Below the pieces are notes generated by a model. It was not told the origin of the DNA, made no database searches, and saw only the letters and a program-made list of their open reading frames with translations. 63,152 nucleotides of DNA, taken from positions 1 to 63,152 of IMG/VR virus record IMGVR_UViG_3300009506_000026; one strand, 5' to 3'. Origin of the DNA: a virus. Lineage: Duplodnaviria; Caudoviricetes. This document shows positions 1 through 63,152 of the stretch, piece after piece; positions within the stretch are counted from its first letter, which is position 1; every line of letters starts with the position of its first letter. A program made the translations under genes and the position numbers.

Positions 1-166
1 ACCTTCGGAACGCCAACCTTCGGGGAGCCGAACTTCGGGAAGCCAACCTTCGGGGAGCCTACCTTTGGGGAGCCGACCTTCGGAACGCCAACCTTCGGGG
101 AGCCGACCTTCGGGAAGCCGACCTTCGGGGAGCCGACCTTCGGGAAGCCGACCTTCGGGGAGCCGA
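1..166 (+). repeat. 15-bp imperfect tandem repeat (GCCRACCTTCGGRRM) encoding the pentapeptide repeats
   Basis: About 11 copies are visible directly, and the period equals 5 codons. Confidence 0.9.
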
Positions 167-473
167 AATACAGTTCACATTTTTCCCATCAATTCGATTT
201 ATCTCTCAAATAAACCTTAACAAAATGTCGGATAAACTAACATTGGAATTAATGAGGAGAGATGCCTGGAACCATCCTAATCCGGAGAAATTTGATATAT
301 GGGCAAAAGGGGGACCGTGTCCCTATATAACCGAAGAAAGATTCTGGTTTTTCCATGAGAAAAGGGAACTATGGAGGAAGGGCAAACCCAAAATGAAAGA
401 TTCCGACCTTATTCTTGCAATATGTAAAGATAAAGGTTGGAAAATAAAGGGATATTTAGAAGGGGGTGATTAA
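3..473 (+). CDS. Pentapeptide-repeat protein (5'-truncated by window edge)
   Basis: Frame 3 from position 3 reads [44 protein letters not shown]..., i.e. A(D/N)LxX repeats. It runs without a stop into track ORF 225..473. Confidence 0.85.
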
Positions 474-651
474 CTTGAAAAAGTTGATTTGCAGATGTGG
501 AAATAAGGAGTTTATTTTCAGAAACTTTGGATTCAGAGTGGAGGTGACATGCCCAAAATGCAAGGACGTCCTGACCATCACGCTAAAACCAAAGTCCCTA
601 AGATCCAAATCGAAGCATGTTTTTTTAATGGGGAACTCTATTTTTGGATAG
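466..651 (+). CDS. Small zinc-ribbon protein
   Basis: CRCG...CPKC pairs; GTG start overlaps the upstream gene end. Confidence 0.5.
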
Positions 652-782
652 GGAAATACCATTATAAATGCTTATTAGATGCAGGAGTGATAGCAGAATT
701 TCAAAAGCTTTCCCAGCGTTCTCCCGGCAAAGCTTTGAAGTACCTAAAATCAAAAGGGGTTGAATGGGTAAGATTAAACTAA
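549..782 (+). CDS. Hypothetical protein
   Basis: ATG preceded by GGAGGT, but it overlaps 466..651 by about 100 bp. Confidence 0.45.
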   Translation: MPKMQGRPDHHAKTKVPKIQIEACFFNGELYFWIGKYHYKCLLDAGVIAEFQKLSQRSPGKALKYLKSKGVEWVRLN

Positions 783-791
783 GGAGGAAAG

Positions 792-1124
792 ATGACCCTA
801 TGTCGCTATTGTACTTACTGGCACGATCCTCAAGAAATCATCGATGTTAATACCAGAATCTGTAGAAAGGGAAAACAAACAACACATAAGGATTCCTGCT
901 TCTACTTCCATCATAGAAGACAGTATGTCTGCCCCAAGGATGGACAGACCAAGAACTGGGTGGAATGTGTGTCAGGAACCGATCCCCACTTCGGGCCAAA
1001 GCCCTTTTGTGAAAATTGTCCCCTGTTTTTCCCTTCCGATGAATCCCCTAAAAAGGAGAAACCAAAACTGATTAGAAAAGACAAACCAAAACTGATTAGA
1101 AACCAGCAGAGTTCACTTTGGTGA
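792..1124 (+). CDS. Cys-rich hypothetical protein with duplicated KPKLIR and C-terminal QSSLW
   Basis: AAGGAGG RBS; 8 Cys; C-terminus KPKLIRKDKPKLIRNQQSSLW. Confidence 0.7.
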   Translation: MTLCRYCTYWHDPQEIIDVNTRICRKGKQTTHKDSCFYFHHRRQYVCPKDGQTKNWVECVSGTDPHFGPKPFCENCPLFFPSDESPKKEKPKLIRKDKPKLIRNQQSSLW

Positions 1125-1128
1125 AAAG

Positions 1129-2049
1129 ATGATTGACCTTTACACCATCGATATCGAAAAATATCTGGATCACAGAGGGATTTTGTATTCCTATTCAGGG
1201 AAGAATGTCCAGCAAGGCTGGATAGGAATTCAATGTGTTTGGTGCGACGATCATTCTAACCACTTAGGAATAAATCTAAGCAGTAAAACCATCAGTTGTT
1301 GGAAATGTGGTCAGAAGGGAACGATCTTAAAGCTGATCATGAAATTGGAGAGATGCAATCTGGACAAAGCGAACCAGATAGCTAAAAATTTTCAGAACGT
1401 CATCATAAGCGACAGCGAGAGATCGTTCGGGAGAGAGCAGGACAGAGCGGCGGATTTCGATATTCAAAAGTATTCTTTGCTTGAAAATTCATTGCTTGAA
1501 ACACACCGTCGCTTCCTTGAGTCTCGAAACTTCGACCCTGAGTTGGTATTCCAAAAGTATGGACTCAAGTGTTGCGGTCCTATTGGGAGATTCCGGCAGA
1601 GGCTAATCATCCCCGTGTTTTACAACTACAGAATGGTGACCTTTGTTACCAGAAGTGTAATCAATGAGGAGCCCCACTATTGGAATCTCCCAAAAAAGGA
1701 TAGCATATTACACGCAAAGGAGGTGGTGTACGGGGGCGACAAAGTGGAAGAAACCCTCTTAGTTGTAGAAGGTCCACTTGATCAATGGAGAATAGGAGAT
1801 GGATGTGTCTGCACTTTTGGGTCAAAGTGGACCTTAGAACAATTTGCTTTACTGAAAAGGTTCAGAAGGGTGTTTGTGCTTTATGATTCACAGGAGGAAG
1901 AGGCACAAAGGAGCGCCAAGAAATTAGTCTATGATTTGTCCCCTTATGTGGACCATGCCGAGAGACTGGAATTAGAAAAGGGGGATCCTGCAGATTTAAA
2001 CGAGCAGGAGGTTAAATGGCTGAGGAAAGAAATCTTCGGTAAATTATGA
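1129..2049 (+). CDS. DNA primase (Zn-finger + TOPRIM)
   Basis: N-terminal CVWC..H..CWKC zinc finger; RLIIP motif; TOPRIM VVEGPLD and YDS; GDPAD. Confidence 0.9.
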   Translation: MIDLYTIDIEKYLDHRGILYSYSGKNVQQGWIGIQCVWCDDHSNHLGINLSSKTISCWKCGQKGTILKLIMKLERCNLDKANQIAKNFQNVIISDSERSFGREQDRAADFDIQKYSLLENSLLETHRRFLESRNFDPELVFQKYGLKCCGPIGRFRQRLIIPVFYNYRMVTFVTRSVINEEPHYWNLPKKDSILHAKEVVYGGDKVEETLLVVEGPLDQWRIGDGCVCTFGSKWTLEQFALLKRFRRVFVLYDSQEEEAQRSAKKLVYDLSPYVDHAERLELEKGDPADLNEQEVKWLRKEIFGKL

Positions 2050-2089
2050 CCAAAATCGTTATAAATCAGAGGGTTATGAAAATTTTTTC

Positions 2090-2118
2090 TTGACAGAACA
2101 TTATGAATCGACTAAACA
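2090..2118 (+). promoter_or_regulatory. Sigma70-like promoter (TTGACA-17-TAAACA)
   Basis: Perfect -35 at 2090-2095. Shares the context TTTTTTCT..TGACAGAACA with the promoter at 7361. Confidence 0.55.
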
Positions 2119-2124
2119 TAAGAC

Positions 2125-2292
2125 ATAGTATCAACAAAAGTGTGGGGGATAAAGAACGCGATGTGGATGGAGCAAATAAAGGTGCCAACCGCAGTGAAAG
2201 TAAACTGACATGCGCCCCTAATTCATCGTGTTCCGCATGTCAGTTTCAACTAACCCCTGAAGGCTCTTCCTCCCCTTCAGGGGTTTCTTTTT
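2125..2292 (+). ncRNA. Candidate structured small RNA or leader (pseudoknot or alternative pairing)
   Basis: Perfect 13-bp inverted repeat 2202-2214/2234-2246. Its loop (2224-2233) is complementary to 2154-2163. Bounded by a promoter and a terminator. Confidence 0.45.
2252..2292 (+). terminator. Rho-independent terminator
   Basis: AACCCCTGAAGG...CCTTCAGGGGTT 12-bp stem followed by TCTTTTT. Confidence 0.75.
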
Positions 2293-2450
2293 GGGCAAGA
2301 GGTGAATTTTTCCACTTAAAGAAAATATCTTCGAATTTACTTCGTAAATTCTCAATATTTTCTAGTATTTGTCTTTTTTCTAGTTTTTTATTTCTTTATC
2401 TTCATCTAGTAGCTGTGAAAAATAATGTATCCTTTGGAGAATAAAAAATT

Positions 2451-3209
2451 ATGTTGGTACGATATGTTCCCGCAAAGATACAGAGGTGCCTTGATGCTTG
2501 GAGTGACAGAGGATTTAGAAACCACAACAGACCAAAGACAAAAATATTTCAGGAGACTATTAGATCACTAGACAGATTAATGAGGGGATCATTCTTTGAT
2601 CCCAAACATACTCCTGTTATTCCTGAGCAATACTTTTATCAGCCATTCACTTCCAATGATTTCTTATTATCTCTTGATAATTTTCACAAAGCCTCGTTCG
2701 ATCCACTGTATAAACCATCTTCCAAGAAATTCCTACAGAAAATAACCTTAGTTGATTTTCTTTATCTTGACCTGCTAAGAAACAACGAAAACCGCAGCTT
2801 TTTCCTACAATTCTTTGAAAATCCACCAGAGCTTATACATTTCCCTCTTGATCGTTATCCTGATACCGTAAAAGCCTTAGTGAATGAGTTTAACAGAATC
2901 AGTGGTGGGATGTATGAGTTCAAGAGAGGGGGTGAGGATCACAAGAATTTTGTATTTGCATCGAGGAAATTAGAGGAATTCTTAAAGGAACACGGTAAAT
3001 TGATTGAAAATGGGTGTCTTAGGACACCCGCCCAAAAAGCCGAACTTCTATTTCGATCGGCATTGATCACTATCCATGATGATAGCAAAAAAATCAACCC
3101 TTATTTGTTAGGAGCACCTTGGGTGATTCAAAAAATGGCACAGGTGATGTATAACAGAGGGTATCTAAAGCAGGAAATACCCGAAAGGGATTTAGGGAGG
3201 AAAACATGA
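2451..3209 (+). CDS. Hypothetical protein between primase and helicase (possible replication initiator or loader)
   Basis: 252 aa ORF with GGAG RBS; function inferred from position only. Confidence 0.6.
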   Translation: MLVRYVPAKIQRCLDAWSDRGFRNHNRPKTKIFQETIRSLDRLMRGSFFDPKHTPVIPEQYFYQPFTSNDFLLSLDNFHKASFDPLYKPSSKKFLQKITLVDFLYLDLLRNNENRSFFLQFFENPPELIHFPLDRYPDTVKALVNEFNRISGGMYEFKRGGEDHKNFVFASRKLEEFLKEHGKLIENGCLRTPAQKAELLFRSALITIHDDSKKINPYLLGAPWVIQKMAQVMYNRGYLKQEIPERDLGRKT

Positions 3210-3658
3210 ATCCTATAGCCGAGGAAAGATACAAAACTCTAAGAGAAAATATCAGCAGATGGGGGGATTTCTTAGATTTGCTATTGAGGGGGAAAAAAAT
3301 AAGGTGTAAAAATTGGTACAGTGAAATTGACGAAACTGTGTATCCAAAATATATTCGACTAAATTTTAATGAATATTTACAAATGGGGTCAATTTTTTGT
3401 ATCGATGATAAAGGAGATAGGTTTAAAATGGACCCCTTATCGGGGATAAAATATGAGTGGGAGGAATACAGTGGATTTGTAGATGAATTTCAAAAACCTT
3501 TTGAAAAGATAGCAAATCATATAGGAGTGATGAAAGCTCATTGGACTAAATACCATAACGATGAAATTTTAAAACATATCCATGAAATCCATGATGAAAT
3601 AACATCTCTATATCGGGAGATGAAGGAATATGCTGAAACTGAAAAGGGAAGTCGCTGA
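3206..3658 (+). CDS. Hypothetical protein
   Basis: 150 aa, GGAGG RBS, ATGA overlap with upstream gene. Confidence 0.7.
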   Translation: MNPIAEERYKTLRENISRWGDFLDLLLRGKKIRCKNWYSEIDETVYPKYIRLNFNEYLQMGSIFCIDDKGDRFKMDPLSGIKYEWEEYSGFVDEFQKPFEKIANHIGVMKAHWTKYHNDEILKHIHEIHDEITSLYREMKEYAETEKGSR

Positions 3659-5138
3659 TACAAATCTGGAAAAGAGAATCATAACTGGGTTGATCGTATC
3701 AAAAAAATATCTACAGGAGGTGTACCCTTACCTAAACCTGGCATACCTTAGAAATGACTTTACAAGAAGAATAGCAACCTGGGCGATCAGCTTTTATGAA
3801 TACTATGAGGAAGCACCTTTCACACATATACAGGATATCTACAACAAGGAATCAGTTAATCTTAAGGAGGAAGAAACCGAACTGATAAAACAGCTCCTTC
3901 TCGACATCAGCAAGAGGTATGAGTATGAGAAGGGGCTAAACGTGCCCTATCTTGTGGATGAAACTGTGGAGTTCTGCAAGCAAAGGGAATTGGAGATTAG
4001 AGCAGGAAACATACAGTCTCTTTTGGAAAGGGGGGATGTTAAGGGAGCGGAGGATCAGATTAGTCAATTCAGAAAGGTGCAGAAGATCACTTCCAAATGG
4101 GTAAATCCTTTTGAGGAAAGCGAAGTACTGAAAACCTTCTCTGAAATGGAGGACCCTTTAATGACCTTCCCCGGACAGTTGGGAGAATTTTTGGGCCCTT
4201 TTAGAAGGGAATGGTTAGTAGGGATATCCGCTCCCTTCAAAAGGGGGAAGACCTGGGCTGCTCTGGATTTCTGTATTATGGGAATGATGCAGGATTTGAA
4301 TGTTGTATTCATATCGCTGGAAATGAACGATGTTCAAATGAAGGACAGGTTCTATAAGAGAATGACAGCAGCGGCATCGGAGGGGGAAGGCTATTACTTA
4401 TATCCCTGTTTTGACTGTTACAAAAATCAAGATGGTTCCTGCTTGTTACCTCAACGCACAAGTCACATACGCTTGTTAAATGACAACTTCGAAAAACCTC
4501 GTTTCAATCGTGATTCCAACTATAAACCCTGCACGGCTTGTCGTGCCCTAAGAAATGGGGAGTATGAGAGGGCAACTTGGTTTACAGAATTACAAAGACC
4601 TGAGTACACGACGCAGTTGGTATCTAAAAAGATGGGAGATTTCTACGATATACTGGGAACAAGGTTCAGAATGAAGTCCTACCCCCGATTTTCCGCTAAC
4701 ATCGCTGATATTAGACGTGATTTGGACCTCCTACAAAACTTGGAAGATGTAGTTCCTGATCTAATTGTCATTGATTATGCCGATATCTTGAAACCTGAGA
4801 CTGAGGGACTAAGTGGAGTGGAGAAGGAGGACAGAAGCTGGATAGCCTGTGCCCAACTTGCCAGTACTCAGAAAGCTTTAGTAGTAGTTCCAACACAGCT
4901 AACAAAGGAGGCTCTTGAAGCCGAGAAAATCAGGACTCGTCATACGGCAAGATGGGTGGGAAAGTTGGGTCATGTGGATTCCATGATAGCATTGAATCAA
5001 ACTGAGGTAGAGAAGGAAGCAGGAATAATGCGAGTAAGTATCTTAGTACACAGACACCAAGATTTTCATGAAAGCGATTCCTGTACGATTTTGCAACTAC
5101 TGGAACTTGGTCAAACAAATTTAGATTCACAAAGGTGA
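3630..5138 (+). CDS. DnaB-like replicative helicase with Cys-rich insertion
   Basis: Walker A APFKRGKT, ISLEM, Walker B IVIDYAD, PTQL motif; CFDC..C..CTAC insert. Confidence 0.88.
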   Translation: MLKLKREVADTNLEKRIITGLIVSKKYLQEVYPYLNLAYLRNDFTRRIATWAISFYEYYEEAPFTHIQDIYNKESVNLKEEETELIKQLLLDISKRYEYEKGLNVPYLVDETVEFCKQRELEIRAGNIQSLLERGDVKGAEDQISQFRKVQKITSKWVNPFEESEVLKTFSEMEDPLMTFPGQLGEFLGPFRREWLVGISAPFKRGKTWAALDFCIMGMMQDLNVVFISLEMNDVQMKDRFYKRMTAAASEGEGYYLYPCFDCYKNQDGSCLLPQRTSHIRLLNDNFEKPRFNRDSNYKPCTACRALRNGEYERATWFTELQRPEYTTQLVSKKMGDFYDILGTRFRMKSYPRFSANIADIRRDLDLLQNLEDVVPDLIVIDYADILKPETEGLSGVEKEDRSWIACAQLASTQKALVVVPTQLTKEALEAEKIRTRHTARWVGKLGHVDSMIALNQTEVEKEAGIMRVSILVHRHQDFHESDSCTILQLLELGQTNLDSQR

Positions 5139-5157
5139 AAGGAGGAAGAAAAGGTTA

Positions 5158-5437
5158 CGTGCGCGAGAGTTTTTTGGAAAAATTCTTGGAACGATTTTAC
5201 TTTTCAAAGGAGGAAGGAAAATGATTACAATTAAGGAAAATGCTCAAGTAAAAGTGGTTTCTCAGGATGAACATAATGTCCGAATTGTGGTTTATTTTAG
5301 AGAAAGTGAAGGAGAATGGTTGCAGGTCAAACTAAGGGTTCCTAAAAACGCTTTGAGAGTAGTTGGGGCACCGTGTGCGAGAAATTCTTGGAAAAATTTT
5401 TAACAGGTTTACAATCTAAAAAGGAGGAAGGAAAATG
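5158..5437 (+). repeat. Two 66-bp imperfect direct repeats (5158-5223, 5372-5437), each ending in RBS+ATG
   Basis: CGTGYGCGAGA..TTYTTGGAAAAATTYT...TTTAC....AAAGGAGGAAGGAAAATG in both copies. Confidence 0.8.
5221..5403 (+). CDS. Small hypothetical protein
   Basis: Strong RBS; flanked by the 66-bp repeats. Confidence 0.65.
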   Translation: MITIKENAQVKVVSQDEHNVRIVVYFRESEGEWLQVKLRVPKNALRVVGAPCARNSWKNF

Positions 5438-5647
5438 GTATGTTTAAGAAAAGATTTTTTTTCGTTACCCATCACATTGTCCTATTACGCAGATAGAGGT
5501 GACTTAGTACACCCACCAGATAAAGGAAGATATCCTTCAGTAAAACAAAGAGGACACGTGTTTCGATATACGGTGTTTCTCACTCCTATAAAAATAACGA
5601 GAAAAGCGTTTATTGAAGAGGTCGAAAATGAGAGAAGTAAAGTTTAG
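5435..5647 (+). CDS. Small hypothetical protein
   Basis: Strong RBS AAGGAGG. Confidence 0.65.
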   Translation: MVCLRKDFFSLPITLSYYADRGDLVHPPDKGRYPSVKQRGHVFRYTVFLTPIKITRKAFIEEVENERSKV

Positions 5648-5993
5648 GTGTTGGCATCTTTTAGGAGAAGACTTGGACAAAAAAAAATTTAGACCAGCGA
5701 TGCTTTATGATACAAAACCAGGAGATTGTTTACGATGGCTTTCAGATGGACAAAAAATAGAGGCCATCATGCAATACACCGGTCTCAATGACCGCAACGG
5801 GAAAGAGATTTTTGAGGGTGATATTTTAAGGCATGAATATTCTTATGATATTTTCGTCGTCAAATGGGACGATGAAGAAGCCGGATTCAACTTGTTCAAT
5901 CGCTTTAACAAATTTGTATGGGGTAACATCGGGTTTGGTACAGAAATCATCGGCAATATCTATGAAAGCCAGGAATTATTGGAGGAGAAATGA
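5628..5993 (+). CDS. YopX family protein
   Basis: MREVKFR..., MQYTGLNDRNGKEIFEGDIL, EIIGNIYE signatures. Confidence 0.9.
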   Translation: MREVKFRCWHLLGEDLDKKKFRPAMLYDTKPGDCLRWLSDGQKIEAIMQYTGLNDRNGKEIFEGDILRHEYSYDIFVVKWDDEEAGFNLFNRFNKFVWGNIGFGTEIIGNIYESQELLEEK

Positions 5994-6262
5994 TAAAAAA
6001 AGATGAATTTACACAAAAGGTTCTAACATTCGTTGTGGATGAAGAGGATTTGTGTCATATTTTAATAACACATTTAAAAAGTAAAGGGGAACCTGTTCCC
6101 GAAGGCTGGCGTTCCATGATTTTGGAAAAGAACGCGAACGTGGAGGAAGTGTATTTCACTTTGGAACTACGCTATGAGGAAGAAACACAAACTACAATCA
6201 ACGGAAAAATGAAAACAGCGGAAGAATGGAGGAAATCCCATGAAGATCACGAAAATATTTGA
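5990..6262 (+). CDS. Hypothetical protein
   Basis: 90 aa, translationally coupled, GGAGGAG RBS. Confidence 0.65.
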   Translation: MIKKDEFTQKVLTFVVDEEDLCHILITHLKSKGEPVPEGWRSMILEKNANVEEVYFTLELRYEEETQTTINGKMKTAEEWRKSHEDHENI

Positions 6263-6665
6263 GTTCGAGGCGGCCCACCGATTGCCTTTTCACAAAGGGA
6301 AGTGCCAATATCTACACGGACACACATACAAACTGGAAGTGACGGTGGGGGGGTCGGTCGATATTAAATCGAATTCCTCCACTAAGGGGATGGTGATCGA
6401 TTTCGGCATGTTAAAGGGTATGGTGGAGGATTTAATCATTAGCAAGTATGATCATTCCTTGTTGAATGATTGGGATACAAATCCAACAGTTGAGAATTTA
6501 GCACAGGCTATCTTTGTGGTCCTTAATGATTCGATAAAGGCTACAAACGAAATGAATGAGAAGATGGCAGGGAAATATTCTTATATACCTGACGGCCCGG
6601 GCGATTTGTATCTGCATCGAATCAGACTTTGGGAAACATCAACCAGCTATGTGGAGGTGCCATGA
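6240..6665 (+). CDS. queD: 6-carboxy-5,6,7,8-tetrahydropterin synthase
   Basis: FEAAHRL, CQYLHGHTY, GMVIDFG, NPTVENLA, WETS motifs. Confidence 0.93.
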   Translation: MKITKIFEFEAAHRLPFHKGKCQYLHGHTYKLEVTVGGSVDIKSNSSTKGMVIDFGMLKGMVEDLIISKYDHSLLNDWDTNPTVENLAQAIFVVLNDSIKATNEMNEKMAGKYSYIPDGPGDLYLHRIRLWETSTSYVEVP

Positions 6666-7342
6666 GAGTTTACAGCATTTTCAATTCAATCAGTGGAGAA
6701 GTAGGATCAATCCCTCAGGGAGCATTGACAACCTTTGTAAGACTTTCCGGGTGCAATTTGAAGTGTACTTGGTGTGATGCGGCTTATGCTCAGGATTCCT
6801 TCGGGGGAACACAAATGACAGTCAATGAGGTTATGTCACAAATAAAGGAGATAGGATGCAAGAGGGTGCTAATCACAGGAGGAGAACCACTCATACAAAA
6901 GGGGGAGGTAGAGGATCTAGTGGAGCAATTGGATCAGTTCGGTTTTATGATAGGCTTGGAAACTAATGGGTCCATTATGGTTCCAGAAGAAATGCATTAT
7001 CTTTGTTTTGTCGTTATGGACTATAAACTGCCTTCTTCGGGCTGCTATTCTCCTAAGCTTCAAAATGAAGTGGTTGAAGAATCCACAATGTATTTCACAG
7101 ATTGGTTAAAATTTGTGATCTTCTCGGAGGAGGACTACCTTGTTGCTAAGGAGAGAGCATTACATTGGAAAGAAAGAAACTTCCACATCGCTTTCTCTCC
7201 CATGCTTTTCTCAAATGGTATTTATGCCGATGATCGTTTAAGAATAAACAGATTGGTACAGAGGATGAAGGAGGATGAACTTTACCATGTAGTTTTAAAT
7301 CTACAGATACACAAGCTTGCCCAAATCGAGGAGCCCAAGTAG
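6662..7342 (+). CDS. queE: 7-carboxy-7-deazaguanine synthase (radical SAM)
   Basis: IFNSISGE, FVRLSGCNLKCTWCD, ITGGEP, ETNG, LQIHK. Confidence 0.93.
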   Translation: MRVYSIFNSISGEVGSIPQGALTTFVRLSGCNLKCTWCDAAYAQDSFGGTQMTVNEVMSQIKEIGCKRVLITGGEPLIQKGEVEDLVEQLDQFGFMIGLETNGSIMVPEEMHYLCFVVMDYKLPSSGCYSPKLQNEVVEESTMYFTDWLKFVIFSEEDYLVAKERALHWKERNFHIAFSPMLFSNGIYADDRLRINRLVQRMKEDELYHVVLNLQIHKLAQIEEPK

Positions 7343-7360
7343 GGAACGCGATTTTTTCTC

Positions 7361-7389
7361 TTGACAGAACACGAAACAAGACGTAGATT
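7361..7389 (+). promoter_or_regulatory. Sigma70-like promoter (TTGACA-17-TAGATT)
   Basis: Perfect -35, 17-bp spacer and near-consensus -10, followed by a GGAGG RBS. Confidence 0.7.
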
Positions 7390-7423
7390 AACAATAACTG
7401 CAAAATACCTCAGGAGGAAGATC

Positions 7424-7696
7424 ATGGATACTCTTTTTCGGATTCATACAAAGAGTGACGAAAATGGGAAATCTCACACTATTTTGGTCTCACCTTTTGT
7501 TTTCGGAAGACTAGAGGCAGAAAGGAGGTGTCAATCTTTAAACGATCTATGCAAGACGGGAAGATTTTATCATGAACCGGTGCCGGACTCCAACTACAAA
7601 CCATCCGAAGTCTGGGAACCAACAATGACCCTTTTTGAGGTCAAACAACATCTCGGGATGATCCCGAAGGAAGAGGAGAAGAAATGGCTGATATAG
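7424..7696 (+). CDS. Hypothetical protein
   Basis: In-frame ATG at 7424 after GGAGG; the track's TTG start is the promoter -35 box. Confidence 0.65.
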   Translation: MDTLFRIHTKSDENGKSHTILVSPFVFGRLEAERRCQSLNDLCKTGRFYHEPVPDSNYKPSEVWEPTMTLFEVKQHLGMIPKEEEKKWLI

Positions 7697-8301
7697 ATTA
7701 CAGCAAGATGGATCAAAAGGAATTGAAAGAGATTTGCAAAGCCCTGAACTCTTTGGAATGGGAAACGGAGGAAGGAAAACAATCTCCAAAGATCAAGTTG
7801 GTAGGAATCACCAAGATGGATCAACTGACTGCCTTTGCGGAAGCCGTCGAATTGATTGACAGTGACAAGTTGGCGCCCTTGCCGGACCAAGCGGTGGCTT
7901 TCTACAACAAATGGATTTCAGGTGAGAATGCCCCCTTGGTGGAGGAGGAGCCCGCAAAGGAGGAGCCCGCAAAGAAGGAGCCCGCAAAGAAGGAGCCCGC
8001 AAAGACCAAGGCAACGGGGGGCCCTATTGGTAAGAAGGTGGATTCATGGGAAGAGTTGGTCAAAATCTTGGAGAATCCCCCAAATCCTACCCGTCACTTT
8101 GATGCTCTGTGTTTGAAGGGGGGAAAAATCGAAGACCTTGTAAAGGAACAGTCCGACTTCATGGCTGAAAAGCACCCGCAAATGACAGCCATGAGAACAA
8201 AGAACTATCTTTTGGGTCACATCAAATACCGCGAAACCACGGGGTATGTTTACGAGAGGGGGGAAGAGGGGTACATCAAGCTGGTGGGGCTTGAGAAGTA
8301 A
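7684..8301 (+). CDS. Hypothetical protein with (E/K)EPAK repeat linker
   Basis: 205 aa; four 15-bp tandem repeats at 7945-8004. Confidence 0.75.
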   Translation: MADIDYSKMDQKELKEICKALNSLEWETEEGKQSPKIKLVGITKMDQLTAFAEAVELIDSDKLAPLPDQAVAFYNKWISGENAPLVEEEPAKEEPAKKEPAKKEPAKTKATGGPIGKKVDSWEELVKILENPPNPTRHFDALCLKGGKIEDLVKEQSDFMAEKHPQMTAMRTKNYLLGHIKYRETTGYVYERGEEGYIKLVGLEK

Positions 8302-8309
8302 CAATCTAT

Positions 8310-8337
8310 AGAGAAGGGGGTTCTTTCCCCCTTCTCT
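8310..8337 (+). terminator. Strong hairpin (terminator or mRNA stabiliser)
   Basis: AGAGAAGGGGG-TTCTTT-CCCCCTTCTCT, an 11-bp perfect stem with no downstream U-tract. Confidence 0.55.
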
Positions 8338-8347
8338 GGAGAAAAAG

Positions 8348-8917
8348 ATGGATAAAAACAAGGTGCAATTCTATTTTCGTTTGTTAATGACAAAGGGATT
8401 GGGACTAGATTTGAATGATCCCGTCCTTAAAAATACTCCTGAGAGGGTGGCAAGAATGTACTGTCAGGAGTTTTTTTGTGGGGTGAATTGTGAGTTCGAA
8501 GACTTTCAAATGGATCCTAATACCGATTCGTATGATCAAATTATTATTTCGGATGAAATCTACTTCGTGTCCATGTGTGCCCATCATTTCTTACCCTTCT
8601 CTGGTTATGGGTATTTCGCATACATCCCTGGAGAGCATATCATTGGTGCCTCAAAGATGTCCCGAATTATAAACCACTACGCCAAACGTCCACAAAAACA
8701 AGAAACGCTTTGCCACGAGGCTCTTAGGTGTTTTGCTGAAAAAGTTAAACCAATAGGAGCAATGGTAGCTTTGTTCGGAACACATGGTTGCATGTCTTGT
8801 AGAGGAGTAAAGCAAACCGAATCAAAACTGCTGACCTCCGCTGTTATGGGATGTTTTTCCGAACCCTCCATAAAGAATGAAGCCTTATCATTGATAAGTA
8901 TTTCTAGAACAAAATAG
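8348..8917 (+). CDS. folE: GTP cyclohydrolase I
   Basis: TPERVA, SMCAHHFLPF, IGASKMSR, RPQKQE, HGCMSCRG. Confidence 0.93.
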   Translation: MDKNKVQFYFRLLMTKGLGLDLNDPVLKNTPERVARMYCQEFFCGVNCEFEDFQMDPNTDSYDQIIISDEIYFVSMCAHHFLPFSGYGYFAYIPGEHIIGASKMSRIINHYAKRPQKQETLCHEALRCFAEKVKPIGAMVALFGTHGCMSCRGVKQTESKLLTSAVMGCFSEPSIKNEALSLISISRTK

Positions 8918-8924
8918 GTGCCCC

Positions 8925-9590
8925 ATGTATAACCCATTTCTGATAAAAGAAATTAATGGTCAGTTTGAGAGGGATGAATTTGATGATGATTTCCAAAACG
9001 AAGATTTACATGAGGGAAGAGAATCCCCAGAAGTTAATTTCATTCTTCGAAACGTAAAGGGTGACATATTGGACATAGGATGTGGGAGTGGAAGTTTCTC
9101 CTGCAAATTCCCTATTGTGGCTATATTGGAGCCTAACCCTGTAAGGTTTGAGAAGGCAAAGGTAAAATTTAAAGGGATAGAGGAGAGAATGAAACAGAGG
9201 GGATTTATGGAGAATATCCCCTTTCCTGCGAATTACTTCAATAGTGTTCTAATGTGGGGTGCTTTTTGTTATGCCCGTAGTCATATGGAAGCATTGTCGG
9301 AGGTGAACAGAGTCCTTATTACCGGAGGGCATTTTGTATTGGACATAGTAACCTGGTCCAATATGCCCATTCATCAAACTTTACATGATAGATCCTTTAT
9401 TAAATTTGCTGAGGTATTTGGTTTTGAACTACTAGAAGTTAGGAAATTTGATGATCTTAATTATTATGGTAAGACTGGATTGGCTTTTAGAAAATATGAG
9501 AACTTAAATCTTGATCGTCTAAGGATCCCTCAATGCACAAAGGAGGGTGTAAGGAACTATTTGGAAAAAAGAGATTGGTTTTTGAGGTGA
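8925..9590 (+). CDS. Class I SAM-dependent methyltransferase
   Basis: ILDIGCGSG, IPFPANYFNSV, EVNRVLITGG. Confidence 0.85.
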   Translation: MYNPFLIKEINGQFERDEFDDDFQNEDLHEGRESPEVNFILRNVKGDILDIGCGSGSFSCKFPIVAILEPNPVRFEKAKVKFKGIEERMKQRGFMENIPFPANYFNSVLMWGAFCYARSHMEALSEVNRVLITGGHFVLDIVTWSNMPIHQTLHDRSFIKFAEVFGFELLEVRKFDDLNYYGKTGLAFRKYENLNLDRLRIPQCTKEGVRNYLEKRDWFLR

Positions 9591-9593
9591 ACC

Positions 9594-11186
9594 ATGTGTG
9601 GAATATTTGCATTCTGGGCTAGAGAGGGATCATGTCACCCTGATATTATTAGTCATCTTATAGGGATGACTGTAAGTAGAGGAGAAGATGGTTTTGGAAT
9701 TTGGGTAGATGGAAAAACCCATAAATCTGATGAACATCGTTGCCCTTATAGGTTATGTTACAATAAAAAAGGATCCTTATTAATGTGTTGTTCCAGGGCC
9801 ACCCCTGAAACTGAAAATATTACAAGAGAATCTGACATTCAACCCATCATCACAGATGATTTGATTCTAATACACAATGGTGGCGTGACGGATAGTATGG
9901 CGAAAGAATTTCCACTTGAATCCCGAACATCAACTCTCGACAGTGAGTTGATACTAGCAGCATATAGAAAGCACTCAGGGAATCTCAAGGCAGCTATGGA
10001 GAATCTTTCGGGCAGCTTTGCTTTTGTACTGTTCGACAGAGAAAAAAATCGTCTTTACGCCTGCTGCTCCTTCAATCCTCTTGCCCATATGTATGTAAGA
10101 GGTATAGGATATTTTATCCATAGTGACGTGAATGCACTAAAAGAAGCCCTAACAATGATAAATGGGATTAGTAGAAATGTAGTGAACGTATGGGAAGATT
10201 GGTATTATCATGACATCCCTGGGTACACAATTGTGGAAACAGATTTGGATAGTGGGATGCAAAGAATCGAAGAATTCAACCCAAGATTTCTACACCCCAC
10301 TTTTGATAGAAATGATCCCCCTAAAGAGGACCCCATGACTTATGTAATAGCTTCGGGGGGGATTGATAGCGGACTAACTGCTTGGACACTGCAAAAAGCG
10401 GGACACAATGTTTCCTTAGTACATTTCATGTATGGACAAAAAGCACAGGCAGCGGAAGAATGGGCTGTAGATAGAATCGCGGAAAGGATGGATGTAACGG
10501 CACACAAATTTGATCTTAGGGATATTTATAAATACTTTGTGGACAGCAGTATGTTATTGCAGGATTTAATAAAAGTAGATTCAGGAGGAGAAAACATAAA
10601 ATCTACAATAGCATGGGTTTCAGGGAGAAATGCTATCTTTGCATCAATTGTTTTGGGATTAGCAGAGGCACGGATTCTATCAAACTATTATACTTCGGTG
10701 AACATTGCGGCAGGGTGGGCACAACTGTCTGAGGAAACAGGAGGGTACCCTGATAACTCCTACAAGTTTGTAAAAGCCATTGAGGAACTCAAAAAGTTTG
10801 GGTACATAGCGGGGGATAGGATAAAAATTCTTTCCGTAATGCAAAGAATAACTAAAACGGAAGAATGGATATTAGGAGATGCCTTAAGGTTTCCTTTCGA
10901 ATTGACCGTTAGTTGTGATTGCCCCAGTGTTACTCCCTATCTGAGGGCCGAAGAAAAATGGGCAGTGGAGTATAGGCCCAGTCTTTGTATAGAATGTGGA
11001 AGTACCAAATTGTCGATAATTGCAGCGGACAGAGCAGGGGTGCATGATCCGAGACTTTTTACTTCCCCAAGACCTACTTTATCCCCCGTGATGTCAACGG
11101 CTTCTCCGAAACAAATCATTCAACGTCTAATGTTGACGGACGAAGAAAAGGAAATCCTATGTCAGAAAATAAATCAAAAGTGGTAG
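9594..11186 (+). CDS. gat-queC: Glutamine amidotransferase type II-QueC fusion (Gat-QueC, archaeosine-type)
   Basis: N-terminal MCGIF Ntn nucleophile, SRGEDGFG, IHNG; C-terminal SGGIDS PP-loop, YGQKA, GRNAIF, GYPD, SCDCP..CIECG. Confidence 0.88.
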   Translation: MCGIFAFWAREGSCHPDIISHLIGMTVSRGEDGFGIWVDGKTHKSDEHRCPYRLCYNKKGSLLMCCSRATPETENITRESDIQPIITDDLILIHNGGVTDSMAKEFPLESRTSTLDSELILAAYRKHSGNLKAAMENLSGSFAFVLFDREKNRLYACCSFNPLAHMYVRGIGYFIHSDVNALKEALTMINGISRNVVNVWEDWYYHDIPGYTIVETDLDSGMQRIEEFNPRFLHPTFDRNDPPKEDPMTYVIASGGIDSGLTAWTLQKAGHNVSLVHFMYGQKAQAAEEWAVDRIAERMDVTAHKFDLRDIYKYFVDSSMLLQDLIKVDSGGENIKSTIAWVSGRNAIFASIVLGLAEARILSNYYTSVNIAAGWAQLSEETGGYPDNSYKFVKAIEELKKFGYIAGDRIKILSVMQRITKTEEWILGDALRFPFELTVSCDCPSVTPYLRAEEKWAVEYRPSLCIECGSTKLSIIAADRAGVHDPRLFTSPRPTLSPVMSTASPKQIIQRLMLTDEEKEILCQKINQKW

Positions 11187-11470
11187 CAGTGGATTTAGAT
11201 GGAACTCTATGTTTAGAACCTGAAAACTTTAATCCCTACAATCCAGACTACAGGAATAGAAAACCATTCAAGCAGACCATTCTAAAAATAAATGAACTAT
11301 ATAAAGAAGGATGGTTTGTTATTATTTATACCTCAAGATACAAAGAGGATCTATTCGAAACGAGGGCTTGGTTGAATGAGAACCATGTGAAATATCATCA
11401 CATCGAATTGGGGAAACTCAGGGCAGACCTTTACATCGACCAATTAGCAAAGAGGCCGGAGGAGCTATGA
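11159..11470 (+). CDS. HAD-superfamily small phosphatase
   Basis: VAVDLDGTLC, IIYTSR, GK...LYID. Confidence 0.8.
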   Translation: MSENKSKVVAVDLDGTLCLEPENFNPYNPDYRNRKPFKQTILKINELYKEGWFVIIYTSRYKEDLFETRAWLNENHVKYHHIELGKLRADLYIDQLAKRPEEL

Positions 11471-12177
11471 TATTACTATTTTCTGGGGGTTTGGATAGTT
11501 ACATTGCATATCATTATTTAGGATGGTATAATCCCGGGATTAAAATTTCCACTTTGTACTGTGATTTAGGACACAGATACGCGGTACACGAAGTAGAGAA
11601 AGTGAAGGAATTGATCCCTACAACTATCATTGATACAAGGTTAAATCTAGCGGATTGGGAAGAAAAAGATGCAAATATCCCAATGAGAAATGCCTTCCTC
11701 AGCATGATTGCCTCTCATTATGACAGAGAAATAATTCTTGTGGTACAGAAGGGTGAGATGGAAATCCCCGACAGAACACAAAAATTTATGGAAGATATTT
11801 CTAAATTAATCACCAGATTAAAAGTCCCATCACGAGCCTGTAAAATATGGTCACCCTTCACTCAAATGACTAAGGCATCCATGGTACAATGGTATTTAAT
11901 TACAGGTCTATCTGAGCAAAAGCTGTTGAAAACAAGGAGTTGTTATTCAGCGGGGGAGAAACCTTGCGGGAAGTGCTCCGCTTGTTTCAGAAGGTGGGTT
12001 GCTATGTCGTTGAATGATCTGCATGAGGAGTACGAAAGCCCCATTTTATTAAACGAGAAAATCCCAGATTACATTCGAAAAATGATGAAGGGGAAATATG
12101 ATGCACAAAGGACAGCGGAAACTTTGGCAGCTCTGATAAAGGCAGGGTATGATGTCGATAGATATATTACTGGATAG
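11467..12177 (+). CDS. queC: Second QueC-like PP-loop protein (7-cyano-7-deazaguanine synthase family)
   Basis: LLFSGGLDS, NIPMRNAFL, MTK, SCY..CGKCSAC. Confidence 0.82.
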   Translation: MILLFSGGLDSYIAYHYLGWYNPGIKISTLYCDLGHRYAVHEVEKVKELIPTTIIDTRLNLADWEEKDANIPMRNAFLSMIASHYDREIILVVQKGEMEIPDRTQKFMEDISKLITRLKVPSRACKIWSPFTQMTKASMVQWYLITGLSEQKLLKTRSCYSAGEKPCGKCSACFRRWVAMSLNDLHEEYESPILLNEKIPDYIRKMMKGKYDAQRTAETLAALIKAGYDVDRYITG

Positions 12178-12934
12178 TGGGGCATGGTCGGCTTTTACAC
12201 AGAACAACCCTATTGACATTTATCAGTATATTTCCTTCATAAAATCTAAGGGTAGTAATTTGACAGGGTACTTCAACTTGGATGTTGTGGAAGACAGTGT
12301 GAACAGCTATAAAAATTTTTTGATTATGAAGGAGGAGGGACTAAATCCTATCCCTGTATTTCATGTTCAAGCAGGGATAAAGGACATAAATTATCTTTTA
12401 AAATATATGGAAACTGAGGAATACATTGCAATAGGTTCCATTGCTAACATCTCCACAAAAAGGAGAATCGAAAATCTGGACATGATCTGGAGAGACTATT
12501 TGGTAGACGATAAAAAAATGCCCAAAGTAAAAGTGCATGGGCTCGGTCTACTGTCCCCAGAACTTCTATCTCGTTACCCTTGGTATAGTGTAGATAGCAG
12601 TAGTTGGGTACAGTTTGCAAAATTTGGAGCTATCTTGGTTCCACGAAAGAGAAATGGAATTAGAGTTTTTGACTGTCCCCCCGAAGTTATATTTGTATCC
12701 GATCGTAGTCCTAAGAGGTCCGAACTAGAAGGGAAACACATCGAATCATTTAAAAAATTGGAGAAGGAGAAGATCGTTGAATACATAAATGAGAAAGGTT
12801 TTAACTTGGGGGAACTGTCAAAGGATCATAAGCTGAGGGACAAATTTAATCTGATCTTCTTTCTTGACTTGGAGAGAAGTATTCCAGAATGGCCCTGGCC
12901 ATTTATAGCCAACCGACAGGAGAGCTTATGGTAG
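12149..12934 (+). CDS. dpdA: DpdA/TGT-like DNA-guanine transglycosylase
   Basis: LLDSGAWS, NLDV, PIPVFH, VHGLGL, WYSVDSSSW motifs of TGT-fold phage proteins; lies in the que cluster. Confidence 0.75.
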   Translation: MMSIDILLDSGAWSAFTQNNPIDIYQYISFIKSKGSNLTGYFNLDVVEDSVNSYKNFLIMKEEGLNPIPVFHVQAGIKDINYLLKYMETEEYIAIGSIANISTKRRIENLDMIWRDYLVDDKKMPKVKVHGLGLLSPELLSRYPWYSVDSSSWVQFAKFGAILVPRKRNGIRVFDCPPEVIFVSDRSPKRSELEGKHIESFKKLEKEKIVEYINEKGFNLGELSKDHKLRDKFNLIFFLDLERSIPEWPWPFIANRQESLW

Positions 12935-13101
12935 TCGCCTTTATTATTCTTTACACATTGATTGGAACTTTTCTATTTAACTGGGCAAATAGCACAAGGG
13001 ATTTAGAGTACCCAAAATTGTGTTTCATTATCTTTGTGCTTATCTGGCCCATACAACTATTGGCTGCATTTGTTATGGTTTTATATGGGAGAAGTAAGTG
13101 A
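12928..13101 (+). CDS. Small membrane protein (two hydrophobic segments)
   Basis: ATG after AGGAG; two TM-like stretches. Confidence 0.55.
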   Translation: MVVAFIILYTLIGTFLFNWANSTRDLEYPKLCFIIFVLIWPIQLLAAFVMVLYGRSK

Positions 13102-13280
13102 AAATCTACTTCGCTGGTAATTTCCCACAAATGAAGAAACCAGAGTTGGAGAAGTCCGTAGCTGAGTTTGTTCAAGAAAGATACGGGATTTACAGAAGAT
13201 TGATTTCCTTTTACTTTGTTCCAGACATTGAAAACGTATTGAAACTAAAGGGGGAAAACAATGGGAAAACCAAAATGTAA
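13098..13280 (+). CDS. Small protein resembling the N-terminal segment of phage TGT-like proteins
   Basis: MKIYFAG...RLISFYF. Confidence 0.5.
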   Translation: MKIYFAGNFPQMKKPELEKSVAEFVQERYGIYRRLISFYFVPDIENVLKLKGENNGKTKM

Positions 13281-13452
13281 ACTGTCAGGGAGGGATGGAA
13301 ATATTTTCAATCTTATTGGGATAGCTAAAGCGGCATTAGTAAAAGCAGGACAGAAAGAAGAGGCAAAGTTTTTAGTGGATGATATTTTAAAGAAGGCTCA
13401 CTCCTATGACGAATCCCTACAAATCATTATGAATTATGTGGAGGTAGAATGA
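13261..13452 (+). CDS. Conserved small phage protein (GxDGNxFxxxG type)
   Basis: KLSGRDGNIFNLIG...SYDESLQIIMNYVEV. Confidence 0.7.
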   Translation: MGKPKCKLSGRDGNIFNLIGIAKAALVKAGQKEEAKFLVDDILKKAHSYDESLQIIMNYVEVE

Positions 13453-14486
13453 AAATCGAAACGATTGAACTATTAAAGGCACTATCATCGGTAAGACCCG
13501 GCTTGGCACAGAAGGAAATCGTGGAGGAAATGGTTCATTTCATTTTCACTGGGGAGGAGGTAGCCACCTACAACGACGAAATATGTGTTATCGTCCCTTT
13601 CAAAACTGACTTCTCCTGTTCGGTAAAAGCGGATACCTTATTTAAGTATCTTTTAAAGCTCCCGCAGCCTGAAATTGATATGGATCTTAAAGAGGGACAA
13701 CTGCTGATCAGAGCAGGAAAGTCAAAAGCAGAATTTCCTATTTCTGCCAACGAAGGAATCTTCTCCTATTTAGAGAAGGTAGCGGATTCTTTAGAAGAGG
13801 GAGAATGGAAGAAAACACCAGAGAATTTCTTCAACGGGATTAAGCTGTGCAGTTTTAGTGCGGCGAAGGATAGAACTATGGGAACTCTTACTTGTGTTCA
13901 TGTGGTGAGAGATTCCATTTATAGTAGTGATCAAACGCGAATGAGCAGGTTTAGAATGAAGGGGGAAATGGAGGGATTCCTAATAGAAGCTGCCACACTA
14001 CAAAAGCTTTACGGAATACACCTTAACTTTGATGAATATATGGTTACAAAAAGTTGGATAAACTTTCGAACCAGGGACGATGTGCTGTTTAGTGCAAGGA
14101 GGGTGCTATCACAGGAAGATTTGAAATGGGATGAGAAGGAAAAGCAGTTCATTCTTAAAGGAACACAGGTGGAGATTCCCCCAAAACTTAAGGATGCATT
14201 GGACAAGATATCTATTGTTCTAAGTAACCTGCAAATGATCGACAAGTCGGTTAATATCTCCTTGAGAAAGGGAAAGATGCTTTGCTCTGGAGGGAGTGCT
14301 GCTTCTGGGTTTATAGAGGAAGAGGTAGAACTGGATTATTCATTGGATAATAAAGATTTCTCAATAAATGTGGTTTATTTGCAGGAAGCTCTTGACAAAT
14401 CGCAGAAGTTTGCTGTATCAGATAGACATGCACAGTTCGAAAGTGAAAATTTCCTGCATTTTAGTGCACTTATGATTGAGAGGTAG
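13449..14486 (+). CDS. DNA polymerase III beta-like sliding clamp
   Basis: 345 aa; MKIETIELLKAL start, ATYNDE, SSDQTRM, C-terminal INVVYLQEAL pattern; lies near the polymerase and clamp loader. Confidence 0.72.
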   Translation: MKIETIELLKALSSVRPGLAQKEIVEEMVHFIFTGEEVATYNDEICVIVPFKTDFSCSVKADTLFKYLLKLPQPEIDMDLKEGQLLIRAGKSKAEFPISANEGIFSYLEKVADSLEEGEWKKTPENFFNGIKLCSFSAAKDRTMGTLTCVHVVRDSIYSSDQTRMSRFRMKGEMEGFLIEAATLQKLYGIHLNFDEYMVTKSWINFRTRDDVLFSARRVLSQEDLKWDEKEKQFILKGTQVEIPPKLKDALDKISIVLSNLQMIDKSVNISLRKGKMLCSGGSAASGFIEEEVELDYSLDNKDFSINVVYLQEALDKSQKFAVSDRHAQFESENFLHFSALMIER

Positions 14487-14488
14487 AT

Positions 14489-14863
14489 GTGAATAATTAC
14501 TCCTTAGACACGGAAGATTATGCAATTTATACCCCTCCTGAAGTACAATATTATTGTTTCGAGGATGACAATGATTCAACTTGTTTTACTTATCAGGAGG
14601 TAAAAACCTTAAAAGGGATGATTGAACAACAAGGAGGATTGCCCATGCCTTCACTTAGTTTGATTATTACAATTGTTGTGGTATGTATAATCACCAACAA
14701 AGTAATTATCCCACGTCTTACGACAATGAAAATACTCAGGTTATTTGCCAGACTAATTTACTGGCCTATAGCTGAGTTGTTTAGATGGTATAAGGATAAA
14801 TGGGAAGATTTTATTGAGGCCGCTGATGAAGCGATAAAAACTCAAAAAAGGAGAAAAAAATGA
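14489..14863 (+). CDS. Membrane protein
   Basis: Hydrophobic segment LSLIITIVVVCII. Confidence 0.55.
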   Translation: MNNYSLDTEDYAIYTPPEVQYYCFEDDNDSTCFTYQEVKTLKGMIEQQGGLPMPSLSLIITIVVVCIITNKVIIPRLTTMKILRLFARLIYWPIAELFRWYKDKWEDFIEAADEAIKTQKRRKK

Positions 14864-15021
14864 GGAACGAGGAGGAACAAAAGTGGAAGGATCTTGAAGG
14901 AGGCCTTGTTCATGTTAGAATCAGGAGCGTAATTCCATCGAGTTCCACGGAAGTAAAAGTTATCGGGGAAATCTTGGAAACCGAAGATTACTTTGAGTTA
15001 CTCGTATACATCCAGGAATAA
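14860..15021 (+). CDS. Small hypothetical protein (53 aa, not in track)
   Basis: ATGA overlap and AGGAG RBS; MRNEEEQKW...LVYIQE. Confidence 0.5.
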   Translation: MRNEEEQKWKDLEGGLVHVRIRSVIPSSSTEVKVIGEILETEDYFELLVYIQE

Positions 15022-15044
15022 GAGGAAGAGGAGCATTACGAATA

Positions 15045-17648
15045 ATGTTCTTCCGAGATGAGGAAATAAAAACACAGGCAGTTAGGAGATATGATCTAAA
15101 AGAGGGTTCTCCTAACTGCATGAAGTGTGGACTGTACCGATTTGTAAAATCCCCTAGGATGCTCTGGTCTGGAAAAGGGGGGATGAAATGTCTGCAACTC
15201 GCGGAAGCTCCAGGAAACGAGGAAGATGAAAGGGGAGAACAGTTTGTTGGCGAAGCGGGATCATTATGGGAGAATCATTTAATGTTTTTAGGACTTGACC
15301 TGAACAGAGATTTCTGGAAGGATAATTCTATAAAGTGTAGACCTTTCGATGTGACCCCAACAGGAACTAAGAACAGGACCCCTAAGAAGGAAGAGATTGA
15401 ACACTGCTACCCCCTACTTGAAGAAACAATAAGACGTTTGAAACCAAGATTCATCTGGTTGCTTGGGGGGAAAGCGGTTGAGGCGTTTTATCTCAATGTC
15501 CCAATAGGGGAGAAGACAATTAATCGTTTTCGTGGTTTGTGTATCCCAGACAGACGCTGGAACTGCTGGGTTCTTCCTTTGTTTCATCCTTCCTATCTAC
15601 TTCGCCAACAAGTTGACAATAATCTTCAATCTGTATTCAGAAGGGACCTTGAAAATGCCGCGGTAAAATTAAATCTGGGGGACATTCCCCCTCTTCCCAA
15701 AGAAAACATCATTCATCTAACTGATTATACCTCACTAATAAACTTTCTTGATAAAATCATCTCTGAAAAATCCCCTATCGTGATCGACTTTGAGACTCTG
15801 GGATACAAGCCCTACTACCCAGAAATGAAAATAGTATCCATTTCAATTTCTCCTATAAATGACGATACCTCTTATGCATTCCCACTGGATTATAATAACT
15901 TTTGGCATGATGCAGATAAATTAGTAATACTCGGGAGATTGCGAGAAATTTTGGAGGATCAAGAAATTCTAAAAATTGCTCAGAATATCAAATTTGAGCA
16001 TGTATGGGCGGCAGTGGCGTTAAACATAATAATTAAAGGGTGGTATTGGGACACGATGCTGGCCTCACACATACAAGACAATCGCTCTCAATTCACCTCG
16101 CTTACCTTTCAGACTTTCATAAATTTTGGTAGAGAACCCTACGACACTGAGATGGAAAGGTATAAACGGGCACAAGGAAAGAGTCAATACAACTCCATGG
16201 ATAAATGCCCTCTAACAAAATTGCTAGACTACAATGCTCTAGACTCTCATTATACAAGGTTGCTTTTACTGAAACAGGAAAAGGAATTCGACAAGGATCC
16301 TGGTCTGATTTTCCCTCGTGATTTCTTCTTCGAAGGTACATTAAAGTTCGCGGATTTGGAAATGAGGGGAATGAACGTGGATGAAGATTACATTGAAAAA
16401 ATGTCGAACTCAGATGGCACGGGGACCATCGATAAAGAAATTCAAACGATAAAGAAGGAGCTATCGGAAGGGGAGGAGTCAAAACGATTTTTTCAGGTCA
16501 AAAGAAAGACCTTAGATATTAACAGCACGAAAGACTTAGGCGAACTGTTCTATAATATATTGGGACACGAAAGGATTTACACGGAGAAAGACAACCTCAG
16601 TGTCGATAAGAACGCACTCTCACTTATGAAAAGTGAGTTCGCGGAAAAGCTTCTCCGATATCGTACCCTGGAGAAAGTAAGGGGAACCTATCTAGCACAA
16701 TTCAAACGCTATGTTTACAAGGGGATGATTCATCCTTTCTTTGATTTAGTTATCCCTGTAACCTATCGTAGCAGTAGTTCAAAATTCAATTTTCACAATC
16801 AACCAAAGAGAGACAAACAAGCTCAAGAGTGGGTTAGAAAAGCGGTAAAACCAAGAAAGGGGCATGGCATTCTAAGTAGTGACTTCTCCGGGATAGAGGT
16901 AGGAATTAGCGCCTGCTACAATAAGGATCCCAATCTGATTGCATACGTCTCGGATAAATCAAAGGACATGCATAGAGATTCAGCTTGTGATCTTTGGATG
17001 TTGCCAAAAGAGGAGATAGAATATTGGATACGATTCTATGCCAAGAACTGTTGGGTGTTCCCACAGTTTTATGGTGATTATTATGTTGGTTGTGCAAGGA
17101 ATCTTTGGCGAAATTGCTTATTATTGAAAACAAATTCGGGGATAATTCTTAAGGATCATCTGTACGAAAAAGGAATAAAGAGGTATGAGGAGTTCGAGGA
17201 GCATTGTAAGGAGCAGCAAGATATTTTTTGGGGCACAAGGTTCCCTATTTATAAACAATGGAAAGAAGATATTCAAATCGAGTATCAAGAAAAGGGGTAC
17301 ATTGAAAGCTATCTTGGATTTAGATTCAGTGGGTATATGAGAAGGAATGAACTGACAAATTATCAGACACAGGGAACGGCGTTTCATGTACTGCTTTGGA
17401 CTTTGATCGAAGTAATGAACGTGGCGGAGGAGGAAGGGTGGGATACACATGCTTTTGGACAGATACATGATGATATGTTGCATGACTGGCACCCGGATGA
17501 ATTGGATCATGTAATTGAGACTATCAACTACTGTGGAACACAAAGGGTGAGAGAGGAATTTGATTGGATTGTTGTACCTCTACGAATCGATCACGAAGTT
17601 TCTGAAATTGATGGAAACTGGTTTGAAATGGAGGAGAAACATAAATGA
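15045..17648 (+). CDS. polA: Family A DNA polymerase with N-terminal family-4 uracil-DNA glycosylase and 3'-5' exonuclease domains
   Basis: UDG: CMKCGL, AEAPG, FVGEAG, KCRP, HPSYLLR. Exonuclease: DFET, QNIKFE, DTML, YNALD. Polymerase: SDFSGIE (A), AKNCWVFPQFYG (B), QIHDD (C). Confidence 0.93.
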   Translation: MFFRDEEIKTQAVRRYDLKEGSPNCMKCGLYRFVKSPRMLWSGKGGMKCLQLAEAPGNEEDERGEQFVGEAGSLWENHLMFLGLDLNRDFWKDNSIKCRPFDVTPTGTKNRTPKKEEIEHCYPLLEETIRRLKPRFIWLLGGKAVEAFYLNVPIGEKTINRFRGLCIPDRRWNCWVLPLFHPSYLLRQQVDNNLQSVFRRDLENAAVKLNLGDIPPLPKENIIHLTDYTSLINFLDKIISEKSPIVIDFETLGYKPYYPEMKIVSISISPINDDTSYAFPLDYNNFWHDADKLVILGRLREILEDQEILKIAQNIKFEHVWAAVALNIIIKGWYWDTMLASHIQDNRSQFTSLTFQTFINFGREPYDTEMERYKRAQGKSQYNSMDKCPLTKLLDYNALDSHYTRLLLLKQEKEFDKDPGLIFPRDFFFEGTLKFADLEMRGMNVDEDYIEKMSNSDGTGTIDKEIQTIKKELSEGEESKRFFQVKRKTLDINSTKDLGELFYNILGHERIYTEKDNLSVDKNALSLMKSEFAEKLLRYRTLEKVRGTYLAQFKRYVYKGMIHPFFDLVIPVTYRSSSSKFNFHNQPKRDKQAQEWVRKAVKPRKGHGILSSDFSGIEVGISACYNKDPNLIAYVSDKSKDMHRDSACDLWMLPKEEIEYWIRFYAKNCWVFPQFYGDYYVGCARNLWRNCLLLKTNSGIILKDHLYEKGIKRYEEFEEHCKEQQDIFWGTRFPIYKQWKEDIQIEYQEKGYIESYLGFRFSGYMRRNELTNYQTQGTAFHVLLWTLIEVMNVAEEEGWDTHAFGQIHDDMLHDWHPDELDHVIETINYCGTQRVREEFDWIVVPLRIDHEVSEIDGNWFEMEEKHK

Positions 17649-17935
17649 ACGTACAAATGGATGTTAAGTTCGAAGCATTCTTGGTACAGGCTGGGGTTTT
17701 ATTTTTTTCCATTACAAAAGAGGGGTTCAGGGAAATTGAAAAGAGAGAGCCTTATGCCTATGAACACGATGTAAAAAGGAAAGGAAGATACTTAGTGCCT
17801 GCCTTGGATCTATTTGGCCCAAGAAACCTTCTTCACAATAAAAAAATAGTATGTCGCATAACTGTAATGGGAGAAGATGATGAGAATGTGGATGATAAAT
17901 CCAAAAACAATGTGCAGACAACACCTTCTAGGTGA
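17645..17935 (+). CDS. Hypothetical protein
   Basis: 96 aa, translationally coupled. Confidence 0.55.
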   Translation: MNVQMDVKFEAFLVQAGVLFFSITKEGFREIEKREPYAYEHDVKRKGRYLVPALDLFGPRNLLHNKKIVCRITVMGEDDENVDDKSKNNVQTTPSR

Positions 17936-18242
17936 GCATGTGGAGTTACACATGATTATTGGATGCTGGAAAAAAATGAAAAGCTTAGAAGGTTACAGGG
18001 ATTTGATCGAACTACATTCAGTTCCACAAAGACACCTTTTCATCTCGGAGGAAATGAAAAGGAGAGGGTATAATCATCATAGTCCTATCACGGTGAATCT
18101 AATAACTAAACTCCCAGTGCTTGGTTACGTTGACAGAAAAAAATCCAGAGAGGCACTGCACGAAAGATGCCCTGTTTGTAAGAGAATGTGGGAGGAATAT
18201 TATGACCTTGCAAGTCGCCTATCGACCACCTTCGCTCGATGA
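17877..18242 (+). CDS. Pyrimidine-dimer DNA glycosylase / endonuclease V-like
   Basis: MRMWMINP..CRQHLLGEHVELH, EMKRRGYNHHSP. Confidence 0.8.
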   Translation: MMRMWMINPKTMCRQHLLGEHVELHMIIGCWKKMKSLEGYRDLIELHSVPQRHLFISEEMKRRGYNHHSPITVNLITKLPVLGYVDRKKSREALHERCPVCKRMWEEYYDLASRLSTTFAR

Positions 18243-19158
18243 ATTTATTGGAAATGAGGAAGCGATAGAAAGTTTAAAATCTGTATTGGACAGAGGAGAT
18301 GTTCCAGCAAGTTTCCTATTTACAGGTCCCCCTGGATGTGGTAAAACCACGTTAGCTTTCGTCATAAAAAATCATCTGAAAATAGACGACATGGATTTTC
18401 GTCATTACAACACGGCTAATACCCGAGGGATAGACACGATCCGAGATATCATCGATACGCTGAATTATTGTGCAGCAGGGGGAGAAAGGAAGCTGTATCT
18501 GCTTGATGAATGTCACCAGATCACGGGCGCCGCAGCCGAGAGCATGTTGAAGATGTTGGAGGAACCCCCAAAACATTGTCACTTTGTTTTATGCACATCG
18601 GAACCCGAGAAAATAAAGCCCAATACTTTACGAGCTATTCGGCGCCGCTGCTTCGAACTGCAACTAAAACCCTTAAGCTTCGACCAACTACAACAGCTTT
18701 TGGAGGAAATACTAGAGGCAGAGGGATTCAATCCGAAAGAATACCCTCAAGAAATTCTGGACAAAATTGTAGCCAACTGTTGGGGAAGTCCAGGGCAGGC
18801 TCTTAAACTTCTGGATTCAGTAATCAATATGGACGATCCAGAAAAGATAATGAAGGCACTGGATCAGTTACAAATAAATGAAGGATCGATTCTGGTGATC
18901 TGTCAAACATTGACGGATATTAGAATAAATGAGGAGACCAGGTGGGAAAGAGTGAGGAAGGAACTCAAAGGATTGCCCGATGAACCGGAAAGCATTCGTT
19001 ATGCCATTTTAGGGTACTTTGAGAAGGCACTAATCAGTAATCCACCTAATCTCACACTAAGAAATGTGACCACCTGTTTCATAGACAGTGTTATGTATTC
19101 GGGCAGAGCAGGTTTGTATTTGGCCTGTCAAATGGCTTGCTTAATAGGAGGGAAGTAG
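18202..19158 (+). CDS. Clamp loader AAA+ ATPase (DnaX gamma/tau-like)
   Basis: YRPPSLDEFIGN, GPPGCGKTT, RGIDTIR, LDECH, LKMLEEPP, IRRRC. Confidence 0.9.
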   Translation: MTLQVAYRPPSLDEFIGNEEAIESLKSVLDRGDVPASFLFTGPPGCGKTTLAFVIKNHLKIDDMDFRHYNTANTRGIDTIRDIIDTLNYCAAGGERKLYLLDECHQITGAAAESMLKMLEEPPKHCHFVLCTSEPEKIKPNTLRAIRRRCFELQLKPLSFDQLQQLLEEILEAEGFNPKEYPQEILDKIVANCWGSPGQALKLLDSVINMDDPEKIMKALDQLQINEGSILVICQTLTDIRINEETRWERVRKELKGLPDEPESIRYAILGYFEKALISNPPNLTLRNVTTCFIDSVMYSGRAGLYLACQMACLIGGK

Positions 19159-19159
19159 T

Positions 19160-19378
19160 ATGGAATACCTGGTGGCAACGAAGTGGGAAGTGAAGCTTTA
19201 TAGAGTAAAACACCCAAAGGGATTAGATGGCTGGTTTGTTAAAGATGGCCTAATTTGTTTTTATTATGACGGAACTACAAGTGATAGGGTTATACGATTT
19301 ACATTTAATAAGGATGAAGTTGTCTTCATTGAGGAGATTGAAAATGATCAACCAGAACTTAGAGAGGGATCCAACTAG
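19160..19378 (+). CDS. Hypothetical protein
   Basis: 72 aa, packed between genes with GGAGG RBS. Confidence 0.6.
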   Translation: MEYLVATKWEVKLYRVKHPKGLDGWFVKDGLICFYYDGTTSDRVIRFTFNKDEVVFIEEIENDQPELREGSN

Positions 19379-19871
19379 TGACCTGCAAATCAAACTTGAG
19401 TCACTTGAATATGAATGCAAGATTCAGGCGGAGCTTTTTCACTACTGGGGGAAAAAGGCGATAGCCATAAACAGAAAGCTAAGAGAAAAAAAATCAGAAC
19501 TTCAAAAAAAGAAAGGAGAATTGGACTTATATTATCGAAAGAATTGGGAAGAACTTGTCGGGACACGATTGAGTGAGATTCAAGTTCAAACTCATGTGGA
19601 AAAGGATGAGGAATATCTTGAAGTTCAAAAGGAATTTTGGGACTTGGAAGACAAGGCGGCGGAATTGGAATCGATTAAGTGGGCATTGACTCACAAGAAG
19701 GAATCTTTGGGTTTCTTGAGTCACTTATGGGCGAGTGGCTACTTCGCACACCCAAAAGTTAGCCCAGAATTTACAGAGATGATGGATCAATATCGAGAGG
19801 AACAAACCCAGAAGGTATTAGATGGGGACAAAAATTTTCAAAAAATCGTAAGGAGAAAAAAGGATGACTAG
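19344..19871 (+). CDS. UvsY-like recombination mediator (coiled coil)
   Basis: Coiled coil, ALTHKKESL, ASGYFA; lies before the SSB-like and RecA-like genes. Confidence 0.55.
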   Translation: MINQNLERDPTSDLQIKLESLEYECKIQAELFHYWGKKAIAINRKLREKKSELQKKKGELDLYYRKNWEELVGTRLSEIQVQTHVEKDEEYLEVQKEFWDLEDKAAELESIKWALTHKKESLGFLSHLWASGYFAHPKVSPEFTEMMDQYREEQTQKVLDGDKNFQKIVRRKKDD

Positions 19872-20982
19872 TTTAGCAGACAGAATCCGTCAGATGGAAA
19901 CCGATCTACAAGAACAGGCCATGAAGTCCTTGAAGGATAAGGATGAGTACCCAAGCGATTTCGGGAGCATGTTTATTTCTAACAAGATTCCAAAAGGGGT
20001 TGAGTTCTGGCAGCCCGATCGAAAGCACAAAACTGTGGATGGTAGGCATTTGGTTGATATAATCCCCCACATAGCAGGTCCCAACAATCCAAAATGTGAT
20101 GAGGGAAAGGGAGCGTACAAAGTCGATTATTGGAGACATGCTGGATATGGGCCTAACGCCACACCCTTTTGTTGCACATCAAAAACTTGGAAAGAAAGGG
20201 ATGCAGCCTGTGATTATTTGGCGTTGAGAAACTTGGACAAAGATGTTTGGAACCGTCTTCGATCTAAAAGGTACACTTCCTATCTCGTGTGGCCACACGA
20301 TACCCCGGAATTGGAGAGAGAGGGGATAAAGATTTGGGACGTTGCTCATTGGTTCTTTGAGAATCACATTGCTGAATTGCAGGTTAATCCCGAAGGAGGG
20401 GGGATTCTCTCTTGGTATACTTCTTCTGAGGAAGGGCTGTCCATAGCCTTCTCAATCGATGATTCTGGACACTATGAGGATGATTCTGGACAGAAACGGC
20501 AGTCGTTTACATATAAGGGGCACAGATTCTTTCCCAGGAAGAAGGCTATTCCTTCTTGGGTCCTCGAACAGTCCTTCTCACTTGACGAAGCAATGATCCT
20601 TCGCCCTTCTTACGAAGATACCGAAAAATGGTTCTATGGCGCAGTTGGGAAAAAGAGAATTGATGAAACACAGAATGGGGAGCCCTCCTCAAAAAATGAG
20701 GAAAGAAAATCGGAACCTATAGAAAGACCCTCAAAGGATCATTTACCAGATGAATGCCCCTCAGGACACAGATTCGGGGAAATAAAGGAGCACCCCGAAT
20801 GTGATTCCTGCGTTGTGTTCGACAATTGCAGTGATTTTCACGACATGATGAAGAGGGACAGAATGAAGGACGAAGAACCTCAGAAAACAGAGCCAGAATC
20901 AGCTCCTGCTGAGGAAAGTCCCCGTACCCCTTCCCCTACTACTCAAAGAAAGGGTATAATCAGAAGACGGAGAGATTCATAA
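19864..20982 (+). CDS. Single-stranded DNA-binding protein (gp32-like), putative
   Basis: Position, H..C..C metal site, acidic/low-complexity C-terminus with a 4-Cys cluster. Confidence 0.55.
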   Translation: MTSLADRIRQMETDLQEQAMKSLKDKDEYPSDFGSMFISNKIPKGVEFWQPDRKHKTVDGRHLVDIIPHIAGPNNPKCDEGKGAYKVDYWRHAGYGPNATPFCCTSKTWKERDAACDYLALRNLDKDVWNRLRSKRYTSYLVWPHDTPELEREGIKIWDVAHWFFENHIAELQVNPEGGGILSWYTSSEEGLSIAFSIDDSGHYEDDSGQKRQSFTYKGHRFFPRKKAIPSWVLEQSFSLDEAMILRPSYEDTEKWFYGAVGKKRIDETQNGEPSSKNEERKSEPIERPSKDHLPDECPSGHRFGEIKEHPECDSCVVFDNCSDFHDMMKRDRMKDEEPQKTEPESAPAEESPRTPSPTTQRKGIIRRRRDS

Positions 20983-20983
20983 A

Positions 20984-22108
20984 ATGGAACTTATTCGAAA
21001 GGGAACCATGCCTGTTAGTGAACAGAAGGAAGAACCACAAGATTCCTTCTTTGAAGAGGATGATGATATCTCAACGGATAAGGAGCACCTTTTACCCACT
21101 GGTAGCACTTTGCTGAACCTTCAATTGTCAGATAGATGGTACGGTGGGTACCCTATTGGTAGGATTATCAGTCTTGTTGGAGAATCGGAGGCAGGTAAAT
21201 CTTTATGTGCTTTGACATGCTTTGCGGAGACCTCTCTCTATGAACGATTTGACAGATATAGATTTATACTCGACCCCGCGGAGCATGGTGTAATGTTTGA
21301 CATAAAGAAAATGTTTGGAGAGGAAATAGCAAGGAGAATTGAAATTCTGCCGGACAAGGATTCCTCCGATACCGTGGAAGATTTCTTCTCTAACTTTCGA
21401 AAAGTTCTAAAGAAAGGGGAGCCCTTTATCTACGTTCTGGATTCACTGGACTCTCTGACATGCTTGGCGGAATTGGCAAGGGCGGATGAAATTGAGGAAA
21501 AAGGAGAGGCATCCGCCTCTTACCAAACAGAGAAAGCAAGGATGATATCACAGCTTCTTAGAGTGACAAAAAAGGACATAAAGACCACAGAAGGGCTGTT
21601 AATTCTTATCCATCAAACCCGTGATCTGATTCAAACGGCAAGTAAATTTAAAGCGAAACCCGTGGTAGAATCTGGAATACCCGGAAAGACTAAGGGAGGG
21701 GGCAGAGCGGCGAAGTTCTATGATTCGGTTGAAATATGGGCAACGGGAAAGCCCATCATACAAACTATAAGAGGGATGGAAAAAATCGTTGGGACCTCGG
21801 CTAAACTAAAAGTAACCAAGAACAGAATCACAGGGAAGAAAGGAAAAGTCAATCTAATTATGAATCATTATTATGGGGGGATTGACGATTTGACCAGCTG
21901 TGTAGAGTTCCTTGTGGAGACAGGCGCTTGGAAAAAGGAAGTTAATTCTATTGTCCCAACTATGGGACTCGAAAAAGGAATGATGCCTAAGATTATCAAC
22001 CAGATAGAAACGAAGTGTTTAGAGGTGGAAGTGCAGAAGTTGGTAGGACAGGTCTGGCAAGAAATAGAGGAAGCTTGCAAACCAAATAGAAAGCCACGAT
22101 ACTCATGA
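20984..22108 (+). CDS. recA: RecA/UvsX-like recombinase
   Basis: PTGSTLLN..GGYPIGRI, GESEAGKS, VLDSLDSL, GGRAAKFY, KNRI. Confidence 0.92.
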   Translation: MELIRKGTMPVSEQKEEPQDSFFEEDDDISTDKEHLLPTGSTLLNLQLSDRWYGGYPIGRIISLVGESEAGKSLCALTCFAETSLYERFDRYRFILDPAEHGVMFDIKKMFGEEIARRIEILPDKDSSDTVEDFFSNFRKVLKKGEPFIYVLDSLDSLTCLAELARADEIEEKGEASASYQTEKARMISQLLRVTKKDIKTTEGLLILIHQTRDLIQTASKFKAKPVVESGIPGKTKGGGRAAKFYDSVEIWATGKPIIQTIRGMEKIVGTSAKLKVTKNRITGKKGKVNLIMNHYYGGIDDLTSCVEFLVETGAWKKEVNSIVPTMGLEKGMMPKIINQIETKCLEVEVQKLVGQVWQEIEEACKPNRKPRYS

Positions 22109-22965
22109 AAACCTTGATCACCGTTGACTGTCATGCGATGTGTCATAGAATCCGTTACGGTATGGGTGGAATTGAACTATCCACAGATAATTCAAACACC
22201 GAGATAGTTTTTGGTTTCATGGTTCAATTGCATCAATTGGCTACCAAGTTTGAAACTAACCTATTCGCTTTTGCTTGGGACAGCAGCAAAAATTTCAGAG
22301 AGGATATAGATTCAGACTATAAGCGCAATCGAAAAAACGTGGAGAAAACAAAGGAAGAATATGATCAGGATAGAAAAGCACGATGGCAGTTTACTCGTTT
22401 ACGTGTGGATGTACTTCCTCGATTGGGATTTAGGAACAACTTCATCCAAACAGGGCTTGAAGCGGACGACCTTATCGCCAGTATCGTTTGCACCAATGAA
22501 TACAACCATATCATTGTTTCCCGAGACAGCGACCTCTATCAACTCCTACACCCCACAGTCCGAATGTATGATTCTCAGACTAAAAAGGAGTTTACTTATC
22601 CAGACTTCATGCTAAGATATGGGATAAGACCGGGGGTATGGGCGAAGGTAAAGGCAATTGCAGGGTGCCCTACAGACAATGTAATGGGAATACCCGGAGT
22701 AGGAGAAAAGACAGCCATTAGATATTTAAGAGAGGAACTCCCTGCAAAAAACAAAGCTTTTCAATTGATTGTTGACTCCTCTGATAAAATAAATCATAAT
22801 TTAGAATTAGTCGAATTACCCTTCCATGAAACACAGGAAACTCCTATAGTGGAACACGAATTATATCAAAAGGACTTCTTAACCGTGTTCGAAAAACTTA
22901 AATTCAAGTCTTTTCTATCGGCTTCTAATTTCAATGAGTGGGTAAAAGCTTTTAGGTTGGTATGA
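22105..22965 (+). CDS. 5'-3' exonuclease / flap endonuclease
   Basis: YKRNR, EADDLI, SRDSDLYQL, GCPTDNVMGIPGVGEKTA. Confidence 0.92.
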   Translation: MKTLITVDCHAMCHRIRYGMGGIELSTDNSNTEIVFGFMVQLHQLATKFETNLFAFAWDSSKNFREDIDSDYKRNRKNVEKTKEEYDQDRKARWQFTRLRVDVLPRLGFRNNFIQTGLEADDLIASIVCTNEYNHIIVSRDSDLYQLLHPTVRMYDSQTKKEFTYPDFMLRYGIRPGVWAKVKAIAGCPTDNVMGIPGVGEKTAIRYLREELPAKNKAFQLIVDSSDKINHNLELVELPFHETQETPIVEHELYQKDFLTVFEKLKFKSFLSASNFNEWVKAFRLV

Positions 22966-22966
22966 T

Positions 22967-23383
22967 ATGGATAGAGAAAAGAAAGCCCGAATAGCCCGTC
23001 AGAACAAGCGCAGGAGCAAACAGGATCAAACAAAATCAGCTCAAATGATGGGGATGGAAAATGTAGCAGGACTAGCGGGAGAAGATGCAAGGAGTCATTG
23101 CTTCTCTGGAGAATGGAAATGTCTGAAAAGATTCGCAGGAGAAAAGTATCTGGAACAAGCGGAGAAGAACTGCCCTGAAGGGAAGATTCCATTAGTAAAG
23201 GTACATATAGTTGGTGAGCGTAGAGAGGATGACATTCTGATGTTCCGATTTAGGCATTGGCAGAAGGTTTGCAGACCCGAACTTTATTCTCCTCCAAGAG
23301 AACCCAGCAGAAAGGAGGTCACGAAGGAAGTCAAATTCAACGAACAACCTAAAACCCAACTAAAACTAATAAGAAAGGGGTAA
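22967..23383 (+). CDS. Putative PD-(D/E)xK Holliday junction resolvase-like protein
   Basis: GED....GEWK pattern, YLEQA, PLVKVH; position after the exonuclease. Confidence 0.45.
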   Translation: MDREKKARIARQNKRRSKQDQTKSAQMMGMENVAGLAGEDARSHCFSGEWKCLKRFAGEKYLEQAEKNCPEGKIPLVKVHIVGERREDDILMFRFRHWQKVCRPELYSPPREPSRKEVTKEVKFNEQPKTQLKLIRKG

Positions 23384-23385
23384 AA

Positions 23386-23571
23386 ATGGGAACAATTGCG
23401 GAGAAAGCCGAAACGATCAAGACATTGGCAGAGGAGGCATTGTTGGATGCTTTGAAGTTTGAGAAAGGGAACAATGCAGCGGGAACCCGATTGACCAAGG
23501 CAATGCAATCCATGAAGAAGATTGCACAGGAGGTCAGGAGCCTTACATTCGAAGCTAAAAAATCTGCTTAA
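23386..23571 (+). CDS. Hc1/histone H1-like small protein
   Basis: KFEKGNNAAGTRLTKAMQSMKKIAQEVR resembles the Hc1 N-terminal GNxAAGTRxRK motif. Confidence 0.75.
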   Translation: MGTIAEKAETIKTLAEEALLDALKFEKGNNAAGTRLTKAMQSMKKIAQEVRSLTFEAKKSA

Positions 23572-23654
23572 TCGAAGGGTGCCCCAACCAGCTCCATTCG
23601 CAAAGGGGTTAAACGCTACCTCAGGTGGAAAGCGGCCCTTCAAAAGGAGCCACA

Positions 23655-24731
23655 ATGATCCGTTCAATTGAAATCGAAAACTTTCAATCTCATGAACACT
23701 CGATATTGGAATTTGATAAAGGATTGAACGTGATCATGGGCACCTCCCATTCAGGTAAATCTTCCATCGTAAGGGCCCTGCAGTGGGCCCTACAGAACAG
23801 ACCTCAAGGCTTTTCCTTCCGAAGTCATTTCGCCAAACCTAAAGAGTCCACCCGAGTAGCCATAGAATTTATAGATGATTCCTATATTGTCCGAGAACGC
23901 AATAAAAGTGAGAATAAATATGAACTCCCAGACTGCAAGCTTGAAGCTCTACGAAGCGACGTTCCAGAGGAGGTCCAAAGATTATCACAAATTACCTCTA
24001 CCAACATACAAGCGCAGGGGGAACCTTATTTCCTTTTATCACAAACTCCTGGAGCCGTCGGCAGAGAATTCAATCGCTGCGTTAACCTCCAAATTATCGA
24101 TGAAAAGATCAAAAAGGCGAATTCTATTGTTGACTCTACCAGCAGGAGGAAAAGGGATATTGAGACGGAGCTTAATGATATCAGGGAAAAACTTCCCCGT
24201 TTTTCTCATGTTACTATTGCCGAAAAACTTCTTTCTGAAATTGATTCCCTCCTCCTAAAATCCTCAAACCTACAAAAAGAAATAGATCGTTTGCAGGTTT
24301 ATTTAAAAAAGATAGAGGGAGCAACGGGTGAGATAAAGGAAATAAACGAATGGCTTTCCATTGAGACTCCCTTTAGAGTGCTAAAAGAAAGCTGTTTGGA
24401 GTATCGAAAATTAAATCAGGAAATATCAAAACTTGGTAGGTTATCAGAAAGGGTAAAAGAGGAACAATCAATTATAGAAAGCACAAAAGAATGGCTTAAA
24501 ATTGAGGAACCCTTCCAAGCATTAAAATCTGACATTCAGGCTTTTAAAAACCTATCAAATTCCATCTCTATACTATCTCGCATAGTGACTGATATAGAAC
24601 AGAGAGAGAAAGTGTGGGAGAAGGCAAATGAGAACGTGGAGAAGCTAATTGCTAGACGTTCTGAGATACTAAAATCAGATGAATTTTGTCGGAAGTGCGG
24701 AGCACATCAAAAGTATTGGAGGAAAAGATGA
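23655..24731 (+). CDS. SbcC/Rad50-like ATPase, N-terminal half (Walker A, coiled coil, CxxC)
   Basis: IENFQSH, GTSHSGKSS, Q-loop IQAQ, terminal CRKC. Confidence 0.88.
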   Translation: MIRSIEIENFQSHEHSILEFDKGLNVIMGTSHSGKSSIVRALQWALQNRPQGFSFRSHFAKPKESTRVAIEFIDDSYIVRERNKSENKYELPDCKLEALRSDVPEEVQRLSQITSTNIQAQGEPYFLLSQTPGAVGREFNRCVNLQIIDEKIKKANSIVDSTSRRKRDIETELNDIREKLPRFSHVTIAEKLLSEIDSLLLKSSNLQKEIDRLQVYLKKIEGATGEIKEINEWLSIETPFRVLKESCLEYRKLNQEISKLGRLSERVKEEQSIIESTKEWLKIEEPFQALKSDIQAFKNLSNSISILSRIVTDIEQREKVWEKANENVEKLIARRSEILKSDEFCRKCGAHQKYWRKR

Positions 24732-24820
24732 GATTCCTTTTTTGGTTTGTTGGTATGCTATCAGGGATGGTAAGCGCGGCCTATCTTGTTTCTCATAAAG
24801 AGAGTCCAATTGGGACTTAA
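24728..24820 (+). CDS. 30-aa hydrophobic peptide (not in track)
   Basis: ATGA overlap; MRFLFWFVGMLSGMVSAAYLVSHKESPIGT. Confidence 0.35.
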   Translation: MRFLFWFVGMLSGMVSAAYLVSHKESPIGT

Positions 24821-24838
24821 CATTAATGGAAAAGATCA

Positions 24839-25741
24839 ATGAAACTCCTAATAACGGGTGACAAACATCTTGACAATAAGACACCGAGGAACAGACTTGA
24901 TGATCGATGGGAAACATCACAAAGAAAGGAACGATTTATTGCTCAAACTGCCTATGAAAACAAATGCTCCTACGTGCTCCAGCCAGGAGACTTTTTCGAC
25001 AATTACAAAGCAAGCGATTTTCTCAAACAATGGATCATTGATTTTCTACGCCCTATGCCTTTTCACACCCTTACAGTATTTGGGCAACACGACCTCAGAT
25101 ACCATAATTCCAACACGGAAAATACACCTCTTAAAGTCCTCGAAGCCTCCCGTTGTGTAACTATATTGGGGAAAGAATCTTCCGAACTCCCACAAAAATC
25201 AGGGGATATTTCTATTTATGGTTGTAGTTGGTTCGAAGATGTCCCTGGAATAAAATACAAAGATCAGTTCAATGTCCTTGTTATGCACAAAATGGTAATA
25301 AAGGAAAAGCTGTGGCCGGGACAGGAAGCGGAGTATGGTAGTCATTTTTTAGAGAAAACGGAGTTTGATTTGATTGTTAGTGGGGACAATCATCGGACCT
25401 TTATATTGGAGAAAGGTAATAGGTTTCTGATAAACTGTGGTGCCTTGTATCGAAACTCCATAGATTTAATGGATCATAAACCCATTTGTGTAGTTTTTGA
25501 TACCGACAAAAGAGACTATCAAATAATTCATGTTCCGATTGAACCCGCGGACAAAGTGTTCGACCTAACAAAAATAAAAACGGAGAAGGAAGTAAACGAA
25601 AAATTAAAAGTGTTTGTTGATGGATTGAAGGAGCAGGAAGTCAGGGAATTGGATTTTGAGAAGGAGTTGGAAAGGTACATAAGGGAGAATAAAGTGGATG
25701 AATATGTGCAATTAATATTGAATGAGATAATGGAGGACTGA
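24839..25741 (+). CDS. SbcD/Mre11-like nuclease
   Basis: GDKH, PGDFFD, GQHD, SGDNH, NCGA metallophosphoesterase motifs. Confidence 0.9.
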   Translation: MKLLITGDKHLDNKTPRNRLDDRWETSQRKERFIAQTAYENKCSYVLQPGDFFDNYKASDFLKQWIIDFLRPMPFHTLTVFGQHDLRYHNSNTENTPLKVLEASRCVTILGKESSELPQKSGDISIYGCSWFEDVPGIKYKDQFNVLVMHKMVIKEKLWPGQEAEYGSHFLEKTEFDLIVSGDNHRTFILEKGNRFLINCGALYRNSIDLMDHKPICVVFDTDKRDYQIIHVPIEPADKVFDLTKIKTEKEVNEKLKVFVDGLKEQEVRELDFEKELERYIRENKVDEYVQLILNEIMED

Positions 25742-25742
25742 C

Positions 25743-25982
25743 GTGGAAGACATTTTAAGAGAACTGGATAAGATTGAAAAGGAAATAGGAGAGGCGAAAA
25801 ACGACATTGCAAGAGCAGAGGGAGAATTAAAAGGACTATTCCGAGCTTTAAAGGAGGAATTCGGAGTAGATAGTTTAGAGAAAGCGAACAGGTTGTTGGA
25901 AATCAAAGTTAAAGAAAAAGAAACTTTAAACCCAAGAATCTTAGATCGTTACAAGGAATTAAAGGAGACCTATCAATGGTAA
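25743..25982 (+). CDS. Small coiled-coil protein of the SbcCD locus
   Basis: Heptad-rich 79 aa; ARAEG..LKEEFGVDSLE. Confidence 0.7.
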   Translation: MEDILRELDKIEKEIGEAKNDIARAEGELKGLFRALKEEFGVDSLEKANRLLEIKVKEKETLNPRILDRYKELKETYQW

Positions 25983-26377
25983 AATGGTATAACTCTATAT
26001 ACGAGGATGAGGCGTACACCAAAATTATGTTGACGATTGTAATCTCGGTGCTCTTGGTGGGTGCTTTATTCGTCGGAGTGGCTTTCTCTCAGGAGAGCAA
26101 AGATAGTCCTGAAATCGAATCCTTAAAAAAGGATCTACAGTATTATCAAGCGAATCTGGAAAGAATCAAATATGAACGTGCCTATATGGAAGAGAGGAAT
26201 AGAACTCTAATTCAAGACGCGAGGACACTTCAAAAATTGATCCAAGAGACAAACCAAAAGATCGCTGATATCAAAAAGAAGGAGGAAGATAATGCGAAAA
26301 AGTCTAAGGAACAGATTGGGGAATCGGCACAAGAAAAGTCCCCCTGTACAGGACCAGAGTGCGAAGAGGAAAAGTAG
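25976..26377 (+). CDS. Membrane-anchored or secreted coiled-coil protein
   Basis: N-terminal hydrophobic helix followed by a coiled coil. Confidence 0.65.
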   Translation: MVKWYNSIYEDEAYTKIMLTIVISVLLVGALFVGVAFSQESKDSPEIESLKKDLQYYQANLERIKYERAYMEERNRTLIQDARTLQKLIQETNQKIADIKKKEEDNAKKSKEQIGESAQEKSPCTGPECEEEK

Positions 26378-26651
26378 ACTATCTAAAGTAATAGAGATTG
26401 TCCTGTTGGTTTTGCTTGGTGCTTGTTTGAATTTTGGCTATCATTATCTGGCTAAGGATAAAGAGGAACCCTACCTATCATTCGATATTTCAGAGGAGGA
26501 GTATAAAGCGATATTCCAAGATGATGGGGAAATTATGTCCTTTGATAGAGAATTCTTAAAGAATTATTTGTGGGAGTTAGAACAGGAGTGGAGGGAAAAA
26601 CAATCGGATCCTTTCGATGTGGTGCCGAAGGAGTTCCCGTGGAAGATTTAG
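26292..26651 (+). CDS. Membrane protein
   Basis: GGAGGA RBS; single TM segment. Confidence 0.55.
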   Translation: MRKSLRNRLGNRHKKSPPVQDQSAKRKSRLSKVIEIVLLVLLGACLNFGYHYLAKDKEEPYLSFDISEEEYKAIFQDDGEIMSFDREFLKNYLWELEQEWREKQSDPFDVVPKEFPWKI

Positions 26652-27238
26652 AACGTATTCGCAGAAAATTTGAGGATCAAAGGAAGGAACGTGATTACCT
26701 AAATCACCGTCTTTCTGACTTAACAGCAGAGTATCAAAGACAATCAGAGAGACTTTTGCAAGCGGAAAAAGCGAGGACGATTGTTCAAATTGTCGCTAAA
26801 AACGTGCAACAGAAGCTAGAATTTAAAATTTCAACACTCGTCACTACTGCCCTTGAAGCCGTCTTTGATAATCCCATTAAGTTCATTGCTCGGTTTGAAA
26901 CAAAAAGGGGACAAACCGAATGCAATCTCCTCTTTGAGGAATACGGTTCTGAATACAATCCATTAGATGGTTCCGGCTATGGACCTGTTGACGTATGCAG
27001 TTTCGCGTTGCGGGTTTCTCTGTGGTCATTGGAACAATCTCGACCTGTGCTAATTTTGGATGAACCCTTCAGAAACGTAAGTCCCGATCTGCATGAGAAG
27101 GTAAGTGAAATGCTGAAAATGATATCGGAGGAACTAAAATTGCAAATCATTATGGTTTCCCATGCAGAGAATATCAATATTGCGGCGGATAAGATTATCA
27201 AAGTGAGGAAGGAGGGGAAGGTGACAACAATCTCTTAG
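26639..27238 (+). CDS. SbcC/Rad50-like ATPase, C-terminal half
   Basis: GTG after AAGGAG; degenerate signature SGYG..SFALR, Walker B LILDEPF, H-loop MVSH. Confidence 0.85.
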   Translation: MEDLERIRRKFEDQRKERDYLNHRLSDLTAEYQRQSERLLQAEKARTIVQIVAKNVQQKLEFKISTLVTTALEAVFDNPIKFIARFETKRGQTECNLLFEEYGSEYNPLDGSGYGPVDVCSFALRVSLWSLEQSRPVLILDEPFRNVSPDLHEKVSEMLKMISEELKLQIIMVSHAENINIAADKIIKVRKEGKVTTIS

Positions 27239-27248
27239 TGGAGGAAAT

Positions 27249-27569
27249 ATGAAAGGCTTATCTTTGATCAGGAGAGATATAAGCACGGAAGATGTTAAGA
27301 GATTTGTTGGAGAGGGAAACACGATAAAAGAAACCGCAAAAAGATTCAAGTGTTCAACACAAACAATCAGCAGGATATTAAAGGGGGAGAGAACAAAAAG
27401 GAGGAAGGGGGGGATAGTAAGAGGAGGGAGGAAAGTGTGTCAATGTTGTCGTATAAACTATGTACCCACCGTCCCCATAAGGGGACATATTCTCACTTGT
27501 CTATGCGAGGAATGTTGGACAAAGGGAGGGTATACCGTAGTGCCAATTGATAATCGATGCTATGTTTAA
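27249..27569 (+). CDS. HTH + zinc-finger protein (regulator)
   Basis: TIKETAKRFKCSTQTISRIL helix-turn-helix; CQCC..CEEC. Confidence 0.7.
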   Translation: MKGLSLIRRDISTEDVKRFVGEGNTIKETAKRFKCSTQTISRILKGERTKRRKGGIVRGGRKVCQCCRINYVPTVPIRGHILTCLCEECWTKGGYTVVPIDNRCYV

Positions 27570-27716
27570 GGAAAAATTAATCCTTTTTTTCCCTACGATC
27601 ACAATGATCCGAAATCTCTCGATAATAATAGCACTTGTCCCGATATTTTCCCTTTTCAAAATATTCACACTCCTTGCTCTGAGCATCGGGACAAGTGCAG
27701 ATCGTTAGGTTTCCTT
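27568..27716. terminator. Convergent-arm junction with nested inverted repeats
   Basis: 14-bp perfect IR 27631-27644/27685-27698 plus outer pairings. Confidence 0.5.
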
Positions 27717-27985
27717 CATGATTCTGGCAATTCTTCTTCTCCATTTTGGGGCCTCTTCAATGCTCTCTGTAAAAGATCATTTTTTTCGGAGGACCCTTGG
27801 GAGGTATGAAAATACCAACCCATTGAGGTAACGTATGATCCAACTAAAGCACCTACAAGTATGTCTATCGTCCTTTGAGCAGGTTCTGGGATACTCGGAC
27901 TAATCAACAGGAAGATAAGAAGTACTGCAAAAAACCCTAACGTATTAAGCAACGCAAACACAAATTGAGCCTTATTTCTAGACAT
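27716..27985 (-). CDS. Holin-like two-TM protein
   Basis: Two TM helices, WYFHTSQGS motif, charged C-terminus. Confidence 0.6.
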   Translation of the reverse strand: MSRNKAQFVFALLNTLGFFAVLLIFLLISPSIPEPAQRTIDILVGALVGSYVTSMGWYFHTSQGSSEKNDLLQRALKRPQNGEEELPES

Positions 27986-27986
27986 G

Positions 27987-28481
27987 CTACCCCCAATATA
28001 GTGCAAATCGTTTCACCTGCACAACCAAATCATCCACACTTAAATAAAGCAAGTTTTGATCATATTCAGGGACGATCTGACCATCAGGCATCGACAAAAA
28101 GAACTCCGACATGACCAAGAACGTACCACCTACCATGCTGTTGAATTTTGTCAGTTGAGCAAAGGCCAAGATTTTCAAATCCCCATAAGTAATCCCCGCT
28201 TCAATCCGTTTCTTTACCTCATTCATCCATTTCTCAAACTGATCAGCTTGCCACAGTTCTAATACCAATCCTTCTTTTGCTGCCACGACCATCATTGCAT
28301 GAACGGCGCAGGGGTTCTGTTTCAGTTTGTCAGCCTGTTCACAAATCGAGGATGTTATCGCTCCTTCCGAAGCCTTCCATTCATCACACACGGAGCAGGG
28401 CCTATCAAAAGGATTGTTTATGTGTAATGTACCACATCCTACCAAAAAAATCAGCAACAAAATAAAACCCAATCGTTTCAT
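27987..28481 (-). CDS. Lipoprotein
   Basis: MKRLGFILLLIFLVGC lipobox. Confidence 0.7.
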   Translation of the reverse strand: MKRLGFILLLIFLVGCGTLHINNPFDRPCSVCDEWKASEGAITSSICEQADKLKQNPCAVHAMMVVAAKEGLVLELWQADQFEKWMNEVKKRIEAGITYGDLKILAFAQLTKFNSMVGGTFLVMSEFFLSMPDGQIVPEYDQNLLYLSVDDLVVQVKRFALYWG

Positions 28482-28921
28482 TTTCCAATCTCCTTAGATA
28501 AATGTTCAATCGATTTCTTATTGGAATTCATTGTTTCCATTGCTCCCCTCATGAATTCCTCTGTTTTTCCCATATGCCTGTTAATACTTTTGATCAAATC
28601 AAGATATAGACCCTCTGTTTTTTCTTCCCACTTAACCCTCCTTTCCTCGGCTTTGTCCAATTGAATACACAAAGCCGTTATTTTTTTCTCCACGCTACCC
28701 ATACTGTTCGAAAGTGGACAAGTTGCTCGAAATCCCGCACACCTCTCTTCCGAGACAATCTTTTGTGAGGTTAATTTATCCATGTCCTTCTCCAAACCTT
28801 CGATTTTTTCTTTCTGCGCCCCCTTATCTTCATTTATCCTTTTTGAAAATTGGTACCAAGTGAATATCAGACCGCATGCCGTTAAGAAAAATCCGAATAT
28901 TGTTTCCCATCCAAGTGTCAT
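28478..28921 (-). CDS. Single-TM coiled-coil protein (holin/anti-holin-like)
   Basis: N-terminal TM followed by a coiled coil; ATGA overlap. Confidence 0.6.
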   Translation of the reverse strand: MTLGWETIFGFFLTACGLIFTWYQFSKRINEDKGAQKEKIEGLEKDMDKLTSQKIVSEERCAGFRATCPLSNSMGSVEKKITALCIQLDKAEERRVKWEEKTEGLYLDLIKSINRHMGKTEEFMRGAMETMNSNKKSIEHLSKEIGK

Positions 28922-29859
28922 CCATCTTCTCCTTTCCATTTCCTTGCCCACTCTTGAATAGAGATTTTCTGCTGATTGGCGATATGCTTTCTGTGTGGTT
29001 GGCACTTGGCAATGACATCCTGATAGATGTTCTTTAAAGCTTCGGGTTTCCCCTTCATGTTTTCAGAGAACAATCGACATAAATCCTCTCCTCCATAACA
29101 ATATGTTGCAATTAATTTATTCCTTAAATAATCGTCGTACACATAACAATACCCCCTTTTCTCCCCATGATGAAAAAGAGGCTCCGTAGGGAATATCCAT
29201 TTCTTCATTCCCATCACTGCCAATGAAAAATTCAAAAATTGCTCACCCCCAGAATAAATTCCAAGCTCAGGAGGCCATCCCCCCAATTTATTGTAAACCT
29301 CCCTTGACATCATTACTCCACAACAACTCATACAAGGGACCTCATAGGGAGATTCATTCCTCCTGTACCCCGTAAAAGAATAATCTAAATGTCCTTTACT
29401 TAGATTGTTTACCAACTTGTAAATCAATATATGTGATTCTAAGATTTTGTATGTTAAGGGCAAATGAAGGGTACCATTCAGCTCCCTATGATTCTCTTTA
29501 TAAAATTGGAACATATTAAATAGAGAGTCTCGGGAGATAATACAATGGGCATCACAGAACCAAAGAAAATCCCCCGTGGAATGCTTCACTCCTAAATTCT
29601 TTGACTGCCAATGTGACAGCTTCTTTTCATACTTCAAATATTTCAACCAGGGATTGATCCTACCAGAACAGGCATTCACTGCCTCTCCACTTTTGTCATT
29701 TTCATATCCTAACGATTTTACCTGCTCGCAATAATTATCCACTGCAATGACTTCAAAATCAACTCTGCCCCTTAGTTCCTGTGCAATGTTCTGTAGGGTA
29801 AAAAGGACTTGTGGATACTCATTACAAAAAGGAATTATCACGGACAACTTTTCATTCAT
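28918..29859 (-). CDS. GT-A glycosyltransferase with polypeptide GalNAc-transferase (GT27)-like motifs
   Basis: LSVIIPFCNE, FCDAHC (DxH), VPCMSCCGVMMSREVYNKLGGW, GIYSGGEQFLNF. Confidence 0.85.
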   Translation of the reverse strand: MNEKLSVIIPFCNEYPQVLFTLQNIAQELRGRVDFEVIAVDNYCEQVKSLGYENDKSGEAVNACSGRINPWLKYLKYEKKLSHWQSKNLGVKHSTGDFLWFCDAHCIISRDSLFNMFQFYKENHRELNGTLHLPLTYKILESHILIYKLVNNLSKGHLDYSFTGYRRNESPYEVPCMSCCGVMMSREVYNKLGGWPPELGIYSGGEQFLNFSLAVMGMKKWIFPTEPLFHHGEKRGYCYVYDDYLRNKLIATYCYGGEDLCRLFSENMKGKPEALKNIYQDVIAKCQPHRKHIANQQKISIQEWARKWKGEDG

Positions 29860-29862
29860 CCT

Positions 29863-30750
29863 TCACCTCACCAATGATTGCAAATATTTGTCGAAATCCC
29901 TCGCCGACCTCTCTATATTATATCCTATTCTGAATTTATTCCTCCCTGATTTTCTTACTTTATTTAGGATTGTTCCATTCGATAATATCCAATTTAGTTT
30001 ATCAACAAAATCAAATTGAGTGTATCCAATATAATCCTTACCTTCGATTAAATTAGCATAAGGAAAAAGCTTAGTTTCATCTAAACTTTTGTGGGCAAAC
30101 AGAAGGGCTCCCGTTCTTAAAACATCGGTATACATATCGGAACTGGGACCAAATCCAGGACATCCTATAACCACCTTTGTTCTTCTCAATTCTTGTAAAT
30201 ATTGTTCCCTCTGAATCCTCCCATGCACAATCAAATCATTGGTAAAGTTTTTGAATAGTAATTCTTTAACGCTTTCCCGAATATAGTGTGGGTATTTCGG
30301 TTTCGAAAAACTAAAAATGGAACACCGGAAATTGATTACAATCTCCCTATCAAATTCATCCTCATAGATTTCCTCCCCCGAATTGATTGAAACAATAAAG
30401 GCTACAGGGTAATTATTCAGATAAAACTTAGTTGGAGCGCATTTAATTCGTGGAAATAAATTCCCAAATCGTAGGAATCCATTCTGATTCCCATTATCAT
30501 GAGAATCAAGCAATACTTTGGGTCCTTCAAAATCTAAAAACAGCTTGTCGGTCTTTTCAATAACCCACGGCTTGAATTTGTACCCCATAGTCTCATTAGG
30601 AAATGTATTATATACCAACACATCTCCTAAATTTTCTGTGTATTCTGCTAAAGGATTCCATATGATCGTATGCTTATCCTCTAATAAAGACAGCATTTTT
30701 TGGAAGTATTTTTGATTACTGCCCTTAGAAAAACAATATTGAATTTTCAT
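29863..30750 (-). CDS. GT-B-like glycosyltransferase (CgeB/Glyco_trans_1_2-like)
   Basis: YLQELRRTKVVIGCPGFG, DVLRTGALL, DFVDKLNWIL. Confidence 0.7.
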   Translation of the reverse strand: MKIQYCFSKGSNQKYFQKMLSLLEDKHTIIWNPLAEYTENLGDVLVYNTFPNETMGYKFKPWVIEKTDKLFLDFEGPKVLLDSHDNGNQNGFLRFGNLFPRIKCAPTKFYLNNYPVAFIVSINSGEEIYEDEFDREIVINFRCSIFSFSKPKYPHYIRESVKELLFKNFTNDLIVHGRIQREQYLQELRRTKVVIGCPGFGPSSDMYTDVLRTGALLFAHKSLDETKLFPYANLIEGKDYIGYTQFDFVDKLNWILSNGTILNKVRKSGRNKFRIGYNIERSARDFDKYLQSLVR

Positions 30751-31478
30751 TCCTCCCTCTCCCATTCTAAAAAGAAAGCTTTGCTACCTTTCTTCTTGAA
30801 TTTATAATCTGCCATCCATCTCCTCCCTAAATCTTGAATATAATTGGGTGAGTTCGGTTTTCCAAAGACACCGAACTTCCATTTTAATACCTCATCTAGT
30901 AGGGGGGATCCTTTCTCATGAAATTGTTTCTCGGGATTAAAATCTTCTCTAAGATAGGGGAGACAGTTCCTAACAAAATCATGTCTAATTAAGGAGGGAT
31001 GTCCACAAAATCCTACTCCCCCAATCAGCTCCTTCGGACATTCGAAATAATCCCCATTCCAGGGGAAAAACTTATCCCAATTTTTCATTTTATCCTCTGA
31101 GGATTTGAACTGGGGGAGTCGAAGGGAAGCAAGTTCAGGATATTTCTCCATTAAAAATATCATTTTCTTTAAACTCACAAATACTTTTAATTCCCAATCA
31201 TCCTCCAAATGAAAAATAAATTCTGATTCCGTTTGTTCCCATGTCCATTTAAAGGCGGAGGCAAAATTGGGTTTCTCCGCTATTCTATATTTGCCCATGT
31301 GGGGGTAAAACATTTCAACCACATCGATTACTCTTTGTGGATGACTTGTCCCTATAGGATCTACATTTACAATAGGACGAATAGTTGCTTGCCCAAATAA
31401 ATTATTCTCAAAGGAATATAAAGTTCGATACAGAATCTCCGGGCGACAACAAGCCGTTATGGTTACATCGATGATCAT
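30747..31478 (-). CDS. GT-A glycosyltransferase
   Basis: ITACCRPEIL..TLYSF, FIFHLEDDW, GHPSL. Confidence 0.8.
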   Translation of the reverse strand: MIIDVTITACCRPEILYRTLYSFENNLFGQATIRPIVNVDPIGTSHPQRVIDVVEMFYPHMGKYRIAEKPNFASAFKWTWEQTESEFIFHLEDDWELKVFVSLKKMIFLMEKYPELASLRLPQFKSSEDKMKNWDKFFPWNGDYFECPKELIGGVGFCGHPSLIRHDFVRNCLPYLREDFNPEKQFHEKGSPLLDEVLKWKFGVFGKPNSPNYIQDLGRRWMADYKFKKKGSKAFFLEWEREE

Positions 31479-31479
31479 T

Positions 31480-32091
31480 TCAGGAGTACCTCCTTTTCTG
31501 AAAATACAATAGATTGTCATAAAAGGCTTTTATGCCTGGTTTTTTCTTCCATGGTTCCCACGCTCTTCGGATTCTATCTACCGGATTGGAATTGAACTCA
31601 TAAGATTTATAATGGAACTTTTCTATCCAATATTCCGCTGGTTGACAATTTACATGGTAATGTCCCCCTTGTCCTGGGGGAGCGGCGGACAAAAGCAATT
31701 TATCGGAAAAGGCGATCAGATTGTCCAATAAGATATCGGAATACTCTTCCTCAATATGCTCCAATACTTCAAAACAAGTGCAAAGATCGAACCTCCCTGG
31801 GAACATATTTTGCACGTCTATGGGGCTTCTTAAATCCATATAAACAATGAATCTGGTCATGGCAAACTGTGAGGCATGTTTCGATCCTTCAAGACCCCAA
31901 GCAACTATCTCCCATTTCTTCCGAAAATGATCCACCAAATCGCCTACCGCACATCCTACATCCATAAGAGTTGTAGGATTAAACTCTTCCATTATTGCAC
32001 GACAGACGTGCTCCGCTCTCCAGGCAAGACGGGTATGAATTTTGAAAAAGTGTGGTTTGTAAATTTCTTCAAGTGGTTTTCTATTCTCCAT
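31480..32091 (-). CDS. Class I SAM methyltransferase
   Basis: MDVGCAVG, FDLCTCFEVLEHI, SAAPPGQGGHYHVNCQ. Confidence 0.88.
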   Translation of the reverse strand: MENRKPLEEIYKPHFFKIHTRLAWRAEHVCRAIMEEFNPTTLMDVGCAVGDLVDHFRKKWEIVAWGLEGSKHASQFAMTRFIVYMDLRSPIDVQNMFPGRFDLCTCFEVLEHIEEEYSDILLDNLIAFSDKLLLSAAPPGQGGHYHVNCQPAEYWIEKFHYKSYEFNSNPVDRIRRAWEPWKKKPGIKAFYDNLLYFQKRRYS

Positions 32092-32355
32092 CTATTGTCT
32101 CCTAAAGATTCTACAAAAAAAGTTCCATACTTTTACAAACCATTTCTCCTCATAGTATTCCACTAAATCAATATACTTCGTTGCTCCACATACTGGACAG
32201 CAAAGACCTATTATTTCATCCTCGCAATCTAATGATGCCATCATAGGCCATAATACAACGTCGATTCTTCCTTCCCTCTCACAATTAACACATATAGGGT
32301 AATACACAAGGTCGTCTTTCCTTGTGAAATCAGGCCGGTATATTTTCGTTGTCAT
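32092..32355 (-). CDS. Zinc-finger hypothetical protein
   Basis: CVNC..CPVC. Confidence 0.55.
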   Translation of the reverse strand: MTTKIYRPDFTRKDDLVYYPICVNCEREGRIDVVLWPMMASLDCEDEIIGLCCPVCGATKYIDLVEYYEEKWFVKVWNFFCRIFRRQ

Positions 32356-32683
32356 GTTCCAACCCTCTTCTCCCCATAAATCGTATCGGCTTTCCCATAG
32401 CTTTGGCAATCGCAATTTCGGTGCAAACCCCCTTAGATTTTCTCCAATCTTTAAAATCTGCTACCCATACCTCATCACACCATTCAATAAATGGTACGTC
32501 TTGAAATAGCCAAAATTCTGTCCCTTCGGGGGGATTCACCATTACACAGGCTATTGGGTGGGTGTGACTAATAGGACTGAAAACCTCATAACCTTGTAGC
32601 ATCAATTCCCCTGCTATTTTATTGGCCATTTCAAAGCTCTCCTGTTCCTGTCCCGTGTAGGGAATTGCTAGGTAAATTTTCAT
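32330..32683 (-). CDS. DUF1937 / nucleoside 2-deoxyribosyltransferase-like protein
   Basis: IYLAIPYT, FSPISHTH, CDEV, SKGVCTEIAIA. Confidence 0.8.
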   Translation of the reverse strand: MKIYLAIPYTGQEQESFEMANKIAGELMLQGYEVFSPISHTHPIACVMVNPPEGTEFWLFQDVPFIEWCDEVWVADFKDWRKSKGVCTEIAIAKAMGKPIRFMGRRGLEHDNENIPA

Positions 32684-33867
32684 AATGATCCCGAAAATAG
32701 AGGTTCCTGAATGTCCTCCTCCTCTTTATATGCATGATCATAATTCTTGTAATCATCCTCTATATCTGGGAATATTATAAAGGGCGCCTCAAACCGAAGA
32801 ATATTTCCTTTCTTCAAGGTCGCCTTTATTATGTATCCCCCCACTACAGGGAAATACCCCTTGCGTTTTAGATAATTAGTTCTTCCCTCAAATCCCCCCG
32901 ATTGACAAGCAAATATGGGACCAAATAGAGCCTGCATTTGGATATGTAGATGTCCTGCAAGAAAGAACCTTATCTTTGATTGTTTGCTTGCATACTCATC
33001 CACAGCTTTATAAAGCTCCTGAAAGGCAAGCTGTTCCACTCCTTTCTGTAGACGATAGGAGTAGGCATAGGGGATTCCCCCAGAGGGGTGCCAAAGCTGT
33101 GCCTCGACCTTATCTATTAGAGGAATGTTGGCGACATCTCCCCCCAAATAATGAATATCCTCCCTTCTTTTGCTAATTGCCAAAACGGGATTGTGTCCCG
33201 CCCTTTTAACAAAATCATAATCATGATTGCCTGCAAGCATGTACCAATCGAAACCTGTCGGTAAATTTCTTAGCAGACTTCTTTCCTGTTCCTCCGCACT
33301 ACTAGCATAAATATCATGCTCCTGTCCTTGATACACCTTTATTCCTGCGAATACATCTCCAGGAACAAGGATATGTTTCACCCCCTCCTGTTTAGCCTGC
33401 TTACAAAATTGATTTAACCCAGTGATTTGGCATGCTTTGGAACCAAAATGTAGATCAGATGTTACTCCAAACACAATCTCCTTTGAATCCGAAAGTGGAC
33501 TTTCAATCATTTCTCCGCTCCCTAATGCTTCGGACGAATACACAATCCGATTGTCCTGAATGAACACATCCACACCCCCTACTCGACATTCATCAACGAG
33601 GTTTCTTAGCTCCGTTGGACTACAATCCAAATCAGTCATTACATCCGAACAACTCATTGAGTTCCCATGTCCCTTTAGCATTTCGATTAACAAATTTGCT
33701 CCAATTTTTGCCATAGTTCCTGTATGACCCTCTAATTCGGACATTCCTCTCTCCTCTTTCAAGCGTTCTCGTCTCCGCCTCTCATTGATCCGATGGCGTT
33801 CGAGGCATGATGGACAACGTGTTCTACCCTGTGCCGCCTCCTTTGAGCAATCAATACACCTCATCAT
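32680..33867 (-). CDS. Calcineurin-like metallophosphoesterase with N-terminal Zn-finger/HTH
   Basis: SDLHFG, PGDVF, GNHD, WHP, AGHLH. Confidence 0.85.
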   Translation of the reverse strand: MMRCIDCSKEAAQGRTRCPSCLERHRINERRRRERLKEERGMSELEGHTGTMAKIGANLLIEMLKGHGNSMSCSDVMTDLDCSPTELRNLVDECRVGGVDVFIQDNRIVYSSEALGSGEMIESPLSDSKEIVFGVTSDLHFGSKACQITGLNQFCKQAKQEGVKHILVPGDVFAGIKVYQGQEHDIYASSAEEQERSLLRNLPTGFDWYMLAGNHDYDFVKRAGHNPVLAISKRREDIHYLGGDVANIPLIDKVEAQLWHPSGGIPYAYSYRLQKGVEQLAFQELYKAVDEYASKQSKIRFFLAGHLHIQMQALFGPIFACQSGGFEGRTNYLKRKGYFPVVGGYIIKATLKKGNILRFEAPFIIFPDIEDDYKNYDHAYKEEEDIQEPLFSGSL

Positions 33868-33877
33868 GTCCCCTTTA

Positions 33878-34615
33878 TTATTCAATGTGGTCAACTAGAC
33901 CCCACTCCTTGGCCTTATCAGTACAGAACCAAGTCGTGTGTTTTTCTAGTTCTCCCCATTTGTCCTTGGACAACTTAGAATTTTTTACCAACTTATCAAT
34001 GTAGCGATCACGCAGCAGTTCCATCAACTCATTTTGTGCCCTAATGTCCGAAGCGGATTCCCGTCCTGGCCATTTCCACAAAGCAACCTCGTGAACCATG
34101 AAAATCGTTCCGGGTGCCGCAAAGCGTTTAGAACAAACAGCGAATACAGGAACCGCCGCACTAGCAATGATTCCAGATGCATGTGCCGTGATATGAAATC
34201 CCTTGCGCTTGGCACGTTCGATCTGGTCGGCCAACGCCAGGCCGGAGAATGCATCTCCCCCAGGTGAATTTATGAACAGGTTTACATCTCTTATTTGTGT
34301 ATTGTATTCCAAGAATACAAGATCATTCCAAAGACGGGTGACATCCGCAACCGACAACCCGGAAAAAATCTTGACAAAGGCTTTATCCTTGGCGATGAAA
34401 GACAGTTGAGACAAAGACCCTTCCGGATTGGGAACCTCCATTGATTTATTAATTTGATCCCCTTTATTCACTTCAACGGAAGAGGGACCTTGTGCCCCCA
34501 CTTTGACAAGAATTTCCTGAGGTTTACTTGCAATTTGTGGCATCGAACAACTAAGAAAAAAAATAGCAAAAATTGACAGGATTAAAGCATTGAGGATACT
34601 CGATTTTGTTTTCAT
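33878..34615 (-). CDS. ClpP-like (S14) serine protease with lipoprotein signal
   Basis: FFLSC lipobox; INSPGG, ASAA (catalytic Ser), FMVHE, AKEWGLVD. Confidence 0.85.
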   Translation of the reverse strand: MKTKSSILNALILSIFAIFFLSCSMPQIASKPQEILVKVGAQGPSSVEVNKGDQINKSMEVPNPEGSLSQLSFIAKDKAFVKIFSGLSVADVTRLWNDLVFLEYNTQIRDVNLFINSPGGDAFSGLALADQIERAKRKGFHITAHASGIIASAAVPVFAVCSKRFAAPGTIFMVHEVALWKWPGRESASDIRAQNELMELLRDRYIDKLVKNSKLSKDKWGELEKHTTWFCTDKAKEWGLVDHIE

Positions 34616-34626
34616 CTTCGGTTTCC

Positions 34627-35331
34627 TTAAAAAATTGTTCTTGGATCTTTACCTCGTTCTCTCCAATAGTTAATCCAAATACCCCTTTCTTTCTCTAATA
34701 CAATCTTATATTGCAGCAAGTTGGATACTTGATTGCGCCCTGATTTATGATAGATAAAACAGTCCTTCAATCTAATCCAACTATAATTGCCCGAGGTTCT
34801 CAAATGATAAGAAATCCAATTGTCACCGAAGAATATTCTAAACTTTCTAACAGGAATCGGGGGAATGCGAAAAGCAACTTCCCTTCGCATTAAAATCACC
34901 CCGGCATTTCCCTTCCCTGTTGGTAGTGCCTCCCCAGATAAATCATCCAAAGAAGCACACTTTGGCAATGGTAGTTCCTCTACTACCGTAGCCGTAACAC
35001 ACCCTGTCGTCAATCCCGCATATCTTACCCCTGTGGCCCTTACCGACTTCTCCAAAAGACATTTGCATAATCGCAAATCATCCGCAAGTATCCCTACAAA
35101 GTCGAATCTCATTCCAAGACAGATGTTCCAAACTGCATTGGTACCAATATTACCCTCGTTGGGCTTGTTCACTCGAAATTGAAAATCGTATTTTATGTCC
35201 CTCCCTTCAAATTTCCCCCCATTATCCACCAATAGAACATAATCAGGTTTCATTGTCTGTTTATTCAAATCGCCAAGGACATTTAAAACTTGAGTAGGTC
35301 TCATGCAGGGGATTACAAGTCCTATACTCAT
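34627..35331 (-). CDS. GT2 glycosyltransferase
   Basis: LVIPC, LLVDNG, GILADD, FFGDNW. Confidence 0.85.
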   Translation of the reverse strand: MSIGLVIPCMRPTQVLNVLGDLNKQTMKPDYVLLVDNGGKFEGRDIKYDFQFRVNKPNEGNIGTNAVWNICLGMRFDFVGILADDLRLCKCLLEKSVRATGVRYAGLTTGCVTATVVEELPLPKCASLDDLSGEALPTGKGNAGVILMRREVAFRIPPIPVRKFRIFFGDNWISYHLRTSGNYSWIRLKDCFIYHKSGRNQVSNLLQYKIVLEKERGIWINYWRERGKDPRTIF

Positions 35332-36059
35332 AGCTTAAAATCCTCGATTCTCTGTGAAAGTTTATTATGTCGGAACAAATTTGCATGGATTTGTGCCATG
35401 CGAAATACCTTTAATCTGTCTCTCCAAATTGTCTCCGCTATTTTTTCGTTGTAAACATAGTGCTTCCTTGAAGGAAGCATCATTTGTAATACCTCACTTT
35501 TAACAATATGGGGATTAAATACATAGGTATTTTTTACCTCTTCAAAGATCGTTTGTGAGGTATCCAATAAACCCTTTTGATCCCTTTTATAGTCCCAATA
35601 GAAGGGAACTTCTGGCTTAACCAGGTCCTTATGCTTCCCATAAATAACAGTATCATAATTAAAATATTTGCATTCCTTCCATGATCGAAGTCGTATGCAT
35701 CCAAAATCTTTGAACACCTCAAAGAACTTAAAAATAAAATTAAGATAATAGGTCAAAGGCTCGCAACAAATAAAATCATCCTCCATATACATACAAAAAG
35801 GGGTGTCTTCTTTCAGACAGGCCCTCATTACTTGGACGTGTCCCCAGCCCCCTCCTCTATTTTCCTCAAACGAAATTACCTCTTTGAATTGTCCCTCATA
35901 TTTTGCTACCACATCCAATGTATCTTTTTCCACCGACTGAATACAAATTTTAAAGATAAAAGTGTCCAGACAATCTCTATTCAAATGGAAGAACGAGTCC
36001 AAAGTCTTATCCAATATTTGTGGTCGTTTGCACGTAAGAAAACCTACCGCAATTTTCAT
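35328..36059 (-). CDS. GT-A glycosyltransferase
   Basis: LTCKRPQILDKTLDSF, ENRGG, MYMEDDF. Confidence 0.8.
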   Translation of the reverse strand: MKIAVGFLTCKRPQILDKTLDSFFHLNRDCLDTFIFKICIQSVEKDTLDVVAKYEGQFKEVISFEENRGGGWGHVQVMRACLKEDTPFCMYMEDDFICCEPLTYYLNFIFKFFEVFKDFGCIRLRSWKECKYFNYDTVIYGKHKDLVKPEVPFYWDYKRDQKGLLDTSQTIFEEVKNTYVFNPHIVKSEVLQMMLPSRKHYVYNEKIAETIWRDRLKVFRMAQIHANLFRHNKLSQRIEDFKL

Positions 36060-36997
36060 AAAAAATTCCTATGCCTTAATGGAGTGAATCTTTTGTCCCT
36101 AACCTTCTCATACACTTTAGCATAATTTATATATCGACAGGATCCACAGATTCTAAGATCGGGTTTAAATTGATTCCTTCTTGCCCAAATATCTTCCAAG
36201 CTTTCCTCGTTCACATCCCCTATAATAAAATCAGGATTTCCTCTATGAACACAACAATAATAAACCTTGCCATTCGCTCCCACCTGACCTATTAGACCTG
36301 CGATTTGACAAGGGAGATTGGAGTCCAATTCTACCGAATATCTATCAACCTTAAATAACCCCTCATCTGAAATGTTCCTCATTGTACTTTCAATTCCAGA
36401 GATTTTCCAAGCAGGTTTTATTTGTGCATAAGATACTCCCAATGATTCCGCTAGTTCTCTAAACCCCTCAACCTCCTGTTTATTTTTCTCCGTGACTACC
36501 ATACTTAACCCTACATCTGTTTTCCCTACACACATTCTTACATTCTCTATAACCTCATCGAAAACATTGTTTCCTTTTATGGCTTCGTATGTTTTAGGAG
36601 TAGCCGCATCCAAACTAATCCTAATAAATTGAAACTTGTCAAGCACCCCCTCCACCCGATCCAAAAATATTCCGTTTGTTATTAACCCAATTTCTAAACC
36701 TAAATCGTAAGCCGCCCAAATCATCTTCTCCGCAAAAGGATTTGTTAATGGTTCTCCCCCACCCGACAATGTAATGGATTTCGCTTCCATTTGGTACACT
36801 TCAAAAATGACATCACTAAATGTAGACCATGTCATTACCGAACGATCCTTGTTTAGATAATTCTTGTAATGACAAAAATAGCACCTATTCTGACAAGTAT
36901 TAGCAATGTCAATTTCACAGGTTACAAAGGGCTGTCTTTTCCCTTCTATTATCCTATCTGTTTCCTTTAAAAAATTTAGAATCTTGAAATCCATCAT
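36056..36997 (-). CDS. Radical SAM / SPASM-twitch protein
   Basis: CQNRCYFCH, SGGGEP, ITNG, ISLDA, C..G..G.VYYCC, CGSC. Confidence 0.9.
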   Translation of the reverse strand: MMDFKILNFLKETDRIIEGKRQPFVTCEIDIANTCQNRCYFCHYKNYLNKDRSVMTWSTFSDVIFEVYQMEAKSITLSGGGEPLTNPFAEKMIWAAYDLGLEIGLITNGIFLDRVEGVLDKFQFIRISLDAATPKTYEAIKGNNVFDEVIENVRMCVGKTDVGLSMVVTEKNKQEVEGFRELAESLGVSYAQIKPAWKISGIESTMRNISDEGLFKVDRYSVELDSNLPCQIAGLIGQVGANGKVYYCCVHRGNPDFIIGDVNEESLEDIWARRNQFKPDLRICGSCRYINYAKVYEKVRDKRFTPLRHRNFL

Positions 36998-37778
36998 CTT
37001 CCCACTCCACGTAATTTTTTCCTTTATGTGAATAATATCGAAATCTAATACCTGCTCTCCTCAACAAGTTTCTAAATCTTTCGGTGTCTCCCGTCACAGG
37101 TCCCACTATTTTACGGTCATACACGCTGAAAAAAGTATCCCCTATTCTAAAAATAGGACCATCTTCCTTAAATTCAAAATCCTTTTTGAATGTTCTCCTT
37201 AAATGAGTAACTAATAAATTAAAATTGACCTCCTCTTTGGGATAAGCATTTTCTTTTTTTATCTCAACTGGGATTCCCGCGGCAAAACAGAAATCAGGTA
37301 AATCTTTATTTACTAAGGACATTGCGGCTACCATCACTCCCTTTCCAATAGTGACCCCAGGATTCACCCAAGCATGTGGCAGCCAGGAAAAATGTCGTAT
37401 CTCTACAGGAGCAAATTGAAAGGGGTATCCCCAATCATAGGGAGCATAAGCACCATGTGTCCAAATATTGGACTGATGTCCTATTCCCACCTCATGCCAT
37501 ATTTTCACTCTACAAGCGGTATTGATATGAGCAAATCGTCCTAAATGCAAAAAGTCCCCTGCGATCAATTCCGATGTTTCCTCGAAACAACTACCCCCTC
37601 CTATCCAACTATATTCATGAATCCAAGCCTCTCTACCGATTATTACCGATCTACCCTCGATCTTAGCATAATCGTTAATCACACTACCATCACCAATTTC
37701 AAAATGTTCGGTGACATTGATCGTGGCTTTCGGACTTATTCTAACATTTTCTCCCTGTTGCCATCTCATAATAGCCAC
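36954..37778 (-). CDS. Hexapeptide-repeat (left-handed beta-helix) O-acyltransferase
   Basis: IWTHG, VNPGVTIGKG, AAMSLVNKD, AAGIPV. Confidence 0.85.
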   Translation of the reverse strand: MAIMRWQQGENVRISPKATINVTEHFEIGDGSVINDYAKIEGRSVIIGREAWIHEYSWIGGGSCFEETSELIAGDFLHLGRFAHINTACRVKIWHEVGIGHQSNIWTHGAYAPYDWGYPFQFAPVEIRHFSWLPHAWVNPGVTIGKGVMVAAMSLVNKDLPDFCFAAGIPVEIKKENAYPKEEVNFNLLVTHLRRTFKKDFEFKEDGPIFRIGDTFFSVYDRKIVGPVTGDTERFRNLLRRAGIRFRYYSHKGKNYVEWEDDGFQDSKFFKGNR

Positions 37779-38392
37779 CTCTTTACTTCAAAGGCTTCGG
37801 CGTATTTACATCCACATTCTGATCCTCTGACCCGAGCTTTTGCTTCTATCGCTTCTATGGATCTTTGATGTGGAAACTCCCTCATCTCACACACAATTTT
37901 TTCCAAAGTGAGTAATTTTTTGTTCATAAATTTTTCAATGTTCACATATAGATTAGGAGCAAATGTTGTGGAACCCCCTAAATATTCACAACATAAAAGA
38001 CCTACCGGTCTTCCATAACACCTTGCTTGCACCAATGCACTCTTAAATACAATCCTATGATCCTCATTTATATCATGCTCAGAATGAGTAATAATTAAAT
38101 CAAATTTCAGCCCCAACGATTCAAATCTTTTATTTAATTCCAACTGACCATATTTATCAAATTCCATTGTAGGGATATTCAAAAAGAAACAATTACTCAA
38201 TGGAACACCTAAACACGTGGCAATCTTTTCCGATTCCTGTCTATAACTTACTCCTGGTCTTCCATGAACAACAATCCCATTATTTGCCCAAACAATAAAT
38301 ACTTGATGATTCTCCGAAATAAATTTGGCTATAGTTCCCCCACAATACAAAATCTCATCATCCACATGAGCCACATATACCACGATGTTCAT
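37766..38392 (-). CDS. PIG-L/LmbE family N-acetylhexosamine deacetylase
   Basis: AHVDDEILYCGGT, THSEHDINEDH, YAEAF. Confidence 0.9.
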   Translation of the reverse strand: MNIVVYVAHVDDEILYCGGTIAKFISENHQVFIVWANNGIVVHGRPGVSYRQESEKIATCLGVPLSNCFFLNIPTMEFDKYGQLELNKRFESLGLKFDLIITHSEHDINEDHRIVFKSALVQARCYGRPVGLLCCEYLGGSTTFAPNLYVNIEKFMNKKLLTLEKIVCEMREFPHQRSIEAIEAKARVRGSECGCKYAEAFEVKRWLL

Positions 38393-38970
38393 TCCACCAA
38401 ACCTTTTCCAATATCGTAATACATTACACAAAACCTACCAAGCTTATCCAATGTGTATTGCTTTATATTCAAATGTGAATAATTATAGTTGCTCATAATC
38501 GTTCCTATCCTACGAGCAATCACCCCTTTGTGAAAATCATCCACAACCAAATAAGTTCCCGTATTAACAAATTGGGATAAAACTGTTTCCAAATACTTAT
38601 GTCTATGCCCAGTAACATCGATATCATAAAAGATCAGATCAAAGGCTTTATTGGCTCCTTTTATCTCTGGCCAAATAAAAAAACCTTCGCTTCCCAATTC
38701 ATGCTTCTTAGAGAAAGCTTTACTTTTCTGTAGCCATCCTTTATTGGCATCCACAGACCAAATATCTGTATCCAAATTATTCCTCTTTTTATACAATCGA
38801 AAGGCACAACTGCTTATTCCACTACCAAGATCCAAGATACTCTCCGCTTGTTTTCTCCTGAACATTCTCATCAAAAATAAACAGCATTCTAAGGATGCCG
38901 CCATTCCTGATATCGTACTTGTATATTCTTCATGAATCGCCGTAAACTCTTCCTTCAATTGTTCATCCAT
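38389..38970 (-). CDS. Class I SAM methyltransferase
   Basis: ILDLGSGISS, SVDANKGW, FDLIFYD, VVDD. Confidence 0.8.
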   Translation of the reverse strand: MDEQLKEEFTAIHEEYTSTISGMAASLECCLFLMRMFRRKQAESILDLGSGISSCAFRLYKKRNNLDTDIWSVDANKGWLQKSKAFSKKHELGSEGFFIWPEIKGANKAFDLIFYDIDVTGHRHKYLETVLSQFVNTGTYLVVDDFHKGVIARRIGTIMSNYNYSHLNIKQYTLDKLGRFCVMYYDIGKGLVE

Positions 38971-40105
38971 TGATCATCTCATATTCTTCTAGTAAAGATT
39001 GAATTCCTTGTGATGGGTCACTCGCCGTCAACATGGTGAAAAGTTTTTTCATTTGGGGCAAAACGACCTGCTCTATCCCGAACGATCTTTCATAATACAT
39101 ATACACACTCGTTTTGTCTGAGAAGTCTCGGGATCCAAGTTCTCCTTTAATCACACGGGCTATTTGTCTAAAGTCATCACTGTTATTTATGACTGTGCAA
39201 ACATCGGGGTTGGAAGATATTAAAGGATGGTGTCTATGTGGGAAGGACATAATCACTCGGGTTCCACATCGGAGAGCCTCAAGAGGTCCTCTATCATTTT
39301 GTCCATGTCCCCCTAAAAATAACGCCAACTTGGATTTATTCAAAATCTCACAAACTTCATTTCGGGGAACCATCCCTGTCATTCTAATTCTCAAATCATG
39401 ATCCAAAATATCCTGTAGGATTCCATTTGTAAATGTACCATGAGTTTTTCTGCCCGGGAGAATACAATTAAGCTTTTCCCCATATAACTTTTGGTACTCA
39501 ATCGCCACCTTCACCCCTCTCCATTGAGCCTTCTTGTCATGAATATGTGAACACCCAATACACACATCATAAATCTTAGGGGTCTTGATTGGACGAAAAA
39601 TGTAAGGATTCACTGGCTTTCTAAAATCTAAAAACAATCTGTTGTTCCTTCGGTCATACCAGTCCTTGCCACTTAAATCATCAAACACAATATCCCAAAA
39701 TTTCCACCTTTGTCTTCCCGTATTTGCAGCATATAAAAGTAACCAATGCTTTCCCTTCAATTCATTCAACAGATTAAACCAACTACGAAATCCCCCTCTT
39801 GCCCAAATAATATCTCCCTCCTTCAAAAACTCTCTCAGAACTTCAAAATGAGGGATCACATAACACTGGTGTCCTTCCAACGATGTTTGTCCTGTATTTC
39901 TTCCTGACTCCGCAAAGATCAAAACATCGTCAACGATTGCCTCCTCCTTCATCCTTTTTATTATTTGGAAGTATCCTTCAGTACCAAGACCGGAGTTCTC
40001 TCTTAGATACTCACAATGGGATTTCTTTCGTCTATCCCAAGGTTGATTCACCTCTCCACAACTGCCCCCCATATATATAAAAATCAACCTATTCATTTCA
40101 TCCAC
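38963..40105 (-). CDS. GT-B glycosyltransferase
   Basis: GMVPRNEVCEILNKSK, NDRGPLEALRCGTRVI. Confidence 0.78.
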   Translation of the reverse strand: MDEMNRLIFIYMGGSCGEVNQPWDRRKKSHCEYLRENSGLGTEGYFQIIKRMKEEAIVDDVLIFAESGRNTGQTSLEGHQCYVIPHFEVLREFLKEGDIIWARGGFRSWFNLLNELKGKHWLLLYAANTGRQRWKFWDIVFDDLSGKDWYDRRNNRLFLDFRKPVNPYIFRPIKTPKIYDVCIGCSHIHDKKAQWRGVKVAIEYQKLYGEKLNCILPGRKTHGTFTNGILQDILDHDLRIRMTGMVPRNEVCEILNKSKLALFLGGHGQNDRGPLEALRCGTRVIMSFPHRHHPLISSNPDVCTVINNSDDFRQIARVIKGELGSRDFSDKTSVYMYYERSFGIEQVVLPQMKKLFTMLTASDPSQGIQSLLEEYEMING

Positions 40106-40839
40106 GTATTTTTTATTACTCTTTCTTCTAATTTTCTGTAATCCAACAAAGGTAAAGGCGCTTTTATTCTATTTTTATGATTATAGATTCTACCACAAAT
40201 GAACCGATGGTCTCTTAGTTTTATTTTCTCTGGGTCTCCCAACTCTAAAAAATTAGCAATCCTGTTAAAATTCCCTTTATCCTTTATCATATTCGCTGAA
40301 ATGTAGATCGCCTTCCCACCCCCTCTCTCCACCTCTCTTTTATATTTTCTCATACGATGCTCAATCTCCAAAGTATACCAATAACAAAGCTCGTAAGGAG
40401 TTCTTCTTTTCCAATCACCCAGTCTTGTTACATTCTCAGGGTGAGAAGGCGATATCGCAAATATATTTCCCCTTTCAGTCGTCCCTGGAATTAGATCCAA
40501 TGATAAAAAACTTTTTGCTATCTTCCTTCGATTTCTCTTGATCAATAATAAATCAGGCACATAACCTAAATCCAATAAGGGGTAGAAAAAATACTTACAA
40601 AATCCATGACTCATTTCCATGTAAATTTCTCTCCCCTCTACCAAATTCTCAATGGAGGGAAGTTTCTCTGTCCTTAAAAAGGTTCTGAAATCATCAAAAG
40701 TTTTGTTTTCATGAGAGAAGTGGATAAAAGAGGGGAAGGGCTCGTGGTAGGAAGCGACTTTTCGAAAAAGACCAAAAAGAATAGACAAGAATCTTGTCCC
40801 TGTTCTCCCAGCCGTTACTGTAAAGATCATTCTTTTCAC
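40093..40839 (-). CDS. Sulfotransferase-like P-loop protein
   Basis: TAGRTGTRFL (PAPS 5'-binding-like), SYHEP, LIKRN..IAKSF. Confidence 0.7.
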   Translation of the reverse strand: MKRMIFTVTAGRTGTRFLSILFGLFRKVASYHEPFPSFIHFSHENKTFDDFRTFLRTEKLPSIENLVEGREIYMEMSHGFCKYFFYPLLDLGYVPDLLLIKRNRRKIAKSFLSLDLIPGTTERGNIFAISPSHPENVTRLGDWKRRTPYELCYWYTLEIEHRMRKYKREVERGGGKAIYISANMIKDKGNFNRIANFLELGDPEKIKLRDHRFICGRIYNHKNRIKAPLPLLDYRKLEERVIKNTWMK

Positions 40840-40929
40840 GGTCTTTCCTTTATTGGGCCCCTCCCTACCGACGGTATTGGGTGACTGCCTTTTATTGTTC
40901 CACCTGCTTTCCTATCGTGTAGGGAAGGG

Positions 40930-42210
40930 TTACCAAGCCTGTATTGCCTCCTGCATTACTGGAGCATAATATCTAAAATAAAGTGAATCCATGTTATAGG
41001 TCTGTCGGCAAAATGTCTTTACCTTTAACACCTCACTTTGTCTCAGTCTCGCCACAATTGTATGAGCAATGGCGGCCCAATATTGCTCATTAGGGGGATT
41101 AAAATTTCTATGGAAACTACCAAACTCAAAATACAGAGCCTCGTGATTTGTAATCTCCACTTGGTTATCTAAGGATCTATTTAAAACTAACAAGGTGCCC
41201 GAGGCGGCGGCTTCGGGCACCACTAAACCAAAACTCTCCTCTCTTGTTGGAAAAATGAAAAGATTACTTAATAGAAATAGTTGGGATATCATGTGTTTGG
41301 GAATGCCTACATCATATTTGGGTGACTCAAATTCAGAAGTAAATATAATCTCCTTTCCCACAAACAATCCCTTTTCCTTTGCAATTTGCTTGTACCTATC
41401 AACATCTTCCTTCTGTTGTTTCCCTGTTGCCCATTGACAAGCTACTACTAAACAAATCGAAAAACCCATTGCCTTTAACTCACTAAAGATGGTGATTACT
41501 TCGGCAACCCTTTTAGCCTCAAGTCTATCAACGGAAGCAGGGAGCAATTGCACAATATCCGCTTGCATTACGGAAGGGTTTTGATCTATGAATCGCAGGG
41601 TATCTTCGTGGAAATCAAAGAAGGTTCTTGGATCTTTTATGTGTGGGATTATTCTCACATTATCATCCATCCCCCTGTACTGCTCCGCCACTCTTGTTCT
41701 ATAGGAAGCAGTAGGGAATACCAACTTATGATTTTTTCCATATGTCTGGATGTTCCACCAATCTCTCGCCACGGAGGGCATACTGTGAATCCAATGTAAC
41801 CACCGGGTATCAGGCATTCTTCTACCCACTTCAATGCAGGCTAAACCATAAGGCAAATTCCACCCAGTGAACACAAAATCATGTGTAAAGATGATTTTAA
41901 TCCCCGTTGATTCCAGTTCTTTGCAAAGAGCATTTGCAGTAGTATTAACAAGGAGCTTATGCTCGGCGGACATTTTGTATTGACTTTTGTAATCAACAAG
42001 GTGAGAGAAGGGAATTGATTTGTGCAAGGTTACTTCGGCAGGGAAAGTTTCTCCATTGTACCCCGAATTTACGAATAAGTGAACCTCATGCCCATGCCTG
42101 TTGAGCATCATTACTTGATCCTTCACGATGCCTGTTAGACTGTAGCCGGGCTGAAATTCCATGAACGTGGTTAGAATCGCAACTTTTTCTTTCATTTTTT
42201 TCTCCTTCAT
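40930..42210 (-). CDS. GT4 glycosyltransferase
   Basis: GHEVH, FIFPTREESFGLVVPEAAASG (ExF-x6-E). Confidence 0.9.
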   Translation of the reverse strand: MKEKKMKEKVAILTTFMEFQPGYSLTGIVKDQVMMLNRHGHEVHLFVNSGYNGETFPAEVTLHKSIPFSHLVDYKSQYKMSAEHKLLVNTTANALCKELESTGIKIIFTHDFVFTGWNLPYGLACIEVGRRMPDTRWLHWIHSMPSVARDWWNIQTYGKNHKLVFPTASYRTRVAEQYRGMDDNVRIIPHIKDPRTFFDFHEDTLRFIDQNPSVMQADIVQLLPASVDRLEAKRVAEVITIFSELKAMGFSICLVVACQWATGKQQKEDVDRYKQIAKEKGLFVGKEIIFTSEFESPKYDVGIPKHMISQLFLLSNLFIFPTREESFGLVVPEAAASGTLLVLNRSLDNQVEITNHEALYFEFGSFHRNFNPPNEQYWAAIAHTIVARLRQSEVLKVKTFCRQTYNMDSLYFRYYAPVMQEAIQAW

Positions 42211-42237
42211 TATGATTGAATTCCTAAGTTTATTTTC

Positions 42238-42266
42238 TTATTAATTGGGCGTTTATGTTTAGTCAA
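42238..42266 (-). promoter_or_regulatory. Possible weak promoter for the glycosylation cluster (TTGACT-17-TAATAA)
   Basis: AT-rich 59-bp gap; good -35, poor -10. Confidence 0.3.
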
Positions 42267-42269
42267 GCG

Positions 42270-45200
42270 TTATGAATAGCCCTGACATTCATACATTGAT
42301 ATTTCGGCGCACCCCGACTGGTAACTTCCTCCTCCCTGAGCTTCCGTGATTCTCCATCTATAATATTCATAATTTATCCCATTCGGAAATATCCAAGACT
42401 TTTCCTCTCCTTGTGCCCACGATAGTCCAGATTGACTATAGACGGTTGATTCCTCTCCTGAAAAATCTCCTGTACTTGAACCCTCCAGTACCCAAGACTT
42501 GGGAGCATACCCTATCGGTAATGGAGCCCATCTAATTACCAACCGCTCAATGTTCTTTGAGGCTGTTAAATGAAGTTTAATCCATGCATCTGCCGTTCCT
42601 ATGGTATCATAGGACATCCAAGCAGTTGTCTGATTGTCATCCGTCGCATTATCATCAATATAGGTGAGATATTCACTGCTGCTGCTAATTGTACTGCCTG
42701 TGGCACAATCCGATCCCCAGTCCGTACAATCCTCTGGTCCATAAAGAGTTGTTGTAGTAGTTGAGGAACAGGTGCTAGTACTCATCGTGGAACTTGTAGT
42801 TGAAAGTGTGGAACTTGTCGAGCTTGTAGTGGACAAAGTGCTGGTGGTTGAAGCTGTGGAACTGGAAGAACTGGTCGAACTCTGTGTAGAAGTGGTAGAC
42901 AAAGTGGAACTGCTAGAGCTTGTTGTAGACAACGTGCTTGTAGTTGAGGCTGTGGAACTGCTAGTAGTCGAACTTGAAGTGGTAGTTGTGGAACTTGTCG
43001 TTGTTGAAGTTGAACTAGTGGTGGACAAAGTGCTGGTTGTCGAAATTGTGGAACTGCTGGAGCTTGTTGTGGAGGCTGTGGAACTGCTGGTCGTAGTTGT
43101 TGAAGTAGTGGAACTTTGTGTTATAGATGTTGTGGTAGTCGAACTGCTTGAACAGGTCGTGGTGGTAGATGTAGTAGTGCTTGTGGTTGTAGAAGGATAC
43201 GTTGTTTCTGTTGTGGTAGTCGAACTGCTTGAACAGGTGGTTGTCGTACTGGAACTGGTCGTTGATAGGGTGCTTGTCGTGGACAAAGTGCTTGTGGTTG
43301 AAATCGTACTTGTGGTGGTAGATGTTGTGGATGTTGTCGTTGCCCCCGTTTCAGTCCAAGACTGATTATATAATTCAATATTAAATAGATACATTGGGTT
43401 GTGGTTACCGAGAGGTGTTGCAAATTCCAAATATTGCAAATCTCCTCTATTAAGCCAATTAAGATCAATCGTCCAATATTGAGTCCATTGAGGTAAAAGT
43501 ACATTGTAAATTACAGGACCAGAAGTGGTTCCTATCGTTAACCACGTATCCGCAGTAGGTGTTTCTAAGGGGTAAAAGGTTAATCTTATCTTTGCAGGTC
43601 TTAAATTATTTGCCCAATTTCCCTTTACCGACAACTTTGATACATGCATATCCCCCAAATGTGCATCTGGGTTATCATTAAATTCCCAATAATCATAATC
43701 ACCGTGCCAGGAAACCGATATGGGAGTTTCGGGTCCAGCTTGAACAGGCTCCCAACGATGATTGTCAAAAAATGAGGACCAGGGTCCTGCATACTCCACG
43801 TGTAGTTCCGCAGCATTGGTGGAATCGTAATTCTCATCCCCTGTCGCTGAATCTACCGTCATTCCCCCCCATTCATCCTCATTTAAAACTACATCTCTAT
43901 CCGATTTTACAATAACAATTAAATTTCCCCCATATCCTGGTCTGTTTATCACCTCCTGCAAAGATTCTGAAAAATCCACAGACCAAAACCATTCATGTTC
44001 ATTGGCACTTCGTATAAAAGACCATTTGGTACTAGCTGAGGTCAAAGGAAGAGCGTTATACTCCGCAATAGAAGTAGGGGCGACAGGATCATCCGCATCC
44101 ACCAAAAAGATTTCGGCAAAGGCGGAGCCCCCCTCAAGAACTGAGGAATAAGAAAAAGCACTTAATTTTAATCTTGAAGAAATAATAAGACTTTCCGGTT
44201 CAATATCTACATTTATGAATCTAAAAAAGGCATCATAATTATGAACAGTACCAGAATCGTTATCAGGACCAAAAATGATATTCCCAGTGGAGTTAAATGT
44301 TAGTTCTGTAATATGTCCATCATTTGCATTTCCTCTAACTTCCCAATAATCACTTGTCGAAGCGATTATCTTCAAAGAGGAGGAAGTCTGCCGACACTCT
44401 ATTTTTGCCCCCCTCGTACTTTGCACTATTCGGGTAACTCTGAACTTAGTGTACTCACTTATACATTGATTCAGTAGATCACGATCAAAGATTTCAAAAG
44501 GGGTAAACTCAAATTGGATAATATCCCCTTTATCAATTTCTGATAAATAGTCCCCACCATCAAATTCACAAATCAATCGAGGTTGTCTGTTTTCTCCAAG
44601 TACCCACCCTGCAAAAGATAGGGCCTGTGATTCCCCAACAACAAAATCTAAATCTATTGGTTCCCCTGTTAATTGACCATAAATATCTTGACTATCTGCA
44701 TCCTCTACCTCTATTACACTTTTTGACTTCTCAAGTTCTGATTTATTTCTTTCGGACCACTCTTTGGCATAGCTAATTAAAAATCGATTTCTAAGTTCGG
44801 AACGCTTGGTAAAACGCGATCTTGCGGTATTAAGAAAAATTCTCCCCTCATTGATCGTCTTATCGGAAGTGGTATTATCTGGGATATACTTTAGATGGTG
44901 CTCACCTAAACTATGGAACCAAGCACTCTTAGCTTGAAAAGCTATATTGGATACTAATTCCAGGACGTTCGGCGCTTCCGTTATAACTACTCCAAGAACA
45001 ATCGCTTCCGCCACGTAATTGGTGTGTGCGGTATTAAAATCAGCATTAAAATTATCTACCGACTCTCCACAATAATTAATCAAAAAATGTTGAATAATTT
45101 TCCCTGGGTATTCCAATAACTGACCCGATATTCCATACCCCCTACTTTGAATATCTGCTGATACTCTACCCCCTAATACTGTGTCCGCCACACTGTTTCC

Positions 45201-46736
45201 CGTTATATCCACAGTGCCAACTTTTGTGACATTCGAGGTTGTTTCTAATGGCTCAGTCTTAAATTCTATCCAAGCCAAAGAAACAAATACATATCCTAAG
45301 GAATTGCTCCCCCCTCTTAATAGGTCTCCTGTTAAATTATTTATTTTATCCCATGTGTCACACAAAGAATTAACATTATACCAATTACTTTTGAAGGTTC
45401 CCGTTGTACTTTCTTGAATATATCTATTAGCCCATGTAAATTTCATGTTGCAGTTGTTATCTATAAATGGAATATGCATACAAAGACGAAATTGAAGGGG
45501 TGTCTTGTCAGGAATCTCATACATTGCCTTACTGAGTTCCACTTCACACCCCGCATTTTTTATTTCCCCCCAATCCGTCAAGTTACCATTAACCAAATTC
45601 TCAGGAAAATTTACCCATCCCCCAGAACTGATTTTTTCAGCTATTTCAAATTCCCAAACTTCATATAAATCCTCGCCATGAGCATGACCCCCATCATTTA
45701 CATCAATGGAATCATCTACCTCTATATTAAACTGCTTTTCTATAGAGGGTTTCGCCGTAAATTTAATTACAGCCATCCCGGGGTAATCCTCATGTTCATC
45801 CCCCGTTTGCCCCGTATAAGCCACAAAGTTAGTAATCTGTCGTACCCATTCACCCGTGGTTCGATTCTCAATATAAATGGCATCAAACGATTTTATTGGG
45901 TGGTCCATAGCGAAAAGATACTCAGTTTGTATTTCCGCTATAGTCGTGCCTGCTTTATGTTCCGCCTGTGTAGTTTCCGCATACCCTCGAGAGCACCCCA
46001 TAAAAGAATTTCCTGAAATGTAGCTATAACTGATTTGTTCAAAATCAAGTTGTATAACTCCCCCTCCAACTGGAAACTTTGAGGTGTCCGTCGATTCAAA
46101 AAATGAAACACTGTCGCTAATATCTGCCACCAATGAGGTTAATGATCCCGAATCTACCCCCAAAAAAGGCATCTTTAAAATTCTACCATAAGCGATGGGG
46201 AATAACTTACCAACATCGTCAGGGTCCGCGCCGGGGTAAGACTCGGAAGTACAAAAGTTTCCCTGAAATTTATTTATTAGGGACACCTCGTTGGAAGTCA
46301 AATAGACCCTAACTCTGTCCACTCCTTCATTCTCAACATCCTCTATTTCTCCCTTAAAAATTAAATCCTTATCCTCAGCAGCCGAAGCCCCCTCAAAAAT
46401 TCGATAAATACTAACGGAGGAATACATAGGAGGAGAGGAACCAAATAACAAAGAAAAATTTCCCAAAGTTCCAATACTTACATTATTTGCCACCACAAAA
46501 CTTGCATTGCCTGGATCAGGGGTGCTTCCATCAAATCTAATGTCTCCTGAATCAAGGTCTCCCCATTCGAGTACTAAAGGTTCATAAATTTGTGAATTAA
46601 AAATAAAAGTAGAAGTACCAAACAATCTGTCACATAGATAATAGGTAGAGGAATCAAGAGTGATTTCGACAAGCCAAATAGGCTCCGTATGAGGAGAATC
46701 GATCTTTGTTTGATTAAAGGAACTTAGAGTTTTCAT
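42270..46736 (-). CDS. Tail tip/hub protein with ~198 aa Ser/Thr stalk and C-terminal discoidin (F5/8, CBM32-like) domain
   Basis: Follows the TMP and Dit genes; FPIAYG; S/T tract 42747-43340; SSSEY..NATDDNQTTAW..WIKL..APKSWVLEGS..YEYYRW. Confidence 0.8.
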   Translation of the reverse strand: MKTLSSFNQTKIDSPHTEPIWLVEITLDSSTYYLCDRLFGTSTFIFNSQIYEPLVLEWGDLDSGDIRFDGSTPDPGNASFVVANNVSIGTLGNFSLLFGSSPPMYSSVSIYRIFEGASAAEDKDLIFKGEIEDVENEGVDRVRVYLTSNEVSLINKFQGNFCTSESYPGADPDDVGKLFPIAYGRILKMPFLGVDSGSLTSLVADISDSVSFFESTDTSKFPVGGGVIQLDFEQISYSYISGNSFMGCSRGYAETTQAEHKAGTTIAEIQTEYLFAMDHPIKSFDAIYIENRTTGEWVRQITNFVAYTGQTGDEHEDYPGMAVIKFTAKPSIEKQFNIEVDDSIDVNDGGHAHGEDLYEVWEFEIAEKISSGGWVNFPENLVNGNLTDWGEIKNAGCEVELSKAMYEIPDKTPLQFRLCMHIPFIDNNCNMKFTWANRYIQESTTGTFKSNWYNVNSLCDTWDKINNLTGDLLRGGSNSLGYVFVSLAWIEFKTEPLETTSNVTKVGTVDITGNSVADTVLGGRVSADIQSRGYGISGQLLEYPGKIIQHFLINYCGESVDNFNADFNTAHTNYVAEAIVLGVVITEAPNVLELVSNIAFQAKSAWFHSLGEHHLKYIPDNTTSDKTINEGRIFLNTARSRFTKRSELRNRFLISYAKEWSERNKSELEKSKSVIEVEDADSQDIYGQLTGEPIDLDFVVGESQALSFAGWVLGENRQPRLICEFDGGDYLSEIDKGDIIQFEFTPFEIFDRDLLNQCISEYTKFRVTRIVQSTRGAKIECRQTSSSLKIIASTSDYWEVRGNANDGHITELTFNSTGNIIFGPDNDSGTVHNYDAFFRFINVDIEPESLIISSRLKLSAFSYSSVLEGGSAFAEIFLVDADDPVAPTSIAEYNALPLTSASTKWSFIRSANEHEWFWSVDFSESLQEVINRPGYGGNLIVIVKSDRDVVLNEDEWGGMTVDSATGDENYDSTNAAELHVEYAGPWSSFFDNHRWEPVQAGPETPISVSWHGDYDYWEFNDNPDAHLGDMHVSKLSVKGNWANNLRPAKIRLTFYPLETPTADTWLTIGTTSGPVIYNVLLPQWTQYWTIDLNWLNRGDLQYLEFATPLGNHNPMYLFNIELYNQSWTETGATTTSTTSTTTSTISTTSTLSTTSTLSTTSSSTTTTCSSSSTTTTETTYPSTTTSTTTSTTTTCSSSSTTTTSITQSSTTSTTTTSSSTASTTSSSSSTISTTSTLSTTSSTSTTTSSTTTTSSSTTSSSTASTTSTLSTTSSSSSTLSTTSTQSSTSSSSSTASTTSTLSTTSSTSSTLSTTSSTMSTSTCSSTTTTTLYGPEDCTDWGSDCATGSTISSSSEYLTYIDDNATDDNQTTAWMSYDTIGTADAWIKLHLTASKNIERLVIRWAPLPIGYAPKSWVLEGSSTGDFSGEESTVYSQSGLSWAQGEEKSWIFPNGINYEYYRWRITEAQGGGSYQSGCAEISMYECQGYS

Positions 46737-47476
46737 AACATTTCCAATAATTGTACCTGGGTTTCAGCCGTCCCCTCTGTGGTATAATTTTCATCAGGAA
46801 TAGGTGAAAAACGAGCAAGCCAATAATCCCCCTCATGATCTTTAAAGTAAAAGGGCTTTGAATAATCATCCAAATAAGAAAGCAGTTCTCTAAAACTGCT
46901 AAGAGTGAACACGGTATTGGCATGAAACAAATGATAGGAACGAGTTCTCTTTTTAGGAGAACGCTTGGAGGAAATCTCAAGGCCCCCATAAGTCGCCTGC
47001 CATTCTACAAAATCTTGGTCTTTCCCTATCGGCACATTATCAAACACCACCTGGTATTCATACCCTGCGGACATGTAAATCTCGGTGCATTGAGGGGCAA
47101 CCGCGCTTGTCGCCACCACTCTCCAATATCGTTTCGTCAAAGGGGAAGAAATCGTTTTTATAATTTGGGTATTTCCACTCTGTGTCCAACTTTCAACATT
47201 CGTCCAACTGCTACCATTAGTAGACCAATCCCAAGTCATTGCGAGACCATTAAAATTATGGCGTTCAATGGCGAGGAAATCAACCGCAAGGTCTCCTGCT
47301 GCACCCTGATCCACCTGAAATGTGATCGTTCCTCCCGTTGTATATTTCCAATAAAAATCAATTGACCTATCATAGAGTCTTGATTCGGGGTACCCGCTAT
47401 CCGCATCCCCTGTTACCGAAACACTGACCCCAGATTCCGATAGTAGATTATAAGGGAAGAATTTGATCTTAGCCAT
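46733..47476 (-). CDS. Distal tail-like protein
   Basis: Directly after the TMP; beta-rich; KRYWRV. Confidence 0.6.
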   Translation of the reverse strand: MAKIKFFPYNLLSESGVSVSVTGDADSGYPESRLYDRSIDFYWKYTTGGTITFQVDQGAAGDLAVDFLAIERHNFNGLAMTWDWSTNGSSWTNVESWTQSGNTQIIKTISSPLTKRYWRVVATSAVAPQCTEIYMSAGYEYQVVFDNVPIGKDQDFVEWQATYGGLEISSKRSPKKRTRSYHLFHANTVFTLSSFRELLSYLDDYSKPFYFKDHEGDYWLARFSPIPDENYTTEGTAETQVQLLEML

Positions 47477-50400
47477 TTTTTCCTAATCCTTTATCCACAT
47501 TCTCTATTGCTTTCTTTACCTCGGTAGCCAATTTTCTCATGCTATTCCTGTCCCCCGTCAAAAACTGTGGGGACACGGTTATATTATATGTTCGGTTGAT
47601 CGGAGAGGGGGTGGCAAACTCAGGCTGCATTTCATACCTGGGAGCCAAAGATTTTACCAAACCCCCCATCCTTGCCTTGATCACCTTTGTGGCACTCTCA
47701 ACAGGGACCGTCATGCTGTTAATAGAGGACATAAAATTGGTACCATATTTTTTCACGGCTTCCGAACGCATGACATACTCACCATGTGATAACCAAGCAG
47801 CAATCTTGTCAATTCCCCTTGCTCCTATTACTGATCCACCACTTCCATATTTCCTTGTTTGCCTCTGCTTCTTTTTCAATCTTCGAATTAAATCTAAGGT
47901 GTAACCACCCTCAGCCATCCCTTCGTCCGTCCTAATATATTCACCAGAACCCAATTGGGGCTCCTCTCCCCCCTCTATTGCTGGCACTCCCCCTTCCTGT
48001 GTAATCTTTACCTTCAGCGTGATTTCCTTGCTTTCAATCTGATCCCACTTCTCTTGAAACTTGTCAACCAACTGGTAAGTTCTATCTAAATCCTGTAATG
48101 CTTGTTCAGTTTGAAGAACAAGCTCCTTTCTAGAAACATCATCGATTTTCTTTCCATATGCATCGATCAAACGATCCAGCTTTTCGATGTCCGATTGAGC
48201 ATCCTGAGCCTGTTTCTTCGTCGCCTCCCTTTGATTCTTATACAAAGCCTCAATCTCATTCGCAATTCGTTTCATGTAGCTTTCGGCTTCATCGGAAGTG
48301 GATCGAAGGTCTCTCACAGTTTCTCCACTTGAATCCTTTACTTCTCTTGCCAGCCCCTCCGCTAAATCATACGCCTGCTTGTAGGTATCATAGTCATGCT
48401 TTGCCCTCGCCTCATTCATCAGCTTATTAATCCTGCTGATATCGTCATTGTATTTCTGTTCATCGGAGAAATCTCTTTGACGAATCTCTCGGAGGTTGTC
48501 AGAATGTTCTTTTCTAAACTTCTTTAAATCTCTGGATAATTCACGGAATTTACTTTTAGACTCGGTTATTATACTTTTTAATTCGGTCTTGTAATCTTTG
48601 GCAAGATCAATCCATGCTTCGGCTTGCTTTCGGGAAGACTCTCTGGCTAAATCTTCCAAAACATCATTCTTTGCCTGTTCAATCGCTATCAGTTCCTCTT
48701 TCCTGGCTTGAGATTCCCTCAATAAAGCTCCCGTATAGTCCTTCTGAATATCTTTTAATTTGCTCGCATTATTCTCCGCCAGCTCCTTTTCCTTTTCATA
48801 CACACTCTCTAAACCTTTGGTCCTTTCTTGGTATGTTTTTTCCACTTGCTTTGCCAATGAATCCAATATCTTTATTTCCCAATCTGCCCTTTCCTTCAAG
48901 GACATCTTCTCTTTTTCATTTTTCTCTATAAAGTCAACCAAAGTTTTCGCTCTGATAGCCATTATATTTTTCGCTATCTTTTCTTCCTCAATATTATAAT
49001 CCTCCGCTTTTTTCTTTAAAGCCTCGATCTCTTTATCCATATTTGCCAATGAATCAATTAAAGCCACTTGAGACTCGGCGCTCAACTGATCATACAATTC
49101 ACGAAAAACCTCAGGCATATCAGAAAGATTTTCTTTAAAATTCTTGGCAATTTCTTTGGAAGATTGTTTTAGAGCCTCCAAAGCCGTGATCACAAGTTCA
49201 ACCTGATCTTTAGTTGCTCCCAACCTTATCAAAGCGACTCTTATTTCCTCAAAAGACAACTTAGATTCATACAAAGTTGTCCCTGTAGCTACCCATTGAT
49301 CATTCATCTCCTGTTGAGTTTTTTCATATTCCTTAGTGTCCCTGCCCAGTTTTTTATAATATTCCGAGACCTCACTTATATACTCCCCAATTAGTTTAAA
49401 ATCATCACGAAGAATATCTAACATTCCTTTTGGGATTATAATCTCAAAAGCTTTGCCCAAAACCTCCGCATTCTTTCCTATATTGTCGATAAAATTCCTA
49501 TATTTAACATCCAGTATAGTAAGTAGTGCATCCCATCCCTTACTTACCCTATTCAAAAGCCCCTGCCAAAAAGCTACCTCCTCCAATTTTTTTCGATATA
49601 GTTCCAAAGTCTTAATATTATTCTGTAGTTTCGTTTCAAGTTCAACCGATAGAGCTTCTCTTATTTTCTGAGCATTCTCCTCGGCTTTCTCGGAGTTCAA
49701 ATCCAATTGACCAGACAATTTCGAATAGGCCGCTTCCACTCTCTTTATCGTGGATTCATGTTGTCTTTGAACATTTTCTCCCTTCTTATATTTTTCCGCC
49801 AACTTATCAAATTTCTCCGCATAAAGAGCCAGAGTTTGCGTAGTTTGTCCCATTTTCTGATCCAACTTAATTGTAACATCTATTGCTCTTTGAGTGGATC
49901 CCCTAAACCAATTAAATACGGCTATGCCCGCCCCAATAGCCGCAAATAACAATCCAATCTTTGCCGCCGCACTCCTCATTATAGTAACTAATCTTGCGAC
50001 ACTAGCAGTCATGGCAATAGAGGATCCCTGAATAAGATTCATAACAATCAGGGCTTTTTTCAGGTCATTGGCAAACTTCACAATTATAGGACCTAATTTT
50101 AACAATAACTGCCCAAGTTTTGTAAATGATACACCAAGGAGTGTTAAACTGGCAACCCAAACGGTGATACTAGTTAAAAATTTCCCAATCGAGGAACTAA
50201 TAAACTGAGCTATTACAGAAGCCAACGATCTTAAAACATCCACTAGTACCTTTAAGCTGTCCGTAACCCCCGCCTCACCGAAAGCAACCGCTATCAATTT
50301 TGCTCTGTCCGCCAAGTTCTTTAATTTTACTCCTAATCCCTCCATCTGAGTGGAGGCCATATCCGCTGCGGACCCTGTTTCATAAACTTTATTGAGCATA

Positions 50401-51497
50401 TCTTGAAAACTGCCAGGACCAGTAGTACCAAAAGCTTTTGATAGTACCGCAACTGCTTGGGCTCCTCTAAGTCCAAACAATCTATACGCCTTTGCCATAT
50501 CTACTGTTCCCGCTTCCGATTCCTGCATAACACGACTTAAATTTTCCATTGCTTTTTGATAACCAACAAGTCGTGGATTAATCTCATTCAAATCAATTCC
50601 TAAAGATCGAAATTCCTCCCTCAAATTCCTACTTGGAGACAACAATCGAGATATTACCTGCCGTAACCCTGTACCAATAGTGCTTGCTCTTAGCCCATTA
50701 TTAGCAAGAACCCCCATCGAAGCCGCGGCTTCCTCTATATCAATTCCCGCCTGAGCAGATGCGGCACCCACATAATTAAACGCGGTCCTTAATTTATCAA
50801 TTGTGAGTTTACTTCTATTGACGGCGTTCGCCATCACATCAGAAACTCTTGAGGACTCAACAGTGCTGAGATTCCAAGCTCGAATTGATGTGGTAACCAG
50901 ATCCGCCACATCCGTCATATCTCCTAAAGTGCCTGTAGCCAAATTAGCCACCGCCGACATAGCCTGCATTGACTCAGTGGCGCTGAAACCTGCCTGACCT
51001 AACAAGACCATCCCATCCGCTACCTCAGCAGTTGAAAACTTAGTATCCTTCGCAACCTGTTTAATCGTTTCTCCCATGCCCATTACTTCGGCATCCGTGG
51101 CACGGGTGATGGCTTGCAAATTCTTCAAAGCCTGATCGAAGTCAACGATTTCTTTGGCTCCCGCCGCAAACGCCCTCATCAACCCATATATACCACTTGT
51201 TGCTATGCCGTAGGTTGCAACTGTTTTTAACGCCAAGGACATGCGGTTGACAACACCCGTGACCCTCGTGGCGGCCCTGGCATACTGTCCTAACGCCGTA
51301 TGTCCTCTTTGAATGGCTTGAGTGGCACCCTGTACGTTGCGCCCAGCTTGAGCAAAGGCTTGTGATCCCCTGCCCATCCCCTGCAACTGTTGATTGAAGT
51401 TTAAAACGGCTTGCCGGGCACGTTGGATACCATTAAGGAGAGCAGTAATATCCGCAGTAAAAATTGTCCCGAGATTAAGAGTCCTTCCGTTAGCCAC
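47469..51497 (-). CDS. Tape measure protein (TP901 family)
   Basis: TKFSTAEVADGM, AVANLATGT, GLRASTIGTGLR; long coiled coil; GIDKIAAWLSHGEYVM. Confidence 0.93.
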   Translation of the reverse strand: MANGRTLNLGTIFTADITALLNGIQRARQAVLNFNQQLQGMGRGSQAFAQAGRNVQGATQAIQRGHTALGQYARAATRVTGVVNRMSLALKTVATYGIATSGIYGLMRAFAAGAKEIVDFDQALKNLQAITRATDAEVMGMGETIKQVAKDTKFSTAEVADGMVLLGQAGFSATESMQAMSAVANLATGTLGDMTDVADLVTTSIRAWNLSTVESSRVSDVMANAVNRSKLTIDKLRTAFNYVGAASAQAGIDIEEAAASMGVLANNGLRASTIGTGLRQVISRLLSPSRNLREEFRSLGIDLNEINPRLVGYQKAMENLSRVMQESEAGTVDMAKAYRLFGLRGAQAVAVLSKAFGTTGPGSFQDMLNKVYETGSAADMASTQMEGLGVKLKNLADRAKLIAVAFGEAGVTDSLKVLVDVLRSLASVIAQFISSSIGKFLTSITVWVASLTLLGVSFTKLGQLLLKLGPIIVKFANDLKKALIVMNLIQGSSIAMTASVARLVTIMRSAAAKIGLLFAAIGAGIAVFNWFRGSTQRAIDVTIKLDQKMGQTTQTLALYAEKFDKLAEKYKKGENVQRQHESTIKRVEAAYSKLSGQLDLNSEKAEENAQKIREALSVELETKLQNNIKTLELYRKKLEEVAFWQGLLNRVSKGWDALLTILDVKYRNFIDNIGKNAEVLGKAFEIIIPKGMLDILRDDFKLIGEYISEVSEYYKKLGRDTKEYEKTQQEMNDQWVATGTTLYESKLSFEEIRVALIRLGATKDQVELVITALEALKQSSKEIAKNFKENLSDMPEVFRELYDQLSAESQVALIDSLANMDKEIEALKKKAEDYNIEEEKIAKNIMAIRAKTLVDFIEKNEKEKMSLKERADWEIKILDSLAKQVEKTYQERTKGLESVYEKEKELAENNASKLKDIQKDYTGALLRESQARKEELIAIEQAKNDVLEDLARESSRKQAEAWIDLAKDYKTELKSIITESKSKFRELSRDLKKFRKEHSDNLREIRQRDFSDEQKYNDDISRINKLMNEARAKHDYDTYKQAYDLAEGLAREVKDSSGETVRDLRSTSDEAESYMKRIANEIEALYKNQREATKKQAQDAQSDIEKLDRLIDAYGKKIDDVSRKELVLQTEQALQDLDRTYQLVDKFQEKWDQIESKEITLKVKITQEGGVPAIEGGEEPQLGSGEYIRTDEGMAEGGYTLDLIRRLKKKQRQTRKYGSGGSVIGARGIDKIAAWLSHGEYVMRSEAVKKYGTNFMSSINSMTVPVESATKVIKARMGGLVKSLAPRYEMQPEFATPSPINRTYNITVSPQFLTGDRNSMRKLATEVKKAIENVDKGLGKNG

Positions 51498-51888
51498 GTT
51501 TCTTTACTCCTATGCTAAGAACTTGATTGCCTTTATGAAGACCCTTCATTCTCTCCGTCAAGGCTTTTTTCTCCTCGGGACTGTACTTCTCATTGTAATA
51601 TTCCGGAGATTTGAAGGTGAATATGTCAGAGGTTTCCTCTGCTTTTTCATCGTCCTTTACATGAGCACCATGAATCTTAGCCTGAAACTCCATCATCGAC
51701 ATCATTCTTTTCTGATGGTGCTCAAATAAAACGATAATCTGCTTCTTGGTTAATCCCCCTTCTCTATATGACTTTCTAAAACAATCATCCAATTTGTAAT
51801 TATATACTTCACAAACAGCCGTTACGACCTCTCCGAGGGGGATTCCACTATCTGTGGCTCCTTCCCGAAGAGGGCTTCCAACTTTTTT
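51490..51888 (-). CDS. Tail assembly chaperone extension (-1 frameshift product)
   Basis: The -1 frame from the slippery site is open: VGSPLREG...YKLDDCFRKSY..., joining track ORF 51490..51792. Confidence 0.8.
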   Translation of the reverse strand, partial: KKVGSPLREGATDSGIPLGEVVTAVCEVYNYKLDDCFRKSYREGGLTKKQIIVLFEHHQKRMMSMMEFQAKIHGAHVKDDEKAEETSDIFTFKSPEYYNEKYSPEEKKALTERMKGLHKGNQVLSIGVKKRG

Positions 51889-52244
51889 TCGATTTCCTCC
51901 CTTTTAAAGTTCTGTTGGTAAACATGGCCAACTATCTCCAAAGCCTGATAGTTTGTAATGTCCTTCAGAACTTCTACTGTTTCCTCTTCCATTACCATAG
52001 GGATAATTTTCCCTATATTGTCCGATATCGTGTCAATCAAAAATTGAACTAACTCTGGAGTCAAAGCAGTGGAGTTAGGATCCATCTTTCCAAATTCAAC
52101 CAAAATTTTTGATATCATGTCTTTAAGCGTCAATTCATCCGCTAAGGACAAAGGGTAAATCTTAACCTTCCTGAGATTCCGAATGCCTATGGTGACTTCC
52201 GGAATCTCAGGATTGAGTTCTCGTATTTGTTGATTTTCTGGCAT
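51822..52244 (-). CDS. Tail assembly chaperone
   Basis: Between tail tube and TMP; contains the slippery site. Confidence 0.8.
   Translation of the reverse strand: MPENQQIRELNPEIPEVTIGIRNLRKVKIYPLSLADELTLKDMISKILVEFGKMDPNSTALTPELVQFLIDTISDNIGKIIPMVMEEETVEVLKDITNYQALEIVGHVYQQNFKREEIEKKLEALFGKEPQIVESPSERS
51882..51888 (-). promoter_or_regulatory. -1 ribosomal frameshift slippery site A AAA AAG
   Basis: GAA AAA AAG in the chaperone reading frame. Confidence 0.82.
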
Positions 52245-52264
52245 TGCTATTTTCTCCTTACTAA

Positions 52265-52906
52265 TTACGCAGTGGTTGTGGTAGTCGTAGTGGTTGTGGT
52301 AGTTGTGAAGGTCGAGCCGTCATTCCAAACAATTTGTCCCAACGGCTTGTCATCCCAACACGCATTTCCACCACTAATTTCCGAATCAGCCCTTTTAGCC
52401 TCAATTCGAATTGCAACCGCAGCAGGTTCCTCAGGAGCAAAGTCCATCTCAATTGAGGCGGAAACCTGTGCCCTGGGGAAGATAATGTTCATGGTATTGG
52501 TACCATCAGGATAAGTATAAATTGCTTCCATCCTGATATACTCCGCGGATGCCAAAGTACCAAGAGCAATTTTCCCTGTGTGTGCTGCGGAATATGCAGC
52601 ATCAGTGGGATCCAAACCACGAGCAAGCGCCATGTTCTTTGGAGTGATTTCTTTGAAAGCACATTCCAAAGCAGCCTGCTCACGAAGTGGGAAAACAGCA
52701 TCTTCCAACATAGGAAAACCTGATTCCAACTTGAAGAACTCCGTATTACCTACAAAACGAGTGTTTGCAAGTGCTCCAATAGAATCTGTGGAGGACAACC
52801 ATGGAGTTTGTTTTGTCAGATACGTGGCAGAAGCTGCCACTCTGACCTGAGCCAAACCCAATGCTACTGTAGTGGTATCTCTTGTTACAGGACCAGTTCT
52901 TGCCAT
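52265..52906 (-). CDS. Major tail tube protein with C-terminal T12-Ala tail
   Basis: Position; IGAL..T.F, EIT..N.ALA.G, IIFPRAQV pattern; ends STFTTTTTTTTTTTTA. Confidence 0.8.
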   Translation of the reverse strand: MARTGPVTRDTTTVALGLAQVRVAASATYLTKQTPWLSSTDSIGALANTRFVGNTEFFKLESGFPMLEDAVFPLREQAALECAFKEITPKNMALARGLDPTDAAYSAAHTGKIALGTLASAEYIRMEAIYTYPDGTNTMNIIFPRAQVSASIEMDFAPEEPAAVAIRIEAKRADSEISGGNACWDDKPLGQIVWNDGSTFTTTTTTTTTTTTA

Positions 52907-52908
52907 AC

Positions 52909-53220
52909 TTACTCACCCCCTTTCTTTTCGTTTGTGCCAGAATAATCTTCTTCCTTGGATTGAATTTTAGGTGGTAGATTAACAGGAAAAAAATTGAACG
53001 TATTCCAATGATCAGGATATTCCAATCTACAAGCCCTTCTAAAACATCTCATTTTTATGGAACCATGAACTAACATCTCTACCATAGGAAACTTCTCCGA
53101 AATAGGGACATCCTCATCTCGGTGACTTCTACCAAATACAAACCTCCAAAGTCCCCCTGGCAGTTTTTCAATCAACCTCTTCCCGCACTTCTCACAATGA
53201 AAAAACATTTTTCCGCTCAT
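52909..53220 (-). CDS. Com-like zinc-binding protein
   Basis: CEKCGKRL..IKMRCFRRAC..WN. Confidence 0.55.
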   Translation of the reverse strand: MSGKMFFHCEKCGKRLIEKLPGGLWRFVFGRSHRDEDVPISEKFPMVEMLVHGSIKMRCFRRACRLEYPDHWNTFNFFPVNLPPKIQSKEEDYSGTNEKKGGE

Positions 53221-53678
53221 AGCTTCGATGCCGTCCTTAATCTAACTGAAAGAGTTTTGTATTTGGTGCCATCGGGAGCTAGTAGTTGTCCGGATTCCAA
53301 AACCTCTTGTACCAACAATCCCCCTATTGCTACCCATGCCTGATTCAAATAACTTCTATACAATGTAATACTTTTCATCCCATGAGTTGCATTCTCATCC
53401 GATAGATACCCAAGCACTTTATCTTTTAGCTGTGCCAATCTCCACCCCTCATTGTCCTCCCTGGTACAGCAATGGACATACAGAAAGAAGGTTGACATAG
53501 TAGTGAATTCCATAGCACCAAAATTCACTGATACCCATTGTGTGCTACTAGAGTCAGGCTGTGAAATGCCAATATCAAAAACGGTGGTTATCCCCTCTGT
53601 GGTCTTTAAATTGTCCTTAAAATATTTAATAATGCTATCTCGGACATTGGCTTCTCGGGCAGTAGGATCAAGTGCCAT
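53217..53678 (-). CDS. Tail terminator-like protein
   Basis: Size and position upstream of the tail tube gene. Confidence 0.55.
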   Translation of the reverse strand: MALDPTAREANVRDSIIKYFKDNLKTTEGITTVFDIGISQPDSSSTQWVSVNFGAMEFTTMSTFFLYVHCCTREDNEGWRLAQLKDKVLGYLSDENATHGMKSITLYRSYLNQAWVAIGGLLVQEVLESGQLLAPDGTKYKTLSVRLRTASKL

Positions 53679-53679
53679 T

Positions 53680-53886
53680 TTAAAGTTCCTTAGCCTTCCT
53701 TACGTTTTCACAAATTCCATCCAATCCCTTAAAAAAATCCTCTTTGACGTACTCCACAATTTCCTTATCAATCTTACTTTCATCATACTGGCAGTGATCA
53801 AGGAAGTCGAGAATCATTTCGGCTTGCCTCAAGGACAATTCAAGACCAATAAATGTATCTCTATCCTGCACAAAAATTATTTTCAT
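53680..53886 (-). CDS. Hypothetical protein
   Basis: 68 aa, translationally coupled. Confidence 0.55.
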   Translation of the reverse strand: MKIIFVQDRDTFIGLELSLRQAEMILDFLDHCQYDESKIDKEIVEYVKEDFFKGLDGICENVRKAKEL

Positions 53887-54248
53887 TTTGAAAGAACCTC
53901 ATAAAAAGGATTATCTTTGTCCTTTAAATCCCAAGGATCATTATTAAGTTCCTCAAAAACCAATTTCTTAATATCTTGTCGTTCCTTCGTCCATCTTATT
54001 CTTTTTTTTCTACCTATATACTTTTTCCCAGAATGAAACAGCTCCAATAGTTGCGAGGTCAATAACCAATAAACAAATACATATTTGAGGCGTGTACTTT
54101 CGGGGTCCTTGCTGTCAACCCTTATCCTTATTCCCCTATTCATCTCATGCGACCAAACTCCCCACTCAACATCAAAACGGGACATCTTTTTGTCCATTGC
54201 CTCTTTGAACTTCTCGTCAATAAATTCAATGTACTTCTCTGGGGTCAT
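53883..54248 (-). CDS. Hypothetical protein
   Basis: ATG at 54248 overlaps the upstream TGA. Confidence 0.55.
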   Translation of the reverse strand: MTPEKYIEFIDEKFKEAMDKKMSRFDVEWGVWSHEMNRGIRIRVDSKDPESTRLKYVFVYWLLTSQLLELFHSGKKYIGRKKRIRWTKERQDIKKLVFEELNNDPWDLKDKDNPFYEVLSK

Positions 54249-54763
54249 ATCCATTGTTGCTCCAATCGCTTTAAAGCGGCTTCCGCTTGTCTGATCCAAC
54301 CTGTGTCCGAATACTCGATGCCCGTTGGAATAAACAAGGGTCTTGGTTTTGGGTATGTTCCAAAACCTTCCTCCACCAAGAGTGCATACCAAACAATTAA
54401 CTTCTTAGGTCCATAATCCCCAGCACCGAACCATGATTTTCCCCCACTATCTATTGCAGTGGGATCAACTCCCCCTAAATACCCCTTTGGCATTTTGATA
54501 ATCGTAATCGCATTCAATAGGTCCCTTTTCAGCATCCAAAACTTCATAGGAAACCCATGATCTTTCTTCCAAGATTCATACCTCTCATTATACGTAGGGT
54601 AACTAAATTTCCCCGACACCAAATTCTGCCTAACTAAATTCGTATATTCAAAGGCGCATGTATAGGGAAGTCTGTCCTCTAATATCCTTGCCTCATTCTC
54701 CAATTTATGAGTTGCCACTAACCAACGTCGCAACTGTCCTGGATCTAAAAAGGCCCTCAGCAT
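54245..54763 (-). CDS. Neck/tail completion protein (HK97 gp10-like)
   Basis: YALLVEEGFG..PKPRPLFIP C-terminal motif. Confidence 0.65.
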   Translation of the reverse strand: MLRAFLDPGQLRRWLVATHKLENEARILEDRLPYTCAFEYTNLVRQNLVSGKFSYPTYNERYESWKKDHGFPMKFWMLKRDLLNAITIIKMPKGYLGGVDPTAIDSGGKSWFGAGDYGPKKLIVWYALLVEEGFGTYPKPRPLFIPTGIEYSDTGWIRQAEAALKRLEQQWI

Positions 54764-55140
54764 TGATTCCTCACTGTGCCATTCAATACTTTCATACTTG
54801 TTAAACATCCCCCAAATTCATTAGGAGAACCGTCCCCATTTAGGGTTACATACGATTTGAAAAAATAGGGCTTAAATTCAATATACTCTTTTTGTTCCTT
54901 AAACAAAACAATTAGATCATGTTCTATCTGTAAAAAGGAAGGGAAAGCTGAGGAAAGCTCCTCAGGTATTTCCTCCGAGCTTTCGAAAACAGCATACCAT
55001 TTAGTTCCAACATTGTGCCAATTCACTTCCTCATATTTTTTAATTCTGATAATCTCCTTCAAAGACACATACTCCGATATCGATTCAATAATTTTGTTCG
55101 AATCCCCTTTTCCATTTTCCACTATAAATAGAGTTATCAT
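54757..55140 (-). CDS. Hypothetical protein (possible degenerate GT-A fragment)
   Basis: MITLFIVE start; TKWYAVFESSEEIPEEL. Confidence 0.55.
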   Translation of the reverse strand: MITLFIVENGKGDSNKIIESISEYVSLKEIIRIKKYEEVNWHNVGTKWYAVFESSEEIPEELSSAFPSFLQIEHDLIVLFKEQKEYIEFKPYFFKSYVTLNGDGSPNEFGGCLTSMKVLNGTVRNQC

Positions 55141-55313
55141 GTTACTGTCCTTGGATCCACAGATGTTGATTCGCCCTTAGGAAGCCCATTCTTTAAAATA
55201 CCACAATAACCACATTTAGGGCAAACGCAAAGGGTTTCTCCACTTGTATTTTTTTGGTCTTCCACCACAAACTCAGTCTGACAAACAGGACAAATAATAA
55301 TTAGTCCATTCAT
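55137..55313 (-). CDS. 58-aa zinc-ribbon protein (not in track)
   Basis: ATGA overlaps at both ends; CPVC..CPKCG. Confidence 0.65.
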   Translation of the reverse strand: MNGLIIICPVCQTEFVVEDQKNTSGETLCVCPKCGYCGILKNGLPKGESTSVDPRTVT

Positions 55314-55621
55314 ATTAAATCCTGAACTTTAAAGAAAACCATGTATTCCTTATAATTGTTACCACTACTTTGTACCTTACAAATTACATAGTAACCTTCT
55401 CCGTCGGTTCCATTTTGAACATAGATTCTTACAATTGAACCACTATAGGTACACTTGTTGGAATCTAATATAGTAGTGGAAACATCTACACCGTCTTCGT
55501 CATAGGCTTTAAAAGTTACATCGGAAATAGTTTCTTCGTCTAGCCATGTAGAAATATCAATATCTATATAATATTTTTCCCATGTAGTTTTAGGTTCAGT
55601 TACGGAAAAGCTTTCCCCCAT
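55310..55621 (-). CDS. Fibre-to-virion adaptor-like protein
   Basis: YYIDIDISTWL..ETIS..IYVQNGTDGEGYYVICKVQSS pattern of phage fibre adaptors. Confidence 0.6.
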   Translation of the reverse strand: MGESFSVTEPKTTWEKYYIDIDISTWLDEETISDVTFKAYDEDGVDVSTTILDSNKCTYSGSIVRIYVQNGTDGEGYYVICKVQSSGNNYKEYMVFFKVQDLI

Positions 55622-55633
55622 TGTAATCTCCTT

Positions 55634-57823
55634 TCATGCAACAAATCTATTCCTGGCATTCTCCGCAGTAAAAATTGCCCTCGCATTTTCCCCCACAAAT
55701 TCATTTCTATTAGTTTTTCCTTCAAACTCGGTATGTGGTTCTATCGACCAATCCATAGTAACGGTAGTTGTTGTGGTTGAACTACTGGTCGAAGAGGTCG
55801 AGGAACTCGTTGTTGAAGCTGAGGTGCTTGTGGTAGAGGAAGTTGAAGCAAGCTGTGTTACTGTTGTTGTGGTCGTTGAACTACTTGTGGTTGTCGAGGA
55901 AGTTGTTATGGTACTACTCGTCGTTGTGGACAGAGTTGTTGAGGTCGAACTGGACGACGAGGATGAAGTCGAAGTTGAGGAAGTTGTTGTAGTTAAAGTT
56001 GAACTGGATGACGAGGAAGAACTTGAGGATGAGGTTGTTGTGGTCTCACTGGTACTAGTAGAAGTTGAAACAGTTGAACTCGAGGTCGAGGAACCTGTTG
56101 TCGAAGTCGAAGTTGAGGAAGAAGTGCTTGAAGTAGTGGTTGTTGTAGCCGAACTCGAGGTAGTCGTCTCGGTTGAGGAAGTTGAGGTAGATGAAGTTGT
56201 TGTGGTTTCCGTCGTGGACGTACTCGAGGACGTCGAGGTTGAGGTCGTTGAACTAGTAGAAGAACTGGTAGAAGAACTAGTAGAAGAACTGGATGAGGTC
56301 GAACTAGATGAGGTTGTAGTGCTCTGAGTCGTGGCTCCTGGCTCGGTAGTTGAAGTACTTACGGTGGAACTAGTCGTGGTGCTCTGAGTTGTGGTACTTA
56401 TTGTGGAACTTGTCGAACTCAAAGTTGAGGTTGAAGTCTCAGTAGTCGTGGTGCTTGTAGAAGTAGTGGATGAAGTACTTGAACTAGTGGAGGAAGATGT
56501 TGAGGTAGAGGAAGAACTTGTGGTACTTGAAGATGACGAGGTCGTGGTCTCAGTAGTCGTGGTGCTTGTAGAACTCGAGGTGCTGGACGATGTTGTAGAA
56601 GCCGAACTCGAGGTAGTTGATAAAGTAGAAGAGGTTGTAGTGGTTAAAGTGGTAGTAGTTGCAGAGGAGCTTGTAGTTGTTGTAGAGGAAGAGGAGGTCT
56701 CTCCCGGCTCCGTCGTGCTGGTTGTTGTCTCAGTACTGGTTGTGGTTGACGAAGTTCCCGAAGTGCTTGTGGTCGAAGTATGTGAGGTCGAAGTTGTGGA
56801 ACTCGACGTGGTAGACAAAGTTGAGGATGTGGAGGCTGTGGAGCTTGTGGTTGAAAAAGTTGAAGATGTGGTGCTAGTTAGCGTCGAACTAGATGTGGTT
56901 GTGGAAGAGGAGCTTGTGGTTGAACTAGTCGAACTAAAGGAAGTTGAAGTTGTTGTGGTTGAGGTTGATGTTGTCGTACTGGACGTGGACGACGAAGTAG
57001 AGGAGCTTGTGGTTGAAGTTGTCGTACTGGACGTGGACGATGAAGTAGAGGAACTGGTAGTGGACAGAGTGGAGGACGTGGTCGAAAATGAAGAAGTAGT
57101 TGTTGAGGACTGGGTGGTTGTGGAAACCGTTGAACTTGAAGTCGAAAGAGTGGAACTTGTAGTGGACAAAGTTGAGGTTGTGGTTGAGGTGCCCGAAGTT
57201 GATGTTGTCGTACTGGACGTGGACGATGAAGTAGAGGAGCTTGTGGTTGAAACAGAGGTGCTTGAACTAGAGGATGAACTTGTAGTGGTACTACAAGATG
57301 TTGTGCTATACGTTGAACTGGTAGTTGAAGCTGTGGAACTCGAGGTGCTACAAGATGTTGTGGTTGAGGTGGAGGATGAGGTGGTACTAGACGACGAAGT
57401 AGAGGAACTTGTGGTTACTGTTGTAGTTGTGGTTGTAGTGCTGGAAGAACTTGTTTGTGGAGCAGCAACCGTAACATCTACAGGTGTAGTTGTATACTCC
57501 GTTAAATCATCCTCAATTAATTTTATTCTAACTTGAAACGAACCAGTAGTACCATCATTATAAACAGTTAGCTGTTGTTCATCCGTTGTTTGAAGGCCCG
57601 TTATGGGATTGGTTTCGGAGGAAATATTAAGGGCGCCAGAGGAACCAAGACTTGTCCAAGAACCTACTCCTTGGTCCCACTCAAAATACATATCACCCGA
57701 TTCTGCCCAACCACCACTGCCCGAAGTGGTAATCGCACCCCCCATCAAAAAACTGCCACTGGGTTCCAGTTCCGGATCCACCGTGGGGCGGGGCATTGTT
57801 ACGCCGGTGATATTAGTGGACAC
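55634..57823 (-). CDS. Mucin-like Ser/Thr-rich virion protein (729 aa)
   Basis: About 123 aa beta-rich N-terminus, ~566 aa S/T tract (55757-57454), short C-terminal segment; GAGGT RBS before GTG. Confidence 0.85.
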   Translation of the reverse strand: MSTNITGVTMPRPTVDPELEPSGSFLMGGAITTSGSGGWAESGDMYFEWDQGVGSWTSLGSSGALNISSETNPITGLQTTDEQQLTVYNDGTTGSFQVRIKLIEDDLTEYTTTPVDVTVAAPQTSSSSTTTTTTTVTTSSSTSSSSTTSSSTSTTTSCSTSSSTASTTSSTYSTTSCSTTTSSSSSSSTSVSTTSSSTSSSTSSTTTSTSGTSTTTSTLSTTSSTLSTSSSTVSTTTQSSTTTSSFSTTSSTLSTTSSSTSSSTSSTTTSTTSSSTSSSTSSTTTSTSTTTTSTSFSSTSSTTSSSSTTTSSSTLTSTTSSTFSTTSSTASTSSTLSTTSSSTTSTSHTSTTSTSGTSSTTTSTETTTSTTEPGETSSSSTTTTSSSATTTTLTTTTSSTLSTTSSSASTTSSSTSSSTSTTTTETTTSSSSSTTSSSSTSTSSSTSSSTSSTTSTSTTTTETSTSTLSSTSSTISTTTQSTTTSSTVSTSTTEPGATTQSTTTSSSSTSSSSSTSSSTSSSTSSTTSTSTSSSTSTTETTTTSSTSTSSTETTTSSSATTTTTSSTSSSTSTSTTGSSTSSSTVSTSTSTSETTTTSSSSSSSSSSSTLTTTTSSTSTSSSSSSSTSTTLSTTTSSTITTSSTTTSSSTTTTTVTQLASTSSTTSTSASTTSSSTSSTSSSTTTTTVTMDWSIEPHTEFEGKTNRNEFVGENARAIFTAENARNRFVA
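56970..57250 (-). repeat. Three near-identical internal repeats in the mucin-like gene
   Basis: GTTGTCGTACTGGACGTGGACGAYGAAGTAGAGGA at about 56970, 57018 and 57204. Confidence 0.8.
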
Positions 57824-57868
57824 TTCTTACCTCGGACATGACACGGCACCCACCGTGTAAGAAAAACT

Positions 57869-58543
57869 CTAAGCTGTGGTTGTGGTGGTAGATGTGGTGG
57901 TGCTTGTAGTAGTGGAAGTAGTCGTCCACTGCCGAGTATCTTCACCCACATCTAAGACATTCATCCCAGAATATCTTCTTTTCTTAATCGTTTCCACCCT
58001 TAGAAACGATCCATCTGAAAGCCTGATTCTATCATTTATTTGAATATCGATAGATTCAGGGAGATACATTTCATGGTTTTCTATCCCAAGAAGACCAATT
58101 TCCTCATCAGTATCCAAACTATTCCCGTATAAGGGGGTAGTCAGTAGAGCATCTACAGAAGAATCGATTAGGGTCCAAATGGTCCTTGATCGATACGAAG
58201 CAGGATCATCTATCTCAGAGGGCCTGAGAATCGAAATAACTTCATTTGTCTTGTAAAGAACGACATCATATTGAATCACGGCATCCTCGAACATTCTTGC
58301 CGTGCGGTTCATCACGTAGAATTTGTCCGAGGTTGTAACAAACTGGATCAGATCACCCCCCACCATTTCAGTATTATAGGCAGCCGCAGCCTCTAAGAAG
58401 AACTCACGTATAAAGGGTTTGGTGACTTGAGCATTTGGCTTGTAAGCCAAATATTCTCCCGTCACATTTCCGGAATCTCGGATAATAATAAAAGAGGTCC
58501 CAACCTCAGGAAGGACCTCGGCTATGTCGGGCCCTATTGTCAA
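57869..58543 (-). CDS. Head-closure/neck protein with C-terminal Thr/Ser tail
   Basis: Position; DIQINDRI..FLRVETI; ends TTTSTTTSTTTSTTTTTA. Confidence 0.65.
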   Translation of the reverse strand: MTIGPDIAEVLPEVGTSFIIIRDSGNVTGEYLAYKPNAQVTKPFIREFFLEAAAAYNTEMVGGDLIQFVTTSDKFYVMNRTARMFEDAVIQYDVVLYKTNEVISILRPSEIDDPASYRSRTIWTLIDSSVDALLTTPLYGNSLDTDEEIGLLGIENHEMYLPESIDIQINDRIRLSDGSFLRVETIKKRRYSGMNVLDVGEDTRQWTTTSTTTSTTTSTTTTTA

Positions 58544-59001
58544 CCATCCTCCTCACTGGGATTCATAATCACTTGATTACTATTCAAGTATGTGGTATCA
58601 ATCCCTGTGTGTTCCTGATATTGAAAGCCCGCCGCTATCTGTGTCCCAAACAACTCGTAAGCTTCCACCCCAGCGAATAGATCAGGCCTTTCATCCTTGA
58701 ATTTTTCAAAGTCCCGATCTTCCTGTCTAACCAAAGCCTGATAATGTTCAAATCTCTGTTGAAGTTGAATTCCTTCATACCTAAACTTATGAGCATTTCT
58801 GAGAACCATGTAATGAAATAAATGACGAGTGGCTCTGCGCTTCAACCATTTAATCTGTTCATTATCCGTAACAGGAAAAGACCAACCCGTTTCCCTTTCA
58901 GCCTCATCAAGTGCATCATCCCAATCTGTCCCATCGAATTTGAGAACCATAGCACTCCCAAATTCCCTCTTTAACAAAACCTCCATCTCATCCTGAGTCA
59001 T
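58540..59001 (-). CDS. Head-tail adaptor-like protein
   Basis: Helical 153 aa protein downstream of the capsid gene. Confidence 0.55.
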   Translation of the reverse strand: MTQDEMEVLLKREFGSAMVLKFDGTDWDDALDEAERETGWSFPVTDNEQIKWLKRRATRHLFHYMVLRNAHKFRYEGIQLQQRFEHYQALVRQEDRDFEKFKDERPDLFAGVEAYELFGTQIAAGFQYQEHTGIDTTYLNSNQVIMNPSEEDG

Positions 59002-59002
59002 A

Positions 59003-59326
59003 CTACCTCCTGATCAGCTTGGGCTTATCTCTGTTTGTTGGCTCCTTTAAAACGGGTCTTTGAACAACTAAATTCTCCACAAGTGGTTGAACTCCAGGAA
59101 CAATCTTCGATTTCATGTCTGGGGTTTGAAAGGTAGGGGAGAAGTGAATCCCACCTGGGGAAGTCAACTTCTCCCTCCCGTACTCAACAACCTCAATGTT
59201 CGAATTCCCTTCAAAAATATCAGGTAATAGAATGGAAGGAAAGGGACGACGAAGTACCGTCCCTTCTTCCCATACCTGACTCCCAGCCTTAATTGTTCTT
59301 CTCAGTCTGATAGCTTCGATTCTCAT
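59003..59326 (-). CDS. Hypothetical capsid-adjacent protein
   Basis: GGAGG RBS; ends DKPKLIRR. Confidence 0.65.
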   Translation of the reverse strand: MRIEAIRLRRTIKAGSQVWEEGTVLRRPFPSILLPDIFEGNSNIEVVEYGREKLTSPGGIHFSPTFQTPDMKSKIVPGVQPLVENLVVQRPVLKEPTNRDKPKLIRR

Positions 59327-59346
59327 GATTGTAATCCTCCGCCTAC

Positions 59347-60675
59347 TTAGGCTGTGGTAGTTGTCGTGCTGCTGGACGAAGTTGTAGTGGTTGAGGTCAG
59401 AGTGTCAGTGTAAAGCGACTTGACATCCAACGTGTAGATAGCATCCCTATTTTTGATAATAGGAAGACCTTTATCCTGAACACGAATCCAAACACCTTCA
59501 GGATCCCACTCGTACTTATCGTCCACCTTCTGTCCCCATTGTCGAGGCAAGGAGAAGGGAGCTTCCATGTACTTAGCAATTGGCATTCCATCAACTGTGG
59601 ATGCCATCATCAGGAACTTGTCATTGGGAATGTAATACTCAGGCATGAAGACCTGATCCTCCCCTGCCTTGTAAGACGAAGCAGGAGGATAGGATAGTTG
59701 GATTCTATTGGTTTCCGTCTCCACTGACTTGATATAGCAGTACTCATAGGTTCCTTCAGATACATCCAAGAACCTTACTTTCCCACCAGCCTTAAAATCA
59801 GAAACATCATCCAGTGTTATCCAAGTAGTTGATCCCCCCGTTACCGCTGCAACCAACCAAGCTTTGACCTCATACATTTCATCATAGACGATGAAGTTCG
59901 GGATATTCAAGATTCTTCCCAAGACCTGAACATTCACCCCCACAATTTCATGCAGGTTGCCCCCGTACAAATTCCCAGGGCCACCAGGGCCACCAAAATA
60001 GCTGTTATACAGAAGTTGACGGATAGTGGTATCATTCCCAATGTATTTCAGCACATTACTATTGCACATGGCAACATCGACGACTCCACCACAGTCCTCT
60101 TTGATCTTGGTCTTGCCGTCCTGAATATCACTGAGAATGTTTTTACTTCCACCGTTGTCCCAGTTATAAGCGGAAGCCAAAGTCACACGATGATCGGAGG
60201 GAATACCATAGTCGATAGTAACTTTGTACCCACCTTTCACCGCATAGGAGAAACCATTATTGAAAAGCATTTGGACAAACATCCATTCTTTTCTACGGTC
60301 ACTCCTGTTTTTTAATCCCGCCAGTTCCTCAGCCAATTTTTGCTCCGCAGCATGGTAATCCGCAGTCGTTCCGGGTTTTCGAAGATTGTTAAGGAATTCC
60401 TCATCAAAATACATCTTCTCTTTCCAGAAAGCCGCCGTGGCTGAATGCTGTGCGATTCCATGGGGAGCCGTTACCTGAGCAGGTGCCCCAGGAGCGGCGA
60501 ACGGGGTCATTCCACGCCCTCCCCTTTGGCTTTCCCATTTAATATCGGCAGATGCGGCTTGACTTGCCGTGAACCGATTCATAAAGAACAATTCCGGTGG
60601 AGTCATGAAAGTTCGCATGAAATCTTCCAGGACTTCCAACCTAAGAATAGGAATATCAGCAGTTCCTCTTGGCAT
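59347..60675 (-). CDS. Major capsid protein (lambda gpE-like) with inserted domain and C-terminal Ser/Thr tail
   Basis: MTPFAAPGAPA, DRRKEWM, IDYGIP, W..NILSDI, WDPEGVWIRV; ends TSTTTTSSSSTTTTTA. Confidence 0.88.
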   Translation of the reverse strand: MPRGTADIPILRLEVLEDFMRTFMTPPELFFMNRFTASQAASADIKWESQRGGRGMTPFAAPGAPAQVTAPHGIAQHSATAAFWKEKMYFDEEFLNNLRKPGTTADYHAAEQKLAEELAGLKNRSDRRKEWMFVQMLFNNGFSYAVKGGYKVTIDYGIPSDHRVTLASAYNWDNGGSKNILSDIQDGKTKIKEDCGGVVDVAMCNSNVLKYIGNDTTIRQLLYNSYFGGPGGPGNLYGGNLHEIVGVNVQVLGRILNIPNFIVYDEMYEVKAWLVAAVTGGSTTWITLDDVSDFKAGGKVRFLDVSEGTYEYCYIKSVETETNRIQLSYPPASSYKAGEDQVFMPEYYIPNDKFLMMASTVDGMPIAKYMEAPFSLPRQWGQKVDDKYEWDPEGVWIRVQDKGLPIIKNRDAIYTLDVKSLYTDTLTSTTTTSSSSTTTTTA

Positions 60676-60692
60676 ATTATCTCACCCCCTTT

Positions 60693-61379
60693 CTATCGAA
60701 TCATCAGATAAATGCCTTTGGATGAGGCACTCAAATCTGTTTTTGCAGCCGAATCAAGGAGTTCCAAAACTCCCTCATACAACATGCAGTTTCCGAGAAT
60801 TAGTGTGGCTACGGCACCCTTAGCGGTGGAGCCGGTTCCCGTATCCCGACTTTGCTCAAGAATGCCCACACAGTCCGAGTAGTTGTTGCTGCTATCCCCC
60901 GCCTCGACACAGATATATGCTTTCCTCGCAGTGGTGAAAGCAGTTCCACCAATACTGCTAGTAAACGTAATCTGCGCCATATGAGGATAGGTTGTACGAT
61001 CAATTGCCGTGATGGCGCCTTTGTTTTCGGCAGCCGTGGTATCGTCATTGATGACCACATCATCGCCTACCGCAAACTTGTAACTGTCATTCATACTGAC
61101 ATACACATATTTGTCGGTAGTTCCAGAATTTGCGACCAGGTAGGCTCGCCCCGGATGATCCTCCGCTCCTGTAAAAGAGGTCGGATTATAGGGAACATAC
61201 CTTTGTGCGCGACTAGACGACGCCGAAAGATTCACAGCCAAACAAGTCCCAGCCTTCAAAATCCCATATCCACTCTGCAACGTGATCTGCATTTTCAGCG
61301 CGGCGATGGGCTCACTAAAATATAGTCGCTTGTAGTCGTCCTGGACACCCCAACTTTGTTGCGGAATATCATAAGGCAT
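60693..61379 (-). CDS. Head decoration protein
   Basis: ITLQSGYGILKAGT.L, CVGIL; lies between protease and MCP. Confidence 0.75.
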   Translation of the reverse strand: MPYDIPQQSWGVQDDYKRLYFSEPIAALKMQITLQSGYGILKAGTCLAVNLSASSSRAQRYVPYNPTSFTGAEDHPGRAYLVANSGTTDKYVYVSMNDSYKFAVGDDVVINDDTTAAENKGAITAIDRTTYPHMAQITFTSSIGGTAFTTARKAYICVEAGDSSNNYSDCVGILEQSRDTGTGSTAKGAVATLILGNCMLYEGVLELLDSAAKTDLSASSKGIYLMIR

Positions 61380-61407
61380 ATCTTCTCACCTCCCTTCCTT
61401 TTCGTTT

Positions 61408-62541
61408 TTATGCGGCTTCTTTCGTTGTCTGTCCCACTCTGCTTAGAAGGCGAGAGGTCAGACTTTTGTTTTCTTCGGCGAGGTGAGTCTTTTCCTCAAT
61501 TTCCTTTTCGGAAGCGCCACCCCCCATAATTTCATCGGACTTGGTGCTTTCCTCCCAAAACTTAATCTCTTCCTCCACGGCCTTACAAAACTCAGGTCGA
61601 TCCAAAACATCTTCCTTCACAAACTTATTGTAATCCACATTGTTTCGAATCTTGTCCTGAATCCTCTTTGGCAGAGTACTGGAAGCAAAGCTTTCGGACC
61701 AAATTGAAGCAACCTCGGCTTGAAGCGCCTTCTCTTTAGAAACATCCAACTCCCGGCGCAGCTTGACATTTTCTCCCTGAATATCCTGCATCAATCCTTC
61801 CTGAGTTTCCAATTTTTCAGAAATAGGAGCAAGCAATTCAGAGAAAGCAGCCTTCAGGGGCTCCAAAATGATAGCTACCAATGCATCCTTTTCCTTTTCC
61901 AAATCTTTGATATCAAACGGCATTTCTTCTTCACCTCCTTCTTGCTCTTGATTTAATTTGATCACGGTTTCCTCACACTCAATTTCTTCCATCACCTCCT
62001 TTGAAAATGCTGCGGCTGTAGTTTTTGAATCCCATCCAAATACACACACCGACATTTCCTTAAATTCCGACTTCCTCCAAATCGCTCCAGGGCCTTTAAG
62101 CTTATAGCCATTCACTTCCGCTTCTGCTCCCTCTTCTAACCTCTCTATGGAAGTCGGTTTCGCATAAATACTAGCCTGATAAGGAAAGCCCTCTCCAGAA
62201 AGCTTCTGAAATTCACGACTTTCCTCCGTATCCGCAAAAATAACATCCTCCGGAGCCTCAATTTTACCATTCTCAACTATGGGTTTCCCCATGTGTGCAA
62301 TCTTCCGATCCGTCTGGTGATCCTCTAAAATAGGGAACCTTTTTTGATTAAATGACATACCAGAAAGATCAATCGCCAAATCACCCCAATACCAATGCCC
62401 CTTAATAATTCCCCCCGAGTATCCTACCATTTTAAGCTTTTTAGGTTTGTCCTCTCCCTCCGAAAAAACAAAAGCAGTACACCCTACACCTGTCTCTACT
62501 AAACGAAGGGCTCCTTTCGGTAGTTTCTCTAATTTCATCAT
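61408..62541 (-). CDS. Prohead protease-scaffold protein
   Basis: GYSGG, PILEDH, FPYQASI, EMSVCVFGWD; acidic coiled-coil C-terminus. Confidence 0.85.
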   Translation of the reverse strand: MMKLEKLPKGALRLVETGVGCTAFVFSEGEDKPKKLKMVGYSGGIIKGHWYWGDLAIDLSGMSFNQKRFPILEDHQTDRKIAHMGKPIVENGKIEAPEDVIFADTEESREFQKLSGEGFPYQASIYAKPTSIERLEEGAEAEVNGYKLKGPGAIWRKSEFKEMSVCVFGWDSKTTAAAFSKEVMEEIECEETVIKLNQEQEGGEEEMPFDIKDLEKEKDALVAIILEPLKAAFSELLAPISEKLETQEGLMQDIQGENVKLRRELDVSKEKALQAEVASIWSESFASSTLPKRIQDKIRNNVDYNKFVKEDVLDRPEFCKAVEEEIKFWEESTKSDEIMGGGASEKEIEEKTHLAEENKSLTSRLLSRVGQTTKEAA

Positions 62542-63020
62542 TTCTTTCCTTTCTTACAGGCATTTAGGTCAGGCCAATGACGACAAACACAGGCTTTTAT
62601 TCCTGAAGGATTGGGGGCGTGTCTCGAATAAGCAATCGCGGAGATTGCCCTGCGACGTGTATTGACTGGGTATGTGCCCTTAGGGGCTCCTCCCGAAGGA
62701 CCACAGAATGGACCTTTCTTGTATTTTCCCGCATTTGATCCACCCGGTCGATCCTGAGGTTTGCTTTCTAAAGAGTATATACCTTTTTCATCACTTGTCA
62801 AGCCGAAAAAATCGTCATGGTCAACAACATCAAAAATTCCTCCTGAATCCAATTCTACAAACTTGGAATTAGCAATCCTAATGGCCTTTCCCTCACAATC
62901 ACTTCCCCCCGACCTTTGACAACTCTCTAAAGCTCCATTTGCAATGCTCACCCATTTCTTTTTTTGAGAAGGAGTCAAACCCTTTTTATGTCCATCGACA
63001 TCCCCCACTGACCAAGGCAT
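62538..63020 (-). CDS. ChaB-like head-associated protein
   Basis: MPWS..KGLT..QKKKWVSIAN..AIRIAN; C-terminal TYPVNTRRRAISAIAY. Confidence 0.6.
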   Translation of the reverse strand: MPWSVGDVDGHKKGLTPSQKKKWVSIANGALESCQRSGGSDCEGKAIRIANSKFVELDSGGIFDVVDHDDFFGLTSDEKGIYSLESKPQDRPGGSNAGKYKKGPFCGPSGGAPKGTYPVNTRRRAISAIAYSRHAPNPSGIKACVCRHWPDLNACKKGKK

Positions 63021-63031
63021 TTCAAATCTCC

Positions 63032-63151
63032 TTATTGTTGTATTCCATCAAATTTCATGCCAGTTCGCCCAAAATAAAGCTCACAGGCTCCGATATCTAT
63101 GGTGTTCCAGGGGAATTTGCCGTAAAAATCTGTCTGCCCGCTAATTCCCGT
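63032..63151 (-). CDS. C-terminus of a truncated gene with DIGACE (choice-of-anchor Q-like) motif
   Basis: Reads TGISGQTDFYGKFPWNTIDIGACELYFGRTGMKFDGIQQ-stop. Confidence 0.5.
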   Translation of the reverse strand, partial: TGISGQTDFYGKFPWNTIDIGACELYFGRTGMKFDGIQQ

Positions 63152-63152
63152 T

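Follow-up and report, generated by a model that had tools for sequence, protein, structure and literature searches.

A GT27-like glycosyltransferase cassette accompanies Ser/Thr-tagged virion proteins in an uncultured siphophage and may glycosylate them

Virion O-glycosylation was reportedly described in mycobacteriophages Che8, Corndog, and Myrna by Freeman et al. in 2023. In eukaryotes, mucin-type O-glycosylation is started by the UDP-GalNAc:polypeptide N-acetylgalactosaminyltransferases (ppGalNAc-Ts) of CAZy family GT27. The serine-rich repeat adhesins of Gram-positive bacteria are O-glycosylated stepwise in the cytoplasm by GtfA/GtfB, of which GtfA adds the first sugar, and by later glycosyltransferases (GTs) such as GalT1. 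Giant viruses (chloroviruses, mimivirus) encode their own multi-enzyme machinery for glycosylating capsids and fibrils. Passages of PMC12619734, PMC12363180, and PMC13445384 describe mycobacteriophages whose own GTs glycosylate capsid and tail tube proteins at their C-termini.

The stretch of DNA analyzed here (63,152 nucleotides; the window) is an IMG/VR contig from an uncultured siphophage; at 74% completeness, it covers most of the phage genome. Every gene from 27.7 to 63 kb lies on the minus strand, and a set of enzyme genes follows the virion genes on that strand in the same late operon. The virion genes considered here are as follows.

59347-60675, minus strand: major capsid protein (MCP), 442 aa (PF03864, E 1.8e-28; phrog_29, E 1.4e-42)
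57869-58543, minus strand: connector/neck-region protein, 224 aa, candidate head-closure protein (Ser/Thr scan, homologues in relatives)
55634-57823, minus strand: mucin-like protein, 729 aa (75% S+T)
55310-55621, minus strand: homologue of a Gp77-like fibre-tail adaptor (PF23148, E 1.1e-7), adjoining the mucin-like protein
52265-52906, minus strand: tail tube candidate, 213 aa (gene order and a low-confidence AF2 model)
47469-51497, minus strand: tape measure protein (PF10145, E 2.9e-39; phrog_1533, E 7e-59), which fixes the tail module
42270-46736, minus strand: tail-tip protein, 1488 aa (Ser/Thr scan)

Six-frame ORFs of at least 60 aa were scanned with a window of 12 residues and a minimum S/T content of 83%. 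The original prediction had named five virion proteins with Ser/Thr tracts, and exactly 5 of the 194 ORFs (195 in a repeat scan) were flagged, all of them virion-module genes. Residue shuffling within ORFs yielded 1.08 flagged ORFs on average and never more than 2. Three of the tracts are C-terminal tails. That of the MCP covers residues 423-442 (about 59350-59409), and its tail-less relatives stop at a position equivalent to about residue 418. The connector/neck-region protein, which had no match in family and PDB searches, carries its tail at residues 205-224 (about 57872-57931), and the tail tube candidate ends in poly-Thr at residues 197-213 (about 52268-52318). The last protein is encoded upstream of two small ORFs and then the tape measure gene, and tail tubes were the top Foldseek PDB matches of its model (pLDDT 58, low confidence); gene order and model make it a candidate tail tube. 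The other two tracts are long, as had been predicted, but their extents differ from the predicted 566 and 198 aa. The mucin-like protein, which had no match in family searches and whose DNA contains no clean tandem repeat, has its tract at residues 122-690 (about 55754-57460), between an N-terminal domain of 121 aa and a C-terminal end of 39 aa. In the tail-tip protein, residues 1130-1331 (about 42744-43349) form a Ser/Thr stalk, after which a globular domain of about 157 aa makes up the C-terminus. The homologue of this protein in G001/G008 also has S/T tracts.

Seven genes of the enzyme cluster are glycosyltransferase-like and two encode methyltransferases; the cluster also has one gene each for a sulfotransferase-like protein, a PIG-L deacetylase, a hexapeptide acyltransferase, and a radical SAM/SPASM enzyme. 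Its last gene, which is GT27-like, was found in 67 viral loci, mostly beside unrelated virion modules; the counts below give homologues among those loci.

40930-42210, minus strand: GT1/GT4-type glycosyltransferase, core (PF00534, E 7.2e-7; phrog_2170)
40093-40839, minus strand: sulfotransferase-like protein, accessory (no match in a Pfam search; ESM Atlas features 0.96-0.98, TM 0.74-0.86 to sulfotransferase clusters), 3 of 67
38963-40105, minus strand: GT-B-type glycosyltransferase, core (profile A3 matches the GT-B C-terminal domains of WbaZ-1, E 2.1e-5, and Alr3699), 37 of 67
38389-38970, minus strand: SAM methyltransferase, accessory (Methyltransf_31/24 below the Pfam cut-off, E 7e-5), 3 of 67
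37766-38431, minus strand: PIG-L family de-N-acetylase, accessory (PF02585, E 6e-17), 3 of 67
36954-37778, minus strand: hexapeptide-repeat acyltransferase, accessory (PF00132; WcaF-like match, E 1.6e-12), 2 of 67
36056-36997, minus strand: radical SAM/SPASM enzyme, accessory (PF04055, E 6e-15; PF13186, E 2.8e-8), 7 of 67
35328-36059, minus strand: second member of the divergent GT2-like family (hhalign against profile A4 93.9%, E 1.6e-7; sub-threshold GT25 match, E 0.013)
34627-35331, minus strand: GT2-like (GT-A) glycosyltransferase, frequent cassette member (profile A5), 20 of 67
32092-34615, minus strand: four unrelated genes, for a ClpP-like protease, a metallophosphoesterase, a DUF1937 protein, and a small zinc-ribbon-like ORF
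31480-32091, minus strand: SAM methyltransferase, core (PF13489, E 7.8e-8), 41 of 67
30747-31520, minus strand: divergent GT2-like protein, core (profile A4, with an invariant E-x-D in the LEDDW motif; weak TarP match, E 0.0029), 40 of 67
29863-30765, minus strand: Glyco_trans_1_2-like glycosyltransferase, accessory (ESM Atlas 0.97, TM 0.70-0.77 to PF13524 clusters), 5 of 67
28918-29859, minus strand: GT27-like (ppGalNAc-T-like) GT-A enzyme, 313 aa (PF00535, E 3e-13)

The kinds of enzyme are those predicted to lie downstream of the structural genes, but the run is not unbroken, since the four unrelated genes interrupt it. The assignments of 40093-40839, 38963-40105, 35328-36059, 34627-35331, 30747-31520, and 29863-30765 are less well supported than those of the other enzymes, which were made at Pfam level. 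The divergent GT2-like family (30747-31520 and 35328-36059) gave PF00535 in 9 of 120 relatives among the matches listed. A six-gene core, arranged compactly as one block in the complete genome G006, accompanies the GT27-like gene, while the accessories (sulfotransferase, deacetylase, acyltransferase, radical SAM) are rare (2-7 of the 67 loci). No transmembrane segment was found in the cluster enzymes, and the cluster contains no flippase, polymerase, oligosaccharyltransferase, priming transferase, or any other membrane protein. Predicted soluble enzymes without a flippase, polymerase, or oligosaccharyltransferase would fit the needs of glycosylating particles that are built in the cytoplasm.

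The GT27-like enzyme was analyzed by sequence and structure. GalNAc-T10 was its best PDB sequence match, with weak sequence E-values (2e-4 to 7e-5), and ppGalNAc-Ts made up 7 of the 9 matches in a profile search. Residues D103, H105, G204, G205, and E206, which form the DxH and GGE motifs, were invariant across 25 GT27-like sequences and aligned to the same motifs in GalNAc-T10. The AF2 model had a pLDDT of 94.3, and ranks 1-49 of the Foldseek PDB search were all ppGalNAc-Ts among the matches listed (E from 2.8e-16, TMq 0.63-0.76, identity 13-19%); the resemblance to GT27 is one of fold. The data showed that the GT27 catalytic fold is present together with the ppGalNAc-T-like motifs attributed to the last GT, while lectin domain, signal anchor, and transmembrane segment are absent from this protein. 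We propose that 28918-29859 encodes the initiating polypeptide O-glycosyltransferase.

Alternatively, the first sugar on the tags could be added by a different core GT, such as the GT4-like enzyme (40930-42210), with the GT27-like enzyme then extending the chain. The GT4-like gene directly follows the tail-tip gene and is nearly as constant (56 of the 67 loci, 14 of 16 whole contigs). However, at E 0.01 its profile A2 matched no PDB sequence and no similarity to GtfA/GtfB was detected, whereas the GT27-like enzyme matches a polypeptide-directed family over its whole length. In addition, G040 and G062 have the GT27-like gene and S/T-tract proteins with no detectable GT4-like homologue (in G040, over 80,000 of 80,338 bases). 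We therefore regard initiation by another core GT as unlikely and retain the GT27-like enzyme as the proposed initiator.

The association between tags and cassette was investigated in the relatives of the MCP. Among 60 MCP-related loci, 20 MCPs carried an S/T tail and 35 had none, while 5 were truncated. In 21 contigs the tails on the MCP, the 57869 homologue, and the tube were all present (10) or all absent (11). The 57869 homologue itself was found in all 20 relatives examined, with a tail in 9 of 9 of the tailed clade and in 0 of 11 others. The original prediction had proposed testing whether tails and GT cluster co-occur, and they did: all three tails were present in 6 of the 6 genomes at least 90% complete that have the GT27-like gene (G006, G030, G031, G032, G038, G040) and in 0 of the 3 that lack it (G020, G021, G022). 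Random pairing of tails and GT cluster was not seen; in these genomes tails occurred only with the cassette. On the MCP tree, the tailed genomes formed one clade, explained by one change (support 100/98), so within this MCP family tails and cassette may be simply co-inherited. Genes for GT2 and GT1 enzymes also occur in the tail-less relatives, often within the head/neck module, and a GT beside virion genes is therefore by itself no evidence for tag glycosylation.

The GTs of these tail-less relatives would also fit another explanation, in which the Ser/Thr tracts are hydrophilic spacers or bristles, unglycosylated or modified by the host, and the cassette acts on a different target, such as S-layer protein, LPS, or polysaccharide of the host envelope, either to exclude superinfection or to keep progeny off debris. 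Phage GTs that change the serotype of the host are known, as a passage of PMC12619734 describes. The evidence from other phages goes against this explanation. When 41 GT27-like contigs were searched, a close homologue of this MCP was found on only 5 and a distant one on 4, and S/T-tagged proteins still accompanied the GT27-like gene. An S/T-tract ORF lay within 10 kb of it in 42 of the 67 loci. When the whole contigs of 13 of the 25 S/T-negative loci were examined, 9 turned positive, and S/T-tract ORFs are thus present in at least 51 of the 67. The Thr tails of G055 are shorter and fall below the scan threshold, G065 is a fragment 100% identical to the S/T-positive G040, and two contigs (59% and 35% complete) scanned whole had no S/T ORF. 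In the GT27-like loci 69 of 70 S/T ORFs were on the GT strand; in the control, 36 tail-less MCP loci (395 kb), only 4 S/T ORFs were found, all antisense to the MCP.

These other lineages were assessed by the composition threshold and by PHROG labels. Of 32 S/T proteins from whole contigs, 13 had a PHROG match, 12 of these labelled tail, head, or connector, and 19 had no family; all that received a functional label were virion proteins. Thr dominates the C-terminal tracts (58% T, 28% S). Because the association recurs in phages with unrelated virion modules, it is probably independent of descent within a single MCP family. The GT27-like gene thus tracks S/T-tagged virion proteins both within the MCP family and beside unrelated virion modules. 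Action on the host surface is further opposed by the lack of a flippase, polymerase, priming transferase, and any membrane protein in the cluster, by the polypeptide-directed nature of the nearest fold, and by a search with two peptide patterns of the genomes of 185,579 species, which gave the GT27-like gene on only 4 contigs, all from MAGs (9-83 kb). We consider this explanation quite improbable.

It was also considered whether phage DNA is the substrate of the cassette, glycosylated as a hypermodification against restriction, with the Ser/Thr tags unrelated to it. DNA-glucosylating phage GTs are well known according to a passage of PMC12619734, and the DUF1937 gene within the cluster is nucleoside deoxyribosyltransferase-like. 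However, this gene had no homologue in the 67 loci, and the hydroxymethyl-pyrimidine route to DNA glycosylation is mostly absent: the thymidylate-synthase-type hydroxymethylase (PF00303) was not found in the window or in 6 near-complete MCP-family genomes, and among 18 GT27-like genomes only 4 had it, with 3 of these matches above the cut-off. The replication module of the window already holds a separate 7-deazaguanine DNA-modification set, and DNA as the substrate would leave the co-occurrence with the tags unexplained. A role in DNA modification is therefore highly improbable.

Each prediction of virion glycosylation that could be tested computationally came out as expected by comparative genomics, and we consider it probable, on sequence grounds, that this phage glycosylates the Ser/Thr tags of its own virion proteins by means of the GT27-like cassette. 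The GT27-like enzyme would move the first sugar, probably a HexNAc, from a UDP-sugar onto Ser/Thr hydroxyls of the tags while the proteins are still in the cytoplasm. The GT4-like, GT-B, GT2-like, and divergent GT2-like enzymes and the core methyltransferase would then extend and O-methylate the glycan, which in this phage may be further decorated by the PIG-L, hexapeptide acyltransferase, sulfotransferase-like, and second methyltransferase proteins and the extra GTs. Head, neck, and tail of the finished particle would bear a glycan brush. We infer the glycosylation, the initiator, the sugars, and any biological role of the glycan from the tags and genes described above. The glycan layer may also be "densely modified" and "far more elaborate" than the known cases, as the original prediction put it, and it may serve in shielding, adhesion, or mimicry, the roles suggested there.

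The proposed system resembles several known ones in part. The phage enzyme and GT27 share a GT-A fold over the whole protein, the DxH and GGE(N/Q) Gal/GalNAc-T motif, and an association with dense Ser/Thr acceptor tracts. However, at 313 aa and 13-19% identity the phage enzyme has no ricin-type lectin domain and no anchor, and it would be cytoplasmic and not a Golgi enzyme. Several soluble GTs and very long Ser-rich tracts are features shared with the serine-rich repeat adhesin system, as would be stepwise O-glycosylation in the cytoplasm, and profile A5 of the GT2-like enzyme (34627-35331) matched the GalT1 of that system (5hea, E 5.7e-5) as well as chondroitin synthase (E 1.4e-8). Unlike that system, the phage has no accessory Sec system, its proposed substrates are virion proteins, and Thr prevails over Ser. 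The giant viruses differ in that they infect eukaryotic hosts and have other GT families and other acceptor types. The cassette appears analogous to the glycosylation system of Che8, with no sequence similarity: for Che8 gp108-110 against the window proteins the best BLASTP E was 0.30, and phmmer gave no match at E 10. In the source passages on mycobacteriophages, Che8, like this phage, has phage-encoded GTs and the C-termini of capsid and tail tube proteins as glycan sites (proposed sites here). In Che8-type phages as well as in this phage, the core structural block does not include the GT genes. In Che8 the MCP terminates in ..KTGS and the tube in ..SDGS, neither of them with a Ser/Thr run, whereas tails of 17-20 residues are present here, and two proteins of this phage carry tracts that are 200-570 residues long. 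Three GTs are present in Che8, in comparison with seven GT-like genes and a set of modifying enzymes in this phage.

The window is a complete IMG/VR entry, linear, with an estimated completeness of 74% as a viral genome. Its plus-strand part, bases 1-27.6 kb, carries the genes for replication and a set for 7-deazaguanine DNA modification. The minus-strand part, bases 27.7-63 kb, carries the head, neck and tail genes, followed by the enzyme cluster and then by three small lysis-like ORFs. The DNA-modification set (5990-12934, plus strand), which lies in the replication module, contains QueD-, QueE-, FolE-, QueC/Gat-QueC- and DpdA (tRNA-guanine transglycosylase)-like genes. The cultured-phage collection contained no close relative, and the best match of the major capsid protein (MCP) there had 25-29% identity over about half of the protein.

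The six-frame ORFs of at least 60 aa were scanned for 12-residue segments with at least 83% Ser/Thr. The scan flagged five of 194 ORFs in the window, all of them in the virion module. When the scan was repeated, with 195 ORFs listed, shuffling the residues within each ORF left 1.08 flagged ORFs on average and never more than 2. At the DNA level the tracts do not form clean tandem repeats, so simple slippage or an assembly artefact does not account for them.

Virion proteins of the window with Ser/Thr tracts
59347-60675, minus strand: MCP (PF03864, phrog_29), Ser/Thr residues 423-442
57869-58543, minus strand: connector/neck-region protein (57869 protein), Ser/Thr residues 205-224, from the tag scan
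55634-57823, minus strand: 729-aa protein, Ser/Thr residues 122-690, from the tag scan
52265-52906, minus strand: tail tube candidate (gene order and a weak model), Ser/Thr residues 197-213
42270-46736, minus strand: 1488-aa tail protein, Ser/Thr residues 1130-1331, from the tag scan

The scan thus recovered the five Ser/Thr-tract virion proteins of the original prediction, but the label "head-closure" for the 57869 protein found no family or PDB support. Searches of PDB sequences with the homologue profiles of the tube and of the 57869 protein gave nothing usable. The tube candidate is followed in gene order by two small ORFs and then the tape measure. This order suggests that 52265-52906 is the tail tube, and the fold matches of its poor AF2 model (pLDDT 58), the best of which are tail tubes, play only a supporting part. 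In the 1488-aa tail-tip protein the Ser/Thr stalk is followed by a C-terminal globular domain of about 157 aa (42270-42743, minus strand), which matched no Pfam family; carried on a mucin-like stalk, it may serve as a receptor-binding module. A large tail protein has a first Ser/Thr tract of 73 residues in the related contig G003 (34217-37063) and of 99 residues in the first ORF of G004, although the MCP rows of the two on the tree were identical; this is either a tract-length polymorphism or an assembly effect. The structural protein best conserved across relatives, with 61-72% identity within the tailed clade, was a 228-aa protein just upstream of MCP (60693-61379, minus strand), which had no family match and no Ser/Thr tail.

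The enzyme encoded at 28918-29859 on the minus strand (313 aa), the last glycosyltransferase (GT) of the cluster, was compared with known structures and families. Its best PDB sequence match was GalNAc-T10 (E 2.3e-4), in an alignment that paired FCDAHC with FLDSHC and YSGGEQ with WGGEQ. A profile of 25 sequences matched nine PDB sequences at E <=0.01, seven of which were ppGalNAc-Ts, and the C-terminal half of the profile (166-284) was covered by ppGalNAc-Ts only. Residues D103, H105, G204, G205 and E206 were invariant among the 25 sequences of this GT27-like family. D103 and H105 form DxH, the metal-binding motif of GT27, and G204-G205-E206 is the counterpart of the Gal/GalNAc-T motif (WGGE). 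The AF2 model had a pLDDT of 94.3, and in a Foldseek search of the PDB all matches listed (ranks 1-49) were ppGalNAc-Ts, with E values from 2.8e-16; TMq was 0.63-0.76 over 305-333 aligned columns among these listed matches. No ricin-type lectin domain was present, the 313 aa being wholly covered by the catalytic-domain alignment (targets of 436-546 residues) and Pfam finding GT2 only, and a Kyte-Doolittle scan found no hydrophobic segment that could be a type II membrane anchor. The protein is GT27-like in its catalytic domain and is not a canonical GT27 member. The motifs DxH and GGE, the profile matches and the fold matches all bear out its earlier description as ppGalNAc-T-like.

Across the cluster, Pfam identified one GT2 (the GT27-like enzyme above), one GT1/GT4, a pair of methyltransferases, a PIG-L deacetylase, a hexapeptide acyltransferase and an enzyme of the radical SAM/SPASM type, and the remaining enzymes were labelled from homologue-built profiles and the ESM Atlas. 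We also counted their homologues at the 67 viral loci that carry a GT27-like gene.

Enzymes of the cluster and the number of GT27-like loci with a homologue
40930-42210, minus strand: GT4-like, 56/67 loci
40093-40839, minus strand: sulfotransferase-like, from profiles/ESM Atlas
38963-40105, minus strand: GT-B, from a homologue profile, 37/67 loci
35328-36059, minus strand: second member of the divergent GT2-like family, from profiles
34627-35331, minus strand: GT2-like, from a homologue profile, 20/67 loci
31480-32091, minus strand: methyltransferase, 41/67 loci
30747-31520, minus strand: divergent GT2-like, from profiles, 40/67 loci
29863-30765, minus strand: Glyco_trans_1_2-like, from profiles/ESM Atlas
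Minus strand: sulfotransferase-like, PIG-L, hexapeptide, radical SAM, second methyltransferase and extra GTs, 2-7/67 loci each

Since the GT labels come from Pfam, profiles and the ESM Atlas, the predicted number of about seven GTs holds at graded confidence, but the run is not unbroken. It is interrupted at 32092-34615 (minus strand) by four unrelated genes. They encode a protease of the ClpP family that has a lipoprotein-like signal (..FFLSC), a metallophosphoesterase that is Cys-rich in its N-terminal region, a protein resembling DUF1937/nucleoside deoxyribosyltransferase and a small protein rich in Cys; homologues of these four were found at 0/67 GT27-like loci. The six-gene core, made up of the GT27-like gene and its five most frequent partners, forms a single compact block at 48.3-54.3 kb in G006, whose genome is complete. 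A Pfam search of the unlabelled enzymes at E up to 10 gave nothing new except a sub-threshold GT25 match, and hhalign of the 30747 family gave no match to the GT27-like profile and a weak one (6%) to the GT2-like profile. The three small ORFs after the last GT (27716-29005, minus strand) encode a coiled-coil-rich, a lipoprotein-like and a one-span membrane protein and look like a lysis cassette, for which family support was nil beyond phrog_9990 (function not known).

The GT4-like gene is an almost equally constant partner, so that the GT4-like enzyme or another core GT might be the initiator on glycosylated tags in place of the GT27-like enzyme. We consider this the less likely alternative. 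The GT4-like profile had no PDB sequence match at E 0.01; in Pfam the enzyme matched only the generic families PF00534 and PF13439. No membrane segments were found in the cluster enzymes, no multi-span protein was encoded within 28.9-42.2 kb, and Pfam showed no flippase, polymerase, transferase or polyprenyl-phosphate priming GT family of the Wzx/Wzy or oligosaccharyltransferase type. This lack of membrane machinery makes it unlikely that the cassette acts on the host envelope and not on the tags. The rarity of the GT27-like gene in genomes (4 MAG contigs in a scan with two peptide patterns) also argues against modification of the host surface, which moreover would leave the association with the tags unexplained.

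That association was examined first within the capsid family. Among 60 MCP-related viral loci, 20 MCPs had Ser/Thr tail ends, 35 had none and 5 were truncated. Of 21 contigs, 10 had tails on MCP, on the 57869 homologue and on the tube together, and the other 11 had a tail on none of the three. In tblastn, homologues of the GT27-like, GT4-like, GT-B, GT2-like, divergent GT2-like and methyltransferase genes were found only in tailed contigs that reach the region (G003 and G006, and partly G001/G008); the same six were not found in the tail-less genomes, apart from a weak methyltransferase match. All three tails were present in 6/6 genomes at least 90% complete with a GT27-like gene (G006, G030, G031, G032, G038 and G040), in comparison with 0/3 of those without it (G020, G021 and G022). 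The tags and the GT27-like cassette thus occur together in this test, which the original prediction had proposed. In the tree of MCPs, however, the tailed genomes fall into one clade (one change, 100/98), so that the co-occurrence in the capsid family represents no more than one evolutionary event. Other GT2 and GT1 genes are also present in tail-less relatives, often inside the head/neck module, and for this reason "any glycosyltransferase" was dropped as a co-occurrence variable; the tags are tracked by the GT27-like cassette only and not by the presence of a GT.

The Ser/Thr-less clade (G018-G024; loci L029-L049, L057 and L061) has MCPs ending in ..FDLDEY and 57869 homologues with acidic, Tyr-containing ends (..DDEVYDD, ..EDYEEEY). 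Its other GT2/GT1 genes lie in the head/neck module; in G020, for instance, a multi-GT2 ORF of 1069 aa adjoins the head genes. This clade may have a different pairing of tag and enzyme.

The association was also examined beyond the capsid family, in unrelated phages. The GT27-like family had 554 relatives among metagenome proteins at E <=0.001, and its 67 viral loci lie on contigs of 10-277 kb. Of the 41 GT27-like contigs searched, just 5 had a close homologue of the window's MCP, and 4 had a distant one. A Ser/Thr-tract ORF lay within 10 kb of the GT27-like gene at 42/67 loci, and 69/70 such ORFs were on the GT strand. Whole contigs were checked for 13 of the 25 negatives and for 3 positives, and 9/13 negatives turned positive. 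Of the others, G055 had shorter Thr tails, under the scan threshold, G065 was a 100%-identical fragment of the positive G040, and G035 and G047 (59% and 35% complete) still had no Ser/Thr-tract ORF. As a control, MCP loci without tails (36 loci, 395 kb) were scanned in the same way and contained 4 Ser/Thr ORFs, all antisense to MCP. Thirteen of the 32 Ser/Thr proteins from whole contigs had a PHROG match, and 12/13 were labelled major tail protein, tail protein, head-tail adaptor, scaffold/head or structural protein. The scan of species-representative genomes with two peptide patterns gave four GT27-like matches (L254-L257), all on Deltaproteobacteria/Desulfobacteraceae MAG contigs, two of which, at 72 and 83 kb, are as long as a phage genome; these are at most a lead to the host group.

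Glycosylation of DNA by the cassette is very improbable. PF00303 (thymidylate-synthase-like hydroxymethylase) was absent from the window (74% complete) and from 6 near-complete genomes of the capsid family, it occurred in only 4/18 GT27-like genomes searched, and the window already has its separate 7-deazaguanine set. The sequence data point instead to O-glycosylation of the Ser/Thr tags by phage-encoded enzymes, which we regard as the probable reading and with which all of the comparative tests agreed. A wider reading is put forward tentatively. Unrelated lineages of tailed phages may have exchanged a mobile cassette of some six genes, centred on a GT27-like polypeptide O-glycosyltransferase that is soluble and has no lectin domain, and poly-Thr/Ser tags would have been acquired repeatedly on their capsid, connector, tube and fibre proteins to use this cassette. 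This would be a mucin-type O-glycosylation of bacterial viruses, sister or source of eukaryotic GT27, and the phage of the window would carry true mucin-domain fibres of 200-570 residues with methylated glycans that are possibly also sulfated and N-deacetylated or re-acylated. If the tags are glycosylated as proposed, models of the phage surface would change with respect to adsorption, colloidal behaviour, protease and grazing resistance and antibody recognition, and the acceptor tags, which can be read directly from sequence, would give a simple rule for predicting glycosylated virions. Small soluble polypeptide glycosyltransferases with short portable tags would also be available for bacterial glyco-engineering, and the system would bear on the origin of mucin-type O-glycosylation.

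The searched literature, which misses most subscription journals, contained no description of a phage GT27-like enzyme or of Ser/Thr-tagged virion glycosylation. According to published reports, mycobacteriophages such as Che8 glycosylate the C-termini of their capsid and tail tube with their own GTs (PMC12619734, PMC12363180, PMC13445384), and in the literature consulted experimental virion glycosylation by phage-encoded enzymes is confined to a few mycobacteriophages. A GT4 initiating pair like that of the serine-rich repeat system (GtfA/GtfB) was not found in the window, the PDB sequence search with the GT4-like profile having come back empty at E 0.01. The Che8 record shows three GTs and MCP and tube ends of ..KTGS and ..SDGS. 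Both C-termini carry glycans in Che8, according to the reports cited, whereas the acceptor-like Ser/Thr tails on MCP and tube of the window are read from its sequence alone. The Che8 GTs gp108-110 gave a best BLASTP E of 0.30 against the window proteins and nothing in phmmer at E 10. Because the GTs have no detectable similarity and the termini are different, the system of the window is analogous to that of Che8 and not detectably related to it. In contrast to Che8, the window combines a GT27-like enzyme with presumed acceptors that are long and mucin-like, and if the reading of tag glycosylation is true, a different and larger virion glycosylation system, without sequence similarity to that of the mycobacteriophages, would be widespread in uncultured environmental phages.

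Follow-up and report, generated by a model that had tools for sequence, protein, structure and literature searches.

A GT27-like glycosyltransferase of a tailed phage that probably sugar-coats threonine runs of the capsid and putative tail tube proteins

The phage DNA studied here (the window, meaning the entire 63,152-nt stretch) encodes a 313 aa glycosyltransferase whose predicted structure has a GT-A catalytic domain of the architecture found in GT27, the family of the polypeptide GalNAc-transferases (ppGalNAc-Ts), which in animals initiate mucin O-glycans. The threonine runs that end the major capsid protein and the probable tail tube protein of this phage are probably sugar-coated by this enzyme. 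The analysis establishes the fold of the enzyme, its conserved motifs and the degree of their conservation, as well as a genomic coupling between its family and poly-Thr tracts; these are presented below together with the role that they suggest.

Sequence motifs and predicted fold of the enzyme

The gene, an ORF starting with ATG, closes the block of structural genes on the minus strand and adjoins spanin-like ORFs. The gene and its motifs are located as follows:

28918..29859, minus strand: GT27-like GT-A glycosyltransferase, 313 aa (PF00535, E 3.2e-13; AF2 model pLDDT 95.3; GT27 best in Foldseek and VIA)
29545..29553, minus strand: DxH metal motif, D103-A-H105 (Asp in 105/106 and His in 106/106 relatives)
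29239..29250, minus strand: G204-G-E206-Q207, putative counterpart of GGEN in the Gal/GalNAc-T motif, with no Asp after the Glu
29170..29172, minus strand: H230, putative counterpart of the C-terminal metal-binding His, or C-His (106/106 relatives)

The initial annotation had read FCDAHC as a DxH motif and had likened a second string to the Gal/GalNAc-T motif, and both are present. FCDAHC occupies residues 101–106 (window 29542–29559) and is aligned by HMMER with FLDSHC of human GalNAc-T10 (2d7i); the second string occupies residues 174–211, its distal part was verified as GIYSGGEQFLNF...LFHHGEKRGY, and HMMER aligns GIYSGGEQFLNFSLAV of the enzyme with EIWGGEQYEISFKVWM of the same human protein. 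GIYSGGEQ of the enzyme pairs with EIWGGEQ/EIWGGEN of the ppGalNAc-Ts in single-sequence and profile alignments alike, the aromatic residue preceding GGE being Tyr in most family members as against Trp in GT27, and the family profile pairs H230 with the GHV histidine of TgGalNAc-T3. The metal motif of the mouse T1 enzyme comprises Asp209, His211 and His344, as given in the available text of PMC4202792; that of PMC7185993 describes the C-His as binding metal in GT27 and the Asp of the xED motif as the base of inverting enzymes. In addition to D103, H105 and H230, residues G204 (106/106) and E206 (105/106) are invariant or nearly so among 106 diverged relatives of 24–57% identity. The residue following E206 is N in 54 of these relatives, Q in 14, H in 13, P in 13, A in 5 and another residue in 7; the catalytic-base Asp of the xED motif was found in 0/106, and its absence points to a retaining mechanism. 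The motif likeness of the enzyme to GT27 exceeds chance.

PF00535 (GT2) matches the enzyme at 50.4 bits (curated cut-off 23.3) and also matches 30/30 family members, but because this model covers GT27 catalytic domains too, the match cannot discriminate GT2 from GT27. The Pfam matches to the enzyme are all of GT2 type, with no lectin domain among them, the NCBIfam matches all lie far under their cut-offs, and the sole match among the PHROGs is a weak one to a GtrB-like O-antigen conversion protein (E 0.0045). PF02709 (Gal/GalNAc-T region) was matched by 1/30 family members (E 0.055) and by one fused relative (E 3.6e-6); PF11397 (GT60 'GlcNAc') had no match at E up to 1, either in the window or among the 30 family members. 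Against the PDB (177,635 sequences), the single enzyme sequence matched GT27 marginally (best E 2.3e-4), and the family profile matched ppGalNAc-Ts at E 5e-5 to 2e-3. The C-terminal half of the profile (positions 167–285) was matched by ppGalNAc-Ts alone among PDB sequences, and the best match of the N-terminal half (positions 1–127) was TarP (6h1j, E 1.2e-5). The extra domains found in relatives, which reach 740 aa, are GT2 or PqqD domains and not lectins; the distant relative P0248 (24% identity over the full length) has an N-terminal PqqD-type peptide-binding domain. The enzyme family occurs almost solely in phages; its six matches in genomes are on MAG contigs labelled Desulfobacteraceae, Deltaproteobacteria, Proteobacteria and, in one case, Thorarchaeota. 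No near relative of the window was found in the phage collection, where the one protein match was weak (Tunturi_4, 25% identity).

The initial annotation had proposed Foldseek as a check of GT27 against GT2. With the template-free AF2 model as query, the best 50 PDB matches were all ppGalNAc-Ts (E 3e-16 to 2.5e-12), and clustering with ordinary GT2s was not seen. VIA against 48,161 representative chains gave mGalNAc-T1 (Z 26.3, 288 residues aligned, rmsd 3.1) and TgGalNAc-T3 (Z 25.3), followed by K4CP as the next family (Z 19.0, 230 aligned). A second VIA comparison placed 29 GT27 entries at Z 24.2–28.4 over 274–290 of the 313 residues, followed by WrtF at 19.8. The identity of the enzyme to GT27 structures is 13–18%. 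The GT27-like signature is thus borne out by fold searches that rank GT27 catalytic domains well ahead of sugar-acceptor GT2s, with a gap of 4–7 Z units to all sugar-acceptor enzymes among the matches listed, which are the best ones, so that families missing from them may still match. Model residues 1–313 align with the catalytic domain alone of GT27 chains of 447–546 residues; the first strand of the fold begins at residue 5, and model residue 1 corresponds to GT27 chain residue 114–207. Neither sequence nor model contains a membrane anchor, a stem or a membrane segment after the catalytic domain, and the reported absence of a ricin lectin domain agrees with the length of the protein, its Pfam matches and a model that consists of the catalytic domain. 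The enzyme is not a formal member of GT27, as its sequence similarity is marginal and it has neither the lectin domain nor the membrane anchor.

Candidate acceptors and coupling to poly-Thr tracts

The TTTTTA endings mentioned in the initial annotation are real and occur on three minus-strand ORFs (52265–52906, 57869–58543 and 59347–60675). These and two further Ser/Thr-rich proteins are the candidate acceptors:

59347..60675, minus strand: major capsid protein, 442 aa, C-terminus TSTTTTSSSSTTTTTA, tail coded by 59353–59397 (phrog_29, E 1.4e-42; PF03864, E 1.8e-28)
52265..52906, minus strand: probable tail tube protein, 213 aa, C-terminus of twelve Thr (52271–52306) plus Ala
57869..58543, minus strand: head-module protein, 224 aa, C-terminus TTTSTTTSTTTSTTTTTA (PHROG match of unknown function only)
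55634..57823, minus strand: mucin-like protein, 729 aa, residues about 124–700 nearly pure Ser/Thr (no Pfam or PHROG family)
42270..46736, minus strand: tail-module protein, 1488 aa, Ser/Thr tract at residues about 1141–1350 (42675–43340; no Pfam family)

The identity of the probable tail tube protein is a lead from gene order and a low-confidence model. Its gene lies upstream of a tail chaperone and a 1342-aa ORF of tape-measure size, and its model is poor (pLDDT 55.2), with tail tube proteins as low-confidence fold matches; Pfam and PHROG families and PDB sequences gave no match. The S/T tail is kept in 120/120 homologues of this protein. A complex prediction of the enzyme with capsid residues 398–442 reached a score of 0.01, the mark being 0.32, and counts neither way.

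A tie between the enzyme and the Thr/Ser tracts of virion proteins had been proposed in the initial annotation, and a controlled comparison of viral records supports it. Runs of (ACN)6 were present in 39/49 whole records carrying the enzyme family and in 0/46 random records; among family records at least 90% complete, all 16 had them. Within 10 kb of the gene, an S/T-tailed ORF was found at 21/65 family loci (0/47 random viral loci) and a mucin-like run at 39/65 (again 0/47), these counts representing non-independent events, as the family loci are kin to one another; with loci merged at 70% identity of the glycosyltransferase, the tail was present in 17/46 clusters. A mucin-like arrangement of this kind is seen in dozens of viral records, which range in size from 20 to 277 kb. 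Homologues of the structural genes of the window were found at 0/65 family loci, indicating that virion proteins unrelated to one another bear such tails, and some of the S/T tails at these loci are on tail proteins.

A reverse test took records with a T6A-ended ORF of at least 100 aa as its starting point. The enzyme family was present in 3 of these 25 records, mostly fragments of 6–30% completeness, and was not found in 22; for the records at least 90% complete, the figures were 2/3 and 1/3. A one-to-one coupling of enzyme family and poly-Thr tails was rejected on the result of this test, and poly-Thr tails occur alongside other enzyme sets too.

The module contains at least four glycosyltransferases, counting the GT27-like enzyme and others that are probable, as well as further glycan genes:

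30747..31520, minus strand: probable second GT-A glycosyltransferase, 257 aa (Atlas structure and feature leads, GT2-type clusters; 38/65 family loci)
31480..32091, minus strand: SAM methyltransferase (PF13489, E 7.8e-8; homologue at 39/65 family loci)
36954..38970, minus strand: hexapeptide acyltransferase (PF00132), PIG-L-type de-N-acetylase (PF02585, E 6e-17) and methyltransferase (PF13847)
38963..40105, minus strand: probable GT4-type (GT-B) glycosyltransferase, 380 aa (Atlas leads, PF00534 clusters; 35/65 family loci)
40930..42210, minus strand: GT4-type glycosyltransferase, 426 aa (PF00534, E 7.2e-7; phrog_2170; 52/65 family loci)

The acyltransferase, de-N-acetylase and methyltransferase at 36954..38970 are candidates for sugar tailoring, and each occurs at only 1–3 of the 65 family loci. 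Another record, G006, has the 257-aa GT-A gene, the methyltransferase and the two GT4 genes alike, and stops where the GT27-like gene might be. The phage of the window also carries a 7-deazaguanine gene set, indicating that it modifies its own DNA.

Proposed role of the enzyme and alternative readings

The reading that fits best, and to which we give slightly better than an even chance, is that the enzyme is a soluble polypeptide O-glycosyltransferase, retaining and Mn-dependent, which initiates glycosylation of the virion. We infer that it acts on peptides, comes first in the pathway and retains the anomeric configuration, and we likewise infer its rank among the glycosyltransferases of the module and its donor sugar, for which the initial annotation had proposed a HexNAc. 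The protein would be a cytoplasmic, Mn2+-dependent GT-A enzyme matching the GT27 catalytic domain minus anchor and lectin. The proposed roles of the conserved residues are binding of the metal and of the UDP-sugar diphosphate for D103, H105 and H230, and contact with the sugar for the Glu of the GGE(N/Q) turn; the linkage formed would be alpha, with retention, as in GT27 and GT60. Late in infection, the first sugar would go onto the hydroxyl groups of Thr and Ser in the disordered poly-Thr tails that end several virion proteins, those of the capsid and tail tube among them, the mucin-like tracts of the two large virion-module proteins serving as further acceptors. Lengthening and tailoring of the glycan would then fall to the GT-A and GT4-type transferases and the methyltransferases encoded nearby.

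The enzyme could instead extend a glycan in the same virion pathway, with a sugar as acceptor and with one of the GT4-type enzymes or the 257-aa GT-A enzyme as the starter, which we judge unlikely yet deserving of serious weight. GT4 enzymes are the initiators of O-GlcNAc on the serine-rich repeat adhesins of bacteria; the module holds three further probable transferases, one of them, of GT4 type, with a gene nearly as conserved at the family loci, and GT-B genes were present in 3/5 checked partial records with T-tailed ORFs in which the enzyme family was not detected. The transferase of capsid glycosylation in phage Che8 is of GT25 type and not GT27-like, and the fold matches listed next after GT27 are K4CP, WrtF and heparosan synthase. 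Relatives within the same GT-A clade, namely GT7 and GT2-CHS (chondroitin synthases), take sugar acceptors, but the DxH variant occurs only in two families of polypeptide transferases, GT27 and GT60, on both points according to the available text of PMC7185993. An extending role is further opposed by the GT27 match, which spans the whole domain and stands clear of the sugar-acceptor enzymes in Z, and by the fusion of P0248 with a peptide-binding PqqD domain.

Two other readings place the acceptor outside the virion proteins. Alteration of a polymer of the host envelope (teichoic acid, LPS or capsule), in the manner of prophage TarP or GtrB-type seroconversion and with the poly-Thr tails unrelated, appears improbable: it would account for the TarP match of the N-terminal half and the weak GtrB-like PHROG match, but TarP and TarS reach Z 16.2–16.4 in VIA against 25–28 for GT27, no membrane segment follows the catalytic domain, and the enzyme family tracks poly-Thr tracts across viral records. 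The gene, moreover, lies in a late structural-lysis block, and no integrase was found among the window proteins scanned (small ORFs in part). Glycosylation of phage DNA or of a small molecule is very unlikely indeed. Phage transferases frequently target DNA (PMC12619734, available text) and the DNA of this phage is modified, but the scanned plus-strand proteins included no hydroxymethyl-pyrimidine enzymes, no DNA glycosyltransferase is among the fold matches listed, the gene is in the structural and not the replication block, and the poly-Thr coupling would stay unexplained.

Relation to known glycosylation systems

GT27 enzymes have a type II membrane anchor and a stem, and GT60 enzymes are not known to have a lectin domain, the trypanosome GT60 enzyme targeting Thr-rich mucins. 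Like GT27 proteins of animals and Toxoplasma, on whose catalytic domain the protein superposes along its whole length (274–290 residues aligned, rmsd about 3), the phage enzyme has, by alignment, a DxH motif, a GGE(N/Q) turn and a C-terminal metal His, and its likely substrates are dense Thr/Ser tracts comparable to mucins. It differs in being cytoplasmic and phage-encoded rather than Golgi-resident, and in lacking the stem, the anchor and the C-terminal ricin-type lectin domain that is a GT27 hallmark (PMC4202792, available text). GT60 sits beside GT27 in the GT-A tree, and in both families DxH replaces DxD and the acceptors are Ser/Thr of polypeptides, as stated in the available text of PMC7185993. 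The phage enzyme resembles the GT60 polypeptide alpha-GlcNAc-transferases in having DxH instead of DxD, but has no PF11397 match at E up to 1. Bacterial GT2 proteins (K4CP, heparosan synthase, SpsA and TarP/TarS) share the GT-A core, the PF00535 match and, for TarP, a likeness to the N-terminal half; their fold scores are lower (Z 16–19.8, 217–244 residues aligned), and they have DxD and a catalytic-base Asp where the phage family has DxH and no Asp.

To our knowledge, glycosylation of phage-particle proteins has so far been demonstrated in mycobacteriophages only, and with unrelated enzymes. In Che8, Corndog and Myrna, the subunits of capsid and tail tube are glycosylated at their C-termini by transferases that the phages themselves encode (PMC12619734, PMC12363180 and PMC11256854, available text), and one transferase is called essential for capsid glycosylation in Che8 (PMC12363180, available text). 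A domain scan identified Che8 gp110 as GT25-type and gp108 and gp109 as weak GT2, and hhalign found the present family unrelated to gp110 and gp109 (probability 0.2% and 0.7%). The counterparts of those two proteins here, the capsid and probable tail tube proteins, bear Ser/Thr C-terminal tails as putative sites of glycosylation; the present module differs in its GT27-like enzyme, its long poly-Thr tails and its mucin-like proteins of hundreds of residues. It would be a variant of phage virion glycosylation, with a distinct and far more mucin-like arrangement. The openly accessible articles searched contained nothing relevant on a phage GT27-like enzyme or on poly-Thr virion tails.

Of the proteins with poly-Thr tails, two are the most abundant of the virion, namely the capsid and (probable) tail tube proteins. 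A broader and more tentative proposal, which we think has a limited chance of being right, is that an environmental and widespread phage lineage makes its own mucins, using a lectin-less GT27 counterpart from a family that is a true relative of the GT27/GT60 clade to lay dense O-glycans on the poly-Thr tracts of capsids, tail tubes and fibre-like proteins. If the proposed glycosylation of the virion is confirmed, the enzyme would offer a small, soluble, lectin-free means of making mucin-type glycopeptides in bacteria, and the system would give a handle on phage glycan coats outside animal hosts, with regard to stability, shielding from proteases or adsorption, and sticking to polymer matrices. 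It would also add a branch from viruses of prokaryotes when the origin of GT27/GT60 chemistry is traced: if the family is a true GT27/GT60 relative, DxH polypeptide O-glycosyltransferases would not be a eukaryotic invention, but would be shared with, or exchanged through, prokaryotic viruses.

The GT27-like enzyme and its predicted fold

The gene under study occupies 28918-29859 on the minus strand, begins with ATG and encodes 313 aa. Both strings on which the initial annotation based its comparison with GT27, the polypeptide GalNAc-transferases (ppGalNAc-Ts), are present in this translation: FCDAHC at residues 101-106, and VPCMSCCGVMMSREVYNKLGGWPPELGIYSGGEQFLNF at residues 174-211, with LFHHGEKRGY following at 228-237. 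Pfam returned generic matches only (PF00535, E 3.2e-13; PF10111, E 1.3e-6), NCBIfam gave no match to the enzyme close to cut-off, and PF11397, for the polypeptide alpha-GlcNAc-transferases of GT60, matched nowhere in the window. The best PDB match of the single sequence is human GalNAc-T10 (2d7i, E 2.3e-4), in an alignment that spans residues 5-225 and includes both motifs. A profile built from 30 family members matched TarP across its N-terminal half only (E 1.2e-5) and then eleven ppGalNAc-T sequences, and its C-terminal half (positions 167-285) was matched by ppGalNAc-Ts alone; here H230 aligns with the metal-binding His of these enzymes.

In a Foldseek search of the PDB with a template-free AF2 model (mean pLDDT 95.3, pTM 0.92), the rows to rank 50 were all ppGalNAc-Ts (E 3e-16 to 2.5e-12; TM by query 0.63-0.76; 304-335 columns). 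An independent all-against-all run (VIA) over 48,161 representative chains placed mGalNAc-T1 (Z 26.3, 288 residues, rmsd 3.1) and TgGalNAc-T3 (Z 25.3) ahead of K4CP (19.0), WrtF (18.9), heparosan synthase (18.7) and SpsA (17.8), with TarS (16.4), TarP (16.2) and the peptide S-glycosyltransferase SunS (12.3) lower. Applied to Foldseek's best 1000 chains, VIA gave Z 24.2-28.4 for 29 GT27 entries (274-290 residues aligned over model residues 1-313) and Z 19.8 for the first non-GT27 enzyme. Such matches are evidence of shape and not of function; with GT27 ahead in both searches, the GT27-like character proposed initially holds, and the enzyme does not cluster with ordinary sugar-acceptor GT2s. The first strand of the fold begins at residue 5 and the protein ends where the catalytic domain ends, in agreement with the initial report of no ricin lectin domain. 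The enzyme also lacks a membrane anchor, and should be cytoplasmic.

Among 106 relatives from the exhaustive representative search (at least 280 aa, 24-57% identity to the query), the metal-motif residues D103, H105 and H230 are kept in 105, 106 and 106 sequences, respectively, and G204 (106), E206 (105), R235 (99), Y237 (102) and N247 (104) are similarly conserved. The residue after E206 is N in 54, Q in 14, H in 13, P in 13, A in 5 and another in 7, and is never Asp. According to Taujale et al. (2020, PMC7185993), only GT27 and GT60 have DxH in place of DxD, and both O-glycosylate polypeptide Ser/Thr; GT27 binds its metal through a C-terminal His; the Asp of xED is the catalytic base in inverting GT-A enzymes and is variable in retaining ones; and GT27, GT60, GT7 and the chondroitin-synthase GT2s form one clade. 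Mouse GALNT1 (PMC4202792) has Asp209, His211 and His344 together with a ricin-like lectin domain. From the conserved motifs and these sources we infer a Mn-dependent enzyme of GT27/GT60 type, probably retaining. It is predicted to be built and to work like a GT27 catalytic domain; however, the lectin domain and membrane anchor that belong to GT27 are absent and the sequence similarity is marginal, so it is not filed as GT27 and stands instead as a DxH-type family of its own, carried by phages.

Gene layout and candidate substrates

The window (63,152 bases) is an entire viral record, estimated to be 74% complete. It carries replication and DNA-modification genes on the plus strand to 27.5 kb and, on the minus strand between 63 and 28 kb, read in descending order, head genes, tail genes, a glycosylation block and then spanin-like ORFs.

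Principal features of the window
61408-62541, minus: head protease
59347-60675, minus: major capsid protein (phrog_29, E 1.4e-42; PF03864, E 1.8e-28)
minus: tail genes, including a 1342-aa ORF of tape-measure size
40930-42210, minus: GT4 gene, glycosylation block
minus: 380-aa protein, probably GT4-like, glycosylation block
minus: methyltransferase, PIG-L de-N-acetylase and hexapeptide acyltransferase, glycosylation block
minus: second methyltransferase, probable 257-aa GT-A enzyme and 300-aa protein of unknown function, glycosylation block
32680-36997, minus: metallophosphatase (404 aa), ClpP-like protease (245 aa) and radical SAM/SPASM protein (313 aa), glycosylation block
28918-29859, minus: GT27-like gene, last in the glycosylation block
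6240-6665, plus: QueD/PTPS, 7-deazaguanine set
6629-7342, plus: QueE-like radical SAM protein, 7-deazaguanine set
8348-8917, plus: GTP cyclohydrolase I, 7-deazaguanine set
8925-9590, plus: methyltransferase, 7-deazaguanine set
9594-11186, plus: glutamine amidotransferase-QueC fusion, 7-deazaguanine set
11467-12177, plus: second QueC-like protein, 7-deazaguanine set

The ClpP-like protease is separate from the head protease, and the top NCBIfam matches of the radical SAM/SPASM protein are peptide- or cofactor-maturase types, far under their cut-offs. Downstream of the enzyme (27716-29005, minus), ORFs of 175 aa (one hydrophobic segment and a weak Rz-like spanin match, E 0.0016), 164 aa (lipoprotein-like start, LVGC) and 96 aa (hydrophobic) together resemble a lysis cassette; as listed, the 175-aa ORF runs 88 bases into the 3' end of the enzyme gene, so it probably starts at a more internal codon. 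The 7-deazaguanine set is full (6240-12177, plus) and suggests, in view of the phage deazaguanine literature, that guanine is replaced in the phage DNA. An 867-aa protein (15045-17648, plus) combines a uracil-DNA-glycosylase-superfamily domain (PF03167, E 5e-19) at its N-terminus with a 3'-5' exonuclease and a family A DNA polymerase.

The TTTTTA endings to which the initial annotation alluded exist in three ORFs. The capsid protein ends in TSTTTTSSSSTTTTTA, a 224-aa head-module protein in TTTSTTTSTTTSTTTTTA, and a 213-aa protein encoded upstream of the tail chaperone in twelve Thr and an Ala. All 120 listed homologues of the last carry a Ser/Thr tail, in runs of 7-17 residues; its model is poor (pLDDT 55.2), and its matches to tail tube proteins of Mystique, Bxb1, YSD1, T5, T1, lambda and others agree with gene order. 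In a 729-aa protein (55634-57823, minus) with no family match, residues ~124-700 are nearly pure Ser/Thr (~580 such residues), local GC rises to 0.47 and GC skew changes sign; it could serve on the head as a fibre or decoration protein, a phage mucin. A 1488-aa tail-module protein has a Ser/Thr tract of 200 residues. By their sequences, these five proteins are candidate substrates.

Distribution of the family and its coupling to poly-Thr tracts

In a word-indexed search, 554 proteins reached E <=0.001, the 120 listed being 53-67% identical to the query; when 1.84 billion representatives were searched exhaustively, only 376 reached E <=0.001 and 164 reached E <=1e-10, few enough to indicate a compact family distinct from the mass of GT2s. 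Two longer relatives, P0122 and P0129, are fusions with a second GT2 domain, and P0129 additionally matches PF02709 (E 3.6e-6). A more distant relative from the representative library, P0248 (423 aa; 24% identity in a full-length alignment), keeps DAH, GGEE and the His, and has a PqqD domain (E 1e-10) at its N-terminus. In RiPP pathways, domains of the PqqD type serve to recognize peptides; the fusion points to a peptide substrate in the P0248 branch and hints at peptide handling in the wider family. Among the best 20 viral matches to the model in BFVD, five (E 7e-11 to 4e-9; TM by query 0.53-0.61) come from uncultured Caudovirales and are named 'Glycosyltransferase, GlcNAc', a name that belongs to the GT60-type Pfam family; DxH-type polypeptide transferases of more than one family may thus exist in phages.

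The family occurs in 65 viral loci of IMG/VR and six times in 185,579 species genomes, all on MAG contigs labelled Desulfobacteraceae/Deltaproteobacteria (four), Proteobacteria (one) and Thorarchaeota (one). These labels hint at sediment sulfate reducers as hosts; the Thorarchaeota case may reflect a virus of archaea or an error in binning.

Ser/Thr-tailed ORFs (at least 80 aa, at least 8 Ser/Thr in the last 12 residues, within 10 kb of the family gene) were found in 21/65 loci and mucin-like runs in 39/65, compared to 0/47 for each in control viral loci picked by an arbitrary 15-mer. With ORFs called crudely from the first Met within a stop-to-stop frame, and in loci related to each other, this corresponds to 27 and 64 of 1943 ORFs against 0/569 (Fisher p 0.0018 and 1.3e-7). 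Because of this relatedness, loci were merged at 70% GT identity, leaving a tail in 17 of 46 clusters and a tail or mucin-like run in 27. Six-Thr-codon runs were present in 39 of the 49 whole family records covered (drawn from 50 of the 65 loci), including all 16 at >=90% completeness, nearly always on one strand only, and in 0/46 random records; the reversed control pattern matched 13 times in one family record. Four records of 113-277 kb (G040, G050, G055 and G057; loci L033, L046, L052 and L054) each have 103-162 overlapping matches on one strand, so these large phages encode very long poly-Thr proteins.

Homologues of the window's structural proteins were found in 0/65 flanks, but those of the GT4 gene in 52, of the methyltransferase in 39, of the 257-aa GT-A in 38 and of the 380-aa protein in 35; from phage to phage, the tails are thus carried by unrelated virion proteins. 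Of ten tailed ORFs compared to PHROGs, some matched tail-protein families (1e-64, 1e-34, 1e-14) and five had no match. Tailed ORFs also occur in three of the six MAG loci. The reverse test gives weaker support for the coupling: among records with an ORF of at least 100 aa ending in six Thr and an Ala, the family was present in 3/25 (2/3 at >=90% completeness), so other enzyme sets, too, are accompanied by poly-Thr tails.

The probable initiator of a proposed virion glycan

The initial annotation made this enzyme the initiator on the Thr/Ser tracts, and on balance we lean towards that role. That it instead extends a glycan begun by another enzyme seems rather unlikely, but has evidence in its favor: a GT4 gene is a conserved partner, close clade members act on sugar acceptors, and the Che8 transferase gp110, described as essential in PMC12363180, is GT25-type and unrelated to the family. 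Against extension stand the DxH/GT27/GT60 character of the enzyme, the fold match over the full domain and the PqqD fusion of P0248, and initiation remains the reading we prefer. The PIG-L deacetylase and acyltransferase of the window suggest HexNAc somewhere in the glycan, but each is found in only 1/65 family loci.

The proposed system resembles mycobacteriophage virion glycosylation, where glycans lie at capsid and tail-tube C-termini, but its enzymes are unrelated and its Ser/Thr tracts are far more extensive. The literature searched contains no report of such a phage enzyme or of poly-Thr virion tails. Phage virion glycosylation is already known; the window would add a form of it with a GT27-like enzyme and poly-Thr tracts.

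Follow-up and report, generated by a model that had tools for sequence, protein, structure and literature searches.

The DNA analysed (the window) is a stretch of 63,152 nt from an uncultured siphophage (IMG/VR IMGVR_UViG_3300009506_000026:1-63152). Three mutually unrelated proteins encoded on its minus strand, the major capsid protein (MCP), a tandem stopper (neck) protein and the tail tube, carry a C-terminal Ser/Thr tag. They are listed below with a prohead protease and two other Ser/Thr-rich proteins.

61408-62541: prohead protease (PHROG)
59347..60675, minus strand: MCP, 442 aa (Pfam PF03864, Phage_cap_E, 1.8e-28; phrog_29, 1.4e-42); C-terminus ...TLTSTTTTSSSSTTTTTA, then stop
57869..58543, minus strand: neck protein, 224 aa, two tandem stopper/head-closure barrels (structure model and VIA-align); C-terminus ...RQWTTTSTTTSTTTSTTTTTA, then stop
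55634..57823, minus strand: mucin-like protein, 729 aa, 75% Ser/Thr, both ends short and non-repetitive
52265..52906, minus strand: tail tube protein, 213 aa (Foldseek and gene position); C-terminus ...GSTFTTTTTTTTTTTTA, then stop
42270..46736, minus strand: tail fibre-region protein, 1488 aa, with an internal Ser/Thr tract

Each tag consisted of a Ser/Thr run of 12-17 residues followed by Ala and the stop codon, and the three C-termini listed above therefore share the end TTTTTA plus stop. When the entire window was scanned in all six frames for ORFs of 40 aa or more in which Ser/Thr made up 8 or more of the last 12 residues, exactly these three proteins emerged; together with the ORF translations, this confirmed the identical TTTTTA-stop terminus on three unrelated structural proteins that the original prediction had described. 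All four Thr codons were used, in an order that differed from gene to gene, with GCG, GCT and GCC as Ala codons and TAA, TAG and TAA as stops. The codons are thus mixed and gene-specific, as had been claimed; the tags are not a microsatellite, and they are not copies of one DNA segment. Given the residue frequencies of 19 structural genes (Thr 8.2%, Ala 7.0%), a TTTTTA end was expected by chance in about 2.6e-7 per protein and about 2e-5 over the 87 ORFs of the window, compared with 3 observed.

The MCP scored 100 bits against PF03864 (Phage_cap_E / HK97-fold), above the gathering cut-off of 22.9. Its tag comprised approximately the last 16 residues, TSTTTTSSSSTTTTTA, with an 8-residue spacer between the tag and the end of the conserved core (...YTLDV), and tail-less MCP homologues (415-417 aa) terminated at ...LDVN or ...LTVA. 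In the neck protein, the tag TTTSTTTSTTTSTTTTTA was appended to a conserved ...GEDTR, and tail-less homologues terminated at ...EDTR. In the neck protein model (pLDDT 80.5), residues 1-100 and 95-205 each matched known stoppers or connectors with VIA-align Z of 9-10.5, including XkdH, the Douge connector, the 109-aa chain of the SPP1 gp6/gp15/gp16 connector complex, and the T1 and phage 812 stoppers. Both halves showed the small beta-barrel fold of about 110 residues found in the stopper/head-closure family (SPP1 gp16, XkdH type); one barrel is the family norm, whereas the window's neck protein is a tandem of two, and the earlier label of head closure was therefore right in kind. For the 213-aa protein, Foldseek gave a probability of 1.00 and the top 10 matches were all tail tubes (Douge, Bxb1 and Mystique among them), with TM of 0.4-0.5 from a model of pLDDT 62; no sequence match was found in Pfam, PHROG or PDB. 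Its gene lies directly upstream of a chaperone pair and the tape measure genes. The tail tube tag, T12-A, follows ...IVWNDGSTF and formed a clean appendage in the alignment (A1). As read from the homologues, the tag is a clean addition, since tail-less versions of all three proteins stop exactly where it begins. From known siphophage architecture, hundreds of tag copies per virion would be plausible for the capsid and tube, whereas a virion would hold only a few neck proteins.

A glycosyltransferase module lies at the 3' end of the structural operon, on the same strand. The genes of the module region were as follows.

40930..42210, minus strand: GT-B (GT4-like) glycosyltransferase, 426 aa (PF00534; phrog_2170, 1.6e-10)
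38963..40105, minus strand: second GT-B (GT4-like) glycosyltransferase, 380 aa (Atlas structural comparison)
38389-38970, minus strand: SAM methyltransferase (profile match)
37766-38431, minus strand: PIG-L family deacetylase (profile match)
36954-37778, minus strand: hexapeptide acyltransferase (profile match)
36056-36997, minus strand: radical SAM/SPASM enzyme (profile match)
34627..35331, minus strand: GT-A (GT2-like) glycosyltransferase, 234 aa (PF00535 in 2/3 family members, best E 1.3e-7)
33878-34615: ClpP-like protease, inside the module (Pfam)
31480..32091, minus strand: SAM methyltransferase, 203 aa (in the module of two tailed relatives; also in one tail-less record)
30747..31520, minus strand: GT-A (GT2-like) protein, 257 aa (Atlas structural TM 0.70-0.82 to GT2 clusters)
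28918..29859, minus strand: GT2 glycosyltransferase, 313 aa (PF00535, 3.2e-13)

The 426-aa GT-B is encoded by the first gene after the tail-fibre genes and is the conserved anchor of the module. It scored 29.3 bits against PF00534, marginally above the cut-off of 26.4, and 25.9 bits against PF13439, under the cut-off of 28.5; at E up to 0.01, its only Pfam matches were PF00534, PF13439 and PF13692, and its family profile gave no match to PDB sequences. The enzyme is a candidate for reading the tag, and a role as a protein glycosyltransferase is suggested indirectly. The 380-aa GT-B had an Atlas feature score of 0.98 and TM of 0.72-0.77 to GT1/GT4 clusters, together with weak PDB profile matches to GT1-family enzymes (best E 0.0085). 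A profile scan for the 426-aa enzyme family yielded 80 loci, in 23 of which the 313-aa GT2 occurred alongside it; the accessory enzymes varied (10 to 23 of the 80) and the 426-aa enzyme was constant. The genes at 36056..38970 (minus strand) lie outside the conserved module core and form a probable sugar-tailoring set specific to this phage. The phage also carries 7-deazaguanine genes, which represent DNA modification by another route.

The mucin-like protein had no family match in Pfam/PHROG profile searches and is likely a further substrate or a virion fibre. In the 1488-aa fibre protein, a 205-residue Ser/Thr tract at about residues 1128-1332 precedes a C-terminal domain of about 155 residues, and a 1288-aa homologue in the nearest relative has a poly-Thr tail at its end. 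In this phage, Ser/Thr tracts serve as internal linkers too, so some may be mere linkers. Mucin-like tracts were confined to tailed records when 8 tailed records were compared with 10 tail-less sisters.

A survey of C-termini in relatives revealed that the tail state of the MCP, tail tube and stopper was all-or-none: among 44 viral-contig loci in which at least two of the three proteins were readable, 15 sets were tailed and 29 untailed, with no discordant locus. Tailed ORFs accounted for 33 of 514 in 8 tailed records, every one of them in the structural module, compared with 0 of 871 in 10 tail-less sisters. The 426-aa GT-B was present in 4 of 11 tailed records and in none of 15 tail-less records, the latter including 3 complete genomes. 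The tailed records without it were fragments (12-51% complete), and in two of these that were checked, the contig ended before the region expected to hold the module. All seven near-complete genomes of the tailed MCP clade contained the enzyme (G006, G067, G071, G079, G083, G085 and G089). The other four glycosyltransferases (380, 234, 257 and 313 aa) were found in tailed records only, so that all five were absent from the tail-less records. In the MCP tree (160 rows, 118 tailed and 42 untailed), the tailed phages formed one clade and the tail trait needed a single change (branch support 68); the perfect co-occurrence within the clade thus represents one evolutionary event, not many independent ones.

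The MCP matched 610 database clusters, and among the best 120 of these the tag was present on 108, with the exact TTTTTA end in 54 and tract lengths of 13 to 63 residues. An identical 17-residue tail was encoded by 5 DNAs that differed at up to 12 of 54 bases, all synonymously. These differences support purifying selection on the tail peptide and agree with the original prediction that selection acts on the protein. The residues following the Ser/Thr run agreed between proteins of the same genome in 12 of 30 pairs, compared with 5.8 expected from shuffling (p of about 0.004 over 10 genomes, a value that ignores relatedness).

Association of tag and enzyme extended to other phage lineages. At least one Ser/Thr-tailed ORF lay within 10 kb in 48 of the 80 enzyme loci, and the other 32 had no tailed ORF within that distance. 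Most tailed ORFs (55 of 67) were upstream of the enzyme gene, on the same strand and within 2.5 kb; with four already-analysed records removed, the enzyme family was directly downstream of Ser/Thr-tailed genes in 41 of 70 loci. Only 2 of the 40 longer records of the scanned loci contained a match to this MCP, even a distant one. In G039, which has another capsid, the tailed proteins were the major tail protein (phrog_807, 2e-26) and a head-tail adaptor (phrog_477, 2e-12). The predicted portability of the tag was thus borne out, as it occurs on non-homologous capsid, stopper, tail tube, tail fibre, head-tail adaptor and small fibre-like proteins, with varied carriers both in the MCP clade and in phages with other capsids. 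Gene co-occurrence and neighbourhood likewise support the predicted link between tag and phage glycosyltransferases. This link is not one-to-one. Among 15 near-complete records chosen only by the T6-Ala-stop DNA pattern, the enzyme family was present in 7 and absent in 8. The complete provirus G086 (41 kb) carries poly-Thr tails on two proteins, the capsid (PF05065) and the tail tube (PF06199), but Pfam recognised no glycosyltransferase in the 50 of its 65 ORFs scanned. Two jumbo-sized records with the enzyme family (277 kb and 224 kb) had no tail in the 10-kb neighbourhoods.

We consider it rather likely that the Ser/Thr tail acts as a portable acceptor tag through which virion proteins are O-glycosylated in the cytoplasm, and we infer from the genes that the phage probably sugar-coats its own particle. 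The tag would be appended to otherwise complete virion proteins, namely the capsid, stopper and tail tube, and in relatives also fibres and adaptors. Late in infection, the structural operon would co-express the glycosyltransferase module at its 3' end. The first sugar is most likely added in the cytoplasm by the 426-aa GT-B, which would read the disordered, Thr-rich end of the protein; the second GT-B and the three GT-A/GT2-like enzymes, a variable set, may then extend the glycan, which would be tailored by methyltransferases and, in this phage, also by the deacetylase, acyltransferase and radical-SAM enzyme. The predicted product is a virion with mucin-like glycopeptide brushes, and the 729-aa mucin-like and 1488-aa fibre proteins may be modified likewise. 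Candidate roles of such a coat are shielding, colloidal stability and adhesion.

The tails might instead work without sugars, as disordered hydrophilic bristles or linkers that counter aggregation or stick to polysaccharide matrices, with the module serving another purpose. The tailed G086 provirus without a recognisable glycosyltransferase, the 8 of 15 near-complete T6-Ala records that lack the enzyme family and the linker tract of the 1488-aa fibre protein are all in keeping with this. We nevertheless regard it as unlikely: it leaves unexplained both the adjacency of tailed ORFs to the enzyme gene, which also holds with other capsids, and the loss of all five glycosyltransferases from tail-less sisters, and a bristle governed by composition would not need the exact Ser/Thr order that is kept through synonymous change. 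G086 also suggests that a host enzyme could act on the tails there, and if host enzymes glycosylated the tails in general, the phage module could target host surface polysaccharide or phage DNA. Phage glycosyltransferases that modify DNA or host serotype are known, according to the accessible text of PMC12619734, and this phage does modify its DNA by another route, through its 7-deazaguanine genes. However, the module forms the last part of the structural operon, with the same orientation, and is present or absent together with the tails, which makes host glycosylation decidedly improbable. Glucosylated phage DNA, moreover, requires a hydroxymethyl-pyrimidine pathway, and none was detected in Pfam scans.

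Processing would offer another use for the tails, either as segments cut at maturation or as tags that a protease or chaperone recognises; the finished particle would then not display them. The module does contain a ClpP-like protease gene, besides the prohead protease of the window; this gene is not conserved among tailed relatives, however, and tags on tail tube, stopper, fibre and adaptor proteins do not fit capsid maturation, nor do tract lengths of 13 to 63 residues resemble a defined cleavage signal. We therefore give this explanation very little credence. Low complexity is the one property of the tails that points to a functionless, chance or slippage-prone repeat. An origin of this kind is refuted by the 3 ends observed against about 2e-5 expected, by mixed codons with only synonymous differences between tail DNAs, and by the 108 tailed proteins among the best 120 MCP homologues, 54 of them ending in TTTTTA; its probability is negligible.

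Glycosylation of the tag, our preferred explanation, may have a wider meaning. A more tentative proposal, to which we give somewhat less than even weight, is that the 426-aa GT-B represents a new family of protein O-glycosyltransferases reading disordered poly-Thr C-termini, that many uncultured phage lineages use this modular tag and enzyme on any virion protein while still inside the bacterial cytoplasm, that glycosylation of phage particles is widespread in nature and no peculiarity of mycobacteriophages, and that the pair could be used as a portable means of glycoengineering in the cytoplasm. In the literature found, as far as its accessible text goes, glycosylation of phage particles was shown only for a few mycobacteriophages, and a full-text literature search returned no paper describing poly-threonine tags on the virion proteins of phages. 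The MCP family is large in metagenomes (the 610 matching clusters); if sugars are attached, phages in the environment would frequently have a sugar coat, and this would matter for adsorption, stability, grazing and immune recognition as well as for how cryo-EM maps are interpreted. A genetically encoded tag of only 12-20 residues that, with one enzyme, directs O-glycosylation in the cytoplasm would then be useful as a tool.

According to the accessible text of PMC12619734 and PMC12363180, mycobacteriophages use their own glycosyltransferases to place glycans on the C-termini of capsid and tail-tube subunits, and both cite Freeman et al. (2023, Cell Host Microbe) for virion O-glycosylation in Che8, Corndog and Myrna. 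The window system reads as analogous, not homologous, to that of Che8. Two Che8 proteins also have a common terminus (...NKTGS and ...YSDGS, each before the stop), and the window likewise combines phage glycosyltransferases, five glycosyltransferase-like genes, with a common C-terminal tag on both capsid and tail tube, read from sequence alone. However, Che8 has a short ...GS end without a poly-Thr tract, whereas the window has a run of 12-17 Ser/Thr residues plus Ala, and tags of the window type span 12-63 residues, offer many sites and also occur on neck, fibre and adaptor proteins. The Che8 enzymes are gp108 (GT2 plus TylF-like methyltransferase), gp109 (GT2-like) and gp110 (GT25), with no GT-B among these three, whereas the window's anchor is a GT-B; the common ground is only the very broad GT2 family. 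BLASTP of the 426-aa enzyme against gp108, and of the 313-aa GT2 against gp109 and gp110, showed no significant similarity (best E 0.075 to 4.8). With a window GC content of about 41% and no close cultured relative found, the hosts of the tailed phages are, as far as can be told, not actinobacterial.

Large DNA viruses such as chloroviruses glycosylate their capsids autonomously, a subject treated in PMC4691112 and PMC7019647. The likeness is that virus-encoded glycosyltransferases decorate the virus's own major capsid protein. Unlike the phage studied here, these are eukaryotic viruses. Their glycans are attached at internal sites and are not known to sit on a terminal poly-Thr tag, and their enzymes are not known to be related to those of the window. 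In Gram-positive bacteria, GtfA/GtfB glycosylate serine-rich-repeat adhesins in the cytoplasm: a GT4-family GT-B adds the first sugar to long Ser/Thr-rich tracts, and further glycosyltransferases extend it. The window differs in that the presumed substrates are proteins of the virion whose tags are short and terminal, and in having no accessory Sec system; its two GT-B proteins (426 and 380 aa), encoded close together, are a possible parallel to GtfA/GtfB.

The original prediction held that the major capsid protein (MCP, 442 aa, 59347..60675), a neck protein (224 aa, 57869..58543) and the tail tube (213 aa, 52265..52906), all on the minus strand, share a TTTTTA-stop terminus, and reading of the three open reading frames (ORFs) confirmed these endings. 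Each consists of a Ser/Thr run of 12-17 residues followed by Ala and a stop, hereafter the tail. When all frames of the window were read, no other ORF of 40 aa or longer had 8 or more Ser/Thr in its last 12 residues. As had also been claimed, the Thr codons were mixed, without microsatellite structure and in a gene-specific order, and the Ala codons and stop codons differed as well; the tails are therefore neither copies of one DNA segment nor a microsatellite. From amino-acid frequencies, about 2e-5 TTTTTA ends were expected in the window's 87 ORFs vs 3 observed. These results demonstrate that the tails are real and far exceed the chance expectation.

The tails proved to be discrete appendages. 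Tail-less homologues of all three proteins end exactly where the folded core ends: MCP homologues (415-417 aa) at ...LDVN or ...LTVA, neck homologues at ...EDTR, and tube homologues at ...IIWG or ...FLTGGDMV. A tail was present in 108 of the 120 best MCP clusters of the protein database, with a tract of 13-63 residues (median 20); among these 108 clusters, 54 had the exact TTTTTA end, in 62 the tract was followed by one Ala, and 64 showed a T-run, S-run, T-run pattern. The proposed selection at the protein level was borne out by five different DNAs, from different contigs, that encode one identical 17-residue tail peptide and differ at up to 12/54 bases, every difference being synonymous. Purifying selection therefore acts on the Ser/Thr order and not on composition alone. 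The residues after the tract also agreed within a genome: all three are A in the window and its nearest relative, all three are AP in viral record G006, and all three ends terminate in P at locus L010. Across 10 distinct genomes they matched in 12/30 within-genome pairs vs 5.8 in shuffles (p ~0.004, not corrected for relatedness), which fits, if weakly, either a single reader enzyme in each genome or exchange among the tails.

The identity of the tagged proteins was assessed by sequence and structure. The MCP assignment was secure (PF03864, 1.8e-28), and nothing was found for it in the PDB by sequence. For the 213-aa protein, there was no sequence-family match and none in the PDB by sequence; the top ten Foldseek matches of its model (pLDDT only 62) were siphophage tail tubes at probability 1.00, and its gene occupies the canonical tail-tube position ahead of the chaperone and tape-measure genes. 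For the neck protein, sequence searches of the PDB returned chance-level matches only. Its model (pLDDT 80.5) showed a tandem of two stopper/head-closure barrels, with residues 1-100 and 95-205 each matching stopper/connector structures at Z 9-10.5 (XkdH, Douge and SPP1 connector chains, and T1 and phage 812 stoppers). These identities indicate that three different folds bear the tails.

A survey of relatives through the MCP found 60 viral-contig loci, and 57 MCP homologues were classed. The proposed comparison of MCP and tail-tube C-termini in relatives showed that the tails recur, all-or-none on the three proteins: among 44 loci in which two or all three of the proteins could be read, 11 were '+++', 4 '++?', 14 '---' and 15 '--?', with 0 discordant. 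Gene content was then compared between 17 fetched whole records plus the window, comprising 8 tailed (window included) and 10 tail-less records. The tailed records carried Ser/Thr tails on 33/514 ORFs, a figure that counts some ORFs twice because two pairs of contigs among them overlap or are near-identical; every tailed ORF lay in the structural module, and they included fibre-region proteins non-homologous to the window's three. Tails were found on 0/871 ORFs of the tail-less records, and mucin-like internal tracts were likewise confined to tailed records. Five window genes, all in a glycosyltransferase-rich minus-strand block that follows the fibre genes (40930 down to 28918), occurred only in tailed records:

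40930-42210, minus strand, 426-aa GT-B (GT4-like) enzyme
38963-40105, minus strand, 380-aa GT-B/GT4-like protein with weak PDB matches
34627-35331, minus strand, 234-aa glycosyltransferase-like protein; PF00535 match in 2/3 family members, nothing found in the PDB by sequence
30747-31520, minus strand, 257-aa GT-A/GT2-like protein
28918-29859, minus strand, 313-aa GT2

The 426-aa enzyme was present in 4/11 tailed records vs 0/15 tail-less records (three of the latter complete). Those tailed records that lack it are fragments of 12-51% completeness, two of which end before the expected module region; it was present in 7/7 near-complete tailed-clade genomes, three of which look like near-copies. 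A tree was built from 160 distinct MCP cores trimmed of their tails (118 tailed and 42 untailed rows); on it, one change suffices to explain the tail trait, at a branch support of 68. Many independent gains were thus rejected as the source of the all-or-none pattern, and within this clade the three tails and five enzymes represent one retained historical event, not repeated co-evolution.

The enzyme family was then followed into other phage lineages. As a single sequence, the 426-aa enzyme found no relative in viral contigs, and a profile of four homologues retrieved 97 relatives from viral contigs, of which 80 loci were kept (25-63% identity); the PDB held no sequence match to the family profile. 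A Ser/Thr-tailed ORF lay within 10 kb of the enzyme in 48/80 loci. In the 74 loci with the enzyme ORF called, 67 of 1523 ORFs were tailed; 55/67 preceded the enzyme gene on its own strand at a distance of no more than 2.5 kb, and 65/67 preceded it on that strand at any distance. Counted by locus, with four previously analysed records removed, the figure was 41/70. Only 2/40 longer enzyme records held a distant match to the window's MCP (25-26% identity). In one 95-kb record (G039), with an enzyme 50% identical to the window's, tails are borne by, among others, a major tail protein from a different family (phrog_807, 2e-26) and a head-tail adaptor (phrog_477, 2e-12). In more distant enzyme lineages, the tailed proteins are small, are encoded directly ahead of the enzyme gene and weakly resemble tail fibres (E 2.5e-4 to 8e-3). 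Of the 80 loci with the 426-aa enzyme, only 10 to 23 also carry a given accessory enzyme, a pattern consistent with an anchor enzyme whose extenders vary. The homologue in an 86-kb record (G087:C1:12836-14131) contains one in-frame TAA, which could reflect a broken gene, a sequencing error or stop-codon recoding.

In the reverse direction, a Thr6-Ala-TAA DNA pattern found no fewer than 129 matching stretches among viral contigs, and 23 long records were chosen from the matches listed. Among the matches listed, the enzyme family was found in 7 of these 23 records; among the near-complete ones it was found in 7/15 and absent from the other 8, and 6/7 of the enzyme-positive near-complete records belong to the window's MCP clade. 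The presence of the enzyme family in every poly-Thr phage was rejected on this count of 7/15 among the matches listed. In G082, one of these 8 enzyme-negative records (Pfam scan of 51/78 ORFs), a 1156-aa protein with FkbM methyltransferase, GT1 and GT9 domains lies near a tailed gene. G086, a complete provirus of 41 kb, carries SPP1-like genes, an SPP1-type portal and holin among them, and both its capsid (PF05065) and its tail tube (PF06199) proteins end in poly-Thr (L352:12402-12956 and L352:15376-16332); a Pfam scan of 50/65 ORFs found no glycosyltransferase. It also encodes two GDSL-lipase-domain tail proteins and a weakly matched hexapeptide transferase. The 8 near-complete enzyme-negative tailed records, G086 included, indicate that the tag is wider than the 426-aa enzyme family.

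Virion glycosylation at C-termini is an idea already in print. Papers citing the original work state that in the mycobacteriophages Che8, Corndog and Myrna the capsid and tail-tube subunits bear C-terminal glycans, and that Che8 gp110 and Corndog gp38 are essential glycosyltransferases (PMC12619734, PMC12363180). In Che8, the capsid ends in ...NKTGS-stop and the tail tube in ...YSDGS-stop, a short common end without a poly-Thr tract; its enzymes are a GT2 with a TylF-like methyltransferase, a GT2-like protein and a GT25, whereas the window's anchor is a GT-B. BLASTP of the Che8 enzymes against the window's enzymes (gp108 vs the 426-aa GT-B, gp109 and gp110 vs the 313-aa GT2) found no similarity. 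The window's system would thus work like that of Che8 without being a member of it, since tag, anchor enzyme and phage lineage all differ. For a long portable poly-Thr tag with a GT-B-anchored module in uncultured phages, no published account was found in the full-text literature searched.

The nearest mechanistic analogue would be that of serine-rich-repeat adhesins, which are glycosylated in the cytoplasm by a GT4 enzyme pair. The glycosylation tag of the original prediction is the best supported reading: from the confinement of the five enzymes to tailed records and the placement of tailed ORFs upstream of the enzyme gene, we infer that the tail is probably the acceptor for O-glycosylation carried out by the phage module and initiated by the 426-aa GT-B. 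There are two main alternatives. The tails might be sugar-free bristles or linkers, which we consider unlikely; or they might be glycosylated by the host while the phage module serves another target, which we also consider unlikely. Both touch on G086: in one phage or more, the tails may depend on host glycosylation or be altogether free of sugar.

The window spans an entire IMG/VR virus record, which is linear, with an estimated completeness of 74%. Its minus-strand half is a siphophage late operon in the order prohead protease, MCP, neck proteins, tail tube, chaperones, 1342-aa tape measure and fibre proteins, and its plus-strand half holds bacterial-type replication genes and a 7-deazaguanine (queuosine/archaeosine-type) gene set at 6240-12177:

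Plus-strand half, replication proteins: DnaG-like, DnaB-like, family A polymerase-UDG fusion, beta clamp, clamp loader, RecA, SbcCD-like
15045-17648, plus strand, family A DNA polymerase, 867 aa, one ORF with an N-terminal uracil-DNA-glycosylase-superfamily domain and a 3'-5' exonuclease domain
6240-6665, plus strand, QueD/PTPS
6629-7342, plus strand, radical-SAM QueE-like gene
8348-8917, plus strand, GTP cyclohydrolase I
9594-11186, plus strand, glutamine-amidotransferase-QueC fusion
11467-12177, plus strand, second QueC-like gene

Judged by gene content, the 7-deazaguanine set suggests a modified guanine in the phage DNA. Against 50,697 GenBank phage records, the MCP had 9 distant matches only (25-29% identity over about half its length) and the 426-aa enzyme had no match at E 1e-5, so the phage has no cultured relative. 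An archaeal virus, prompted by one MAG label and a PolD-small-subunit-like match, was considered and dropped on account of the bacterial-type DnaB-/DnaG-like proteins, PolA, beta clamp and RecA.

Several further genes lie near the tails and within the module:

55634-57823, minus strand, 729-aa ORF with mixed codons and a Ser/Thr content of 75%, flanked by the neck gene and a Gp77-like gene
55310-55621, Gp77-like fibre-adaptor gene (PF23148, 1.1e-7)
33878-34615, minus strand, second protease, ClpP-like, inside the glycosyltransferase block and additional to the prohead protease
32680-33894, minus strand, metallophosphoesterase beside the ClpP-like gene (best NCBIfam: archaeal DNA polymerase II small subunit, 7e-14)
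36056-36997, minus strand, radical SAM/SPASM enzyme among probable sugar-tailoring genes (best NCBIfam: cofactor and peptide maturases, far below cut-offs)

The Val/Glu-rich ORFs opposite the 729-aa low-complexity gene (55773-56327 and 56391-57536) are most likely mirror artefacts of it. Neither the ClpP-like nor the metallophosphoesterase gene is conserved in tailed relatives. The radical SAM/SPASM enzyme has a homologue at 46% identity in viral record G003 and weak ones in some tail-less records; it could act in sugar tailoring or on a peptide. In a tail-less sister clade (loci L029-L049, L057 and L061), the tube ends in ...FLTGGDMV-stop, the MCP in an acidic Tyr motif (...AFDLDEY-stop), and the neck homologue in an acidic, Tyr-containing end (...DDEVYDD-stop or ...EEDYEEEY-stop); these acidic Tyr ends could be another C-terminal signature common to two virion proteins.
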